A stretch of DNA of 64,000 nucleotides. Source: a virus. A program made the position numbers and the translations under genes. This document shows positions 1-64,000 of the stretch, piece by piece. The notes below the pieces were generated by a model. The model was not told the origin of the DNA, ran no database searches, and worked only from the letters and a program-made list of their open reading frames with translations. The stretch lies in the IMG/VR virus record IMGVR_UViG_3300037189_023236. One strand, written 5' to 3'. How positions within the stretch are numbered: the stretch's first letter is position 1; the number at the start of each line of letters is the position of its first letter.

Positions 1-434
1 ACGAGATTCGCCCCGAGACCGCCAATAGCCGCTCCGCCAAGAATACGCTTGAGCGCTTTGGGCAGTCTTTTCTCGCCGGGCTTTTGCTCGGCTGCAAGAT
101 CGTAGAGTAAACCAGCGCCACCGCCCAACGCACTGCCCAGCAGAATATCCTTGGGATGCAACCCGGGCAATTGGGATTGCAGATCAGCTTGTTTTTGTGG
201 AAGCTGCTTTTGCGCTTCTTGCTCGTCCTGCAATTTGCGGCGGTACAGGAGATACAGACTCAGGGCGCCGATACCAGCTGCCGGAAGCGCTGCTGTTAAT
301 AACCCGCCCGCTGCATCAGATCCCGGCCCGTACGCATTGGCTGTTCCGGGATCTGCGCTCTCCATGAGGCCAGGAGTACGTTGTGCGTACTGGCTCGCCG
401 TCGTCGGTAAAAGAATCGGGGCGTCCGCTGGCAT
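1..434 (-). CDS. Partial glycine-zipper protein, probably virion-associated (runs off the window start)
   Basis: Translated by hand from ATG at 434: MPADAPILLP...AAGIGALSLYLLYRRK...LLGSALGGGAGLLYD...ILGGAAIGGLGANL. The frame is open to position 1. Confidence 0.7.
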   Translation of the reverse strand, partial: MPADAPILLPTTASQYAQRTPGLMESADPGTANAYGPGSDAAGGLLTAALPAAGIGALSLYLLYRRKLQDEQEAQKQLPQKQADLQSQLPGLHPKDILLGSALGGGAGLLYDLAAEQKPGEKRLPKALKRILGGAAIGGLGANL

Positions 435-445
435 TGGCGCACCGC

Positions 446-1885
446 TCAGCCTTGCGGGGCTTCTTCTTCTTTTTTCTTCTTGGGCTGGCTGTTGAGGTAG
501 TTATACAGCGCGTATAACCCAGCACCACCCAGACCAACCGGAATGCCGTACATGAGCGCCGTCTGCAGATCCATTCCGCCGGGCGCACTACCGCCAGCAG
601 GCGCCGGTGTTTCGGGAGACGGCATGGCAATTGGGCCCGGCTTGCCCACTGACTGTAACTTGCCCTGTGCCGAAGCTGACGCCGGACCAGAGCCGTACGC
701 ATACGAAGACGACGGCGTGGGAAGAGCGCCCGGAAGCTCACTCGCGAGACCAGCCATTTCTTTCAAACTCTGCGGAGCTTGTTTTAGTCCTTTGAGCGCT
801 ACGCCGGGAGCGGCCATGACGCCCTCAATGGCAGAGTCAAACCAATTGCGCTGGCCGCCATACTGATCGGGCCGGTACCAAGGCGTCGTCTTTGGTTTAG
901 GCGCCGGACCGCCTTGCAGATGCGGCGGCGGAAGATTCGCGGCTAGTCCGGAATTCGCACGCTCAAGCGCTTCTCTATCAACAGCGTCGTGCCAGGCGGG
1001 CCGAGGAGCCGATGCGTAATCTCCGGCCGGCGCATTAAACGCAATCTCAGCCACCTTGCTGCCGAATACGTGCGCCGCTGACTTACCGTTATTTCTTTGC
1101 ATCTTCTCTCGGAGCGCTAACAGCCGCTCGAGCTTCTCTTCGTCTGTCTCGTCAGGGCCGATTGCGCTGCTTGCTACAGAGTGCCCAAGCAAACCGCCTG
1201 TGAGACCACCCGCAACGCCGCCCAACGGAACGCCAAGCGCTGCGCCACCAGGACCGCCAATCATAAGGCCGCCCAATCCGCCCAGAGCCATTCCAGGCGC
1301 CGCACCAACCGTAGCGCCAATGTCCCAGCCAAGACCTTTCGCAGCGCCTCGGCCGGCAGCACGAGCTCGCTGCCCAGAACGACCAGTTGCTAAACCGCCC
1401 AACGCGCCGATCACTGTACCGGCGCCCATTACAGCTCGCTTTTCCTTACGCGCAGCAATCTTCCCAGACACGACGCTTTTATCATGCTCGGTCTCAGTTG
1501 TCTCGGGCTGGCCGATTTCCTCAGAAGCCTCGTCAGCCTCAAGCACCGCCGGACTCGCACCCGTCATGTGCTTCTTGTTCGTCGGGCCATTGGGCATGTC
1601 GCAGGGAGAGCACGACGAGGCGGCGAGCTTAGCGCCGAATTGCTTTAAGTTCATAACTGTTTCCTTAACATACGCCTGCTTTAATTGCTCTTTTTCTTTG
1701 TTCTCCGGATCGATGTGCTCAAACAAATCGATACTGGGCGTCGCGTTCAAACTTTCAGCAATCGTCTTGGCGCTATTAAACTGATCGCCTGAATTAGCGT
1801 GGCCCTGCGCCGATGTAGGGTGCAGGTCGGTAATGTTGGCAATTTTCTGCCCAAATGCCTGAAACGCAGATGCCATTTGGAACAC
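446..1885 (-). CDS. Glycine-zipper, low-complexity protein, probably virion internal/ejected
   Basis: 479 aa ORF with GxxxG runs, a C-terminal hydrophobic segment followed by poly-K, and repeated FGxKxA motifs. Confidence 0.65.
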   Translation of the reverse strand: MFQMASAFQAFGQKIANITDLHPTSAQGHANSGDQFNSAKTIAESLNATPSIDLFEHIDPENKEKEQLKQAYVKETVMNLKQFGAKLAASSCSPCDMPNGPTNKKHMTGASPAVLEADEASEEIGQPETTETEHDKSVVSGKIAARKEKRAVMGAGTVIGALGGLATGRSGQRARAAGRGAAKGLGWDIGATVGAAPGMALGGLGGLMIGGPGGAALGVPLGGVAGGLTGGLLGHSVASSAIGPDETDEEKLERLLALREKMQRNNGKSAAHVFGSKVAEIAFNAPAGDYASAPRPAWHDAVDREALERANSGLAANLPPPHLQGGPAPKPKTTPWYRPDQYGGQRNWFDSAIEGVMAAPGVALKGLKQAPQSLKEMAGLASELPGALPTPSSSYAYGSGPASASAQGKLQSVGKPGPIAMPSPETPAPAGGSAPGGMDLQTALMYGIPVGLGGAGLYALYNYLNSQPKKKKEEEAPQG

Positions 1886-1969
1886 TCCGAAAATAACCGT
1901 AATTCGCTTAGCGCGTAAAAGCCTGGGGTTTATTGTACCCAGAGATATGGCGCGAAGTCGACTACGCGC

Positions 1970-2185
1970 CTACCCGCAATTTGTGCAGGTTGTCGTATCT
2001 AAACCTACAGCCACATCCGTTAAACGCACGACCTCGCGGATATTCGCGATATTCTGCACAACGGATTGCACGTCAGCTGCGATGTTCTCTGCCGTGGCGT
2101 CTGTTTGTTTAATTACAGCCAGGCCGGCGATTCGCGCTGCCCAATTGTTATTCAGGCCGCGGCTAATGATGATTTCTTGCGGCAT
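1970..2185 (-). CDS. Hypothetical protein
   Basis: 71 aa ORF tightly packed with its neighbours; ends in CxxC. Confidence 0.6.
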   Translation of the reverse strand: MPQEIIISRGLNNNWAARIAGLAVIKQTDATAENIAADVQSVVQNIANIREVVRLTDVAVGLDTTTCTNCG

Positions 2186-2187
2186 GC

Positions 2188-3156
2188 CTAGACCTTCTTC
2201 TTTTTCTTCTGCTTCTTGGCGTATAGTTTTTCAGCCAGATTCTGAATAGCTTTACGCGACTCTTCGGGCGACATCTTGTGCTTCTTGCCGTAAGCCCCTG
2301 CGTATTCAGTTAAATACTTCTCTTGAGCCTCGGGCGAATCATGGTACTTGTCCTCGGCGTAGCTGCTGCCCAGAGCCGCGCCAGTCATCGCTCCGCCCGC
2401 TCCGCCAAGGCCCAAACCTAGCGCAAACGGTAGCCCCACACCACGCCCGGCATAGCCATTCCGAACCAGCGCATATGTGCCAAGCGCCCCTAAGCCACCG
2501 CCCAAGAGTGTGCCCAAACCGCCGCCCCAATAACTGCCCAAGCCCGTGTATTTTGCCCGCGTCGCATCCCGCAATGTTTTTACAACCAGCTCAGGCGGGA
2601 GTTTGGTATGCGCAGCACCCTCAAGAAAATACTGCTTGCCTTTGTCCCAGGCGGCGTGCTCTTTCCAAATCGTCGGAGCGAGATTGCGATATAACCCCGC
2701 GCCAACCATCCGCAATGTATCGTTCGGATATCCGTTGAAATCAATGCTGTGCCCAAGCTCGTGCATCATGATGCCGGGATTGCCACTCGGCAGCCACACG
2801 GTATCGGCGTCTGGGTGATACGCGTCCGGAAGCATTTGCGTCTTGTCCGGCAATCCCTCAACTTTGTCGTACTTCGCCATGAACCGCTGATGCGGCGCAG
2901 ATCTGGGATTCTCCGTCATGCGCTGCTGGAGATCTTTTACCTGCGTGCCATAGAGATCCACGCGGGTATTATCCAGCGCCCCATGCGGAGCCACAGCCGC
3001 CATAGCATTCGCAATAGCCGCGGCTTCCTGCCGATTCACCGTGCTATCGTGCAGCACCTTCGCCATGGCCAATTCTGGCTTATGCGTGTCGTGCGTCTGC
3101 AACACCGAAATGGCAATCTTTTCGCCGAATGAATACGCGGGGGATTTGCGTGTCAT
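2188..3156 (-). CDS. Zincin-like metallopeptidase domain plus glycine zipper
   Basis: HELGH (HExxH) followed by KEHAAW, then GxxxG hydrophobic segments and a poly-K tail. Confidence 0.65.
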   Translation of the reverse strand: MTRKSPAYSFGEKIAISVLQTHDTHKPELAMAKVLHDSTVNRQEAAAIANAMAAVAPHGALDNTRVDLYGTQVKDLQQRMTENPRSAPHQRFMAKYDKVEGLPDKTQMLPDAYHPDADTVWLPSGNPGIMMHELGHSIDFNGYPNDTLRMVGAGLYRNLAPTIWKEHAAWDKGKQYFLEGAAHTKLPPELVVKTLRDATRAKYTGLGSYWGGGLGTLLGGGLGALGTYALVRNGYAGRGVGLPFALGLGLGGAGGAMTGAALGSSYAEDKYHDSPEAQEKYLTEYAGAYGKKHKMSPEESRKAIQNLAEKLYAKKQKKKKKV

Positions 3157-3222
3157 GGGAAATACCAGCAAAAGCGAGCTGTTAATAACTCATTTGGATT
3201 ATAGCCGAAAACCATTAAACCT

Positions 3223-3290
3223 CTGATAGCAAAAGAAAACCGGGAGGGCTGGGGCTTGTTAGGCCCCAGTGAATCTCCGGTGGTTTTCTT
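3223..3290 (-). terminator. Hairpin terminator with conserved TTTTCTTTTGCTATCAG tail (T1)
   Basis: Long interrupted stem, U-tract and GCTATCAG downstream of ORF 3297. Confidence 0.75.
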
Positions 3291-3296
3291 ATTTTT

Positions 3297-3593
3297 TCAG
3301 CCGTACACGATACGACCCTTGGGCGTGATGATCACACCCGTGAGCCAGCCGAAGCTGTCGCGCTCGCCACACACGACCTTGAAGCCCTCCGCTGCCAGCT
3401 TTTCGTGCTGGGCGATGTTAGGGCGGCCGTTGGGGTGGATGAGCGCTTCGGGCGCCAGATAGTAGCAGACGTCGCGCAGGCTCTCGGGGAGTTCTTCCGA
3501 GGGCCCGTCCGTCAGATACTCACTCGGCGTGACCGCGGGATCCTCGAGAACTTTCTTAATTCCCTCAATGAGCGCCGCGAGCTTTTCGTCCAT
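3297..3593 (-). CDS. Phage hypothetical protein (cassette A)
   Basis: AGGAGAC RBS; the C-terminal GERDSFGWLTG...KG.IVYG motif resembles small myovirus proteins. Confidence 0.75.
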   Translation of the reverse strand: MDEKLAALIEGIKKVLEDPAVTPSEYLTDGPSEELPESLRDVCYYLAPEALIHPNGRPNIAQHEKLAAEGFKVVCGERDSFGWLTGVIITPKGRIVYG

Positions 3594-3662
3594 GGTATTT
3601 GTCTCCTATGCCATGGGTGTTGAACTAGCGCTTTGATTGGGTGGCTAGATTACCCTCATTTA

Positions 3663-3690
3663 ATATGCCCGAATACGCGTATGTATTTAG
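3663..3690 (-). promoter_or_regulatory. Repeated promoter-like box CTAAAT-N15-GGCATAT (P1)
   Basis: One of seven exact copies with identical 15-nt spacing, all at gene boundaries and all pointing in the coding direction. Confidence 0.75.
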
Positions 3691-3713
3691 GCGTGCGCGT
3701 ATACGTGTAATCC

Positions 3714-3756
3714 CTGATAGCAAAAGAAAAGCGCACAGGGTTTCCCCCGTGCGCTT
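3714..3756 (-). terminator. Tailed terminator (T2)
   Basis: AAGCGCAC...GTGCGCTT stem followed by TTCTTTTGCTATCAG. Confidence 0.8.
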
Positions 3757-3778
3757 CCCTTTGGCCGCGTGGGCCTGA

Positions 3779-4126
3779 TCACTCACCGAAGCCGAGGCGG
3801 CTGCGGACGGCCCCGTCGGCGTTCTCGAGACCGCGGGCCGAGCGGACCAGCATGCCGCCCTCGAGCCGGGTGACCTGCGAGGCCAGGGCGTCGACCGTCT
3901 GATCCGCGAGGACCATGACGGGCGCCATCGCCTTGCCCTTGGACTGGGCGCCGATCACGACGCCGAGGCCGCCGATCACCGCGATGAGGCAGGCGGCGCC
4001 GGTGAGGAACTTGCCGTTGTCGTAGAGGTACGACACGGCCTCCCAGCCCTTCGCCTTCGCCTTCGCCCACATCTCCGAGATGCGGCTGGGCTTGGTGGCG
4101 GCGGGAGTGGTGTTGATGGTGGACAT
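3779..4126 (-). CDS. High-GC membrane protein (cassette B)
   Basis: AGGAGAC RBS and one hydrophobic segment; G+C is 90/120 over 3781-3900. Confidence 0.75.
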   Translation of the reverse strand: MSTINTTPAATKPSRISEMWAKAKAKGWEAVSYLYDNGKFLTGAACLIAVIGGLGVVIGAQSKGKAMAPVMVLADQTVDALASQVTRLEGGMLVRSARGLENADGAVRSRLGFGE

Positions 4127-4217
4127 GGTTCAGTCTCCTATGGCTTAGGGCGCCATTAACCCGGGGGAGACATGGCCCAGCAGCCTTGCCGGGGAACACC
4201 ATAATCTTCCTTATTTC

Positions 4218-4245
4218 ATATGCCGGGATATGGCCCGATATTTAG
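4218..4245 (-). promoter_or_regulatory. Promoter-like box (P2)
   Basis: CTAAAT-N15-GGCATAT, abutting the tail of T3. Confidence 0.75.
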
Positions 4246-4363
4246 CTGATAGCAAAAGAAAACCCGCCACACTCCCCACACACGGGTGTTCGTCGTGTGT
4301 GAGGAGGGGCGGGTCCGGAGACGAGAGGCGCTAAAGCAAAGCTAAAGCAGCCACCTCTATGTC
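4246..4363 (-). ncRNA. Candidate ~110-nt structured small RNA (ORF-less cassette C, includes terminator T3)
   Basis: Lies between P3 and a tailed terminator; forms two hairpins and has no substantial ORF. Confidence 0.5.
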
Positions 4364-4391
4364 ATATGCCCTGATTTTAGCAGAAATTTAG
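4364..4391 (-). promoter_or_regulatory. Promoter-like box (P3)
   Basis: CTAAAT-N15-GGCATAT. Confidence 0.75.
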
Positions 4392-4395
4392 CTGG

Positions 4396-5298
4396 CTACG
4401 CACTACCTTTTCCGAAGCTAGCATTTCCCGTGACATTCTGCGCAAACGTGGGGACGCCATTTCGGGTATTCAGCGGGCCTTTCATACCCAATGGATTCGA
4501 CGCGGGGCTGGCCATGGAGGGTTTATTTGCGGCTACTTGCGGAGAAGTTCCAGCATATGTGGCAACGGGGCCGGAATTCTGCTGTTTTTTATCGGATCCG
4601 GCCGGGGGAAACATCATGGCCTGCTGCAAAGCATAGGCGCGTTGCATCTTCAGCTGTGAAATTCCGTCTTGTAAATTTTTTACGTCAAGACCGACGTTTT
4701 TCGGGGAATTGTCGCTATCGTGGGGCTGGCGGTGTTTTTTGCCCAAGCGAACGACAGCTGCGTATTTGGAAAACAATCCACCCAATTTCTGCAAAGTCGG
4801 CTGAATCTCCGGGTCCGCGATATTAAACGCTTTTTCCACGCGATCCTTCACATTGCTGACATTCGTCGGGCATTTGTTTTCCGCAGAATTACTGTCTTTT
4901 TTATCGCTTTTGACCGTAACAGACTCCTCTCCCGCAGCTACTGGTTTATCGCTGTGGGGGACATTTAATTCCTGAAGAATCGAGATGCTTTTTTTAGCTA
5001 TTGCAGCGGATTTTTCGGGGGTGGCCGTTGGGGTATTTACCGACAAAGACCGCGCAAAGGCCTGAGAAATTCGCGGTTGAGATTGGCCGTAGTGCGTAAG
5101 AGCCTGAGTTAAAACAGCCAGGGTAGCCTCTTTTTTGTTCATTTTTCCGCTCTCATCCTCGTTATTATCTAAATTCTCAGTTTCGCGCGCATACGTCGGT
5201 AAATTCTTTTGATTCGGGTACTCGTGCGCCCAGCGTTTTGCGATATCTGGATGCTTGAGCCACAGGAATCTACGTTGTTTTTCGGATTTGAATGGCAT
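4396..5298 (-). CDS. Hypothetical phage protein
   Basis: The N-terminal MPFKSEKQRRFLW..HP.IAKRW motif is familiar from phage proteins; the remainder is low complexity. Confidence 0.7.
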   Translation of the reverse strand: MPFKSEKQRRFLWLKHPDIAKRWAHEYPNQKNLPTYARETENLDNNEDESGKMNKKEATLAVLTQALTHYGQSQPRISQAFARSLSVNTPTATPEKSAAIAKKSISILQELNVPHSDKPVAAGEESVTVKSDKKDSNSAENKCPTNVSNVKDRVEKAFNIADPEIQPTLQKLGGLFSKYAAVVRLGKKHRQPHDSDNSPKNVGLDVKNLQDGISQLKMQRAYALQQAMMFPPAGSDKKQQNSGPVATYAGTSPQVAANKPSMASPASNPLGMKGPLNTRNGVPTFAQNVTGNASFGKGSA

Positions 5299-5353
5299 AG
5301 CTCACCACTAGCTCCCAAGCTGAATAAAGCTATTTTCGCAGAATGAGGGGAGT

Positions 5354-5575
5354 TTAGTCCAGCGATAGATTTCGAGAGGCGGCGTCGTCCCAAATAGCCT
5401 GCTGAATATCCTGAATTATTGCTTTCACTTCAGGCGGGTGGTCTTCGTATTTAACTTTTCCGCGCATGTATTCCAACGCATTTTGCAGCACGATTCTGTA
5501 ATCCATCGCCGCAACAGCCGTATGAAACTCGTAATGCTCTTCCGGCAATTTAAACGACAAAGTAGCTCTAGGCAT
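5354..5575 (-). CDS. Small phage hypothetical protein
   Basis: GGAGG RBS; ATL.F.LPEE..EF motif. Confidence 0.7.
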   Translation of the reverse strand: MPRATLSFKLPEEHYEFHTAVAAMDYRIVLQNALEYMRGKVKYEDHPPEVKAIIQDIQQAIWDDAASRNLSLD

Positions 5576-5608
5576 ATGACACCTCCGTGGGATCTGCAAA
5601 ATATACGC

Positions 5609-5634
5609 GTTTGATATCGACCTACAAAGACTGA
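5609..5634. repeat. 26-bp direct repeat, copy 1 (GTTTGATATCGACCTACAAAGACTGA)
   Basis: 24/26 identical to 6670-6695 and 20/23 identical to 7612-7634. Confidence 0.8.
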
Positions 5635-5635
5635 T

Positions 5636-6601
5636 TTAAACGCCATTTGCAGATACAAACCAGCGTGCAGTTCGCTGTAGGCCGGTAGCCAATTTAACCG
5701 CAGGCCGCCAACCAAGCACCCGGCCGGCTTTTGCAGCGTCGACAAGATTGGATCTGAGATCGCCTGCGCGAGCCGGAGCATAAATCGGCGCAGGTAGGTG
5801 ATATTCAAACACAACCTGGCGCAACTCCTGCCGAATAACCGCCTCAATTTCGTTTACATCCGCGCCAATACCCGTACCAATGTTCAAACTAGTGAGCGTG
5901 CCTGCTGGTGTTTCTACAGGAGCAGCTGTGAGCGCGAGAATATTGGCGCGAGCAACATCTGACACAAAAACGTAATCCCGGATGTATTTACCGTCGCCAT
6001 TTATTGTGGCTGGTTCGCCGGCAATCAGTTTTTTGCAGAATATTGCCACAACGCCAGCTTCTCCATGCGGATTCTGGCGCGGACCGTAGACATTCGAATA
6101 CCGCAGCGCAATGCCGATAAATCCATACTGTTCGGCGTAGAACTTCAAATAGCGCTCGCCAACCCATTTTGTAATGCCGTAAGGACTGATTGGATTTGCC
6201 GGCGTTGTTTCTGGCGCTGGCTTGGTGACGTCGCCGTAGAACACACCACCGCTCGACGCAAACACAAAGCGACTGCATTTGTGCGCTACGGCAGCATTGA
6301 GCACGTTTATGAGGCCAATGCAATTTACCTGCGCGTCGAAAAGCGGATCGCGCACAGAAAGACTCACTGACATTTGCGCCGCCTGATGGCACACAACGTC
6401 AGGCTGTTCTTGATCAAACACGTCGCGCACAGCTTTTCCGTCGGTGATATCGACAACGTGTAGCGGCACAGCTGGCGGCAGATTGTTTTTTGAGCCGCTG
6501 TAGAGATTGTCGATAACCGAGACGCTATGGCCGGCTGCTAATAGCCCGTCGACGATGTGACTGCCGATAAAGCCTGCGCCGCCTGTGACTAACACTTTCA
6601 T
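5636..6601 (-). CDS. NAD-dependent epimerase/dehydratase (UDP-glucose 4-epimerase-like SDR)
   Basis: TGGAGFIGS, YGITK (YxxxK), RYSNVYGPRQ and RDYVFVSDVA motifs. Confidence 0.92.
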   Translation of the reverse strand: MKVLVTGGAGFIGSHIVDGLLAAGHSVSVIDNLYSGSKNNLPPAVPLHVVDITDGKAVRDVFDQEQPDVVCHQAAQMSVSLSVRDPLFDAQVNCIGLINVLNAAVAHKCSRFVFASSGGVFYGDVTKPAPETTPANPISPYGITKWVGERYLKFYAEQYGFIGIALRYSNVYGPRQNPHGEAGVVAIFCKKLIAGEPATINGDGKYIRDYVFVSDVARANILALTAAPVETPAGTLTSLNIGTGIGADVNEIEAVIRQELRQVVFEYHLPAPIYAPARAGDLRSNLVDAAKAGRVLGWRPAVKLATGLQRTARWFVSANGV

Positions 6602-6669
6602 GTGTTTCTCCAATTGCTGCGAATAAGTAACGCAATATCCTGAAATACTAGTTGATCCGATAAAATAGA

Positions 6670-6695
6670 GTTTAATATCGACCTACAAAGATTGA
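6670..6695. repeat. 26-bp direct repeat, copy 2
   Basis: GTTTAATATCGACCTACAAAGATTGA. Confidence 0.8.
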
Positions 6696-6702
6696 AAAAA
6701 CC

Positions 6703-7167
6703 ATGATGCTAATTCGCCCCATGCGCATGTTTGATATCGCTGCGGTTTGCAAGCTGGCCGCCGATAACTATCCAAAAAACTATTTGGGTAGCGAAGAAGC
6801 GCTTGCGTCGAAAATAACCGGTTACATGCGCGGCTGTTTTGTGGCGGAAATCGCCGGCGAAATAGTCGGTTACATTATTTCGGGGCCTGGAATCATCGGG
6901 CAGTATAGCGAGCGCGACGAGTTTTACACACCGCCGAGTAATGCAGATTGTCTGTATATCCACGAATTATGTATCAAGCTTGGTTATCGCGACCGGAGAG
7001 TCGGGAGCAAGCTTTTTACACGTGTCTTGGATTTTGAATGGTGGCCCAAAATATGCCTCGTAGCGTTTATGAGCGCAGGCGGTTGGTGGCGGCAATTTGG
7101 ATTTCGACACGTGTGCTCCGTTGAATATTGCGACGCCGTGGCCGAATACATGCGCCTCGACCGCTGA
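6703..7167 (+). CDS. GNAT-family acetyltransferase
   Basis: CFVAE...IVGY, LYIHELCI...YRDRRVGSKL (acetyl-CoA motif A) and WWRQFGF. Confidence 0.85.
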   Translation: MMLIRPMRMFDIAAVCKLAADNYPKNYLGSEEALASKITGYMRGCFVAEIAGEIVGYIISGPGIIGQYSERDEFYTPPSNADCLYIHELCIKLGYRDRRVGSKLFTRVLDFEWWPKICLVAFMSAGGWWRQFGFRHVCSVEYCDAVAEYMRLDR

Positions 7168-7229
7168 TAGCAAAAGAAAAGCGCCGGCGAGGCGGCGTAA
7201 CGCTTTTGCGGTGCCCGGATTCCGCTACC
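7162..7229 (-). terminator. Two-hairpin 3' element with tailed terminator (T4)
   Basis: Near-duplicate of 7635-7709 except in the loops. Confidence 0.75.
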
Positions 7230-7235
7230 ACAGTT

Positions 7236-7544
7236 TTAGAACTCGCCGTGTAGGGCGGTGAGATACACGTTCAACCGCATGTATCCGTGCGCCTCTGGAT
7301 GCAGGAACTGGTAGTCCTGGCCGTCCAGAATACGACGGCCAAGACGCGATCTCACCGTGAGGCAGATCCCATCCCATTCTCGGCGGGGACGAATCGAGGC
7401 GCGCACCTCGACTTTGTAGCTGGCGCAGAAAGCAACCAGCTCGGCCTCTTTCCATTCGATCGCCATGCTGTGTTCTTCGCACAGCTTGGCAATCGACTTG
7501 AGCGCCGCGACTTCCGTGTCGAGATATTGATCGGTGGAAAGCAT
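7236..7544 (-). CDS. Hypothetical protein (cassette D)
   Basis: AGGAGAC RBS; lies between P4 and T4. Confidence 0.7.
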   Translation of the reverse strand: MLSTDQYLDTEVAALKSIAKLCEEHSMAIEWKEAELVAFCASYKVEVRASIRPRREWDGICLTVRSRLGRRILDGQDYQFLHPEAHGYMRLNVYLTALHGEF

Positions 7545-7582
7545 ATTCGTCTCCTTTCGAAAAAAGCTGGACCACCCAGTTT

Positions 7583-7610
7583 ATATGCCCGAATATCCTG
7601 GAATATTTAG
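7583..7610 (-). promoter_or_regulatory. Promoter-like box (P4)
   Basis: CTAAAT-N15-GGCATAT. Confidence 0.75.
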
Positions 7611-7611
7611 T

Positions 7612-7634
7612 TTTGGTATCGAGCTACAAAGATT
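7612..7634. repeat. Direct repeat, copy 3
   Basis: TTTGGTATCGAGCTACAAAGATT. Confidence 0.65.
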
Positions 7635-7709
7635 CGCTGATAGCAAAAAAAAAAAGCGCGTTAGGAGGGCCGAGCACGCGCTTTTGCGGTGCCATGGGTT
7701 TCCGCTACC
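7635..7709 (-). terminator. Two-hairpin 3' element with tailed terminator (T5)
   Basis: AAAAGCGCGT...ACGCGCTTTT stem, U-tract and GCTATCAG. Confidence 0.75.
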
Positions 7710-7715
7710 CATTAT

Positions 7716-7940
7716 TTAACTCTGCAACCAAGCGAGATCTTTTTGACGGTGCAGCTCTTGTGCTTGCTCCACCGTCAGGCCAATCAGCTCCTCGGGCTTG
7801 AACTGGATCTCGTCGACGTAATAAGCCAACAGCTGGACGAAATCCTCCGCGCCCGACAGCCTAACGCGCACCTTCGCTGTGTCGCCAAACTCTGCCGGCG
7901 GATCAATCAACGCCTGCACGATCACACTGGGCTCGATCAT
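7716..7940 (-). CDS. Small hypothetical protein
   Basis: AGGAG RBS before ATG 7940; YY.DEI.F..EELIGLT motif. Confidence 0.7.
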   Translation of the reverse strand: MIEPSVIVQALIDPPAEFGDTAKVRVRLSGAEDFVQLLAYYVDEIQFKPEELIGLTVEQAQELHRQKDLAWLQS

Positions 7941-8020
7941 GAAACACTCCTGTTGGGAAAGAAAAAACGCGAGGCTGTTAACCTCGCGTTTGCGAAATGA
8001 TAACGCGCTAGCGTCATCTA

Positions 8021-8392
8021 TTATTTGTCGGTCGTGAACGCCGCCGACTTTTTCTCGAGTTCGTTTGCAGCAGCTTGCACCGCGGAGCCCCTGTCGTAGC
8101 CGGCGTGCCAGATCTCGTTGTAATACTCCGGCCGTTCGGCCGCAGACACAACGCCGGCTACGAACCAACGCGTGTGGTCCGCTTCATCTGCTACGCGCGC
8201 CTGCTGCAGTTCGTACGTGATGTCTCGAATCTGATCGTCGGCGATCTTCATCGCTTCCTTCGTGATTCTGAGCTCATCTCGCAGTCGGTTGGCGTCAAAC
8301 CAACTGTTGATTGTGATCTGCAGTAGCACAAGCGATAGGCAGCACGTGATCACCGCCAGGAACTCAGAAAACGTCATTTTTCTATCCGTCAT
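8021..8392 (-). CDS. Hypothetical protein with N-terminal TM segment and coiled coil
   Basis: AAGGA RBS and a hydrophobic N-terminus. Confidence 0.7.
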   Translation of the reverse strand: MTDRKMTFSEFLAVITCCLSLVLLQITINSWFDANRLRDELRITKEAMKIADDQIRDITYELQQARVADEADHTRWFVAGVVSAAERPEYYNEIWHAGYDRGSAVQAAANELEKKSAAFTTDK

Positions 8393-8420
8393 TTGAAGAG
8401 TCCTTTCTTGTTAAACACCA

Positions 8421-8615
8421 TCACTCAACGTGCGACGATACACGTTGATACGATTCAATGCAGGATACGAGTCTTTTCCACAGGTTTTCCTCCCGCGGCG
8501 TCAACTCATACCCCGCCTCCTCAGCCTCTCGAACGCGGTCCACCAACCCTAACGCGCTATGATAGTCGAACTTATCAAGCGCGTTTCGCAGTTCCGTTGC
8601 GAATTTTGCCGGCAT
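8421..8615 (-). CDS. Small hypothetical protein
   Basis: AGGAGG RBS. Confidence 0.65.
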   Translation of the reverse strand: MPAKFATELRNALDKFDYHSALGLVDRVREAEEAGYELTPREENLWKRLVSCIESYQRVSSHVE

Positions 8616-8765
8616 GGCACCTCCTATGCCTTTTTCTTTTTCGGTTTCCTGGTTTCGTACTTAATGCTCGGCAGGGCTGTTGTTTTCTCTTTTTTACGGT
8701 CAGCCCACCAAGTATTGTTCCACTTTTTTGCGCCGTCAGATGCCATACACGCCGCACTCCAATTA

Positions 8766-9137
8766 CTACCCGATCTTCAACGAGTCCGGCAGCATATCCT
8801 TCTTGGGATTGTACTGCAAGAGCTGTTGCAATTTGGGAAACCGCGCAATGACCCCGATAACGATACGCCGAGCATCGCCGGACTCAATCGTCGGTTTGGT
8901 GAAGTAGTTCGCTTCGAGCGTCGTGAGGCGAAACATTTCCACCAGCAAATCCCACCGTTGGTTTTCATTGAGCCGCTCGATGGCTCGCCGAAAATACGTC
9001 TCGTCATCTTTGGCGTCCTGGTCCAGCAAAACCTCGCCGGCCTGCCAGAACTGGCAAAGACCGAACGCGAAATCCGCAATCCTGAGCGCCATGTAATCCT
9101 TGTAGGCCTTATCGGTCATGCGCTTTTTACGCGTCAT
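8766..9137 (-). CDS. Hypothetical protein (start uncertain)
   Basis: ORF tiles between its neighbours. Confidence 0.6.
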   Translation of the reverse strand: MTRKKRMTDKAYKDYMALRIADFAFGLCQFWQAGEVLLDQDAKDDETYFRRAIERLNENQRWDLLVEMFRLTTLEANYFTKPTIESGDARRIVIGVIARFPKLQQLLQYNPKKDMLPDSLKIG

Positions 9138-9139
9138 GC

Positions 9140-9772
9140 TTAATCCCATAGGGCTTCGTAATATTTGCCAAAAAGCGTAAGCCCGTGCCGCTTTCTGGCT
9201 TCCCATTTCTGATAGCCTTCTTTGTCAAAGTCTATCTTGCCGCCGAACACATCGTTCGAATCCGTCGGATGATGTTTGAAAAACTGGGAATCTGAATCCT
9301 CGTCCACAACCTGATGAAACGCCCAGATCATTTCATCAAGCACCCAGTCCCACCGCTTGAAATGATTCTCGTCGATATGCCCTATGGCCGCTTTTTCAGG
9401 TGGCAAGGGCGGCGTGGCAGTAGACCGCAACTCCTCCGGGACGTCGCTATCGTCCACGTATGGGCTGCCGATCTTATTCTTTTTCAGCAGTTCGAGCGTG
9501 GGAAGAATAATAAGACCAAGCGAGTGATCTGCGCTCCACACATCGTAGTCATGAATGCGCACGCGGATTTTACGCTTAGTCCGCGCGTCTACCCAATCAT
9601 CGATCGGCCGAAGCCACCCAAACCATTTGCGCACAAATGCTACGCGCTGCTCGTATCGGTCGAGCGCCTTGGCTTCGTTGTCTTGTTTTCGATCAGTCGC
9701 CCAAAAAACCAACCGCTTTGCCCACGCGTATGGGTTAAACCAGTTGTTATACGGTCCGATGTAAACCTGCAT
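9140..9772 (-). CDS. Conserved myovirus-type hypothetical protein
   Basis: M.VYIGPY, D.WS.DH.L..II.P.L and RWDWVLDEMIWAF motifs. Confidence 0.8.
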   Translation of the reverse strand: MQVYIGPYNNWFNPYAWAKRLVFWATDRKQDNEAKALDRYEQRVAFVRKWFGWLRPIDDWVDARTKRKIRVRIHDYDVWSADHSLGLIILPTLELLKKNKIGSPYVDDSDVPEELRSTATPPLPPEKAAIGHIDENHFKRWDWVLDEMIWAFHQVVDEDSDSQFFKHHPTDSNDVFGGKIDFDKEGYQKWEARKRHGLTLFGKYYEALWD

Positions 9773-9803
9773 TCAGCCTCCGTTGTTGATGCCGTCAATC
9801 CAG

Positions 9804-10161
9804 TGGACCCGGCGGGAGTCGAACCCGCGTCCAGAGACAGATTGATAACAGACGTCTACGTGCGTATCTAGGTATTTAATCTCGTTTGCGCAGCTCCACC
9901 CAGCGGGATATGCAGCAAACCAGCCCAGAACGTATTTAGGCGCAGCAGTACCAGGCAGTGTGCTGCGCCGAGTCGGATTTGGCGACCGCTTAGAAAACCC
10001 TTCCGACTGGGGCTAACTTCGCGGGCTACCGACCTTTTGGGTCAGGCAGCGAGAGCAAGAGGAGCGCCTCTTAGCGTTTGGTCTGCTTTTAACGTGGCCA
10101 ACAGACCAACCACGGCACGCGATCTGAAATCTCACCATCCTGTCGATACCAGTACGGGCCC
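9804..10161 (-). ncRNA. ssrA: tmRNA (tag peptide (A)GAPLALAA)
   Basis: The 5' end is GGGCCCGTACTGGTATCGAC and the 3' end is GCGGGTTCGACTCCCGC-CGGGTCCA, giving an acceptor stem with a G3:U wobble. The tag ORF at 10068-10042 ends LALAA-stop. Length 358 nt. Confidence 0.93.
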
Positions 10162-10163
10162 AG

Positions 10164-10237
10164 TGCTCAAGGTGGGAGTCGAACCCACAACAAATAGATC
10201 CTAAGTCTATCGCCTCTGCCAGTTGGGCTACCTGAGC
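10164..10237 (-). tRNA. tRNA-Leu(UAG), short variable loop
   Basis: Cloverleaf with anticodon arm ATAGA-CTTAGGA-TCTAT; 74 nt; no encoded CCA. Confidence 0.88.
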
Positions 10238-10245
10238 AAACCAAA

Positions 10246-10464
10246 CTAACGCGTAACTTTTGGTTTATATTCGTTTGAAGACACGCGGTAATTACCGTCT
10301 TTGTCTCTGGTGATTAGCAACACTAATGGAAACTGCCGGTAGTGCGCGCGCAGTAAATCGTCATTTGCGGAGTCAGTGTCGTTAGCATCTGTATCAACGA
10401 CGCCAAACGCAAGCCCGTCTTCAGCTGTGAATCCAACGACTAGATTCTTAGCGCAGTATTCCAA
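10246..10464 (-). CDS. Small hypothetical protein
   Basis: GGAGGA RBS with TTG start. Confidence 0.55.
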   Translation of the reverse strand: MEYCAKNLVVGFTAEDGLAFGVVDTDANDTDSANDDLLRAHYRQFPLVLLITRDKDGNYRVSSNEYKPKVTR

Positions 10465-10591
10465 TGAGATATCCTCCCATGAAGGCTAAAACAAGAAGCA
10501 ATATAACGCCTATAACCATCGCCTGCGCGAACTCGGCGTCTGGCGGTTTTTGTGGCGGCCTGTATGTCACGTGCTTTCTCCCTAAAGAACA

Positions 10592-10664
10592 TGACCCCAT
10601 GGGGATTCGAACCCCAGTATCCACCGTGAAAGGGTGGTGTCCTAGGCCTCTAGACGATGGGGCC
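10592..10664 (-). tRNA. tRNA-Glu(UUC)
   Basis: Cloverleaf with anticodon arm CCACC-CTTTCAC-GGTGG. Confidence 0.93.
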
Positions 10665-10671
10665 GCCTTTC

Positions 10672-10878
10672 TCAGGCGATTGTCGTCTTTCTATCGTACT
10701 TTGTGAAGATCGCTCCGGCAGTTAGGGCGTCCGCCTCTTCCGGGTCGCTAAGGCGGACATATTCGGCAAAGGCGGCGCGGTAGTCTTCGAACGACTCGTC
10801 TTTCTTGGGATGCCGCCAACTCCAAATCTTTGTTGCGCGATTAAACACAACTTCCGGATCAGCAAAATCCATGGGCAT
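10672..10878 (-). CDS. Small hypothetical protein
   Basis: GGAGA RBS before ATG 10878. Confidence 0.6.
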   Translation of the reverse strand: MPMDFADPEVVFNRATKIWSWRHPKKDESFEDYRAAFAEYVRLSDPEEADALTAGAIFTKYDRKTTIA

Positions 10879-11140
10879 GTGTCGTCTCCAGGTACTCGAT
10901 GTCGCAGTCAGGAACGTGCTCATTGTAGGGCGCAAATAGTACTTCGTTCTTTGCGTTGATCCGCATTTCTGTCCAACAGCCCGCACTGTCTCTGTATATC
11001 ACGCGCCTATGCAAATATCTGGCCTGCAAGTCACGGGCTACAGCGGCGGCAGAATTTGTAATCGATATGCCGCGCATTTCAAGATCTACAATAAAAACGC
11101 GATCGCTTTCTACGTGAATCACAGCGTAATCCGCTTTCAT
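10859..11140 (-). CDS. Small hypothetical protein
   Basis: AAGGA RBS; SITN.A..V...RRVIYRDS.G.W motif. Confidence 0.7.
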   Translation of the reverse strand: MKADYAVIHVESDRVFIVDLEMRGISITNSAAAVARDLQARYLHRRVIYRDSAGCWTEMRINAKNEVLFAPYNEHVPDCDIEYLETTHAHGFC

Positions 11141-11162
11141 TTAGCGTCCTTTCTACGAGAAA

Positions 11163-11235
11163 TAGGGCGGGGGAGAATCGAACTCCCGGCCACCAGCTTA
11201 TAAGGTTGGTGCTCTAACCACTGAGCTACCGCCCC
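11163..11235 (-). tRNA. tRNA-Ile(UAU)
   Basis: Cloverleaf with anticodon loop CTTATAA; one mismatch in the anticodon stem. Confidence 0.88.
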
Positions 11236-11239
11236 GCAT

Positions 11240-11313
11240 TAGGCGCAGAGGGACTCGAACCCCCAACATCCTGCGTGTAAAGCAGGTGCTCTAACCAATT
11301 GAGCTATGCGCCT
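11240..11313 (-). tRNA. tRNA-Val(UAC)
   Basis: Cloverleaf with anticodon arm CCTGC-TTTACAC-GCAGG. Confidence 0.93.
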
Positions 11314-11422
11314 CCAGAGATTACTCTGCCCGCTGGCCGATATCGGGATTGCCGGGTGTCATCTCCGGTGCCTCCACTCGCAGCAGCCGCGACAACGCCC
11401 CACTTTCGCTGAAGAGCGTAAT

Positions 11423-11545
11423 TCAGCGGCGGCGGCGATGCCATCGCGGCCGATGGCTGGGCTTATGCGGGAACCCGATAGACAATGCGAGCATCATCAC
11501 GCCGAATACCGCCAACGCCAGGACGATAACCACTGTTTCGCTCAT
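11423..11545 (-). CDS. 40-aa membrane micro-protein (not in ORF track)
   Basis: GAGAGGG RBS; MSETVVIVLALAVFGVMMLALSIGFPHKPSHRPRWHRRRR. Confidence 0.6.
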   Translation of the reverse strand: MSETVVIVLALAVFGVMMLALSIGFPHKPSHRPRWHRRRR

Positions 11546-11572
11546 TGTTCCCTCTCTGATTCCCCGAAAACT

Positions 11573-11618
11573 ATCCTGCGTGTAAAGCAGGTGCTCTAAC
11601 CAATTGAGCTATGCGCCT
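11573..11618 (-). pseudogene. 5' fragment of tRNA-Val(UAC), part of a 63-bp direct repeat (11573-11635 vs 11268-11330)
   Basis: Identical to tRNA-Val positions 1-46, but lacks the T arm and the 3' acceptor strand. Confidence 0.85.
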
Positions 11619-11625
11619 ACGGAGA

Positions 11626-11970
11626 TTACTCTGCCTGCAGTTTCGTGTTCCGCCTCCAGTACGTCACACCATTTAGCCACCGCCACTGCAGCCGGCGAAA
11701 AAACCGCCTGATGACGCGCTTGATTTTGTGCCATCGCGTGTTTAGGCCGTGCGCGTTGATATAGGCCGTGTAACTGCGCATTACCTCATCGTCGGACAGG
11801 CCTGATAGCAAATAAATATCGCACGCTGTGCAATAATCGCACGGGATGTTGCTTACCGGCACTTGGTGAAGTTTGCCGTCTACACGCATACCCCATACGT
11901 CATTCAGCACAGCCGACAGCATCCCGGCGCCGCACATGGGGCAGCTTACTGTTTTGATTTTTCGCGTCAA
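11626..11970 (-). CDS. YgiT/MqsA-type zinc-ribbon protein
   Basis: CPMCG...VSNIPCDYCTACD pattern; TTG start overlaps the upstream stop. Confidence 0.6.
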   Translation of the reverse strand: MTRKIKTVSCPMCGAGMLSAVLNDVWGMRVDGKLHQVPVSNIPCDYCTACDIYLLSGLSDDEVMRSYTAYINAHGLNTRWHKIKRVIRRFFRRLQWRWLNGVTYWRRNTKLQAE

Positions 11971-12221
11971 TTTGTTTCTCCAATCGCTCGTTGAATTTCG
12001 CGCACAATGCGATTGCTGATCGCATCCATATCCGGGCACTGCGCGTCACAATCGTCGCAGATCCACATATCGACGTCGAAGCTGATCGGCATTGGCTGCA
12101 GAAACTCGGGCTGCGTCATCTCGCCGTTCTCGAGATGTCCGCCGTATTCTGCGCGTACTTCAACCTTATCCAGGCGAAGATTTGCGCTGTCGCAGTTACC
12201 GCACTTGTCCGGCTTTTCCAT
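11967..12221 (-). CDS. Zinc-ribbon protein
   Basis: CGNC...CDDC. Confidence 0.6.
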   Translation of the reverse strand: MEKPDKCGNCDSANLRLDKVEVRAEYGGHLENGEMTQPEFLQPMPISFDVDMWICDDCDAQCPDMDAISNRIVREIQRAIGETN

Positions 12222-12498
12222 GCGTGACTTCCCTTTCAAACCGTGGAAACGTCGCTTTGCAATCAGGGCATTGCCACTCCCATACGCCGTCGTAACGGCC
12301 GGGATGCTCAACGCCGACCAGTCGACTGAATTTGTACGGCAAGCTGTAGCTCTCTTGAATCAAATACCACAGCTCATAGTCAGCTTTGTCTGCATAATGC
12401 GGCATTGCCCGGAAACACTCGAATATGCCGCCAGCGTCCCAACTGCTTCCGCATTTGGGGCAATTTCCATAATGATCTATTGCGCGTTCTGTCAGCAT
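12196..12498 (-). CDS. Zinc-ribbon phage protein
   Basis: CPKC...YDGV.EWQCPDC; GAGGAG RBS. Confidence 0.7.
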   Translation of the reverse strand: MLTERAIDHYGNCPKCGSSWDAGGIFECFRAMPHYADKADYELWYLIQESYSLPYKFSRLVGVEHPGRYDGVWEWQCPDCKATFPRFEREVTHGKAGQVR

Positions 12499-12509
12499 TA
12501 GCTCCTCGC

Positions 12510-12536
12510 ATAGCTAAAGAAAACGCGCGCATGGGG
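12510..12536 (-). terminator. Tailed terminator (T6) whose stem encloses tRNA-Leu(UAA)
   Basis: 12525-12536 is the inverted repeat of 12616-12627, followed by GTTTTCTTTAGCTAT. Confidence 0.6.
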
Positions 12537-12619
12537 TGGGGCTGGTGGGAATCGAACCCACACGGGATTACTCCCAGCGGATTTTAAGTCCGCTGCGGCT
12601 GCCGTTACGCCACAACCCC
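12537..12619 (-). tRNA. tRNA-Leu(UAA)
   Basis: Cloverleaf with a long variable arm; anticodon arm GCGGA-CTTAAAA-TCCGC. Confidence 0.93.
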
Positions 12620-12632
12620 ATGCGCGCAAAAA

Positions 12633-12848
12633 TCAGTTGTTAGGCTTCCAGATCCACCACTGCCCGTTGTGGAAGCAGTACCAGTCTTTGCCGTCGTAGT
12701 AATACTGAGGCTGACTGGTTTGAACCTGTGGCGCGGGCTGCTGCATCCTTTGCTGCACCCGAGCCTGAACATTACTGACGCCCTGTTGTACCATCGGTTG
12801 AACGATCGGGACAACAAACGACAAGATCAGCATGACGATCCAGTTCAT
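12633..12848 (-). CDS. Small exported/membrane protein
   Basis: AAGGAGG RBS, hydrophobic N-terminus, Q-rich linker and aromatic C-terminus. Confidence 0.7.
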   Translation of the reverse strand: MNWIVMLILSFVVPIVQPMVQQGVSNVQARVQQRMQQPAPQVQTSQPQYYYDGKDWYCFHNGQWWIWKPNN

Positions 12849-12885
12849 TTTCCCCTCCTTGAGAAAAAGAAGCCACGGCGCTCGG

Positions 12886-12958
12886 TGGGGCCGCTGGGGC
12901 TCGAACCCAGGACCAACGGATTAAAAGTCCGATGCTCTACCGACTGAGCTACAGCCCC
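12886..12958 (-). tRNA. tRNA-Lys(UUU)
   Basis: Cloverleaf with anticodon loop CTTTTAA. Confidence 0.93.
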
Positions 12959-12981
12959 ACCGAACGCCGGGGCTAAATCGA

Positions 12982-13164
12982 TCACTTCGAAACGCGCTCG
13001 CGCTTCGATTTGCGCAACAGCGCCGCGATGAGCCGCTGCTTATGCCGCCAATCAAGCGATTCGAACTCGGCATTCCTCGCCGAGTCGATATCTACATTGC
13101 TGGCGATTTCGCTGAACCGCCGCCTGTCGTGACCATCCAAATTGGCCAAGCGCATGACTCGCAT
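12982..13164 (-). CDS. Small hypothetical protein
   Basis: AAGGAGG RBS; downstream of P5. Confidence 0.65.
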   Translation of the reverse strand: MRVMRLANLDGHDRRRFSEIASNVDIDSARNAEFESLDWRHKQRLIAALLRKSKRERVSK

Positions 13165-13210
13165 GCTCCCTCCTTGAGAAAAGAGACAATGAAAACACAT
13201 ACCGTATTAA

Positions 13211-13238
13211 ATATGCCGTGTTTTCTGTCGTTATTTAG
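13211..13238 (-). promoter_or_regulatory. Promoter-like box (P5)
   Basis: CTAAAT-N15-GGCATAT. Confidence 0.75.
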
Positions 13239-13301
13239 CTACGCGCTGGTAGCTAAAAAAAAAAGGAGCAAGTTTGCCTTTTTTTAGCTACCAGCGCGTA
13301 G
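13239..13301. repeat. Perfect 23-bp inverted repeat made of two terminator tails (T7)
   Basis: CTACGCGCTGGTAGCTAAAAAAA / TTTTTTTAGCTACCAGCGCGTAG. Confidence 0.85.
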
Positions 13302-13346
13302 TTGATAAATGTATTTGTATGTATTGCGTTTTTTACGCGCCATCTA

Positions 13347-13374
13347 ATATGCCAGCTTAATTCGTCGTATTTAG
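13347..13374 (-). promoter_or_regulatory. Promoter-like box (P6)
   Basis: CTAAAT-N15-GGCATAT; overlaps the stop of ORF 13371. Confidence 0.75.
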
Positions 13375-13562
13375 GCGGCGTCATGCCAGCTAAATGTCAT
13401 CTGTTTTGGATCGCTGTAATCAATTTTGTCGCCGAGTTCGAAGAAACAATCCAACAGAGCTTGACGTAAGACAGAAATCTCTTGTCGCGCAGGTACCGGA
13501 ATGTGTAGTTCATACCGCTGCTCCGGCCCAAATTTAAGCGTTACGTACTCAGGCGAAGTCAT
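13371..13562 (-). CDS. Small hypothetical protein
   Basis: AAGGAG RBS; overlaps the end of tdk. Confidence 0.6.
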   Translation of the reverse strand: MTSPEYVTLKFGPEQRYELHIPVPARQEISVLRQALLDCFFELGDKIDYSDPKQMTFSWHDAA

Positions 13563-14184
13563 GCGGAACTCCTTTTGCCCAAAGTTTGCGTTGATTGTCC
13601 TTCCACTCTAGATAACGCACATGCCGCAACTCGTAGCATGACGCGCACACAGGAATATACGTGTCTTCGAACCCGAGCTCTACGGTTGGCCCGTCTAATA
13701 CTGGTTTGTTGTTTTTGATCTTCAGATTAAACACAGCCTTGCGATCGCAATCTGTGCATGTTGTTTTGATCTCTTCTATCGTATCGGCCAGCTCCATTAA
13801 CCGTTTCGACGCGGGAAATAATTCAAGTCGGAAGTCTGTGCGCAGGCCATAACAAATAACGGGAATGCCGTTTTCGACAGCGTGCGCAATCTTGTGTAGC
13901 CGTTCTACCGTTGTAACCGGCAAGAACTGCGCTTCATCTACAAGAATGCACGAAACGTTTTTTGTTTCAGTCAGATCTAGTGCGCCGCTATCCGGCACAA
14001 CAATATCAGCCGTGGCTGTTAAACCAGCTCGCGTGCCAATTGTTTTTGATCCGAATCTTGTGTCGACGGCCGGCTTGATGAGCAATACATTTTTGCGCTG
14101 CTGTCGATAATTGTGCGCAACGGCCAGAAGATTTAGAGTTTTTGCGCTACCAACAACACCGTACCGGAAGTACAGCTTAGCCAT
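13549..14184 (-). CDS. tdk: Thymidine kinase
   Basis: YG..GSAKT, ILVDEAQF, ICYGLRTDF and zinc-binding CxxC pairs. Confidence 0.93.
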   Translation of the reverse strand: MAKLYFRYGVVGSAKTLNLLAVAHNYRQQRKNVLLIKPAVDTRFGSKTIGTRAGLTATADIVVPDSGALDLTETKNVSCILVDEAQFLPVTTVERLHKIAHAVENGIPVICYGLRTDFRLELFPASKRLMELADTIEEIKTTCTDCDRKAVFNLKIKNNKPVLDGPTVELGFEDTYIPVCASCYELRHVRYLEWKDNQRKLWAKGVPHDFA

Positions 14185-14186
14185 GC

Positions 14187-14555
14187 TTATAGCTCAAACC
14201 TTTTTGGAAGAACATCGTTTAGTGTCATGACTTCGTGACCAACAAAGATTTTTGTGTCTGGCGTGCCGAATTCTGCGATTACTTGCAGGCATGCGCCACA
14301 CGGATAGCAGTTATCGTGCGCTAGGCTGCACACGGCTATGGCATCAAGTTTGCGGCTGCCGGCGGCAATACCCGCAAAAATAGCCGAACGCTCCGCGCAA
14401 ATTGTCAGCCCATACGACTTGTTTTCTACGTTTACGCCGCAGTAAATTTTTCCATCGCTGAATTGTGCCGCGGCGCCGACGTAAAACCGAGAATAAGGCG
14501 CATGCGCTTTAACAGCAATTTTTTGCGCCATCTCTAAAAGCGGATTGTCGTGCAT
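14187..14555 (-). CDS. cdd: Cytidine deaminase
   Basis: APYSRF.VGAA, NVEN.SYGLTICAER and PCGAC.Q; true start is ATG 14555. Confidence 0.92.
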   Translation of the reverse strand: MHDNPLLEMAQKIAVKAHAPYSRFYVGAAAQFSDGKIYCGVNVENKSYGLTICAERSAIFAGIAAGSRKLDAIAVCSLAHDNCYPCGACLQVIAEFGTPDTKIFVGHEVMTLNDVLPKRFEL

Positions 14556-14586
14556 GGTGCTGGTTATACCAAGTAGATTTTGCGGG

Positions 14587-15102
14587 TCAAGTCCACGTCG
14601 ATAGCGCTGCGCGCATCCAGGTATTAGGCGCAACACACACATAAAAAAAATTTGTGTCGCGCGCAACCGCGCCAGTAACGCCAGAAGACGACGCGCTAGC
14701 CGGCGGGTCGACGAAGAACGCATAATCTCCGATTGGCTGTTTTTGGTCAAGCGCTTCGTCCAAGCCGGCGACGTCGGCGATTGTGTGCGTATGCGCAACC
14801 GGCGTGCGGGCGTCAGTTAGCCGCGGATCGCTGTTTAACGCGTAATCCCCAGCTGGTTGTTTATTGTTCAGCGCAGTTTGCAGCCCAATCACATCCGACA
14901 AAGCAACAACAGAACTGTAGCCAGAAGAGCTATTCGCGTAAGGTAGCTGCAGCCAATAAAGCTCGCCGTTGCCGATTTTAAATCGCCCGGTGTCTAGTTC
15001 TATGATTATCTCGCCCGCTTCGAGAAGCGGATTCAGCTCGACCAAATCGGCAGCTGTTCCGCGTTTTAGTTGAATAAGCTGGAACGTTTGGTGCAATGCC
15101 AT
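14587..15102 (-). CDS. Tail fibre-like protein with Mtd-type N-terminal motif
   Basis: IQLKRGTAA...NPLL..GE...ELDTG.FKIG.G and HTH.IADV.GL repeats. Confidence 0.75.
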   Translation of the reverse strand: MALHQTFQLIQLKRGTAADLVELNPLLEAGEIIIELDTGRFKIGNGELYWLQLPYANSSSGYSSVVALSDVIGLQTALNNKQPAGDYALNSDPRLTDARTPVAHTHTIADVAGLDEALDQKQPIGDYAFFVDPPASASSSGVTGAVARDTNFFYVCVAPNTWMRAALSTWT

Positions 15103-15105
15103 AAA

Positions 15106-16281
15106 TCACCCGTCTTCTTCTCTACTTTGAAAATACTGCAAGCATCTTACGCCGTTGTTTTCGTCTAACCATTCCATTAAACCATTCGTGCCGCGTTTAA
15201 CAGGATAGTCGTTGTCTACAAGCGGCGGCAAATAATCGATATTGCGCGAGACGTACTGCCGTTTTTCGCGTGTTCCGTGCCACAAGTGCAACGCTGCGTT
15301 GTTTTTGAGATATGTCAATTTTGGATTATACGCGAGAACCCGGGCGCGATAAGCAGAAAATGCGCTTGTTGTTGCAAACAGGTTGTTGCAGTTTAGCCAG
15401 TAGTTAATTGTTGATGTTTTTGGCATTCTATTATCGAGCGCGAACCAAAAGCCCGTATCGCCGCCGCCAACAGGATGATCTTCATACCAGCCGCCTATGG
15501 CTTCAAAAAACTCGCGTCTAAACGCCCAAGCGAAGCCTGGATGATACACGTCGCCGTTTGGCGCTTCGGCGTACATTAGACAATGCGCGGCGCAGCGTCT
15601 GTCGATAAGCGTAGTTATGTTATCACGATCACGCCAAACAGCATTTGAAAACGGCTGCATGACGTCGTATTCTTCGAGTAGCTCACTTGTCGCATTGAGC
15701 CAATCGCGTCGGCTGAACTCTAGATCTGCATCCATAAATACCAGTTTTGGATGCGGCAACAACGCAGCCCCGATGTTGTACAGATTTTCCTTCAAAAACA
15801 ATATGTTTTTAACTGTTGCCGGTATTTGTTTGTGTATACAGCATTCTGGAAGCTCTGTGAGCGGCACTGCGCCCGGCATAACAGCTTCGACAACTGCTAC
15901 TGGATAGCCGGCGTCAGCAAAGTGCTGCACTACACGCAGCAAATTAGCGCGCGGTAATTTGAAATTGCACGGCGAGTAGTACGCCAAAACAATTCCAATA
16001 TCTTGACGTATTAGCGGCGCGTACTGCGCTCGTATTTTTCCGCGAAAGGCTAACTGCATAAGCCGGTCGCGAACTGCCATGCTAAGTATGACGCCGCGTT
16101 TATTCGCTTCGTCATCTAGCCATTGCGCGACACGGTCAGGGTGCTCGACTTTCGTGTCTAGCCACTGAACACGGTTTGATAATGTTTTGCCGTCAAGTTG
16201 TGTCTTTAGCAAAAAATTTGCTGCGCGAAGTAACCGTGAGCCAATCAATACGGAGCTGCGCAACATGTCGTAACTCGCCAT
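15106..16281 (-). CDS. GT-A-fold glycosyltransferase-like protein (start uncertain)
   Basis: KENL.N, FMDAD (DxD), HPGFAWA, GGGD and HLWHG motifs. Confidence 0.7.
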   Translation of the reverse strand: MASYDMLRSSVLIGSRLLRAANFLLKTQLDGKTLSNRVQWLDTKVEHPDRVAQWLDDEANKRGVILSMAVRDRLMQLAFRGKIRAQYAPLIRQDIGIVLAYYSPCNFKLPRANLLRVVQHFADAGYPVAVVEAVMPGAVPLTELPECCIHKQIPATVKNILFLKENLYNIGAALLPHPKLVFMDADLEFSRRDWLNATSELLEEYDVMQPFSNAVWRDRDNITTLIDRRCAAHCLMYAEAPNGDVYHPGFAWAFRREFFEAIGGWYEDHPVGGGDTGFWFALDNRMPKTSTINYWLNCNNLFATTSAFSAYRARVLAYNPKLTYLKNNAALHLWHGTREKRQYVSRNIDYLPPLVDNDYPVKRGTNGLMEWLDENNGVRCLQYFQSREEDG

Positions 16282-16814
16282 CGGCTAGACACCGGATCGT
16301 AGAATAGGCCGGCTTCTTCATTTTCGCCAAGCACGTAATCTACGCCTGATGCCATAATCATACGATTTGCCGGGAGGCTATCCAAACTTTGATGCGCTAG
16401 CGTTAATGTATTAATCGTTGTGTTTATGAGGCGCACCCAACTCGCCGCGGTTCCGCCAGTCAAACCCGTAATTTTGGCTGAGTTAGTAGCTGAAATTACG
16501 AGCATATTGGCTGAGCCGACAGCGTAATTATTTACTGTGCCGCTGATTTCTCGAGCTTCCCAAACGAGTTTGACGTAATTTCCCGCAACTTGTTTTTGAT
16601 TAAGGGCCGACTGCAGATCTGTAACGTCTGTAATTTCAAGAGTAACGGCGCCGGTTTTTGCCGCGACAGACTGCACTGGCGCGAGTGTGCCCAAATAAGA
16701 CGCAGGTATTTTTTTAGTTGTAGGTGCGCCGCTCAGATCTACAACAATAAATAGGTCGGCCGGATTGACGGCAAATGTCGGGGGAAGCTCTGAGATTTTT
16801 ACGTCTAAAGGCAT
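16245..16814 (-). CDS. Tail/fibre-associated structural protein
   Basis: KISELP...TKKI and VQSVA.KTGAVTL fibre repeats. Confidence 0.65.
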   Translation of the reverse strand: MPLDVKISELPPTFAVNPADLFIVVDLSGAPTTKKIPASYLGTLAPVQSVAAKTGAVTLEITDVTDLQSALNQKQVAGNYVKLVWEAREISGTVNNYAVGSANMLVISATNSAKITGLTGGTAASWVRLINTTINTLTLAHQSLDSLPANRMIMASGVDYVLGENEEAGLFYDPVSSRWRVTTCCAAPY

Positions 16815-16826
16815 TTCAGCACCGCG

Positions 16827-17105
16827 TTATCCGATGATAATTCGTTTGAAATCTTCCGTGTAAAACACAGCACCGGCTTCTGTAAGCAGCGCCGGCAAAC
16901 CGGACGTTGTGCCGACGAGTAAACCGCCATCAATACTGTACAGCGGCTCCGTGATATCCAGTACCGTGCTGTCTGCTTTTTTGAGAAATACACGCCCGTC
17001 AACGTAATTTATGCCAAACTCGCCAAACATTAGTTGCGCAGCAGTTGGCGTACGCCCGGGTACGGCAGTACGCCTGTGGACAATAATATTTTGCGTTGTT
17101 GCCAT
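16827..17105 (-). CDS. Tail fibre-associated small protein
   Basis: RR.AVPG..P...L..GE..IN..DG motif. Confidence 0.65.
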   Translation of the reverse strand: MATTQNIIVHRRTAVPGRTPTAAQLMFGEFGINYVDGRVFLKKADSTVLDITEPLYSIDGGLLVGTTSGLPALLTEAGAVFYTEDFKRIIIG

Positions 17106-17106
17106 G

Positions 17107-17952
17107 TCAGAAGCCACCGCCGTCAATAATATCTGTTACATTGACCTTTTGACTCAGCGATTGCGTTATAGTCGTTAACGTGCTCGACAGGTCTACAACG
17201 TCTGTTATAACGTGCGTGTGTACCAATTCAGCTTTGGCATCTAAAGCAAATTGCATCGCTATAGAAATCGGCTTGTCGATATCCGCGGTGTTGTTTACGT
17301 TCGCTAGGCCGATGTCGTCTTGCGTTACAAATACGTCTCCAGTCCGGCCAACGACGCTTTTGACGGGCGAGTATGTGAAAACACGATCCGGCGTTAAAAA
17401 TAAGTTTATGGAGCCTTCTGCAATGGCGTCGGTGGTGCCGGGCGACGCCACAATCTCTACAAACATACTCCCCGACCACCGATACACACGGCCAGTATTG
17501 TTGATCACATACAACTTGCCTGCTTCGCCCTCTTCCGGCAGGTAACTCTCGTCGCCGTATTCGACAATATCGTCGATGAACCCGGGCAACTGCTCTGCCG
17601 GAATAAGCCCGTTTACAAGCGTCGCGTAATTTTGCGATTTAACGAAGGCTGTTGTAGCCAATCTGTTTGACGAATCGTTTGTCGGCGGTGTTGGGGCGAG
17701 GACGTTTGCCGCGAAAAACGTGTCGTCAAGAAACGTTTTTTCGCCGGAAATTTGTTGGGAACCAGCGAGGCCGACAAACGCGCCAAAACCGCCGATTTCA
17801 ATAATCTCAGATGCGGTTGTATCTGGCTCTAAGCCGCGGCCATAGTACAATACGCCGCTTATTTCGTTAAACGCAAGTTCGGCGTTTAACAATTGCGAAG
17901 GCGCGCCCGGCTCCCCCGATAAGCGGCGTTTAATTCTAACAGCTTTAGTCAT
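17107..17952 (-). CDS. Tail fibre-like protein
   Basis: IKRR...G.P..L..AELA.N, APT..ND.S..LATTAFV, GL.NV.NT.D..KP.S and IDGG.F motifs. Confidence 0.75.
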   Translation of the reverse strand: MTKAVRIKRRLSGEPGAPSQLLNAELAFNEISGVLYYGRGLEPDTTASEIIEIGGFGAFVGLAGSQQISGEKTFLDDTFFAANVLAPTPPTNDSSNRLATTAFVKSQNYATLVNGLIPAEQLPGFIDDIVEYGDESYLPEEGEAGKLYVINNTGRVYRWSGSMFVEIVASPGTTDAIAEGSINLFLTPDRVFTYSPVKSVVGRTGDVFVTQDDIGLANVNNTADIDKPISIAMQFALDAKAELVHTHVITDVVDLSSTLTTITQSLSQKVNVTDIIDGGGF

Positions 17953-17961
17953 CGCTGAGTC

Positions 17962-18603
17962 CTACTGAGCTGAAGCAGCAAATTCGTCAATAACTGCTTT
18001 GTTTTGAGCATACTCTTGCGCAAGTGCCGCCCTTCGATTTCCGTATTCTAGCATTATTGCCGTGAAATTTTCGATCGTATCGACAGCGTGTACTGCCTGG
18101 TTTTTATCGATAATCGGCGGCAAAGGCATACCTGCAGCAACGGCGGCTTGGGCTAGCACATAATTTCCAGTTAACAAAGTCACGTCGCTATCTGTCAAAC
18201 CAAGAGTAAACCCGGCGCTCACCAGGCAACCCGCGGCAATTTGCTCGTTAAACCAGCTCTCGAGCAGTGTGTAGTTGTGGGCAATTGTGCGCTGCCGCTC
18301 TTTGTATTCCGGCCAATTTTGTAAAAACGCAAGAGCTTCGCTTACCTGGGCTTCTGTTGCATGCTCTTCAAAATCGACGCGGTAGTGTGACATGTCTGGC
18401 CCAGCGCCAGAAACACCGCAAACGGGCGCAATAGCCGAAATAGCTTTATGCAGTTGCGCTAGTTCGTCACCAGTTACAGCGAAAAAAGTGTGTGCAGAAT
18501 TTACTTCAACTGTCGGAGGCGCGGCTAGTTGAGGCGGGTTTGCCGTAACAGGCGCGGTATTTTCCGCCGGCATATTGTCTTGGTTTTCAGTCATATAGCT
18601 CAC
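17962..18603 (-). CDS. Putative fibre assembly/chaperone-like protein
   Basis: Directly follows a fibre gene; assignment is from position only. Confidence 0.45.
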   Translation of the reverse strand: MSYMTENQDNMPAENTAPVTANPPQLAAPPTVEVNSAHTFFAVTGDELAQLHKAISAIAPVCGVSGAGPDMSHYRVDFEEHATEAQVSEALAFLQNWPEYKERQRTIAHNYTLLESWFNEQIAAGCLVSAGFTLGLTDSDVTLLTGNYVLAQAAVAAGMPLPPIIDKNQAVHAVDTIENFTAIMLEYGNRRAALAQEYAQNKAVIDEFAASAQ

Positions 18604-19829
18604 ATCATTGGTAGGGCAGTTAATCGCCCGCTAGTAAAGTATGAATCCGCGGATATACCGTATTCACACGGGACAAGCGAACAAAAGCCACCTAATGTCA
18701 AACCAGCGGCTATGCCAGACGACACAACCGTAGCGGACGCCTGCCCGCTTAAAGCTGTCGGGGCAATTGCGTTACCGCCGGGCTCAATCGTGTGGGCTGC
18801 GGGGCCAAGAATTACGGAGTCAAGCGTATTTACGTTTGCTGTAAGCGGCGCGCTTAACGTAACAACATTGCCAGATACCGCGGTAATAACCGGTCGCGGC
18901 TCCGACGGCATATTGGCGCCGGACACTGTTGTAAAATTTGGCACTACGTTGTCATCTACAACAGATAACGCAAGCTGATTACCGCCCGCGACATTAACGT
19001 TTGTAGAGCCAGTTGGAGGCGCAGAAATTGTGGTGGTGTACGGCGTGCCTGCCATAATTCGCGTATGAAAATAACCGTACCGTACAAAACTTTGCGCAAA
19101 AACAGGTATAGGCTGCCGGACGCCAAGCACAAGTTGCAAACAGTTGCCGCTACCGACGGAGTTATTCCAAATACGCCACGCTGACGTGGAATAAGTATGC
19201 GGCGACGGCAGTCCGACAGCTAGCGGCCGCTCAAGCTGATTGTAGTAGTTGTAAACGAGTCGGCGGCCGAGCAAATCCGATGTAGTGCCGGCTGTAGTGT
19301 TCGTTCTAATGGTGCCGATATAGCGCATTGTTGCCATACCGCTGCGCACTAAAACGCCGTTTAGCGATACAAGCGAAACAGCGCGCGTAGTGTTGTTTGT
19401 CCACTGCACCGCGCTTAACGTTACAACACCGTTTACTTGATACGCAAAAATATCGAAGTTCTTGGACGCCGGTAAACCGCCAATTCCAATCATAGTCGTA
19501 TTGTTAAACGTATACTGCTGCCAGTTTGTGCCTGACCATAACGTGATTTTGTCAGACGAATGCGGCACGTACCATACGACTGCCGCTGACGTATTCCAAG
19601 TCAACGTGGCCCAAGGATCTGGCGCAGAAACATTTTGTATTACGGACAACCGGCCGCCCGCTGTTGCGTTGTCGCCGGAGCTGTACGGCGCCAATCTGTT
19701 ATACGTTTCTAACCCGTCGCCAATTTTTAAGACACGCGTGTCGAGCTCGTACGCGGGCTCGCCTGGGGCAAGCACAGGATTAGCTGTAGCCCAGTTGGCG
19801 GCGGTGTCTCTACGAAATTGAAAAGCCAT
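18600..19829 (-). CDS. Tail fibre/receptor-binding-like protein
   Basis: FQFRRDTAANW..ANPVL..GE..YE.DT...KIGDG; T/S/N-rich beta region. Confidence 0.75.
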   Translation of the reverse strand: MAFQFRRDTAANWATANPVLAPGEPAYELDTRVLKIGDGLETYNRLAPYSSGDNATAGGRLSVIQNVSAPDPWATLTWNTSAAVVWYVPHSSDKITLWSGTNWQQYTFNNTTMIGIGGLPASKNFDIFAYQVNGVVTLSAVQWTNNTTRAVSLVSLNGVLVRSGMATMRYIGTIRTNTTAGTTSDLLGRRLVYNYYNQLERPLAVGLPSPHTYSTSAWRIWNNSVGSGNCLQLVLGVRQPIPVFAQSFVRYGYFHTRIMAGTPYTTTISAPPTGSTNVNVAGGNQLALSVVDDNVVPNFTTVSGANMPSEPRPVITAVSGNVVTLSAPLTANVNTLDSVILGPAAHTIEPGGNAIAPTALSGQASATVVSSGIAAGLTLGGFCSLVPCEYGISADSYFTSGRLTALPMM

Positions 19830-19831
19830 GG

Positions 19832-20188
19832 TTAAAAATTACCGCAGTCGAGGACTAGATCTAAATCGGTCAAGTTTTTGTTAACCCAGTCAGATTGCGC
19901 TGAGTCGTAGGCTAGCACTTGATTCTCTTGCGGAACAATTACGCGAACGTTATCTAGTTGGTCAATTGACAGCACAACTATGCCGCCAAAACCGTTAACG
20001 CTAGCTACTGTGTTCAACGCGCTAACTTGATTGTTTACGATAATTTCAGCCAGCGCCATTAAGTCGCCGACGGTTGTCTTTTTGTTTACATAATTAGCCG
20101 GCCCAAATTGCGAGTCGACGAGCGGAAGCATATCCGACGTCGCGAGCGCGTATTTGCGCGGCAACGATGAAATTTTCTGGTCTATCAT
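19832..20188 (-). CDS. Tail/fibre-associated protein
   Basis: KISSLP, VASVNG..G.V.L and QVL.YD...WVN motifs. Confidence 0.65.
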   Translation of the reverse strand: MIDQKISSLPRKYALATSDMLPLVDSQFGPANYVNKKTTVGDLMALAEIIVNNQVSALNTVASVNGFGGIVVLSIDQLDNVRVIVPQENQVLAYDSAQSDWVNKNLTDLDLVLDCGNF

Positions 20189-20191
20189 TTA

Positions 20192-20509
20192 CTAGCCCTT
20201 GAAGTTGTATGTTTGCTCGTCGTCATCTTCTTCGTAGTGCTGCCGTTTTTTCTTCTTTGGCTGGTTTTGCGCTGTATCGATGCTGTCGGCCGCCCTGACT
20301 AGCCATTTGGCTAATTTTCTTGCGTCGCTGGCGGTAAGCATTGGCGGGTATTCGCCGTAAGTGTCTATAACCACGCCGGCATCAACGTGATTGCCAACTT
20401 CCCACTCGCCTACTTGCGCCAGAACTGTCGGCGCAGTTGTCGGCGCCGTATTGGCTGTCAAGTTTTTAAACTCAATCTCGTTAGCCGTATTTAAACTAAG
20501 CGTAGCCAC
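20192..20509 (-). CDS. Hypothetical protein
   Basis: GGAGA RBS with GTG start. Confidence 0.65.
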   Translation of the reverse strand: MATLSLNTANEIEFKNLTANTAPTTAPTVLAQVGEWEVGNHVDAGVVIDTYGEYPPMLTASDARKLAKWLVRAADSIDTAQNQPKKKKRQHYEEDDDEQTYNFKG

Positions 20510-20524
20510 AAGCCGTATTATCTC

Positions 20525-20980
20525 CTAGCGCACAAAATCAGACTTTTTCATTTTTCCGCCCTTTGGCAGCAGCGGACGATTCTCTACTATATCATCCAAG
20601 AACATTATCGCAATTTTAGCCGCGCGCCGTAAACCTTCGTGAATACCGGAGTGAAAGGCGCTTTTTGCTTTTACTGGTTGTTTTCCAGCTAAATCGGCTA
20701 TTGTGCTCAGGCACGCGGCGTATCTAGCCTTTAAAAGCCGATATTCGTTTGACTGCTTTGTCACGCTAGACGAATGATCGCCGAGTGCCGCTTTGATTTT
20801 AGCCACAGGTTGCACAGGTATGCCGTTAGACTGCATTATCTGTGCCGCATTGAGCAACTCGTTAATATCCGCAAACGAGGTGCTCGGAGTGTGGCGCTGC
20901 GCTACATCAAATAGAACACCGCACAAATGCTGCAAATCTGCTTCAGTTAGTACGGGCGCCAGCAACTTTAATCCTTGCAT
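20525..20980 (-). CDS. Hypothetical protein
   Basis: ORF tiles with its neighbours. Confidence 0.6.
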   Translation of the reverse strand: MQGLKLLAPVLTEADLQHLCGVLFDVAQRHTPSTSFADINELLNAAQIMQSNGIPVQPVAKIKAALGDHSSSVTKQSNEYRLLKARYAACLSTIADLAGKQPVKAKSAFHSGIHEGLRRAAKIAIMFLDDIVENRPLLPKGGKMKKSDFVR

Positions 20981-21596
20981 TGGATTCCTTTCCGCGCAAA
21001 ACGACATCTAAAACCCGTTGATTAACCTCGTCTACTGTGCCGTAAGCGGGCACAATAGCCACGATTGTTTTCGGCTCAGTTACCGCGAGCCTTCTGGCGT
21101 AATCTAAATAAGCCGCGCGCATCATTTTTTTCTCAGCTAACGTAACGCGCTCATACCTGTCTTTGCGTGTCTCGTGCTGTTTGCGCGAATCGGCGTCCTC
21201 CGGATCTATGTCTAGCAGAACGCAGATATCTGGACGAATAGCGGTGTGATCAAAAATGTCGTATACGAGTCGCTCGTCTGTATCGTTTAACGCAACCTGA
21301 TAAACGAGCGTAGACAGCAACCAACGATCGCAAACAATTGAATACGCGTCGCTTAGTTTCTTTTGAATGTAATGGCTTAATTCCGCGCGGGCTGCAGAGA
21401 AAAGTAACATCTGCGCGCGCTCTGAAATCGGGTCGTCGTTATCGAGCAGTATTTGTCGAATGGCCTTTCCGATTTTAGTTGTGCCCGGGTCGGCAACTAA
21501 CTCTACTAGGCGTTTTTGACACGCAAAGTAATCAGAAAGCAACCGCGCTTGCGTACTTTTGCCAGCGCCGTCAATACCTTCCAGACAAATAAACAT
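20943..21596 (-). CDS. tmk: Thymidylate kinase
   Basis: EGIDGAGKSTQ, LLFSAAR, CDR...S..YQ and PD..VLLD motifs. Confidence 0.93.
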   Translation of the reverse strand: MFICLEGIDGAGKSTQARLLSDYFACQKRLVELVADPGTTKIGKAIRQILLDNDDPISERAQMLLFSAARAELSHYIQKKLSDAYSIVCDRWLLSTLVYQVALNDTDERLVYDIFDHTAIRPDICVLLDIDPEDADSRKQHETRKDRYERVTLAEKKMMRAAYLDYARRLAVTEPKTIVAIVPAYGTVDEVNQRVLDVVLRGKESNARIKVAGARTN

Positions 21597-21604
21597 GTTG
21601 TTCC

Positions 21605-21922
21605 TTAACGGCCAGTGATGTTTACGCTGCGTGTCGTATCGGGCATGGTGCGTTGATTTCTAGACGCTTGCCCTGTTATCTGCACGGGCGCGCCTGGCGT
21701 TACATCGGTTGGCGTATTTGCCGCAAGAATGTATTCGCTGCCATCAGAAAATCTAATCGCAAAGCCGTCGACGGTCTGGCCAACGCCGACCACGCCCTTT
21801 GTTAATAGCCAATTGTTTGCAAACTCGCAAAAGTGGTTTATTACACCACCCTCGACTACAGCGCCGGGATTGGCTGTAGCATACTCGTCACGAATTGCGT
21901 CTAGAAGCTTTTTTTCTTGCAT
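21605..21922 (-). CDS. Hypothetical protein
   Basis: ORF tiles with its neighbours. Confidence 0.65.
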   Translation of the reverse strand: MQEKKLLDAIRDEYATANPGAVVEGGVINHFCEFANNWLLTKGVVGVGQTVDGFAIRFSDGSEYILAANTPTDVTPGAPVQITGQASRNQRTMPDTTRSVNITGR

Positions 21923-22646
21923 TTTTCTTTTCCTCGTTAGCCGCCGATGCTTGTTTCGCTGCGTGACGTGTCCTGATGCCTTCGGTGCTTTTTTCCACTA
22001 ACCGCGCAAGCTTCGCGTCGGCCTTCAGCTTTTTGATTAACTGATTGGCGTCAGCGATTAAATTTCTGGCAGCGTGCGCGTACAACCTAAGTGTGTAATA
22101 GCGCGACACGGCATGAACGGCTAGTAGATCGCCATCTAGCTGCGCAAGGATTTTACGCGACTTAGGAACTGCTGCAAGCCCGTTTTTCTGCAAAAATTTG
22201 ATGACACTTTTGCCGTTACAAATGATTCCCGCGACCGCAACAATTTGTGTGGCTAACGGGCTTACGCTTAACCGGCCGCGATACTCTATATCGCGCTTAG
22301 TCTCGACCATGCGATAGTCGCGCGTAAGCGTAGATACCATGGACGCAATTTGTACGTTTGTTATCGCGGCAATATTTTCAAACGTTCGTCGGGCTACGCC
22401 AACGGCTTCGCTAAGAACCGCGGCATGCACAATACTTTCAATAATGTCGTGTTTATCTGGCGGAACAATGTCGCTGCGCATGTCTTTAAAGAGCTGTTGC
22501 GCTATCTGCTCTGCCAGCTTTGCGACGGCAAGGCAATACGTTGTTATTTCGCAATCGGCGTTTGTTTTTTCATTGCCGTAAGCTTCGCGGGCAAAATTAA
22601 CAGTTGTCGTAATTTGCAATACTTGCTTGGTCATCGGCACCTCCAT
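21888..22646 (-). CDS. Degenerate RelA/SpoT-type HD-hydrolase-like protein
   Basis: Helical pattern matches the HD_4 family, but HD and other metal ligands are replaced (AAVLSEAV, VAVAGIICN). Confidence 0.5.
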   Translation of the reverse strand: MEVPMTKQVLQITTTVNFAREAYGNEKTNADCEITTYCLAVAKLAEQIAQQLFKDMRSDIVPPDKHDIIESIVHAAVLSEAVGVARRTFENIAAITNVQIASMVSTLTRDYRMVETKRDIEYRGRLSVSPLATQIVAVAGIICNGKSVIKFLQKNGLAAVPKSRKILAQLDGDLLAVHAVSRYYTLRLYAHAARNLIADANQLIKKLKADAKLARLVEKSTEGIRTRHAAKQASAANEEKKNARKKASRRNS

Positions 22647-22659
22647 GCGCCAACGCCCG

Positions 22660-23700
22660 TCATGCGTCGAATATGTTTGTCCAGCTCATTTCAAACGCAT
22701 TCTTGCGGGCGTTTAAGTTGTAGTTTGTTTTGTGATTTAACCGCTGGATATGTCGCGGTTCAGCCACAAGCTCTTGTAGTACGTACATGAATTTGTCGTA
22801 GTCTGGTAGTGCATGAGCTACGCCATTTTCGTCGTAGTCTATGTCAGTCTTTACCAGCACAGAATTGACGTCTGGGAACAAAAAATCTGTTTGCGGAGAA
22901 ATAGCTGTAGCTAAAACCGGCGTACCCATCGTGATAGACGTTATAGCGCAGAGCCCGTAATTGTCGCACTCCGCCGGTAGTAGCGTAATGTCGTGCGCGG
23001 AATACAAATGCGCCCTAGAAACTACCGGTACGCCGCGCAAAATACTTACGCGATTTTTGCAACGCCGCTGAAGCGTCAAGAAAAACTTGACTATTGACGG
23101 CGAGAACTGACTTGGTGTTATGGCCACCGTTAGATAGGCCTCTTCCATATGTTCAATAAGAAACCGCAATGATGCAATAAATGCCGCAGAAGTGCATTTA
23201 GCGTTTCGATCAAACCACGGCAAAAAAATACGCACATTGCGCGCATTTACAGTTCCGGATTTTTTGAAAACAGGCAAACCCGGATCAAACGGAATTAACT
23301 CAGCAGAGCGCAATTTGAATATCTCAGAAAAGAGCATTTGGCATTCTGCGCTCATCGTAATTACGTGATCAGCGCGTTGGAGCGTTTTTTTGAACGGCCT
23401 AACTAGCTCCTGCCACATCGGTGCTACTACTGTTTTTATGTTTTTGCGCTTTGCGTAATTTATTTGCTCTATGGGCGGAACGTGCGTCCAAATAATTACG
23501 CGCTGTTTTTTAGCCCACTCGGTGTATTTGATTATGTTGCGTGTCACTACGGCGCTGTCGCACGGTAGACCCAAAAAACCCGGCGTATTATCGGAGTAGA
23601 TATCGAACTCTGCGCCAAGTTTCTGCAACAGCAGCGCCAGTCTTGCAGCTAAATAGGCCTGGTCACAGTGCGCGTAGTGTGTATAAATGCCGACACGCAT
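22660..23700 (-). CDS. GT-B (GT4-like) glycosyltransferase
   Basis: ADHVITMS and LYSAHD..LLPA.CDNYGL......GTPVLAT motifs; start ATG 23700. Confidence 0.75.
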   Translation of the reverse strand: MRVGIYTHYAHCDQAYLAARLALLLQKLGAEFDIYSDNTPGFLGLPCDSAVVTRNIIKYTEWAKKQRVIIWTHVPPIEQINYAKRKNIKTVVAPMWQELVRPFKKTLQRADHVITMSAECQMLFSEIFKLRSAELIPFDPGLPVFKKSGTVNARNVRIFLPWFDRNAKCTSAAFIASLRFLIEHMEEAYLTVAITPSQFSPSIVKFFLTLQRRCKNRVSILRGVPVVSRAHLYSAHDITLLPAECDNYGLCAITSITMGTPVLATAISPQTDFLFPDVNSVLVKTDIDYDENGVAHALPDYDKFMYVLQELVAEPRHIQRLNHKTNYNLNARKNAFEMSWTNIFDA

Positions 23701-23713
23701 TATTGGGCCTCTA

Positions 23714-25639
23714 CTACGGCCCAGGCGGTAGCGGGCCTTGTCCGCCGGCTGGCTGGCCATACTGCTGCGCCATAAGCTGCGCGCCGCCTTCAACCTGCGC
23801 TTGTTGTCGGATGTCTTCGATCATGCTGCGCACTAGTGCGTGCATTGTGGGATCTGTCTTCTTCAGTTTGATAAGCTGGCTGTCTTTTACAGACTCAGGC
23901 AGCGACAGTATCTGCTGCGCAAGCAACTGCGCTTGAGCTTGCAAATCCTCTGGTGTGCGCGGCACATTTGGCGTATTTTGTCGCTGCATGATGAACTGAT
24001 CGACGGGATTCGCTGGCGGGCCGGGCGGGGCGGGCGTCATGCCCGGTTGTTGCGGCATCCCTGTCGCCCCCGCGCCCGGAGCGCCTACGCCGCCAACTGC
24101 TGGGCCGGCGGACTGTGAAAGCGCGTCCATCTGCTGCGCCTGTTCCATCTCGCGCTGCATTTTGGTTTGTTCTTCTGCGTAAATCTTTTCTTCTTCGAGA
24201 AGCTGCTTTGTCTCTTCGTCGTAGTCGAGTCCGATAGATTTGAGGCCCGTGGTCTTGCTGATTTGCTGACCCATCATCAGCTGCAGCTTTGCCATCTGCC
24301 GGTTTAGATCGTCTGCGTGCGTTACGCGCATTAGTCGCACAGCTGCCGGCTCCCAAGATTTAACTCTGGCAACAGCAGACGCGACATTCGCCAGAAAACG
24401 GTTTAAATTGTGCGGTAAATGCGCCCAGTTTGCCTCGAACAATCTAAGCGCCGCAGGGGCAGCTTGCATCGTCAAGCTTCCGTTAAACAGCTCAACCGGC
24501 ATACCGATACACTTCAACAATGTGTCAAAGCCCTGATCTAACAGGTCTTTCGGCGCAAGCTGTGATGCATCGCCGCCAAGTGCCTGATAATTGACAGGAA
24601 ACGGTAACACGTTCCAGCGGGCCGGGTCAAGCCTTCGTGCGCGCAGCATTGCCTGTACGCGCCCGGTAAAATTGCTGAGATTAATCGTATGTACGGGATC
24701 GCTTGAAGCTGCGTCGCCGCCGCGTGGCGCCGGCGTGATTACGCGAAACGGAATAACGTAATCCAAGGCAACAGCCTCGTTGTAGCGCATGAGAATCTGC
24801 ACATACCAGGCTTGCCGAAAGTTAGCCAGAATACGAGATATGCCCCAGCCGCGATTACGTAAACCAGCGAGCGCGTCTTCTTTCAGATGAAAAATGACGT
24901 CCTTGTCGAACATCAAATTCTGGTTGTCTTTGACAGCTTGAATTACTTCCCAGCTGGCGCGCTCCAAGTGGTGCAAATGCCCCTGTCGAATTAAGGCGCG
25001 ATACTCTTCAGAAATGCGCCACACATATCTGACTTCGTCGGTATACGGATCCCAAATCAGTTCCATCTCATGCGGATTCCACCGCTTGATTTTGAGATCA
25101 CCGGCGTCACCACTTCGCCGGTCGATATGCGTCCACGGGCCGGCATAATGACATTGCGGACAAGTGGCGTGAAACTCAAATTCTTGCCATTTGAATTTAC
25201 ACGCGGGTTTGTTGAACACTTGCGCTAGCGGCATCTCTAAGCTGCACCGCTTACAAGACAAATAGCGTTTGAACGGCACCAAAACGCTGGTAAAACTATT
25301 GCCATAGGTTAGATAGTCCATGGCGACGGAGTGCAACGCGTTTTTAATGCCTAGCGTGTTCTCAAAAAATTCGACGTACTTGTCTTTTTCTTCCCGGCCG
25401 AGTTTGTTTTTGCCGTCTTCGCTTACGTGGATGTCTGTCAAAAAATACGACACAACACGGTCAACGGCCTGCCGGTACAAGCCGTTGCAGTTCATAATGA
25501 ACTCGCACCAGCGCAGCGCAGCCTGAATCGATTCAGGCATAGAAAGCGACGCAATATCGCAGAACGGGTCCGGAAACCGGTCGTCAGCGGATACGCCAGG
25601 GCCGGAAGTGGCAAAATTATTCGAGCTTAGATAAGCCAC
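23714..25639 (-). CDS. Portal-like protein
   Basis: 641 aa with DYL.YGN.F, IFHLK..L.G...GWG and a Q/P-rich tail, a general large-phage portal pattern. Confidence 0.6.
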   Translation of the reverse strand: MAYLSSNNFATSGPGVSADDRFPDPFCDIASLSMPESIQAALRWCEFIMNCNGLYRQAVDRVVSYFLTDIHVSEDGKNKLGREEKDKYVEFFENTLGIKNALHSVAMDYLTYGNSFTSVLVPFKRYLSCKRCSLEMPLAQVFNKPACKFKWQEFEFHATCPQCHYAGPWTHIDRRSGDAGDLKIKRWNPHEMELIWDPYTDEVRYVWRISEEYRALIRQGHLHHLERASWEVIQAVKDNQNLMFDKDVIFHLKEDALAGLRNRGWGISRILANFRQAWYVQILMRYNEAVALDYVIPFRVITPAPRGGDAASSDPVHTINLSNFTGRVQAMLRARRLDPARWNVLPFPVNYQALGGDASQLAPKDLLDQGFDTLLKCIGMPVELFNGSLTMQAAPAALRLFEANWAHLPHNLNRFLANVASAVARVKSWEPAAVRLMRVTHADDLNRQMAKLQLMMGQQISKTTGLKSIGLDYDEETKQLLEEEKIYAEEQTKMQREMEQAQQMDALSQSAGPAVGGVGAPGAGATGMPQQPGMTPAPPGPPANPVDQFIMQRQNTPNVPRTPEDLQAQAQLLAQQILSLPESVKDSQLIKLKKTDPTMHALVRSMIEDIRQQAQVEGGAQLMAQQYGQPAGGQGPLPPGP

Positions 25640-25654
25640 GATATAGATTCCGGT

Positions 25655-25828
25655 TTACTTGTTTAAAGAATCGGTCGCACGGGTCGCAGCTTGTTTGCGA
25701 AAATCGGCGTCCAGCTCCTCGATTTTATGCCGTTTATTATCCACAATTTGCGGATCGGCGCAATTCGCGGATTTAGTCGGTTCAACCTGGGGTGTTATAT
25801 CCGGGCGAACCACACCCATTTTTTCCAT
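25655..25828 (-). CDS. Small hypothetical protein
   Basis: MEKMGV...; GGAG RBS. Confidence 0.55.
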   Translation of the reverse strand: MEKMGVVRPDITPQVEPTKSANCADPQIVDNKRHKIEELDADFRKQAATRATDSLNK

Positions 25829-25829
25829 G

Positions 25830-26723
25830 TCACAGCTCCGATTCAACGGCTTTTTCAACAAGTAATACACAGAACTCGCGTTCATCATAAACATACTGAA
25901 ATCCGGTTGTATGAACAAGATACAGCCGGCGATCATTATTAATCTGTACCGCCCACGGGCGCTTGTATGGATCATTAGACGGGGGAAACCAGCGTGCGGC
26001 CGCTTGATCAAAGCGCAAGTCGTAAACGAGCACAATAAAGCCGCTTTCAGTCAAATTTTCGTCGTCAAAAGACACGTCCACAACAATATCGTGAAAAAAC
26101 GCGGGAACAGTGCCAATTCCCTCTTTTTCAAAATAAACGAGTTTGTTTGGCGGGCCGGCATTTGCTTTTTGCGAAATAACAGGAACGCGCCCAGTAACTG
26201 TTTGCTGTTTTTTAAGTCCAAACGCCGCCATTGGACTATACGTACGATCGATTGTCTCAATCGGCGCGTAATCTGTTTCTGGTATATCCTGCGGATGTTC
26301 AAGCGCGACCGCAGCTTTTGGCTTGGCGGGCGGGACGGGAGGCGGCACAGCAGTTGTTTTTTGTACGCCAGAATTAGCAATTTTTGCCAGCTCTTCAAAT
26401 GCCATAGCGGTCCTTTCTCTGACAGATACGATGTCGCTGCCTTGTACTTTACTTGCTGCGGCGGCTAAAGCTTGCGCTACTGAGCTCTTAGTAAACTGCG
26501 CCAACGTTAAGCATCGGCCGCCGGCGATATCGGGTTCTACGTTAATTACGATATGCTGCGTATCGTGCGGGTTAAAGTTTGACGGACGACCATCAACGCC
26601 GGCGGCGGACACTATTGCGCCTTTAAGTCCGCGCATACCGCGGACACCAACCGCGTCAGCCACCGATAACCCACTTAATAACTTTTCTTGTGCTGGGTCT
26701 TTGTATCCTGTTGGCGTTGCCAT
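25830..26723 (-). CDS. Hypothetical protein
   Basis: Long ORF; GGAG RBS before ATG 26723. Confidence 0.7.
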   Translation of the reverse strand: MATPTGYKDPAQEKLLSGLSVADAVGVRGMRGLKGAIVSAAGVDGRPSNFNPHDTQHIVINVEPDIAGGRCLTLAQFTKSSVAQALAAAASKVQGSDIVSVRERTAMAFEELAKIANSGVQKTTAVPPPVPPAKPKAAVALEHPQDIPETDYAPIETIDRTYSPMAAFGLKKQQTVTGRVPVISQKANAGPPNKLVYFEKEGIGTVPAFFHDIVVDVSFDDENLTESGFIVLVYDLRFDQAAARWFPPSNDPYKRPWAVQINNDRRLYLVHTTGFQYVYDEREFCVLLVEKAVESEL

Positions 26724-26730
26724 AAAAGCT

Positions 26731-26772
26731 CCGATAGCTAAAAAAAGGGGGGCCGGCTTACGCCGGCTCCCC
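26731..26772 (-). terminator. Tailed terminator (T8)
   Basis: GCCGGC-GTAA-GCCGGC stem followed by TTTTTTTAGCTATCGG. Confidence 0.8.
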
Positions 26773-27045
26773 AAAAGATTTCCTGGACAGCTGCGGGCAG
26801 ACCAGGAAGAGACTATCCTTTTTTACGTGGAAGAACAACCTGCCGTATGGGAAGCCCTTGCCGCAAACTGCGAACAATTGTTCTTTACTTGTCAGCACTT
26901 CGGCATAACAAGTCCCATTCAGCAGATACGCCACAACCAACCCAATCTCGACGTCGTCGGGAAATACCGGGATAACGCTTGGCGCGGCATCCTGTTTAAG
27001 GAGCCATGCCAATAGTTTCCCATCGGGTTGGAGAAAGTGTCTCAT
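26758..27045 (-). CDS. Hypothetical protein
   Basis: Last gene of the P7-T8 unit. Confidence 0.6.
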   Translation of the reverse strand: MRHFLQPDGKLLAWLLKQDAAPSVIPVFPDDVEIGLVVAYLLNGTCYAEVLTSKEQLFAVCGKGFPYGRLFFHVKKDSLFLVCPQLSRKSFGEPA

Positions 27046-27049
27046 ACAA

Positions 27050-28309
27050 CTACTCGCAGGCCAGCTCCACGGTCTGAGCGGGCGCTACCACATCGAACAC
27101 CGCGGGAAAGAAACCGCCCGTCGCGTAGGACGGAAGCACTCGAAGGTCGTCTGCACGGACGATTTGGATCTTCGAATACGCATGAACCACGAGCGGTTCA
27201 TACGGCTTCTTTGCCGCATCCACAAGCTCGTCGTCGGTGACGTGCTTGTGAACGGCCTTACCTGCCGGAATTGCCGCACGCATGGCGCGGATAATCACCG
27301 AGGTAGGCAGCCGATCAACCGGCACACCAAAACTCAGCGGCTTGGTCGGATCTGACAACCCGTCGATCAAGTCCGAGTCAGTGGCCATCTCTGGCAGCGG
27401 GAGCGACTCCCGCATTTTGGCGAGCAGCTGCTCGACAACAGCCTCGTCGGCAGTCATCGCCCAGTCGTCGGCCAGCCCCGCAGCCTTCAAGACATAACGC
27501 GCGGGATTCCTCGCGAGGAAGATTTTCCTCGCGGGGTTGATCTCGTGCGATCCGAGAAGGTTCTCGTAGTTCTCATAGGCCCGCTGCTGTCGGAACCCGG
27601 CAGCAATTTCGGCGTCCTTGAGAACCTCAGCGTCTCCGAATAGTTCGCCGAGTGAAATTACTTCAGCCGCTTCGCGCTTCTTCTGCGCGTAAACCGGCCT
27701 GAGCTCCGGCGGATTAATCGACTCGACCAAGCCCGCAAGCTTGGCTTCGTCGATTCTCACGGCATCGAGCATAATCAACAGCTGCGGAAGCGCGGGCGTC
27801 TGCAGCGTGTCGGTCGACTGCTCGACCGTGTTGATGAGTTCCTGCAGAAGGTTGTTGCCCGCGGTGAGCAACACATGATTCTCAGGACCATCAAGCCTCG
27901 GGAACTCGGCGCCGCGAGTCGGGGGCAGACCGAAGTCATACCACCGCTTTACGGCGTAATTTAATTTACCATTCACCGGATGGCTTTCCACCTCGGAAAT
28001 GATCAAACGATCGTGCCGCACAACGTGCAACAGCACGAACGTAGGCCGGCCACGGAACTTTGGAAGTTCCTTGTGAACCGGCCGGAACATGAAGGGGTCA
28101 TGAGCACTCCCTTGCCCCGGCAGGATTTCCATCGCAATACGACCAACTAGGCGATGCGCAATCTCGTCGTACTGGGCCATGAGATCGCGGTGTCGCTTGA
28201 GCTGCCGCGCCGTCCGCTCGTCCATCGGCGGATGCGCAGAATTTTCCGGGTTATTTTTCTTGCCCGGCTTGCGATAAGAACGAACCTGCTTTTGATTGAC
28301 CTGGGTCAT
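27050..28309 (-). CDS. Hypothetical protein
   Basis: 419 aa ORF with GGAG RBS. Confidence 0.75.
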   Translation of the reverse strand: MTQVNQKQVRSYRKPGKKNNPENSAHPPMDERTARQLKRHRDLMAQYDEIAHRLVGRIAMEILPGQGSAHDPFMFRPVHKELPKFRGRPTFVLLHVVRHDRLIISEVESHPVNGKLNYAVKRWYDFGLPPTRGAEFPRLDGPENHVLLTAGNNLLQELINTVEQSTDTLQTPALPQLLIMLDAVRIDEAKLAGLVESINPPELRPVYAQKKREAAEVISLGELFGDAEVLKDAEIAAGFRQQRAYENYENLLGSHEINPARKIFLARNPARYVLKAAGLADDWAMTADEAVVEQLLAKMRESLPLPEMATDSDLIDGLSDPTKPLSFGVPVDRLPTSVIIRAMRAAIPAGKAVHKHVTDDELVDAAKKPYEPLVVHAYSKIQIVRADDLRVLPSYATGGFFPAVFDVVAPAQTVELACE

Positions 28310-28328
28310 TCAGCTACTCCATTCTTTA

Positions 28329-28622
28329 CTAAGTATTACAGTACTTGCAATACTGCCCCCAATTCCGAAGCACGTGTTCCCGCGTGCCTAGTTTTTTGGG
28401 GACAAACACTTCACGCGTGTTATCCAACCACGCGCGTTCCGATACAAACTCAACGTTTCCATCGTAATCACGCCAACGAATTTGGCTGCCTACCTTCCGC
28501 TGAGCTTTGACAGGGCGGCCGTTATAAACAACCGCTCTGAACGTATCGTAAACTTTGTTCAACTCATTCAACCTCCAGTGGAGAAACTCCGTATTTGTTG
28601 CTTGATCAGAAAGAGATACCAC
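28329..28622 (-). CDS. Hypothetical protein
   Basis: First ORF after P7; start uncertain. Confidence 0.5.
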   Translation of the reverse strand: MVSLSDQATNTEFLHWRLNELNKVYDTFRAVVYNGRPVKAQRKVGSQIRWRDYDGNVEFVSERAWLDNTREVFVPKKLGTREHVLRNWGQYCKYCNT

Positions 28623-28627
28623 AACAA

Positions 28628-28655
28628 ATATGCCAGCATTTTGACAAAAATTTAG
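28628..28655 (-). promoter_or_regulatory. Promoter-like box (P7)
   Basis: CTAAAT-N15-GGCATAT. Confidence 0.75.
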
Positions 28656-29077
28656 CTGTCTGGATCTGGCAGAATATCGTCGAACACACCCATCCCCGCG
28701 TCTTCTTTGTCGTCAAAAAACTCGTCATTGCCGCCGGCCTTGTTTTGTTTTGGAACAGACAGCGGTGGCGGATCAGATAGATGAATGAAATCCGCGCCGA
28801 GGTATCCCGTATCGTCGGGCTCGAGCTCTGTGGTGTTTGAGTCAAATAGCGGTTTAGCGCCCCACGGCGTTAATAAATGCCGGAATGGCGGCCGAGATAC
28901 CTTGAGCTGCACGCCGGCAAAATTGAACACGCTGACGTCTTTATCCACCAACGACTTTAGCCGATTTGCCAGCGCATCTGGCGTATCAAACTGCTCCACT
29001 TTGTATTCGCCATCTGGGTACAAAATGGCGGCGTAAAACTTAATTTCTTTCAGCTGTTTGTCTGGCTTGTCACTCAT
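28652..29077 (-). CDS. Hypothetical protein with acidic tail
   Basis: ATGA overlap with the upstream gene. Confidence 0.7.
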   Translation of the reverse strand: MSDKPDKQLKEIKFYAAILYPDGEYKVEQFDTPDALANRLKSLVDKDVSVFNFAGVQLKVSRPPFRHLLTPWGAKPLFDSNTTELEPDDTGYLGADFIHLSDPPPLSVPKQNKAGGNDEFFDDKEDAGMGVFDDILPDPDS

Positions 29078-29697
29078 GTGTCACCCCTGAGTCGTTTTAA
29101 ATCATGCTCAGTAACCGGACTTATTTTGAAACCTGGTATATGTTCAGCTGCAGGCACTGTTGTGACGTATGGTGGATTATGTCCGGCCGGCGCTAGATAC
29201 GTTATTCGTTCGCGTATGAGCACGCCAAATACGTGTAACGGAATTTGCGCGCCAGAACCAATCAGCGAAGCAGTAGGATCGGGCATAGTTAGCTCATATG
29301 TTACAGCGCTGGCGTAGAAGTCGTCGCCGTGAATGCCTATGCCGCCTATAAAATTGAAGCAACTTTCCGCTATGGCGATAGGCGCGGCGTACAACCGCCG
29401 ATCCCAATCAATTTGTTTGCCGTCAAGTACAGAAACGCCAAGACCGGAAAAAAATGGATGGTGCGCCGGAGACAACTCTACGCAAAACGGCTGACTGTCT
29501 GCGCCGACATTAAATCGCGCGATAAACTCTTGAGCTGGATCAAACGGCATGCGGCCGGCAGTAACTAAAAGCGCCGGTGTAAAGCAAACAACTTCACCGC
29601 GGCGCTCGCGCATTGCTTCTAAACACGACAACCGCCTAACGGGCGCATGCTCAGTAACTGCGTCTGCCTGCGCTAAAAATTTCGCGTGCTCGGTCAT
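29074..29697 (-). CDS. Hypothetical protein
   Basis: ORF tiles with its neighbours. Confidence 0.7.
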   Translation of the reverse strand: MTEHAKFLAQADAVTEHAPVRRLSCLEAMRERRGEVVCFTPALLVTAGRMPFDPAQEFIARFNVGADSQPFCVELSPAHHPFFSGLGVSVLDGKQIDWDRRLYAAPIAIAESCFNFIGGIGIHGDDFYASAVTYELTMPDPTASLIGSGAQIPLHVFGVLIRERITYLAPAGHNPPYVTTVPAAEHIPGFKISPVTEHDLKRLRGDT

Positions 29698-29700
29698 CGG

Positions 29701-30339
29701 TTATTTTGGCGGCGTGCCGATGCCGACTTTAACCTGCTGCAAAAGCATCAACAGCACAAACGCCGCGTCGACAACGTTGTCGATTCCCTCGGCTTTGTAT
29801 TTTGCCGGGTCAAATGCCGTGTTGAAATTCTTGTTGGCGGCAGCAATCATGTCTTCTTTGTTCGCGCGACCGTTGCCGGTAGCAAACTTTTTGATTGTCG
29901 TAACGCCAAATCCCATAGACGGCAAATTCCGCTCTTGCGCCCAAGTAGCGACAGTAACTTTCATACCGCCCAGCACTTCCGATGCTGTAGCAACTCGGGC
30001 AAGAATGGCAGGAATACCGAATTTCTTATTGACAAAGAACTCACGAGGCGGCGTGTATTTCACATCTTCATAGGCTATTGCGTCAGGGGCTACAACGTTT
30101 AAAAAGCCGCGCAAACGCACAAAACGCGCGGCGCCTGAATCGAGCCCGGTGCAAGACAGATCCCATTGAAACAATTGCAATTTTTCACGAAGAAGTTTGC
30201 CGCCAGGCGTAAAGTCATAAATAGCTACGCCGCAATTGCTGCCAAGATCCAGGCCGAGGCAGCGCACACAATCGCTATCGAGCTTCGGAAGTTTTGCCGC
30301 GAACACTTCCGGATCGCGGTACATTCTGTATTTTGGCAT
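29701..30339 (-). CDS. ruvC: RuvC-like Holliday junction resolvase
   Basis: LGLDLG, IAYE, IKKFATGNGRANKEDM and DNVVDA motifs. Confidence 0.85.
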   Translation of the reverse strand: MPKYRMYRDPEVFAAKLPKLDSDCVRCLGLDLGSNCGVAIYDFTPGGKLLREKLQLFQWDLSCTGLDSGAARFVRLRGFLNVVAPDAIAYEDVKYTPPREFFVNKKFGIPAILARVATASEVLGGMKVTVATWAQERNLPSMGFGVTTIKKFATGNGRANKEDMIAAANKNFNTAFDPAKYKAEGIDNVVDAAFVLLMLLQQVKVGIGTPPK

Positions 30340-30340
30340 G

Positions 30341-31006
30341 CTACTTCCGCGTTAGTGACAATACACTGAGTACGATATCGAGAATGCTCTTCGTGTTTTT
30401 TGCCAGCTCAGGGACGGTTGGCTGCATTTTTTTCTGCGCCTCTGCAAGTTTTTCCTGCAAAACCTGATACTCAGCATACAGCGTGCGCATGCGCGACTGC
30501 AGCACGTCGTTTTTGAGTTGCAAATTAGCAATCGTCAGCTGTTTGGCTTCCGGCGTCGATTTGTAGCCGAAAAAACCCTGTACAGTTGCTGTAAAGTCTG
30601 CCATGCCAGGAGCTGCGGGAGATTCCTCGTTTACACGCGATACTTCGCGTACGGCTGTAAACCAAGCCGCGCAGAACGCTTGCCCGATAGCAGCAAAAAG
30701 AAACTGCCGGACCGGATAGCGTATATCCGTAAAGTCGCGGCGATTTAATGCCTGCTCAAAAGACGTTACAGGGTCAGAGGCGTTTACAAAATCGCGTTGC
30801 GCGCGGGCTAAAGCTTCAGCAGCTAGGCCTATCTCGTCATCTGTTATACCGGTTTCAAGTTTCCACGCCTGTACTTCCTCCGACGTGTTTTTTGATTCCA
30901 TGCTCGCAATGGCCGCAGCCATAAGCGTGGGCGTAACATAAGCGTAGTCTCTGGCCGGATGATAAACCGGGCCCGATTCGCCTTTTGGTCGGTAACCAAT
31001 AGACAT
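30341..31006 (-). CDS. Hypothetical protein with coiled coil
   Basis: AAGGAG RBS. Confidence 0.7.
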   Translation of the reverse strand: MSIGYRPKGESGPVYHPARDYAYVTPTLMAAAIASMESKNTSEEVQAWKLETGITDDEIGLAAEALARAQRDFVNASDPVTSFEQALNRRDFTDIRYPVRQFLFAAIGQAFCAAWFTAVREVSRVNEESPAAPGMADFTATVQGFFGYKSTPEAKQLTIANLQLKNDVLQSRMRTLYAEYQVLQEKLAEAQKKMQPTVPELAKNTKSILDIVLSVLSLTRK

Positions 31007-31066
31007 AACACACTCCTTGCGTTGAGAAAACATACCAGATCAATACGGCGTGTCAACCGAATATCG

Positions 31067-31104
31067 CTGATAGCTAAAAAAAAAGCCGGGATTAAATTCC
31101 GGCT
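31067..31104 (-). terminator. Tailed terminator (T9)
   Basis: AGCCGG...CCGGCT stem followed by TTTTTTTTAGCTATCAG. Confidence 0.75.
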
Positions 31105-31928
31105 GTATTGCGCTGTAATTTACGCTGCCAACACGTAAGACACAACTCATCAGATCTCGTTAGATCAAAATGAGAATTAAGATTACAGCCTGGACACAAC
31201 CGCAGCTCGAGTTCTTTTGCGTGAATAGCCGCAGCACAAGTATCGTAGCCAACAACGCAATTTAGACACTCGTGCTGAAAACCGCGCGGGCAGGGCGAAA
31301 TACGTGTTCTGATCTCTAGTATTTTGCGATTGCTTGTCTGCATAGATGGCGGGCAAGCTACTTCTTGAAAAAATAACCCAGCACCACTTCTAGCCGCGTT
31401 CAGATGCGCCCAAAACTTTAAGCCAGTGAAATATGCGCTACTGGTATACGGCATATTGCGCGAAAACCCGACAATGTGCGAGATACCCGCACAACTCGCC
31501 TTAGACATAAAATGCGAAAACAAAGTTGGGCACGGCGAGCCCGCAAGCACGCGCAACTGAAATAAAAACCCCGGCTTACTGCGCCGAAACGCCGGATCAA
31601 CGCGCGTAACAAGCACGGGAACCCACTCGTCCTCCGACTGCCGAGTCCAGGGCAGCACAGGCCTGCCTGTAATTAGCGTGTCGATATTGCCGGCCAAACG
31701 CCATGCAAACTCTGCTGCAATTTTTCGCGTTAGTTCTTCGCCGGCTATTGCGCGGCTAGACTCGAATACGGCGTCGTGCGATACGTAATTAGGCAGAACG
31801 CGATACACGTCTGCTACAAGGTCGTGCAGCGTGTTTCCTGATATCGTCAAGCCCACGTATGGGCGTATTGCTTGAAATAGTTTATCGCGCTGCTTGAATA
31901 CCCGAGAAAGACTAAACCGTTTTTTCAT
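31092..31928 (-). CDS. Hypothetical protein with C-terminal Cys-rich zinc fingers
   Basis: CP...CxxC...C...H...CxxC...CxxC. Confidence 0.7.
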   Translation of the reverse strand: MKKRFSLSRVFKQRDKLFQAIRPYVGLTISGNTLHDLVADVYRVLPNYVSHDAVFESSRAIAGEELTRKIAAEFAWRLAGNIDTLITGRPVLPWTRQSEDEWVPVLVTRVDPAFRRSKPGFLFQLRVLAGSPCPTLFSHFMSKASCAGISHIVGFSRNMPYTSSAYFTGLKFWAHLNAARSGAGLFFQEVACPPSMQTSNRKILEIRTRISPCPRGFQHECLNCVVGYDTCAAAIHAKELELRLCPGCNLNSHFDLTRSDELCLTCWQRKLQRNTAGI

Positions 31929-32496
31929 CAGTCTTGTTAGTTAGTGAAATGCTCGACGCAGTTCTCGCGGTAACGGCTTGCTTAACCGCAACCTGCATAT
32001 TTGATGTAACATGCCCCAGCACAAACAACGTTTGATGCATTTTGTCGATGATGGCGCGTAAACCGGTACCGATTGCCACAGAAACTTCGGCGATTGACGT
32101 TGCGCCGGGAATTTCTGCCGTATTTGGTTTGCCGTCCACACTAAAGTCAATCGTGATTTTTGAAATCTTGACAGATTCAGGCAGAGGTGCCGTTTGCGGA
32201 AGCCCGTTGAGCGGCATTGCCAGTTCTCGCAGGGCTAAATACTGCGCGTACAACTTGTAGAAGTCAGCACTATTATCCCTAATCGCGATAGCTGGGTCTT
32301 CGATTGAGATCTGCGTCTGCCCGGGGTCATTTGCGGCAGATTTGACGCCGATACCAACACCGGCAGCCGCAGCAGTCAACGCCGGCATAGACAACTTGGC
32401 GGTCGTCGTTACCGTTGTAGTGTTGCTGCTGGTTTTGCACGACGCATTGTCGCACGCTTCAGGATTGCACTTTTCTTTTTTGCATTTTTTTGCCAT
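31912..32496 (-). CDS. Hypothetical protein
   Basis: ORF tiles with its neighbours. Confidence 0.65.
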   Translation of the reverse strand: MAKKCKKEKCNPEACDNASCKTSSNTTTVTTTAKLSMPALTAAAAGVGIGVKSAANDPGQTQISIEDPAIAIRDNSADFYKLYAQYLALRELAMPLNGLPQTAPLPESVKISKITIDFSVDGKPNTAEIPGATSIAEVSVAIGTGLRAIIDKMHQTLFVLGHVTSNMQVAVKQAVTARTASSISLTNKTDEKTV

Positions 32497-32509
32497 GTGG
32501 CTACCTACT

Positions 32510-32905
32510 TTAATCAAAAGCTATTGCGAACCCGAACCAGTACCGCATAGCTATCACGGCACCAGCAGAATTACTTACGAGCTCAACAGGGTTACCTGTC
32601 ACAATATGCAAACATTCTGGCGCAGACGCAAGTTGCGTGGCGCATGATAATCCAAGTCTAAACGCTATTGCTAATGCGGTGTCGCCTTGTGCCGGCAAGT
32701 CATACTTAAAAAGCGGAATACGCACATACTCGTCCGACGCGGCAGACGCCCACGTTAATGCCGCGTTTTCCAAAATTGGCGCGTCTAAAACTAGCCATTT
32801 GCGCGTATCGTCTTTTCTTGGAAAAACGAAAGCCGGCTGAAACGCTTCTTCAGGCCAGGCTGCGCGCGTTTTAACTAGATCAACGCGGGTAGTTTTTACG
32901 ACCAT
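32510..32905 (-). CDS. Hypothetical protein
   Basis: GAGG RBS. Confidence 0.65.
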   Translation of the reverse strand: MVVKTTRVDLVKTRAAWPEEAFQPAFVFPRKDDTRKWLVLDAPILENAALTWASAASDEYVRIPLFKYDLPAQGDTALAIAFRLGLSCATQLASAPECLHIVTGNPVELVSNSAGAVIAMRYWFGFAIAFD

Positions 32906-32907
32906 AT

Positions 32908-33639
32908 TTAACCTCGTGCTACATAGTCGTAACCGATTGGCGATTCCGCGCGACCGCGGCGTGTAGACTGAGATTCAACACCAAATTCATTAGCGTTGAT
33001 CCAAAGGTTGTCTCGAAAATGCCCAAGCGGTAAATCATGTTGCCGCAGCAGCTCGCCTAGCATGACGTCGCCGCCTCTGTGTTTAAACTGCGGCGGCGGC
33101 CAGTCAAACCGCGTCAGCACATCCGCGCGAATCGTCCACCAACCGCCAGCGGCAAACTGTATGTATTGCTGCGGCTCTTTGCCGTTATACCACGCTTGCG
33201 CTTTTATCCAGTCGGGCTGATTGCCTATGTACCTAGTTTTATGCACAGACCCCAACATGGCGTACGCATGCATTTGCCGCTGAATGCGCGAAAGCCACGC
33301 GTTTAAATCAGTAGAGGGGATTATGCAAGAATCATCGTCAAACCACATAAGATAAGACGATGTTAAAGTGCGGTCATACAATAACCGCCGCATCATCGGG
33401 TACTTGTGTATGTTTTCGGGGCAGTCGACGACTAGCGCACCAGGAAAGCTATCGTGCACGGCTTGATGCACGAACGTTCTCGTCTGCTCGCTAACTGCGT
33501 TTAATCCAAACCGAAAATCTATACCCGCGGCCCCCAAACCACACAGCGGTGTATTTATCACGCGCTGCGCCATACGGAAACAATAGTCGTCTGTTCCGTA
33601 CAGTAAAACACAAACACAAAACTGCGAATTTGACAACAT
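32908..33639 (-). CDS. GT2-like glycosyltransferase
   Basis: YLMWFDDD (DxD), FAAGGWW and GGD..LG motifs. Confidence 0.65.
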   Translation of the reverse strand: MLSNSQFCVCVLLYGTDDYCFRMAQRVINTPLCGLGAAGIDFRFGLNAVSEQTRTFVHQAVHDSFPGALVVDCPENIHKYPMMRRLLYDRTLTSSYLMWFDDDSCIIPSTDLNAWLSRIQRQMHAYAMLGSVHKTRYIGNQPDWIKAQAWYNGKEPQQYIQFAAGGWWTIRADVLTRFDWPPPQFKHRGGDVMLGELLRQHDLPLGHFRDNLWINANEFGVESQSTRRGRAESPIGYDYVARG

Positions 33640-33666
33640 TTAACGCATCCGTGCATTAAACGCAGC

Positions 33667-34218
33667 TTACACGCCAAGAGACTTTTTTGGCTTTGCTACT
33701 GCTATTGGTAGAACAACCGGACCGACATTAGACGCTAAAAGCAATTGTACAACCGTCTCGACGTCTTTGCGTATGGCATTCGCGTTTTTGTTGTTTTCCT
33801 GGTAATGATTTACCAGGCTGTTAAACGCGCCAAGAAATTTATCGCGCGACTTTATTGAGTTAAACGAAAACCGCACCGAAAACTGCGTAACTGTTTCGCC
33901 AATCTGCTCTGGTACGGTTTTGTTCTCTGTCCAGGCGCCATTTTTCAATTCGCGCGTATAGACGTTGTACAACTTGCCCAGGTAATCGTAAATCAGCAAG
34001 AACGGACTTGCGTCAATGTCTTCAGCCATTGAGAAAATGTGAGGGTGGCTCGACGACACAATAAACGGCAGCTTTTCGGCTATTGTTGCGTCCGTGTTTA
34101 CGCGGCTAAACGGCACGTAAAACAAACGCTCGCCATCTTTTGTTTTTCGGCAGACGGCCACTTCAAGGGCAGCGACGCCGGGCTCTATGACGACTGGGAC
34201 GTTTTTGAAAAACAACAT
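33667..34218 (-). CDS. Hypothetical protein
   Basis: Start ATG 34218 follows the upstream stop. Confidence 0.65.
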   Translation of the reverse strand: MLFFKNVPVVIEPGVAALEVAVCRKTKDGERLFYVPFSRVNTDATIAEKLPFIVSSSHPHIFSMAEDIDASPFLLIYDYLGKLYNVYTRELKNGAWTENKTVPEQIGETVTQFSVRFSFNSIKSRDKFLGAFNSLVNHYQENNKNANAIRKDVETVVQLLLASNVGPVVLPIAVAKPKKSLGV

Positions 34219-34222
34219 ACTG

Positions 34223-35074
34223 CTACCGTGTAATACCTTTCTTTTTCTCGTGCTGCGCAGGCGGTTCGGCTTCGTCGCCGTCCGCCGACTCAGCATCGAT
34301 ATGCTCCGCAAATTTTCGACAAAGCGCTTGGTGCGTGTCGATTACTTCTTGCATCTTGTGGAAATTTTCTGTGATTTCCGCCATGTAGCCGCGTACGGTT
34401 TCCGTAATGTCTGATGACGCCATATTCATAAGCGCGTCGTACAACCCGTCGTCCTCTACCCACAGCTTTTCCGACCGCGAAATAAATTTTCGCTGATGTT
34501 CAAGTAGATCGTACACGCGCTGTTTTAAACCTTTTGGCGCTGCCGGGCCGCGCCCTGCTCTTTTTTCTTCGCCACGAATTTCGTTTAGCTCAACGGCCAG
34601 CGCTTTTGTAGTGTATGCTTCGCTTACACAACGATCTTCTATGACTTTGCGCTGGTCAGGATCTTGCACGGTCAGCAGAAGCTGCACGTGAGATGCTGTA
34701 ACGCGCCACGTCGGTCGAGCCGGGCAGCGGCGATTAATGAGCGCGTCTATGCTCTCCTGAGAGGGATAGTTTTCAAACAACTGCCGCGACGTATTGAAAG
34801 AGTCGGCCGTGTAGATTTTATTGAAAGCGTTGAGCAGCAGTGCAGACGGACTTACGTGATTTGCAAGTTGCTCTTCTGTCAGATATTGCTCAGGATCGTT
34901 GTCAATTTCAAACAGCATCTGGCCAACACGCCACATAGCCATAATGTTAGCTGCGTGTTGCTCTGTCACGAGTTCTGTGACGCGCATAATAACCTGTTGC
35001 AAATTTGTGTGCAAATCAGCAACGTTGATCAGGTCATTGCGCTGTGCGTTAACAGTATTTAGTTGCATTGTCAC
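34223..35074 (-). CDS. Helical hypothetical protein (weak DUF1016 N-terminal-like pattern)
   Basis: W.VG..L and SH..LL.V.D..QR motifs; AGGAGG RBS. Confidence 0.55.
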   Translation of the reverse strand: MTMQLNTVNAQRNDLINVADLHTNLQQVIMRVTELVTEQHAANIMAMWRVGQMLFEIDNDPEQYLTEEQLANHVSPSALLLNAFNKIYTADSFNTSRQLFENYPSQESIDALINRRCPARPTWRVTASHVQLLLTVQDPDQRKVIEDRCVSEAYTTKALAVELNEIRGEEKRAGRGPAAPKGLKQRVYDLLEHQRKFISRSEKLWVEDDGLYDALMNMASSDITETVRGYMAEITENFHKMQEVIDTHQALCRKFAEHIDAESADGDEAEPPAQHEKKKGITR

Positions 35075-35090
35075 ACCTCACCTCCTTGAG

Positions 35091-36242
35091 TTAAACCTTA
35101 CCAAACGCCTTTTTTGTCGCGGGCAAAAGAAGCGATAACCCCACAGACTGAATTTTTTCGCGTACGTGCGTCGGCTGATTTCTCGCGTGTTTTAAAGTTG
35201 CGCACACAAGATCGTAGCCGTTCCGCGTTTCTAGTACTTTTCCTGTATACGCATCTAGCGGATTGCGCGGCTCAATGTCCGCTCCTGAAAAGGCTGCGTT
35301 TCTTACAATTGCGCGCGCCGTTTCTTTAGACAGTCCAAAGCTGACTAGGTAACCAATCCATTTTTTGACTACCGTTTCGAACTCGGTTTGGTTGTCTGTA
35401 AAACCTAATTTGAATTCGCGTAGAGTAGCTATACGCTGTTTTAGCTCTACCATATCGATTGATTTGGTAAATGTGCGCACAACGAGTTGAGCTGTGCGAC
35501 CAGATAAATCAGTGCCTACATGCGGCAATCTGTTTCTGTTTTTATCCGTCGCGAGAGCTACGCCAAACCGCGTATACAAACAAGGTATGGCACGCACAGA
35601 ATTGCCCGCGTCCTCTCGATTACAAAAATACCAGCCGGCCGCGAAAACGTGTCGGGAATCCGGATGCGCGTCAGTCGTCTTGGTGGCGGGATCAAGAATG
35701 TACACCCGCAACTCTCGGCCTACAAGTTCAGCTCTGTAAAAAATTGTGTCGTCTGGTTTGTCTGTTCGGGCATTTTGAATTGTCTCGAAAAACACAGAAT
35801 TATCGAGCAGCTTGTGGTTGAGCCCGAGAAATCCGTCAACAACCCGATCGTGGTGGTCGATAAGAAGATTGCGCTCGCGTAATGTTTCGAACCTGACGCG
35901 CAATGCTTCGTTATAGATACTGACCGCAGACGGCAAACTATATGCGTCTGCGTCGATAAGTTTAGACGGCGACTCGCCAGATATTTCGCCAAAAACGCGA
36001 TGCAAGCCAATGGCTATCGCGTCGCACACAGCGATAAACCCGAGCACATTGAAGCGATAGCCCGTATCAGTAAACTTACCGGCTGCAGTAAGCGTCAGTT
36101 GCTCTGCATCTGACAGAGGTACAAGCTCAGTGTGCGCGCTACGCTTGTCTATAAAAGCCGCGCAGTCAGCTTCTTGGTCTTGTGAAAAAGACAAAGCGGT
36201 AACCGGAACGAAAATGCTGCGGTATTTTCTGTTCGGGCCCAT
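35091..36242 (-). CDS. DUF932-like protein
   Basis: LDN..F and G....N.E.AG.SV...P pattern. Confidence 0.45.
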   Translation of the reverse strand: MGPNRKYRSIFVPVTALSFSQDQEADCAAFIDKRSAHTELVPLSDAEQLTLTAAGKFTDTGYRFNVLGFIAVCDAIAIGLHRVFGEISGESPSKLIDADAYSLPSAVSIYNEALRVRFETLRERNLLIDHHDRVVDGFLGLNHKLLDNSVFFETIQNARTDKPDDTIFYRAELVGRELRVYILDPATKTTDAHPDSRHVFAAGWYFCNREDAGNSVRAIPCLYTRFGVALATDKNRNRLPHVGTDLSGRTAQLVVRTFTKSIDMVELKQRIATLREFKLGFTDNQTEFETVVKKWIGYLVSFGLSKETARAIVRNAAFSGADIEPRNPLDAYTGKVLETRNGYDLVCATLKHARNQPTHVREKIQSVGLSLLLPATKKAFGKV

Positions 36243-36251
36243 ACCGTAAGC

Positions 36252-36815
36252 CTAATTTGAAAACCACGCCGGACCTATAGCAGTACAAAGATTTTTTAAC
36301 GGCTCGACAATGAACGGTCGTTTATTTGCCGTCGGTAGCATCACGAACTGCTGTCGGGCGCCATCAGGCAACCGAGTGTCGGCAAGGCTGCTAAAACTAT
36401 GCGCGCAGAACGCTGTCTTAATCACAGGAAAGACAAAAACGTAGCTGTCGCTCATCGGGTCAATCTCGTTGATAGCCAGTTCTTTAGCTATCGCCTTTAC
36501 CAGCCTGTTTTTCGGGGCGGGTTTGAACAAATCAGGCAGCGTAGTTTTATGAAGAAACGGAACGCGCCGCCCAAGCAATACACCCGGAAAAGCAGTATAC
36601 GTCGCGTTGAACCAGGCAAAATTAAGCTTAGTCTGCTGCGTCTTTGCACGACAGTCAGATGCAAGACGGCCCCAGCCGTTTGGTTTTAGTCCGCAATCCG
36701 TGAATATGCGCTTGATGACGCGCTCTTCGTACGCCAGCTGCCGGAGGATTTTTAAGTCCTCGGCAGCTGGCGTACTTTCATTGAACAGGTTATCGAAAAA
36801 TTCTTCGCGCGACAT
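36252..36815 (-). CDS. Hypothetical protein
   Basis: ORF tiles with its neighbours. Confidence 0.65.
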   Translation of the reverse strand: MSREEFFDNLFNESTPAAEDLKILRQLAYEERVIKRIFTDCGLKPNGWGRLASDCRAKTQQTKLNFAWFNATYTAFPGVLLGRRVPFLHKTTLPDLFKPAPKNRLVKAIAKELAINEIDPMSDSYVFVFPVIKTAFCAHSFSSLADTRLPDGARQQFVMLPTANKRPFIVEPLKNLCTAIGPAWFSN

Positions 36816-36820
36816 TGTCG

Positions 36821-37075
36821 TTAAACGTCGTCTTTTTCTGCCATAGCCGCCGTATGGTTCTCAATCGCATCGGCGATTCGGCATAGCCCGGCTGTTACGC
36901 CCATTACTGCTTCAGTAAGAGACGTAACGAAACCGCCAGAAGCATCGTGGCCGCCGGAAATAATAGTGTCGCCTCGGCCACGTGGTGTAATAGCTGTATC
37001 AAGTTCACCGAGTGCGCGAACAATTGCATCAACAGCATCTTTCACATCGTCGCTACTTTTCGTCGTTTTACGCAC
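36821..37075 (-). CDS. Small hypothetical protein
   Basis: AGGAGG RBS with GTG start. Confidence 0.65.
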   Translation of the reverse strand: MRKTTKSSDDVKDAVDAIVRALGELDTAITPRGRGDTIISGGHDASGGFVTSLTEAVMGVTAGLCRIADAIENHTAAMAEKDDV

Positions 37076-37085
37076 AAATCACCTC

Positions 37086-38456
37086 CTATTCAGAAAACTG
37101 TCCAAGCGGATCAAGATCTGCAGGCACAAGATCTTCCAAAGCACCAGCTGCCGCCATGAGCTCTGGATTATCGGTCGTCTGCTTGTCTTTAAGCTGCGAC
37201 ATAACCTGCTCCCGGTATTTAACAGCCGGATCACAGATGGCGTAAGCATTGACGCCTAGCAAACCGTCAAGCAGGCTGCGCATCTTCTTGTTCTCCTCGA
37301 TCATCATCGAAATCTCGACTTCAGGAACGGCTTCCTGCTTCGAGATTCCGAGGGCGCTGGAAAACACAAGCGGCGTGTCGGCGTTTTTAGTGCCGTGCTT
37401 GTACTCAAGATCGCACACCTGCCTAAGAATCTCACCCAGCTTGGGATCGTGGCCCGGCTGCGGTTTACGCTCTGGATCCTGCAGATCGAGTAGCAGTCTG
37501 GTAGAGGCGGTATGCCAATCCCAGTAATGGTGCTGCTGCTGCTTATACGCCTGATCGCCGTTTTCGTCGCGGTATGCAATGGTTTTGGGATACCAAAGCA
37601 GGTTGACGACGATACGCCGGCCAGGAGCGCCAAGATTGTTCTTGGTCGCAATAATCCGCACCTGCTGCCCCTGAGCGCCATTACGCTCAATCAGCTTGGC
37701 AGACACTCGATCCATATCAAGGATTAACGTGGGATAATAGTCAAGGCTTGCCCCACCCGGAGCGTACTTCTTTGGCGCGCCGAATCCCATCTGATTAATT
37801 TCTTCTTTCAGATGGTTCGTTGCAACAAACGCAATCGGATAATGCCGAAGCGTCGGTACAAGCGCTGTTCGCATAAAGTCAGACAAGTTACGCGCTAGGT
37901 ATGGATGCCCAGCCGCAGCGTGTCCTTCTTCAGCCACCTTTTCGACGCGACGCTCAACCTCGACAGCCGAGATAGAGTCTACGCCGATGCACATTGGATA
38001 CACCTCGTTGCCGGCGTCAGCTTGCTTGTGAATAAGCTGACACAGACTAATGTACTTCTTCTGCCACTCTTCAACGCTGGCAGCTTCGACAACTACAGCC
38101 CGTTTCGTGTATTCCGGGTTGTGGCCGAACATGCCGTCAATCATGCTGCGGCTACTTTTGTGCTCGGTGTCGATCATGACGCCACCGCCGCCATACATGG
38201 CAAACCAGCGCATGACCTCGATGAGCATAGCCGATTTACCGGCGCTAAATTGCCCACGCAGCTGAACAAACCGAGACAGCGGAAAGATATTGCTTTGAAG
38301 CAGGTACCTTGCCGCTAGTGACGGTAGTGGTAAGCCGATAAGCGGATCCTGCTCTTCGGCTGTTGCTTTGAGAATCTCTGTAATAACAGGATGCTCACCA
38401 AGTGGTGCGGTGACATCAATACCGGCAGTTACTTCACTTTTTTTACGTCGGCCCAT
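37086..38456 (-). CDS. RecA/UvsX-like recombinase
   Basis: Walker A GQFSAGKS, IDTE, Walker B IGVDS, TNH, APGGASLDYY and KN motifs. Confidence 0.88.
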   Translation of the reverse strand: MGRRKKSEVTAGIDVTAPLGEHPVITEILKATAEEQDPLIGLPLPSLAARYLLQSNIFPLSRFVQLRGQFSAGKSAMLIEVMRWFAMYGGGGVMIDTEHKSSRSMIDGMFGHNPEYTKRAVVVEAASVEEWQKKYISLCQLIHKQADAGNEVYPMCIGVDSISAVEVERRVEKVAEEGHAAAGHPYLARNLSDFMRTALVPTLRHYPIAFVATNHLKEEINQMGFGAPKKYAPGGASLDYYPTLILDMDRVSAKLIERNGAQGQQVRIIATKNNLGAPGRRIVVNLLWYPKTIAYRDENGDQAYKQQQHHYWDWHTASTRLLLDLQDPERKPQPGHDPKLGEILRQVCDLEYKHGTKNADTPLVFSSALGISKQEAVPEVEISMMIEENKKMRSLLDGLLGVNAYAICDPAVKYREQVMSQLKDKQTTDNPELMAAAGALEDLVPADLDPLGQFSE

Positions 38457-38482
38457 AGTATCCTCGTGGTTTGTAAAAGATT

Positions 38483-38518
38483 GGGATGGGGGCTTGTGAA
38501 ACATCAAGCCCCCATCCC
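38483..38518 (-). terminator. Hairpin with perfect 14-bp stem (no GCTATC tail)
   Basis: GGGATGGGGGCTTG / CAAGCCCCCATCCC. Confidence 0.65.
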
Positions 38519-38537
38519 GCAGATCTTGGCTAATTAA

Positions 38538-39953
38538 TTAGCCGTTTCGCCGAGCCGCCTGAAGAGCAGCCTGCGCTTTTGCCCGAGCCTCAGCGACAAT
38601 GTCTGCCGTCTGCGGCTTGTTGCCAAATGGCGCGGACGCTGCTGCTGCGGACTTCATGCCCATCTGCAGCTGCGCGAGCGCGGCTTCGGCATCCGGATCG
38701 ATATCGTCTGCATCCGGAACAATAGAGCTAATAGCCGGCGCCGTCGTGGTTGTGGTCGCAGCGTTGATAGCATGCGCCGTCGCCACGGACGAGGCTACGC
38801 CAGTCGGCGGCTGAAAGCGCGCTTGCGGCGCCTCAACCGTCGTTGTCCCACGGCGTAGATACCGGATGTACTCCGGATGATCACGCCACGCGAAATCAAG
38901 AGCTTCGCGCGGGAACGACTCAGCCATTAGCTCTGCCTGCTCTTCGAAACTCGGCACGTACATCAATTCGTCGAACGTGCTGTTGGCCGTAGCAATCTTA
39001 TTTGCATAAGCGCCAAACGGAACAACCTGTCCGTTGTACGTGTCATGAAGCACAACCCAGTGCTGTTCGCCGGACATCTTGCCGTCCGGCGATGGATTGG
39101 GTTTACCGACAACTACGGCTTCAGCCTGATTTGCAGCTGAAATCGCATATGGCGGCACATACAAATAGTCCGGACCCTCATTCGAAATCGCAAGAGGACG
39201 CGGCGGCTTCGGATGTGCCGCTACGCCATACGACTTCGAGATGACGGTCACGAGCTTGGACGGCCCCGCCGACAGCATATCGCCAGCGAGAAACTGCCCA
39301 TCTGCGCCTTGAACCTGCAGAGCGTTCAGCAGGCTTTCGGCAGCGGTCTTCTTAAACCCGAAGATCCGCGCGTTATTTTCTTTCTGATCAGCCAGATCGA
39401 AGCAACCGAAACCGGGAGTACGATCCGGCTTGTTGTAAAGCTGCGTCGCGCTGACGAACAGAATCTGCTCCGGACGCTTCAGCGAGCCGACATGCGTCTG
39501 CTGCTGAAAACCAGCCGCCCTATTGAGCAAATCACAGAACAAAGCGCCGATGCCAGGCGTTTCCTTGTTCTTGTAAGCCGCTCGATAGAGCAACCACACC
39601 GGACTCTCATACCTATTTACAGCCGGATTGCCGTCCCACACGATGAAGTGCAGACCCGGCTGCCCGAACCACGACACGCACTCATAGGTACGACACCAGT
39701 CGCCGAAGCCGGCATCTTCACGAAACTGCGTCAGCGCCGGTTTGCCGTCGGCGCCAACGATGCGCTGCCCAGACTGATCTGTGGCATACGTAGGAAGAAG
39801 CCGAAGGCAGAGCCCGTCGTCGAGCATCTTTTTGCCGCCGACGATAATTACATTGCGCTGCTTACCGTAACAAAAACGTCTCTTGCCATCTCCATTACCA
39901 GCCTGCTGCGGCGTACCAAAGGAAGCAAGATTCTGACTAGGGAAACGTGCCAT
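38538..39953 (-). CDS. Putative single-stranded DNA-binding protein
   Basis: Lies between PolA and RecA; LRLLP motif as in gp32-type SSBs; low-complexity tail. Confidence 0.45.
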   Translation of the reverse strand: MARFPSQNLASFGTPQQAGNGDGKRRFCYGKQRNVIIVGGKKMLDDGLCLRLLPTYATDQSGQRIVGADGKPALTQFREDAGFGDWCRTYECVSWFGQPGLHFIVWDGNPAVNRYESPVWLLYRAAYKNKETPGIGALFCDLLNRAAGFQQQTHVGSLKRPEQILFVSATQLYNKPDRTPGFGCFDLADQKENNARIFGFKKTAAESLLNALQVQGADGQFLAGDMLSAGPSKLVTVISKSYGVAAHPKPPRPLAISNEGPDYLYVPPYAISAANQAEAVVVGKPNPSPDGKMSGEQHWVVLHDTYNGQVVPFGAYANKIATANSTFDELMYVPSFEEQAELMAESFPREALDFAWRDHPEYIRYLRRGTTTVEAPQARFQPPTGVASSVATAHAINAATTTTTAPAISSIVPDADDIDPDAEAALAQLQMGMKSAAAASAPFGNKPQTADIVAEARAKAQAALQAARRNG

Positions 39954-39995
39954 GAAAGCACTCCTTGGGTTAAAGAAAAACCAACCAGTGGCTGT

Positions 39996-40023
39996 ACTCT
40001 ACCACATAGAACGGAGAAGTCCA
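39996..40023 (-). promoter_or_regulatory. Possible sigma70-type promoter
   Basis: TGGACT-N16-TAGAGT with TGn extended -10, upstream of ORF 39953. Confidence 0.35.
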
Positions 40024-40048
40024 GCCCTTGTTTTTGACCTATTTTGAC

Positions 40049-43000
40049 CTATTTTTCGAGCAACCAGTCGAGGCCTAAACTCGAGGCCTCGGCAGGTTTA
40101 ATCTTCTCGCCCCAGTGCACAAATACATCACGGTCCATGCCAAAGTGGTACGGCTCGTCTACGGGTATTGCTACTCCGTCTAAATACCGCGGCCAAAATG
40201 GCACGTCGTCAACCATGCATTTTGGTATGACATCTTTGTAAACGCGTTCGGCGTGCGCTACGGGAACAATAAGCACGATAGCGTCATGAATTTGCAGCGC
40301 GATGTCATACTGCACATCCGGATGTTCTTTTCTGTACCGATAAAAATTGGCCAGCGCAATAGATACAGCGTCAGCAACTCCGCCCTGAATCGGGAAGTTT
40401 TGCGCCTGCCGTTGTTGGTCTGCAATGATAGCCTGCGCGCCGTCATCAGAAATCGGCGGCGAAAATCTACGCATACGGCCATACGGGCCTACGATCCAGC
40501 CTGGATCCTGCGACCGCTCTCGGCATTGCGCTAAAAAGGTCTGCGTACCTGGATACGAGTCAAAGTACGCATCGATCATCGCTTGGCACTCAGCCGCCGT
40601 AACTTCGACGCCCTCTTCTTTACACTGCCGAGCGATGGCCTCTGAACCGCGGCCGTACGGAATACCGAAATTCACGTTTTTGGCCGCAACTCGTAAACCT
40701 TTTTTGCCGGCGTCTTTCATGCCGGTTTTTGTCGGTACAACGCCTTTAAGCGCGAAAGTTTTAACGGCTTGCTGCGAGTGAATGTCGTAATGATCTGGGT
40801 GCTCTTCCGGCAGTAAGTTGCGCCGGACGTGTTCAATCATGTTACGATCTTGCGACAACCAAGCTAAGACCGCCAACTCCGCACCAGTGAGATCGGTTTC
40901 GATCCCAACACACCCCTCCGGTACTTTGAGTACCGAGCGCACCGGATGCGTGTAGGCTGGGCCGAGAATGCGCCTGTAGTCGTCCTCTCGCCGTGAGCTG
41001 AGATTTTGCAGCGGCGGCCGAGAACTTGACGCACGCCCGGTTTCTTTTGTTTGAAATAAGTGAGTACGGACTTTACCGTCAGCATGCGCACTGCCGACAA
41101 GACCCTTCTCATAGACATAATTGCCGTTATCATCTGTGTCAAATTCTCCATCATCCTTGACATTAGGCACGCGCAGCACAGATTGTAATACCTGCGCAAT
41201 AAACTTGTAATCACGAATCTTAGCCGCCGTAGTATTGGCGTGGCCAAGAATACCCAGGCTTTCCTTATCCGTGCTCGGCGGCGATTTACTCTGTGTAGCC
41301 GCGTCGATCGTGTGCCACAGCTTCGGTCTCTTTCCCGTTGTCTTGATCGGGGTTAGATCGAGCAGGCGCGCGTCATCAGGAATAGTGATTTTATTGGTGA
41401 AATTCTTCGCGAATTTACGCCCAAACAGCGCCACAGCGAGCTGCGGATGCGATTTTGGGTTAAACGCCGGCCAGTTTAGTTCTTCACGAACTTCGGCTAA
41501 AAGCGTTTCCTGTTGTTCCATAAATATGTTGGCAAGCGCGTCAGTACGATCTCGGTCGATGACCATGCCTGTCATTTCCATTTCAAGAAATGCCAGCGAG
41601 GCCATATGCGCTGTCCAGTACGGCACCCAGCAATCATTACCGTTTGCGTCACATGCTATTTTTCCGTCATAGCCGTTTGTGCCGTAGAAATACATCATGA
41701 TCCGCCGCGTAACGTCTACGTCATAATTCGCGTATGGATGCAACACGTGGCTCGGACATGCACCGTATCCGCCTAACGCGTCTGGTTTAATTTTGTTCTG
41801 CGCGCAAAACGTCTTTTTCCAAACATACAGTTTTTCCCAATATGTCGGCGCGGAGGTAAACCGCATAACGCAGTCATCTAGCGCGTATTTTGCGGTCTCG
41901 TTGCAAGCGTGATAAAGCAGGCTCGTATCCCAGCCGCCCTGCGACCGATTATTTACATCAGGATCCGGCGCGTACTCGTCACGTACGTCGACACCAAAAT
42001 CAATAAGCCACGGCAAGTCAGCGCGGAGAAAGTGCCCGCCCACCCGTACGCGTCGACTAGCGGTTGATTTAAGAAGACGTGTAAGTTGCGTTCTTGCGGC
42101 GTCGAGACTTGGGCGGAATGCCGTTGCGCCGCCCTCATACCGGAGAACAATTGTGCGAGCCCATTTATCTTTGTTGGAAATTTGAATCGTGCGTAAATAT
42201 GCACCGTGCTCAGTCGGGTATTCGCCGTGCCACTCGCAGTCAATAGCGATGATATTAGCGTTGGGATCGGGATCCGCAAGCATAGCGTCAACCGTTTCTG
42301 CCAACGCCTCTTCTGTGTAAATTTCTGCATGATCCACAACCTCTTTCGTTATTAGGACATTGTTTGTCAGCGCAATAAACCGCTGAATCTGTCCTTCAAA
42401 TTCGGCGGTTATGGCCGCATCAGATTTACGCGCAACATATGCTGGATGCAACGACGACATGACTTTGATGTTGTGCGTTGACCCGTCTGGCATGGGTACA
42501 TCAATTTCAGCGACACGGCCGTTAAGTTTTACCGGACTACCGAGAACCGCTTTTACGGCGTCTGCGCCAAGGCAAAGAATGTAGTCTGGTTTGACAAGCC
42601 GAAACTCTTGCGCCATAAGCGGAGCGCAATCTTTAAACCACGCAGCCTCAATGTTTTCAACCTCGGCGTTCTCTGGCGCAAATTTACAAGCAAACGTAAC
42701 AAACCACTTAGCGTATTCAGTGTGCGGTACGTTTGCTTTCTGAATCGCGGTCATAAGCGCGTCAATTCCTCTACCAGCCCAGGCGTCGCGTTTGTGTAGG
42801 TTATCGCGGCCGGGCATTTTCCCAACAACCATAACACGCGCCGGCTTTGGCCCGTAAATAATCGTCGGATCGTCACTCGTTAGATCGCCGACGAGGTGCC
42901 CCGGAACAAACAGCGCAGTAAACGTGCCGCGTTTGCTCAATACTGGAATAGAAAACGTATTATCGTACATTGCGCGACGATACAGATAATCGAGATGTTT

Positions 43001-43198
43001 GCTAGCAGGTGCCTGCTTTTTCTTTTTAATATCGTCCAGATTGAGATCGTCGCCAAGATCTATTGCGTGCTTGACAAAATTTGCTCCGGGCGGCGGCATG
43101 CCAGGCGCTGTCAGATCAATTGCCGGATACAAAGCTTCAAGCGCTTCTTGCTTTTCCGGAAAAACAAGCGCTTCTGAGAACAGATGCAAAAGACTCAT
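40049..43198 (-). CDS. polA: Family A DNA polymerase with N-terminal UDG-like and 3'-5' exonuclease domains
   Basis: UDG-like part: VMVVGKMPG, LVKPDYILCLG, LHPAY. Exonuclease: AIDCE, YANYD. Polymerase: TGR.SS..P.LQN, DLTGAEL, RVAAKNVNFGIPYG, NFPIQG, QIHD. Confidence 0.93.
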   Translation of the reverse strand: MSLLHLFSEALVFPEKQEALEALYPAIDLTAPGMPPPGANFVKHAIDLGDDLNLDDIKKKKQAPASKHLDYLYRRAMYDNTFSIPVLSKRGTFTALFVPGHLVGDLTSDDPTIIYGPKPARVMVVGKMPGRDNLHKRDAWAGRGIDALMTAIQKANVPHTEYAKWFVTFACKFAPENAEVENIEAAWFKDCAPLMAQEFRLVKPDYILCLGADAVKAVLGSPVKLNGRVAEIDVPMPDGSTHNIKVMSSLHPAYVARKSDAAITAEFEGQIQRFIALTNNVLITKEVVDHAEIYTEEALAETVDAMLADPDPNANIIAIDCEWHGEYPTEHGAYLRTIQISNKDKWARTIVLRYEGGATAFRPSLDAARTQLTRLLKSTASRRVRVGGHFLRADLPWLIDFGVDVRDEYAPDPDVNNRSQGGWDTSLLYHACNETAKYALDDCVMRFTSAPTYWEKLYVWKKTFCAQNKIKPDALGGYGACPSHVLHPYANYDVDVTRRIMMYFYGTNGYDGKIACDANGNDCWVPYWTAHMASLAFLEMEMTGMVIDRDRTDALANIFMEQQETLLAEVREELNWPAFNPKSHPQLAVALFGRKFAKNFTNKITIPDDARLLDLTPIKTTGKRPKLWHTIDAATQSKSPPSTDKESLGILGHANTTAAKIRDYKFIAQVLQSVLRVPNVKDDGEFDTDDNGNYVYEKGLVGSAHADGKVRTHLFQTKETGRASSSRPPLQNLSSRREDDYRRILGPAYTHPVRSVLKVPEGCVGIETDLTGAELAVLAWLSQDRNMIEHVRRNLLPEEHPDHYDIHSQQAVKTFALKGVVPTKTGMKDAGKKGLRVAAKNVNFGIPYGRGSEAIARQCKEEGVEVTAAECQAMIDAYFDSYPGTQTFLAQCRERSQDPGWIVGPYGRMRRFSPPISDDGAQAIIADQQRQAQNFPIQGGVADAVSIALANFYRYRKEHPDVQYDIALQIHDAIVLIVPVAHAERVYKDVIPKCMVDDVPFWPRYLDGVAIPVDEPYHFGMDRDVFVHWGEKIKPAEASSLGLDWLLEK

Positions 43199-43211
43199 AG
43201 TCGCTTCTCCA

Positions 43212-44252
43212 TCAAATCATTGCGTTTAGTACACCTGCCGCAGCAGCACGTTCCATTAACAAATCCGTTATATCGCCAAGAGCGTAGTCGGCCGGATCAC
43301 GCGCATCTGGCAAATCAACAGACACAACTGTCATACCGTGTTGTGTTAACACCGTCCGCGCTCGTTCCATTTCTGCTTTAGCATCATTGTCCAAAAGCAG
43401 GAATACCGGTTTATTTACCCAAGTACGCGCTATCAAATTTTGCTGGTGCATAGACATGCTTTTGCCGAACAAACAGACAGCCCCGCCGCCAAGACGCCAA
43501 ACACTTGTCACACCTTCAACAATTACGGCAAACGGTTGCGATGCCGCGTTGTCAAAGTTGTACAGCAATTTAGACTTTTGCATATTTGGCGCGTTTAAAT
43601 ACTTTGGCGCTGTAGTCGGCCTAATAGCGCGGCACTGCCAACCAACAAGATCACCGCGAAACGTGACCGGTATGTATAACCGCTCTCGCATAATTTCAAA
43701 CCGCGGTTCTGCGGCAGTAGCGCAGATGCCAACTTGAAATTTTACGGCTAGCCAATCCGGGTCGAAACCGCGCGACTCTATGTAACACCGCGCTGGATGT
43801 TTGGCAGGAAGATCGCTTAAAAGCACGATATCGCCCGGCGGAGTAACAGCAGTGTGCTCAAAGCTCGTTACCGCCGGCCGAATTGTTAGCGGCTTTGGCT
43901 TTAAATGCCGGCCGACTCCGAAGATCAACTGCTCTAATTGTTCCATCCGCCCCGGCTCGCGCAGGCATTGCTCGTTGTAGCAAACCGCTAAGTGCGTGAG
44001 TTGCCTTATACCACGGCTCACTTCAGATGCATAGCGGTGATTAATCCACAAACGAGGAGAATGGTCATTACAAAACGGACAGCGCACGCAATAATACTCC
44101 CCCCAGGATGAAGCCTGTGTAACTGTTCGCCGAGGATTAAGAGGGTCAGGCAAGCGCTGATAATAAGCGTGACAACCTTCATTTGATATATGCACGTCTC
44201 CGAATTTTTGCTTTAGTAACCTGTAAAGAACCGGATTCAACGGATCAGCCAT
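43212..44252 (-). CDS. DnaG-type DNA primase
   Basis: CPFC.DH zinc finger, KYLN, and TOPRIM motifs IVEG and LLDND. Confidence 0.88.
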   Translation of the reverse strand: MADPLNPVLYRLLKQKFGDVHISNEGCHAYYQRLPDPLNPRRTVTQASSWGEYYCVRCPFCNDHSPRLWINHRYASEVSRGIRQLTHLAVCYNEQCLREPGRMEQLEQLIFGVGRHLKPKPLTIRPAVTSFEHTAVTPPGDIVLLSDLPAKHPARCYIESRGFDPDWLAVKFQVGICATAAEPRFEIMRERLYIPVTFRGDLVGWQCRAIRPTTAPKYLNAPNMQKSKLLYNFDNAASQPFAVIVEGVTSVWRLGGGAVCLFGKSMSMHQQNLIARTWVNKPVFLLLDNDAKAEMERARTVLTQHGMTVVSVDLPDARDPADYALGDITDLLMERAAAAGVLNAMI

Positions 44253-44266
44253 ACCGTCCTCAGATG

Positions 44267-53792: not shown

Positions 53793-54230
53793 TTAAAACT
53801 CTACGTCCACTTCCGGAAACAATTTCTGCAGTTTTTTGACAAAAGCAGTCAATTCGTTAACGTCCGCAAGACATTTATCATCAAGCGGGTTGTCTTTTAA
53901 ACCATCTACGTGATACCAAATACGCTCGGCAACCGCTTGTACCACATCTTTTGCCAAAGCTCGCGGAACCGGAACCATTACAACGTCAGTAGCCGGCGGC
54001 GATGAAGAACTAGCAGGTATCGCCCACAAATCGTCCTCTTCTGGTGGCATATCATTATCCTCCTCTAAGTCATCGCGGTCCGTGTCGCATATGTAGCAAA
54101 CCCAAAATGTGTTGTGATCCAGCGTAATTTCTTCTCGTTCGGCACCGCACGCAGGGCAAATGCTTTCCAACCTGTACTCTTCGTCCGCTTTTGCCATTTC
54201 TTCTTCTAACTGTCGTTTTGCGCCACTCAT
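53793..54230 (-). CDS. Acidic zinc-ribbon protein
   Basis: CPAC...CYIC; AAGGAG RBS. Confidence 0.7.
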   Translation of the reverse strand: MSGAKRQLEEEMAKADEEYRLESICPACGAEREEITLDHNTFWVCYICDTDRDDLEEDNDMPPEEDDLWAIPASSSSPPATDVVMVPVPRALAKDVVQAVAERIWYHVDGLKDNPLDDKCLADVNELTAFVKKLQKLFPEVDVEF

Positions 54231-54267
54231 ATTTGAACTCCTTTCGTAAAAACGAGACGCTACACCA

Positions 54268-54338
54268 ATGCCCGACTAGGATTCGAACCTAGACAAAGAG
54301 AACCAAAATCTCTTGTGCTACCGTTACACCATCGGGCA
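54268..54338 (-). tRNA. tRNA-Gln(UUG)
   Basis: Cloverleaf with anticodon arm AGAGA-TTTTGGT-TCTCT. Confidence 0.9.
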
Positions 54339-54498
54339 ACCGCGCTGCAACATCCAGTTGCTACGGCATCTGACACCACTGAGTAGAAAGTTTCCGCAGT
54401 GTGTCAGCATCTGTCGTTTTAGCCCACGAACAGCTCGGGCGCCGGGTTGTCGACCATGCTGGCGGGCAATGAACTCCGCCTTCGACAACGTGCCTGGT

Positions 54499-55065
54499 CT
54501 AGCAGAGCGCCGGCTCGCCCTTCGAAATCGCCACGAATTTCTTCGCTAACTCGACAGTTGCGAGAACGTCGGCCATCGCATTGTGCGCATCTCCAGTCTC
54601 GATTTTAAACAGCTGCCGCAAAGCTACGAGGCTGCAAAAATTCGGGATGGTGTTTGAGATAGTGTAGAACCGCGCCACAGACGCTGTGTCGAGTTCTGGG
54701 TATGTGCAGTAGTTTTTCCACATCGCTTCTGGAAGCAACTGAGTCCAAATGAAATCAAGGTCAAACTTGATGTTGTGACCGACAGGGATGAGCTTTTTAT
54801 TGCCAGAGATTTCCATGCCGTCGCGTAAAAATTGCTCAAGCTCTTCCGACGCAAGCTGCGGCGACATAGACGTAGCCGCGTGTTCTGCCAGATTGATTTT
54901 GTTCACCCGCATCGCGCCCGGGCTCACAATGTATACGGGCGGTTTGACACCAAAACAGGTTTTGCGCAGCACATTAAACTGATCGTCCGCAATAGCCGCG
55001 GCGACTGTCAGCAAACTGTAGTCTGCTGTTAGCCCTCCCGTCTCAGTATCTACAAACACGAACAT
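54499..55065 (-). CDS. DEDDh 3'-5' exonuclease (DnaQ-like)
   Basis: VDTETGG, GHNIKFD and HNAMAD motifs. Confidence 0.88.
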   Translation of the reverse strand: MFVFVDTETGGLTADYSLLTVAAAIADDQFNVLRKTCFGVKPPVYIVSPGAMRVNKINLAEHAATSMSPQLASEELEQFLRDGMEISGNKKLIPVGHNIKFDLDFIWTQLLPEAMWKNYCTYPELDTASVARFYTISNTIPNFCSLVALRQLFKIETGDAHNAMADVLATVELAKKFVAISKGEPALC

Positions 55066-55079
55066 ACCGCCTCCGTTCG

Positions 55080-55385
55080 TTACGCTCCGGCTTGCTTGCG
55101 CTCGTGCTCATCAAGGGCAAACTGCGCCAGCGCCGGCAACAGATCGTGACTGCATTGCGTGCCGCCAACGTGTTTGCCAATATGCCAAAGAATAGCGCGA
55201 AGCGAATCTTCCGGAAGCTCGCCGACACTGCAATTTGCGTCGTCTGAGTCTGTCTCTAAGTTAGCGATGTCAGCAAGGGTGACAAAATCCAACACAACGA
55301 GCACATCCTGGTACTCTGCACAGACGGCTTTTAATGCAGCCGCAGCAAGCATAGCACGCTTTTTTGTGTCTTCGGACAGAGGCAT
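55080..55385 (-). CDS. Hypothetical protein
   Basis: AAGGAG RBS. Confidence 0.65.
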   Translation of the reverse strand: MPLSEDTKKRAMLAAAALKAVCAEYQDVLVVLDFVTLADIANLETDSDDANCSVGELPEDSLRAILWHIGKHVGGTQCSHDLLPALAQFALDEHERKQAGA

Positions 55386-55396
55386 GGCAATACTCC

Positions 55397-55624
55397 TTAT
55401 GATGTCAGTTCAACTTCTTGAAGGCTTACAATTTTTCCGCCTTTTGCGGTCAAAATAACTGCCGTGTCGCCTGACGTTGTCTTAGTTTTTTCTTTGGCAA
55501 ATACGACGATCTCTTTAAATGTGCGTTTGCCAATAGCATTACCCAATTTTCGAATGAAAAAAGTTTCGAGCGTATCGGCCTCGATTTCAACAATCTGACA
55601 ATATGTCTCTGCTTCTTTTGTCAT
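55397..55624 (-). CDS. Small hypothetical protein
   Basis: ORF tiles with its neighbours. Confidence 0.6.
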   Translation of the reverse strand: MTKEAETYCQIVEIEADTLETFFIRKLGNAIGKRTFKEIVVFAKEKTKTTSGDTAVILTAKGGKIVSLQEVELTS

Positions 55625-55628
55625 AGCT

Positions 55629-57149
55629 TCATGCTTTCATTTTTGTAACTAGAGCAGTTGTGCTTGTGCCAGGCACCATCGGCACCAGAACAACGCGCCC
55701 AGGAACTTCTTGTTGCATCACGTCGTCAGCGCCAACAACTCTTCGGCCGGCGTACTCAGCGCCTTTTACAAGCACTGCGGGTTGCACGTCCCGAATTAGG
55801 TTGAGCAGCGTATTATGCCCGCTCGATGCGGCGTCGTCAAACACACAGACAGCCGCAACGCCGGCCAATGCCGCTACATTGCCGGCGCGTGTTTCTTGAT
55901 CTTGAATAGGCCTATTTTTGCCTTTGTTTCTGCGTACGTTGTCGTCGGAATCTACGGCTACGAGTAATATGTCGCCTTCGGCACGCGCGCGCTGCAATAG
56001 CGTTCTGTGGCCTGTGTGCAAAAGATCAAAGCAACCGTTCGTAAATACGATGCGAAAGCCCGCCGCTCGGCGAATTTGCGCAAACCGCACAAACTCGCTT
56101 GGGGACAGCACTCGCCCGTCAAGGCGCGAACAGCTGGCAACCTCTTTGAGCACCTGCCGCTCATTTACGGCTTTCGTGCTATTTGTGCGTACTCGTTGCC
56201 CTGCCGCTGAAAAACCGAAAGAGAGGACCAGCGGGATAGTGGTTGGTGTCAGAATACGGGGATTAAATTCCCCTAATTCCGAAAAACCCATAATAATACC
56301 GGCAAGAAAAACGTCGCCGGCACCTACACAATTTCCAGATGAATACGTTTTTGGCGCTTTTACAAACGCCGCGTCGCGCTGCTTAAAAACGTACCAGACG
56401 CCATGAGATCCGGCTGTGACCAGCAAAAACGTGGTGCGCAGCTCTTTGGCTACGAATTCCAACTTCTGCTGAATGGTCTCGGCTATCGACGAGGACTCTG
56501 GCAGCAGATCTTTTGTAAAACCAAATTTGGCTGCAAACTCGTCAAGCTCCGTCATGTTTATTTTGACGAGATCGGCGCCGATGTACTCGCCGAGCGTTTG
56601 CGGCTTGGCGTCTACAAACACGGGCACGCCGCAAGCTTTTGCAGACGATACTATGCCGCCGCGGGTCGCCGCGGATATACAACCTTTGGCGTAATCGGAC
56701 ACAACTACGCACTGGGCTGTTTTAATCTCTGAAATTATGGCATCAATTTGCAACGGCCCTTGAATAGCATTTAGTGACTGTTCAGAGTCGTGCCGCATCA
56801 AAATGTGCCCGTTGGCGTTTACATAACGAGTCTTAATCGGCGTGCAAAACATGCTCGTCCGATGCACGCGCGTAACGTCAATGTATTTAGCCAGCCTGTG
56901 CAGCGCTACTTGTGTTGGCACTTTGTCGTCGGTCATTGAAAACAGACAACCAGAAAATCCCAACCGGCCGACGGCGTCCATTAACAAACCTGCGCCTCCC
57001 GGTCGGATCTGACAATCCCCCGGGAGGCTGCAGAGCGCCATTGCAGCGTGTTCAACGTTTCGATTTGCAGGTGTGACACGCCACCAAATATCAACAAGAA
57101 AGTCGCCTATTCCGACGATCTTTCCACGATGTGCATTTTTTTGCGTCAT
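55629..57149 (-). CDS. hldE: Bifunctional heptose-7-phosphate kinase / heptose-1-phosphate adenylyltransferase-like
   Basis: PfkB domain: GD..VD, PGGA, KTR, SDYAKG, GAGD. Nucleotidyltransferase domain: FTNGCFDLLH.GH, KG..RP, LVKG.EY, STT. Confidence 0.9.
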   Translation of the reverse strand: MTQKNAHRGKIVGIGDFLVDIWWRVTPANRNVEHAAMALCSLPGDCQIRPGGAGLLMDAVGRLGFSGCLFSMTDDKVPTQVALHRLAKYIDVTRVHRTSMFCTPIKTRYVNANGHILMRHDSEQSLNAIQGPLQIDAIISEIKTAQCVVVSDYAKGCISAATRGGIVSSAKACGVPVFVDAKPQTLGEYIGADLVKINMTELDEFAAKFGFTKDLLPESSSIAETIQQKLEFVAKELRTTFLLVTAGSHGVWYVFKQRDAAFVKAPKTYSSGNCVGAGDVFLAGIIMGFSELGEFNPRILTPTTIPLVLSFGFSAAGQRVRTNSTKAVNERQVLKEVASCSRLDGRVLSPSEFVRFAQIRRAAGFRIVFTNGCFDLLHTGHRTLLQRARAEGDILLVAVDSDDNVRRNKGKNRPIQDQETRAGNVAALAGVAAVCVFDDAASSGHNTLLNLIRDVQPAVLVKGAEYAGRRVVGADDVMQQEVPGRVVLVPMVPGTSTTALVTKMKA

Positions 57150-58279
57150 ACAACAAGCAAAACGGTTGACTGCCCGTTCAAAGGAAATAAATAAACACCG
57201 CGCGCTGTAAATTCACGCGGCGTATCCAGCCGCATAAGAATTTTGCCGTCGCTGGGGCGCACTAATGTTGATGTAATGTACGGCCGAATGGCGGCGTGTT
57301 GGGCGGTAATTACCACGCGTAAATCCGTGTCGGCCACGTCAATAATTTTCATTGCGCCTTCTGCCGTATCATGACTACCCCAACGAGCTTTGTCAATAAC
57401 ATTCTCGCATGCCGCCAGCTCATCGAGTGTCGCCACGCAAAGGTACGGCGTCATAGTGAAATTGCCGAAATTTTTGTCTAACTTGTCGCTGATTTCTTGC
57501 GCATTTTCTGGACTTACTTGTGACAGCAAAAACGGCATGAACAACTTAGCGCAAGCCAGCAAATACGGCGGAAGCTCGCTTGTGTCGTAATCTTTCGTCA
57601 CGGCCAGCGTCAGCGACATGCTTGGAACGCACACGTACTCGCCCGTCTCGAGCAGCACGTGCGCTTTCTCATCGACCAGGTGCGCCAAACCCCACAGCTC
57701 CGGCCCAAAACCGCCGCCAAGCAGTTCGCCGCGATAGACAACGATTTCAAGCGGACTAAGGTCTACAGCGGCAACAGTGCCTGGCGTAAAAATCTTTAGC
57801 GTATTAGCGCGATAATTCAGCTCCGGCGCCATTGCTGCCGTCGTTTTTGTCTGAACACTGTCTGCCACAATGCCGCGCAGAATGGACTCTTTTGCGTATT
57901 CCGGGTTTTCCTGCAAAAGCGCAATAAACGTAAACAAGCTTTCCAGCAAAACCGAATGCTTGTCTGCGTCTCTAACATTGTTCTCTGTGAATATGTTTGC
58001 GTACGTTTGAGACGTTAGCGTCGTATTTATTGGAAAATCGACAGCGTTCCACTGTAACTGCCGCAGATCTTTAAAAACCTGCGCGAGCAAATCACACATG
58101 GTATCGCGCGGCATACGCGATGCCGGCATAACGCGCTGCGCTAAAGCTATTATTGCGGCAGCTGCCATAAAAACATCACGCGAGTCAGCCGATTTGTTTG
58201 ATTCCGAGTACGCGCCTAAAAACTGATTTAACGTATCAACCGCTGATTTTTTCTGTTCGACCGCTGTTTGCGTAGCCAT
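57146..58279 (-). CDS. Hypothetical protein
   Basis: 377 aa ORF with GGAG RBS. Confidence 0.7.
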   Translation of the reverse strand: MATQTAVEQKKSAVDTLNQFLGAYSESNKSADSRDVFMAAAAIIALAQRVMPASRMPRDTMCDLLAQVFKDLRQLQWNAVDFPINTTLTSQTYANIFTENNVRDADKHSVLLESLFTFIALLQENPEYAKESILRGIVADSVQTKTTAAMAPELNYRANTLKIFTPGTVAAVDLSPLEIVVYRGELLGGGFGPELWGLAHLVDEKAHVLLETGEYVCVPSMSLTLAVTKDYDTSELPPYLLACAKLFMPFLLSQVSPENAQEISDKLDKNFGNFTMTPYLCVATLDELAACENVIDKARWGSHDTAEGAMKIIDVADTDLRVVITAQHAAIRPYITSTLVRPSDGKILMRLDTPREFTARGVYLFPLNGQSTVLLVV

Positions 58280-59426
58280 CCGTTACTCCCTTGTAAACTG
58301 CCTCACACGCCGAATACAGTTGCGACAAAATTTCGCTGTAGGATTCCCATGTGGAATCATTAATGTACGACATTATCGGCGCGGCGAAGACGTGCCGCGG
58401 CGTTGCGCACGATGCGGCAAGCGCCATTGTTAAAACGTTTGACGCCGAGCTCGAATCCGGGCCCGTATAGATGAACACGCTTGAAGCGCCGCCATTTGTA
58501 GCTGTCCGAATAAACTCAATGAATGCCAGCATGTCTACATACGCTGTCATGCATACCGCGGCGTTGAACTTGGTTCCGGCTACAACCGGCGCAACGTGCA
58601 TAAGAGAATCGCCAATAGTTGTTTGCACAAAAACCGGCAAACCCATATCATACGCCGTTGATATAACGCTGTTTGCACGCCGCTCTGCGCCGGTTAGCGC
58701 CCAATTACCGAAAGCTTCACCGGCGCCGATGTTACGAACAGCGGCGTTGTTCAAAATAGCTGCAAGCTCAGTCGGCGGCAGCTGCAAATCAGCAGAAACC
58801 GCTGAACTGGGTAGAGCAATTGCTGTAATCCACTTGTTCCGCAAAAACGCGCATATAAGCGGACCGCAGCCAAGCTCCAGCAAATTATCTGTCACATAAA
58901 GCAGCACAGGTTTAAAAGCCAACCGCGCTTCAAACATGTCGCGCGCAAGCCCTTTAATCGCTGGCAAAATTTGGTCAACGGGCCGAAGTGGATTCGCTAA
59001 CGATGCGGATGGCGTTTTATTTTTTGCAAACAACTCCGGATCTATAAGCGCTGTATCGAACAATGGTTGTGAGCTGCCGCCGGCCGGATTAACGGGCAAA
59101 AAAGTATCAGCGTCCGTTTTATGTTTGCGCATTGGTCCTGTTCCACAAAAAAGCCACTCAGCCTCTACGACTCCGCTTTCGACAAATTTAGTAAACGTCG
59201 ACAGGCGAAGGCGGGCCGTAGAATTCAGAATCCGGTGCATCCAAGACTTAGAGAAGCCAACTGCTGCGCCGTACGACTCCATGTCTCCGCCAAATACATG
59301 CTCGCCCACATAACGAAGCCGTTGAATAATGGCATCAACTTTAGGGGATGAACGGAATGACGACTGGCGGCGGCTCGACTTTGGGCGTGCTGACCCGTCC
59401 TCGTTTGTAGAGACATCCTGTCCCAT
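58236..59426 (-). CDS. HTH domain fused to a degenerate deoxyhypusine-synthase-like domain
   Basis: N-terminal phage-repressor-like WL..G.GPM; C-terminal G.GEA.G...SVI..AY..GLPVFV...IGD...H. Confidence 0.5.
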   Translation of the reverse strand: MGQDVSTNEDGSARPKSSRRQSSFRSSPKVDAIIQRLRYVGEHVFGGDMESYGAAVGFSKSWMHRILNSTARLRLSTFTKFVESGVVEAEWLFCGTGPMRKHKTDADTFLPVNPAGGSSQPLFDTALIDPELFAKNKTPSASLANPLRPVDQILPAIKGLARDMFEARLAFKPVLLYVTDNLLELGCGPLICAFLRNKWITAIALPSSAVSADLQLPPTELAAILNNAAVRNIGAGEAFGNWALTGAERRANSVISTAYDMGLPVFVQTTIGDSLMHVAPVVAGTKFNAAVCMTAYVDMLAFIEFIRTATNGGASSVFIYTGPDSSSASNVLTMALAASCATPRHVFAAPIMSYINDSTWESYSEILSQLYSACEAVYKGVTDGYANSGRTEKISG

Positions 59427-60306
59427 TCGATAACCTCAGATTGTTACGAGCATGGAGCACAGAGGCTGTCAGCTCAACGTATGACGCGAGTAACCCACGC
59501 GGATACTCTACAAAACAACCTAACGCCGCCATAGTAGCCTGAAAGTCAGAGATTTTCGCTGACTGCAAAAAAATAGCCGAAGACTTTTTAGCACGATTTA
59601 CTGGCCGCCGAGCTTTAGGGCGGGTAATAAAGAACTGGCGAATTTGAATTTCCCAACCGTCGTCTACGGGATTTACAACAACCCGCCAAAGCGAGCCAAA
59701 TGTCTGCGCCTGCAATTGCTTTTTAAGCTGTCGGTATTTGTGCTGCTCGCCCTGCAGAACGTTTCGCAGTATCCCGGCATTTTCGTAGACGTTGTTAATA
59801 TCCCAGCCTATTTGCTCAAAGTCTTTTGCCAAAACCTTGTAGGTCTCGATGCGGCATGTAGCCACAGCAAACACGCCGCGCTTTTGAAGCCCCTTAATAG
59901 CGCGAGAAACGCGTTTATAGAGGTCTTCCGCGTGCCTAGCTGCGCAGAACGGACAACTGCTAAAACGCCCGCAGAGCCGCAGCTGGACCTCGTCTTTAGG
60001 CCAATAGTAAACCAGATTGGTCGGCCGGCAATACATGCACCGCTGCACTGACGATTTTTTAATCTGCAGGCTGTTGTATCGCGGACTGGGCAGCCACAAC
60101 TCGCGGCAGGCCAGCTCTTTGATTAGCGCAAACCAGAGCAAATGCGCGCGCCATAGCCGGCGTTTAATAGACGCCGGCATAAGCGATCGAAATTTTCGTT
60201 TATGCGTCACGGCCGGAATGATCACATGCCTGTACGCGAACACTTGTGACCGAAAACGCTGTACAAACCGAACCCGCCAGCGCCGCGGATAGAACAGATC
60301 AAACAC
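59341..60306 (-). CDS. Degenerate rolling-circle Rep (HUH)-like protein
   Basis: Zinc-finger C...CPFC..R; GWEIQIR occupies the GWHPHxH position. Confidence 0.4.
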   Translation of the reverse strand: MFDLFYPRRWRVRFVQRFRSQVFAYRHVIIPAVTHKRKFRSLMPASIKRRLWRAHLLWFALIKELACRELWLPSPRYNSLQIKKSSVQRCMYCRPTNLVYYWPKDEVQLRLCGRFSSCPFCAARHAEDLYKRVSRAIKGLQKRGVFAVATCRIETYKVLAKDFEQIGWDINNVYENAGILRNVLQGEQHKYRQLKKQLQAQTFGSLWRVVVNPVDDGWEIQIRQFFITRPKARRPVNRAKKSSAIFLQSAKISDFQATMAALGCFVEYPRGLLASYVELTASVLHARNNLRLSNGTGCLYKRGRVSTPKVEPPPVVIPFIP

Positions 60307-60321
60307 GCATGCATCCTTGGT

Positions 60322-60359
60322 AAAAAGTGTGCAGGGGCGGGATTAGCGCCCCTGCACAC
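60322..60359 (-). terminator. Intrinsic terminator (no GCTATC tail)
   Basis: 13-bp perfect stem followed by TTTTT. Confidence 0.75.
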
Positions 60360-60367
60360 AAACACAG

Positions 60368-60742
60368 CTACCGCGGCTGGGAAGTCGACACAAATGCACC
60401 TGAGCGAACGTCGTATGACAGCGCAGGTATACGTGCCTCTTCTCGCTTTTTCCCGCGAAACCGTTTTTCTGCTTCGTCTTCGGGCCAAGATGCGCGGATC
60501 TCTGCCGCCCGTATGGCTATCTCTTCTTCCGAAGGATCATCAGCCAACATGCCAGTAATTGCGTATCTTGCCGACCGCTGCCAATTGTGTTCCGCTGCAA
60601 TCCTGTAAAGACGAGTGCGCGTAATACCAGAGACAAGAATAATGTCACTAATTGGCCGGCCGTCTTCCCACATCTGCTGCGTAACCGACAGCGCCAATTT
60701 TGGCTCAACAAGTTTGTTTTTTAATTTTGCGGTTTGCGTCAT
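60368..60742 (-). CDS. Putative HTH protein
   Basis: W..G....I...G.T...LY pattern; DPSEEEI..R motif. Confidence 0.55.
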   Translation of the reverse strand: MTQTAKLKNKLVEPKLALSVTQQMWEDGRPISDIILVSGITRTRLYRIAAEHNWQRSARYAITGMLADDPSEEEIAIRAAEIRASWPEDEAEKRFRGKKREEARIPALSYDVRSGAFVSTSQPR

Positions 60743-60763
60743 GCAAAACAGCCCTTTGATTAG

Positions 60764-61135
60764 TTATTCTTCCTTGACAAAAACTCCTTCCGGCGTCAAG
60801 TAACCCTTACGATCTTTAATGGCGTCGTAAGCAATCTCAAGGCACATGCGAGGACAAACACCCTGTGTTGCGGCATACATAATCAGCGTGACAATAACAT
60901 CGCCAACGCCGTCCACAATTTCTTCGCGGTCGCATTGAAGAGTGGCGTCAGACAGCTCGCCTAGCTCGCTCATGCACTTTAGCAATTGCGCCGCTGGCGT
61001 ACTGTTCTTTGTAATCAGCCGGTCGTCACCCCATTTACGCACTTTTTCAACAAGCTGATCGAGCGACGGCGGAACAGGCGGTGTATTCGCCGGTTCCTTT
61101 TTAGTTGGCAGATGGTGCTTAATCCAGTGCAGCAT
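60764..61135 (-). CDS. MazG-like nucleotide pyrophosphohydrolase
   Basis: Q..K..SELGEL, IVDGVGD..VTL and AYD.IKDRKG motifs. Confidence 0.85.
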   Translation of the reverse strand: MLHWIKHHLPTKKEPANTPPVPPSLDQLVEKVRKWGDDRLITKNSTPAAQLLKCMSELGELSDATLQCDREEIVDGVGDVIVTLIMYAATQGVCPRMCLEIAYDAIKDRKGYLTPEGVFVKEE

Positions 61136-61136
61136 G

Positions 61137-61424
61137 TCACGTCCTTTCTTTTTTGCGGCGGTAATCCTGAATAGCTTTGATTGCTTTACGCAACTCCGGC
61201 ATACGCTCCGTGTCCTCGAAAATGCCGTCGCCTTCGGGACTGGATTCGTATACCAGGTCGTCTAAGCAATCTGGCGTTTCAGCAGTAAAATGTCCGTGCC
61301 GTAAACGCAGATAACCAATTTTTTCTTTACCCTGGTATACGTCGTATTGCTCAGGGCAGGCAAAAGACGTACGCACAAGCCGGCAACCGTCAAGCTCGAA
61401 ATCGAACTCGTCGTCAGGCGTCAT
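61137..61424 (-). CDS. Phage hypothetical protein
   Basis: ACPEQYDV...IGYLRLRHG motif. Confidence 0.75.
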   Translation of the reverse strand: MTPDDEFDFELDGCRLVRTSFACPEQYDVYQGKEKIGYLRLRHGHFTAETPDCLDDLVYESSPEGDGIFEDTERMPELRKAIKAIQDYRRKKERT

Positions 61425-61740
61425 GCGTTGGCGCCTCGCTAATCCACTGCTTCATAGCGGCATAGCTGCCGTGGCAAACCGCCGGCGCAATATTGTAAAA
61501 CCACTGCAAATACAGTTTGAGCAGCTGCAGATTCTGGTCGTCAGCGCGACTTACGGCATTGCGTAAGTCATTGCAAATAATGGCCGTAAGGAAATGGCCA
61601 GGTTGGATGCGATCTTGTACATAACGCAAAAGCGCCATGCGCATAGGCTCCGGAATAGCTGTGTAGACGCCCGGAAACCAGTCATGAGGAATTGACGGCG
61701 CAGGGGCTTCTGACAAAGAAACAGGTAAAGAGTTTTCCAC
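61414..61740 (-). CDS. Phage hypothetical protein
   Basis: RY...I.PG.FL.A...NDL..AV.RAD motif. Confidence 0.75.
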   Translation of the reverse strand: MENSLPVSLSEAPAPSIPHDWFPGVYTAIPEPMRMALLRYVQDRIQPGHFLTAIICNDLRNAVSRADDQNLQLLKLYLQWFYNIAPAVCHGSYAAMKQWISEAPTHDA

Positions 61741-61762
61741 AAAAACCTCTCAAGTAAAACGG

Positions 61763-62047
61763 TTACGAACCAATTTCAAGCTGCACAACTCCCGATGCCG
61801 ACTGACCATCTGTGTTGGGGCCGCCAATTTCAATAGTTGGCGGATTGTCGAGATCGTAGCCAGCGCCGGCGTCAATAATTTCAATACTGACAATTGCGCC
61901 GTTACTCACCTCAGCCAATCCAGTTGCAGTTCGGCCATTTTCGCCGTTCGGCGGAGCGAACGCTACAAACGGCGGCGCAGTATAACCGCTGCCGCCACTA
62001 ACGATGACAACGCCGGACACACGACCAACGAGAGCAGAATCTGGCAT
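61763..62047 (-). CDS. Small protein made of virion-type GSGYT/GAGY repeats
   Basis: VSGGSGYTAPP.V and IDAGAGY...PTI.I. Confidence 0.65.
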   Translation of the reverse strand: MPDSALVGRVSGVVIVSGGSGYTAPPFVAFAPPNGENGRTATGLAEVSNGAIVSIEIIDAGAGYDLDNPPTIEIGGPNTDGQSASGVVQLEIGS

Positions 62048-62355
62048 TATTTTTCCTCTGGTGTTGTTGCTTGCGGCAGCGTGGATTGATGATACACAGC
62101 ATGCAACGTGTGCAACTCAATAAGCGCTTGCGCAAGCGGGAAGATGATTTGATCGTCAAAAGAGATTAGCCGCCCGGGAAAGTTGCGTAACTCGATTTTA
62201 AGGCGCCGGTCTTTTTCGTCATGCCAGACACGCAAATACGCAGGATACCCATCGATAACAGGTCCGACGTCAAGTGCGTGAGCAGGCGCGACGTAGTTAG
62301 ACTTTGTTGGTTTTTCTGGCGCAAAAAACCAATCAGTCACTTTGCGCAACGTCAT
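62047..62355 (-). CDS. Hypothetical protein
   Basis: ORF tiles with its neighbours. Confidence 0.6.
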   Translation of the reverse strand: MTLRKVTDWFFAPEKPTKSNYVAPAHALDVGPVIDGYPAYLRVWHDEKDRRLKIELRNFPGRLISFDDQIIFPLAQALIELHTLHAVYHQSTLPQATTPEEK

Positions 62356-62785
62356 CTATTGGAATCTCCTGCGCAGATGTTTTATCAGCAATTCGTTCGT
62401 TGATTAGCGCTACAGCAGTCGCGGAGTCTGGAACCTCGATGTACGGCAGCGTGTTCTGCAGATGCTCCCATTTCGTTGCGCCAACGCCGGCGACATTGAT
62501 CTCGTTCTCGACTTGCGGGCTAAAAATCTCTAGCCGCGCAATTTCGACAGCGAGCGCTTTATCGGAAAACACCATGATGCTGCCTTTTTTGTCGGCAAAA
62601 AATGCCGTGCCAGCGTCATTCGAGATGACCCAACGCACAGGCGGTTCGCCCGTATCGATGTGGTGGTAAACCTCGGGGACGAACACAGCGCCTTCTGGCC
62701 GGCCGTGGCACTTTTTGAATTTGCGGGAAGAACCGCACGGGCACAGCTCATTGCGCCCGATTCTGGATCGTGTCTTCTCTGACAT
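62333..62785 (-). CDS. SEC-C motif protein
   Basis: IGRNELCPCGSSRKFKKCHG; AAGGAG RBS. Confidence 0.8.
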   Translation of the reverse strand: MSEKTRSRIGRNELCPCGSSRKFKKCHGRPEGAVFVPEVYHHIDTGEPPVRWVISNDAGTAFFADKKGSIMVFSDKALAVEIARLEIFSPQVENEINVAGVGATKWEHLQNTLPYIEVPDSATAVALINERIADKTSAQEIPIDDVAQSD

Positions 62786-62815
62786 AGGCACTCCTTGCAC
62801 TGAGGCGAGTTGCGA

Positions 62816-62843
62816 AGTCTACCAAATGCTACGCGGGACGCAA
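62816..62843 (-). promoter_or_regulatory. Possible sigma70-type promoter
   Basis: TTGCGT-N16-TAGACT with TGn extended -10. Confidence 0.4.
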
Positions 62844-63049
62844 GTCTGGTAATCTGGGTAAGAAGTGTTTGGCAAATTTAAGTACGCCGCCCGCAAAAAC
62901 ACCGCAATTTTGGGCGTTTTACGCATGTGCTGCCGCGAAGCACTCGTTCACTTTTGTATATTCTTTCTTTCGAAAGATGTAAGACAATTCAGCACCTTCT
63001 AAGCTGGATACGGTGGCGCCTACAGGAGCGCCAACCGGATCCAAGCAGC

Positions 63050-63490
63050 CTATCGCCGAAACTCAAACAGCTTTTGCACATGCTCCCACATTAGCTCGAA
63101 AAAAGCGTCTGCAATTTTGTCTTCGATTGCTTCGAAGATTTCTAGCTGAGTAGGTTCGTTTGTTTGCTGCGATAAGGTAATTGTGTGCTTTTTCTTTTTA
63201 TCTGTTGTTTGAGTTTTGCCGTCAGCGCCAACCGAGATTAGTTTTCGGTCGAAGCCTATGTCATTTTGATCGGCGAAACAACCCCAAATGCCGGTATCGC
63301 TATTGAGCTTCCATGCAGTGCAGTTTCCAAAATTGTTGTAGATCAGTCGAAATGGGCCGCGCTTTTCGTCGTCTACAAAAGTCATAGGCCACCGAAACAT
63401 AAACGATTCATACTTAATTGAGCCGTTGTCTAATGGCACGACTTGCTTAATGATCTTGCCCTGCTGCGTATCTTCTCGAACGGTGAACAA
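63050..63490 (-). CDS. Hypothetical protein
   Basis: GGAGG RBS with TTG start. Confidence 0.65.
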   Translation of the reverse strand: MFTVREDTQQGKIIKQVVPLDNGSIKYESFMFRWPMTFVDDEKRGPFRLIYNNFGNCTAWKLNSDTGIWGCFADQNDIGFDRKLISVGADGKTQTTDKKKKHTITLSQQTNEPTQLEIFEAIEDKIADAFFELMWEHVQKLFEFRR

Positions 63491-63562
63491 ACTACACCTC
63501 CGTAATTGCGGCCAGCGCAGGGGGCGGTTTTACCCGCCCCCTGCTTGCGGCCTACTTAGTCA

Positions 63563-64000
63563 TCAGTCAAATACGCGCCGGATGCCGAGATCCGCTGCTA
63601 CCGTGCGCTGGAACGTAATCCGGTATGTACCCGGAGGCAGAACCCAATCACCGTGTTCTGGATGCGAAATCTTGCTCTCGTGCGTGAGCGTAAAAATCGG
63701 ACCGCAGAAATTTAACGCGTCGCTAAGCTTATCAGCAATTAGGACGGACTTTGATCGCCACTTGTTGGCCTGTTCTTCAGTTTCACCAGCAATTTCACGA
63801 GCTAGTTTGCGCATATCCAGCGACAATTCCAGCACGCTATCTCGCACAGCTTGCCAGTCGTCTTCTTCGCCCGGGGCAATTGCGCTTACGTTTAGCACGT
63901 AAACCGTAGCGTTTACGGACTCCTCAAGCATATGCCGCGAACCCTTGGTATTACCGGGGGCAAGCTGCATTGGATACACCGGCGCCATTACGCGCTTGTA
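63563..64000 (-). CDS. Partial hypothetical protein (HPEH...LP.G.Y family)
   Basis: The frame is open to the window end; LA.G.T.G.RH and HPEHGDWVLPPGTY...QR motifs. Confidence 0.65.
   Translation of the reverse strand, partial: YKRVMAPVYPMQLAPGNTKGSRHMLEESVNATVYVLNVSAIAPGEEDDWQAVRDSVLELSLDMRKLAREIAGETEEQANKWRSKSVLIADKLSDALNFCGPIFTLTHESKISHPEHGDWVLPPGTYRITFQRTVAADLGIRRVFD

Follow-up and report, generated by a model that had tools for sequence, protein, structure and literature searches.

Composite transcription signals that insulate single genes are known from the T4-type phages RB49, phi1, PST, and nt-1, in which intergenic PeSL (promoter-early stem-loop) elements join a conserved promoter to a stem-loop terminator (PMC2839356; PMC4122927). 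These elements lie in ORFan-rich variable regions, and where related phages differ by an insertion, deletion, or replacement, the elements mark its borders. Phage-encoded transcription machinery has been described from another direction. According to two reviews, jumbo phages with a multisubunit RNA polymerase of their own have no sigma-factor homologue, and those that bear a sigma factor are without the polymerase (PMC7824862; PMC13282480). Phage Arash (OQ632216) and the Vibrio phages D69, D148, and D181, all of them cultured, encode a polymerase made of beta fused to beta'-N and a separate beta'-C, plus a sigma factor. The virions of Arash contain beta, beta', and sigma, and the words promoter and terminator are absent from the paper describing them (PMC10585845). 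We found no published promoter in the literature for the clade that has both polymerase and sigma.

Here, we describe a set of promoter-like boxes and tailed hairpins in a 64,000-nucleotide stretch (the window) of the genome, ~200 kb in size, of an uncultured lake phage. A megablast search of cultured phages with 29 kb of window sequence as query gave no match. The comparisons below are mainly with relatives designated G001, G002, G003, G005, G007, and G008. Judging from the sequence, the boxes are probably a family-specific promoter class, with the phage's own sigma70-family factor as the most likely reader, and the tailed hairpins are probably intrinsic terminators.

Predicted Promoter Motif

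The motif CTAAAT-N15-GGCATAT occurs seven times in the window, on the minus strand only, and not at all in shuffled sequence; the seven copies with exact spacing that had been listed in a preliminary description were all recovered (Table 1). Alignment of 26 sites from six genomes gave the fuller form (AG)CTAAAT-N15-GGCATAT-N4-T(G/A), in which GGCATAT is without variation, T stands five bases past it (26/26), and the next base is G at 19 sites and A at 7. Two conserved boxes with a constant spacer, located between genes and oriented with those downstream, are the layout of sigma70-type promoters, and the conserved pyrimidine-purine step a few bases past the -10 box is, by sequence, what a start site looks like. 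The boxes themselves do not follow the housekeeping consensus TTGACA-N17-TATAAT. Scans for canonical sigma70 promoters showed no enrichment, such promoters being rare in these phage genomes, and k-mer enrichment did not reveal a second strong promoter class. A sigma54 reading was considered, as GG and TG lie 11 nt apart (compare GG-N10-GC), and was rejected, since conservation does not extend to the C of the -12 GC, the upstream CTAAAT would have no role, and the motifs of G001, Arash, and D69 resemble -10 hexamers.

Complete relatives hold 8-9 copies each, all on the coding strand and in intergenic gaps or at the ends of genes. The usual position is 40-100 nt upstream of a start codon or before an RNA gene. 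The position of P1 is kept in G005, G007, and G008, and an equivalent of P3 precedes tRNA-Lys in G002, G005, and G008. The distant relative G001 retains CTAAAA and the 15-nt gap, with GTTATWAT as its second box. A scan of IMG/VR with a 14-base version of the motif returned more than 116 stretches, mostly with single matches that possibly arose by chance, and these stretches were left out of the evidence. Since there are only 8-9 such promoters per ~240 genes, other signals, unseen here, must drive most genes.

Table 1. Predicted promoters (P) and tailed terminators (T) in the window.
Feature	Position	Strand	Description
P1	28628..28655	-	CTAAAT-N15-GGCATAT-N4-TG; at stop codon of upstream gene; heads unit of 97-aa, 419-aa, and 95-aa genes
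P2	13347..13374	-	Promoter of ORF-less unit of ~90 nt
P3	13211..13238	-	Heads 72-aa ORF and the tRNA-Lys/tRNA-Leu part of the tRNA/tmRNA cluster
P4	7583..7610	-	Heads ORFan 7236-7544
P5	4364..4391	-	Heads ORF-less unit of ~110 nt; G003 counterpart ~79% identical
P6	4218..4245	-	Adjoins tail of T3; heads ORFan 3779-4126 (70% G+C)
P7	3663..3690	-	Heads ORFan 3297-3593
T1	3223..3290	-	Hairpin, TTTTCTTTT, then GCTATCAG; conserved TATAAT-containing stretch downstream
T2	3714..3762	-	AAAGGGAA flank pairs with U-tract; then GCTATCAG
T3	4246..4316	-	Long hairpin, TTTTCTTTT, then GCTATCAG fused directly to P6
T4	7164..7207	-	Hairpin, TTTTCTTTT, then GCTATCAG
T5	7637..7685	-	Hairpin, eleven T, then GCTATCAG; closes stretch of tRNA, tmRNA, and ORF
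Weak tenth site	11802..11835	-	8-bp stem, TTTATTT, then GCTATCAG
T6	12509..12627	-	12-bp inverted repeat around tRNA-Leu(UAA), then TTTTCTTT and AGCTATG
T7	13246..13298	-	Near-perfect palindrome, same read on both strands; tail AGCTACCAG pairs with upstream CTGGTAGCT
T8	26731..26772	-	G+C-rich hairpin, seven T, then AGCTATCGG
T9	31067..31104	-	Hairpin, nine T, then AGCTATCAG; no promoter of this class upstream within the window

Predicted Tailed Terminators

The sequence GCTATCAG is found nine times in the window (1.36 expected), eight times on the minus strand. At T1 to T5 and T9 it directly follows a hairpin and T-run, and variants follow the T-runs of T8 (GCTATCGG at 26731), T7 (GCTACCAG at 13246), and T6 (GCTATG at 12510). 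The earlier observation of nine tailed hairpins is confirmed. In eight of them (A)GCTAYCRG abuts the U-tract, and the ninth, T6, has the tail GCTATG and no local hairpin; its stem is a long-range one around a tRNA. A weak tenth site had been missed. No hairpin or T-run precedes the GCTATCAG at 9209, which probably arose by chance. The tail is absent from the hairpins at 60326, 38483, and 63517, as had been stated. Most of the tailed hairpins fold stably; for T4 and T5, shuffled sequence folds at least as well. A G+C-rich hairpin leading into a U-tract at the 3' end of a unit is the form of an intrinsic terminator, and the hairpins look like terminators, not like integron attC sites. T4 also has the end of a possible ORF on the plus strand (6703-7167) facing it.

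Between terminator copies the hairpin sequence varies while the T-run and tail stay constant. Genomes without any further detectable DNA similarity share the 8-base tail in exact register with the U-tract, and such a fixed sequence is unexpected for intrinsic terminators. The bases beyond the CAG of the tail are not conserved, and an IHF-like reading of TATCAG-N4-T was dropped for this reason. On the coding strand there are 31 tailed terminators, compared with 4 weak matches on the opposite strand. With an untailed set taken from a crude finder and with orthologous sites counted more than once, the median distance to a promoter was 492 nt for tailed and 13 kb for untailed terminators, and a promoter stood no more than 2.5 kb upstream of 16 of 21 tailed but only 10 of 71 untailed ones. 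A role of the T-run and tail as a UP or -35 element for the promoter that follows was rejected: the distance from tail to promoter ranges from 0 to ~40 nt, and no promoter of the class follows T1, T4, T8, or T9. Pairing of the tail with an upstream complement was likewise rejected as a general feature, being confined to T7.

At T8, the next gene is a conserved one, and the tail merges into its ribosome-binding site and ATG, the ATG lying 10 nt beyond the tail as noted previously; orthologous sites exist in G005 and G008. Because of this overlap, T8 must be leaky. An ATG is also close behind the tail of T6. It could be argued from several tails that lie 10-25 nt upstream of a start codon and overlap the ribosome-binding site, among them these two and sites in G001 and G002, that the tail works in read-through RNA, either as a processing site or as the translation-start context of the next gene. 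We regard this as highly improbable, because what comes after many of the tails is not a start codon but a promoter or a long non-coding stretch, and because conservation stops at CAG.

Units and Exchange of Their Contents

In the window, all seven promoters reach a tailed terminator before the next promoter. This pairing rule, proposed in the preliminary description, also holds in G002, but applies only partly in G005, G007, and G008. The units contain ORFan genes, two ORF-less RNAs, the tRNA/tmRNA cluster, and one conserved three-gene unit. Their ORFans have raised G+C and no homologue in relatives; PHROGs and Pfam searches gave a name to almost no unit gene, and nothing usable on the 419-aa protein came from the protein atlas. 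In one case, a comparison of the window with G003, the cargo gene differs while the promoter, leader, and terminator are retained, T2 being 93% identical to the G003 terminator despite the different cargo. The window also has one cassette that is additional to those of G003.

The differing cargo, the extra cassette, the G+C-rich ORFans without homologues, and the similar behavior of T4-type PeSL elements (PMC2839356; PMC4122927) would all suit tailed hairpins that are mainly DNA-level cassette ends, i.e., recombination linkers or recombinase or nuclease sites with a tail conserved for cargo exchange and not for transcription. The preliminary description had raised this option, and it is right as far as the kept flanks are concerned. 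As the main function, however, it seems quite unlikely. Each site doubles as a standard hairpin and U-tract at a gene end, the tail is strand-specific and invariably abuts the U-tract, the ~17 bp of T-run and tail together would be a short substrate for homologous exchange, the hairpin sequences show no homogenization between copies, and tailed sites occur in conserved non-cassette positions too (e.g., T8). If the tailed hairpins are intrinsic terminators, as we prefer, they would still permit cargo swaps between related phages, as conserved flanks together with the promoter and leader.

Candidate Reader of the Promoters

A bacterial-type RNA polymerase and a sigma70-family protein are encoded in all five near-complete relatives tested. 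The polymerase (beta fused to beta'-N, with a separate beta'-C gene that was checked in one of the five) is 32% identical over 98% of its length to that of the cultured phages. Neither polymerase nor sigma genes lie within the window, and synteny with the relatives suggests that both are present in the window's own genome. Judging from gene content, the clade thus has both multisubunit polymerase and sigma, contrary to the division drawn in the two reviews. A stand-alone alpha-CTD was not found in the five relatives, and the single-subunit polymerase profile PF00940 had no match, its control likewise matching nowhere. The sigma protein scores above the cut-off for Pfam region 3, its alignment with SigA of the PDB spans regions 2-4, and its scores against the FliA/WhiG family (23-35 bits) are far under the cut-off of 190. 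The sigma of G001 has the same C-terminal helix-turn-helix segment (Pfam Sigma70_r4) with a different N-terminal half; that of Arash differs in both halves, and the Arash upstream box is also different. The dedicated polymerase or sigma factor postulated earlier gains support from the core and sigma genes in 5/5 relatives, a promoter motif conserved family-wide, a related one-strand motif in cultured phages with the same polymerase, and the rarity of canonical sigma70 promoters.

Alternatively, the boxes may be read by a host factor, which could be an alternative sigma of the sigma28/FliA/SigD type or sigma70 redirected by a phage activator bound to CTAAAT, on the model of MotA/AsiA at T4 middle promoters. 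The sigma28/FliA/SigD consensus is TAAA-N15-GCCGATAA/T, and the likeness lies in the A-rich upstream box with TAAA, the gap of ~15-16 nt, and the second box ending in ATA(T/A), here ATAT. Moreover, G001 has a near-consensus TATAAT 17 nt past CTAAAA that region 2 of host sigma70 could read. We nevertheless find a host reader unlikely. Only ATAT is shared with GCCGATAA/T, the second boxes being GGCATAT here, GTTATWAT in G001, and G(G/T)TATAAG in Arash and D69. The motif shifts together with the phage sigma over the three lineages that this covariation covers. The hosts of Arash and D69, Salmonella and Vibrio, use TTGACA/TATAAT, whereas the phages carry TATAAG, with its final G, at 19-26 sites. 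Finally, the family's own sigma needs promoters, and no further conserved two-box motif was found in the family when one was looked for.

With the phage sigma as reader, (AG)CTAAAT would be the -35 element, GGCATAT would contain the -10 element, and transcription would start near the conserved T(G/A). The sigma probably partners the phage's own bacterial-type polymerase, which may travel in the virion as in Arash. We infer the reading enzyme, and with it the timing of expression and the role of the tail, from these arrangements. The promoters would drive short insulated units (the ORFans, the two small RNAs, the tRNA/tmRNA cluster, and the conserved three-gene unit), closed by terminators that appear often symmetrical and in some cases leaky. 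The tail GCTAYCRG would come into play with the polymerase at the termination point, and one possible means is a U/G pause step together with contacts to the duplex downstream. A further, tentative idea is that the phage's stripped-down RNA polymerase or a partner factor reads the tail as a sequence-specific signal to stop, pause, or recycle; we consider it rather unlikely. If it is true, the clade would have a private terminator code in addition to a private promoter code, and both would run a small insulated gene set independently of the host enzyme; if the tail matters for termination, it would be a polymerase-specific element of the stop signal. The motifs are in any case a concrete candidate promoter and terminator set for the polymerase of this clade, and the units flag genes and small RNAs that the phage appears to run as separate, exchangeable modules.

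Comparison with Known Systems

A related signal is present in the cultured phages that share the polymerase. G(G/T)TATAAG-N5-T(G/A) occurs 26 times on one strand and once on the other in Arash (19 versus 1 in D69), so that a one-strand promoter-like motif of G(G/T), an A/T-rich hexamer, and a conserved T(G/A) is common to both groups. In the cultured phages, the upstream box is CAATAA or absent, and there are 20-30 sites per genome compared with 8-9 here. Their U-tracts are often interrupted by C and then followed by AG, which is all that they have in common with the GCTAYCRG tail. Because Arash and D69 are cultured, the promoter and terminator set of the clade is testable at the bench.

The elements described here share with PeSLs the composite build, the intergenic position, the clustering among ORFans, the insulation of single genes, and, in the one case of the window and G003, an element-bounded replacement. 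The host polymerase reads the promoters of PeSLs, which are of the sigma70-like early type, whereas the boxes here are unlike sigma70 and the family has its own sigma and polymerase; PeSL stem-loops, unlike the hairpins here, have no fixed tail past the U-tract. Intrinsic terminators of bacteria and phages are also G+C-rich hairpins with a U-tract at gene ends, many of them symmetrical by virtue of a 5' A-tract, and those of this phage family differ from the usual form in the 8-base block that stands in exact register past the U-tract.

The Window and Its Relatives

The minus strand carries all genes of the window, among whose features are seven tRNAs, one tmRNA and a PolA with a fused UDG domain. 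No close DNA match was found among cultured phages, while the PolA of the IMG/VR relatives, several of which are 197-205 kb long and two of which have terminal repeats, is 64-78% identical to that of the window. The comparison set consisted of the complete genomes G005, G007, and G008, the more distant 192-kb G001, and the fragments G002 and G003. Since these relatives hardly resemble the window at the DNA level, any short motif that is conserved is informative.

A Family-Specific Promoter Class

CTAAAT-N15-GGCATAT, claimed in the preliminary description at seven coordinates, was recovered as seven exact matches at the same positions, all on the minus strand, and was absent from 100 shuffled controls. 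Five ~200-kb relatives each contain four to six exact copies on the coding strand only (reversed-pattern control, 0). Alignment of 26 sites extended the motif to (AG)CTAAAT-N15-GGCATAT-N4-T(G/A), with an A/T-rich centre in the spacer and, after GGCATAT-N4, an invariant T followed by a purine. A weight matrix sets apart eight to nine sites per complete genome from all else; these are on the coding strand throughout, in intergenic gaps or at gene ends, and most lie either 40-100 nt from the start codon that follows or in front of RNA genes. One promoter is kept at the stop codon of its upstream gene in the window, G005, G007, and G008, and in the window, G002, G005, and G008 a second stands ahead of the tRNA-Lys...tmRNA cluster. 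Scans for canonical sigma70 promoters gave no enrichment, and k-mer enrichment revealed no further strong promoter class. The boxes form a class of promoters specific to this family.

Tailed Terminators

The tail is a GCTAYCRG-type block right after the U-tract. Its sequence GCTATCAG was counted nine times in the window (1.4 expected), with eight copies on the minus strand. Nine tailed hairpins had been claimed: six GCTATCAG copies and two variants do stand right after a hairpin and T-run, and the ninth, T6, is without a local hairpin (Table). One further GCTATCAG, with neither hairpin nor T-run ahead of it, is probably a chance match. The tails fall into two sub-types, TTTTCTTTT-GCTATCAG and T(7-10)-AGCTAYCRG. 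In RNA folding, most terminator hairpins are stable and several are far better than shuffles; terminators T4 and T5 fold no better than shuffled sequence. T7 is a near-perfect palindrome, identical on both strands, in which the tail pairs with an upstream complement. A possible 154-aa ORF converges on terminator T4 and would be the sole plus-strand gene in the stretch; this terminator could stop transcription arriving from either side.

Coordinates of the features discussed
Feature	Genome	Position	Strand	Remark
Variant tail GCTATCGG	window	26731	-	directly after hairpin and T-run
Variant tail GCTACCAG	window	13246	-	directly after hairpin and T-run
T6	window	12510	-	shorter tail, GCTATG; no local hairpin; stem is a 12-bp inverted repeat around tRNA-Leu
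Weak tenth tailed site	window	11802-11835	-	
Probable chance GCTATCAG	window	9209		
Possible 154-aa ORF	window	6703-7167	+	
ORF-less unit	window	4254-4363	-	predicted RNA ~110 nt; z = -6.5
ORF-less unit	window	13255-13346	-	predicted RNA ~90 nt; z = -5.7
Unit with exchanged cargo	window	4245-3714		
Cargo of that cassette	window	3779-4126	-	G+C-rich
Cargo of equivalent cassette	G003	about 270-650		G+C-rich
419-aa protein gene	window	27050-28309	-	
Second intergenic motif	window	7629, 6688, 5627	-	
Second intergenic motif	G002	9568, 9940, 10901		
Promoters of ORF-less stretches	G005	65059, 72475		coding-strand orientation
Promoters of ORF-less stretches	G007	96349, 186929, 187340		coding-strand orientation
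Promoters of ORF-less stretches	G008	151186, 157447		coding-strand orientation
Stretch ending TTTCGGCTATAAT	window	3172-3222	-	
Stretch ending TTTCGGCTATAAT	G003	720-760		

Across seven genomes, 31 tailed sites with hairpin and U-tract were found on the coding strand versus four weak ones on the opposite strand. The hairpin sequence is free to vary, the T-run and eight tail bases are nearly constant, and conservation ends directly after the CAG of the tail. TTTTCTTTT-GCTATCAG is nearly exact even in G001, despite its different promoter. The median distance to a class promoter was 492 nt for tailed terminators versus 13 kb for untailed terminator-like sites, and 16 of 21 tailed versus 10 of 71 untailed sites lay within 2.5 kb downstream of a promoter (Fisher p = 1.7e-7), with a crude terminator finder and with orthologous sites counted more than once. 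The hairpins originally listed as untailed match their description. The strict promoter-terminator pairing proposed for the window holds there and in G002, and is partial elsewhere.

As terminators, the tailed hairpins belong to the intrinsic type, in a form specific to this family. The tail is in exact register with the U-tract, is strand-specific, and persists where the hairpins, and even the promoter, have diverged; these features favour a putative role in the termination step itself over mere recombination homology. Read-through had been thought necessary at T8, and indeed its tail leads directly into a conserved gene's ribosome-binding site, as in the T8 orthologues; therefore those terminators must be leaky. 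The full tail is not present at the terminators of the Salmonella phage Arash or the Vibrio phage D69, cultured relatives with the same polymerase layout, in which U-tracts with a C interruption followed by AG were seen at 12 of the 30 Arash sites and 8 of the 33 D69 sites.

Sigma Factor and Polymerase

A conserved ~265-aa protein in five near-complete relatives scores above the Pfam cut-off for Sigma70 region 3 and weakly for region 4, and its alignment with PDB SigA spans regions 2-4. In the same five relatives, a 1456-aa protein joins a complete beta subunit to the N-terminal ~540 residues of beta'; in G007 a 624-aa protein with beta' domain 5 is encoded two genes after this fusion. Sigma and polymerase genes were found in neither the window nor the fragments G002 and G003; judging from synteny, they would lie beyond the window's span. 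The Arash polymerase shows 32.6% identity across 98% of its length, with similar values for the Vibrio phages D69, D148, and D181. Beta, beta', and sigma are among the most abundant proteins of the Arash virion (PMC10585845), and the words promoter and terminator are absent from that paper. According to reviews, jumbo phages with their own polymerase are without a sigma-factor homologue, and those with sigma factors are without a polymerase (PMC7824862, PMC13282480). With reasonable confidence, the promoters are most likely read by a sigma factor of the phage itself, probably in combination with a phage polymerase. Newly contributed here are the connection of the promoters to polymerase and sigma genes, the related motif of the cultured phages, and the analysis of the terminators.

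No GGCATAT sites were found in G001, which instead has CTAAAA-N15-GTTATWAT-N4-TG, intergenic and adjoining its tailed terminators. G(G/T)TATAAG-N5-T(G/A) occurs 26 times on one strand versus once on the other in Arash, and 19 times versus once in D69, with CAATAA 13-14 nt upstream in a subset of sites. The part of sigma that Pfam Sigma70_r4 matches, a C-terminal helix-turn-helix segment, is common to the window's family and G001, as is the upstream box, whereas the sigma N-terminal half and the second box differ between them; Arash differs in both sigma parts. This agreement between sigma alignment and box pattern, seen over three lineages, is no more than suggestive. In Arash (OQ632216) and D69 (OZ195729), the ~20-30 motif copies each are on the strand of the non-structural genes and tRNAs, and in some of them TCAATAA lies upstream, with a T-run and AG just before it, forming composite terminator-promoter elements.

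Other Signals and Candidate RNAs

A second intergenic motif, TCTTTGTAG(G/C)TCGATAYYAAA, is always upstream of epimerase-region genes and could be another promoter or operator; an A/T-rich hexamer often lies 17 nt past TTGTAG. In both the window and G003, the 327-aa gene is preceded by a conserved stretch that lies past T1 and ends in TTTCGGCTATAAT, a TATAAT-type element without the class -35 box. Several class promoters in G005, G007, and G008 lead into stretches of 370-1150 nt that contain neither ORF nor tRNA and are candidates for further non-coding RNA genes. Two units of the window are likewise ORF-less and fold strongly (Table), the first being ~79% conserved in G003.

Exchangeable Units

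The small units carry ORFans with G+C raised to 0.58-0.70, without a homologue in any relative examined. The window has one more unit than G003. A conserved promoter-terminator unit encodes a 419-aa protein without a family match. Identity to the orthologues is only 24-27% for this protein and 43-56% for its neighbours; its gene is fast-evolving. One unit has the same promoter in the window and G003, with a leader to the start codon 79% identical and a terminator 93% identical, and unrelated cargo. The G003 cargo gene begins with a signal-peptide-like segment. A high-G+C source is a possible origin of both cargo genes. Together, promoters and tailed terminators make insulated, exchangeable units. 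In T4-type phages, the promoter-early stem-loop (PeSL) cassettes are composite promoter-terminator elements bounding gene swaps, which the swap between the window and G003 matches (PMC2839356, PMC4122927).
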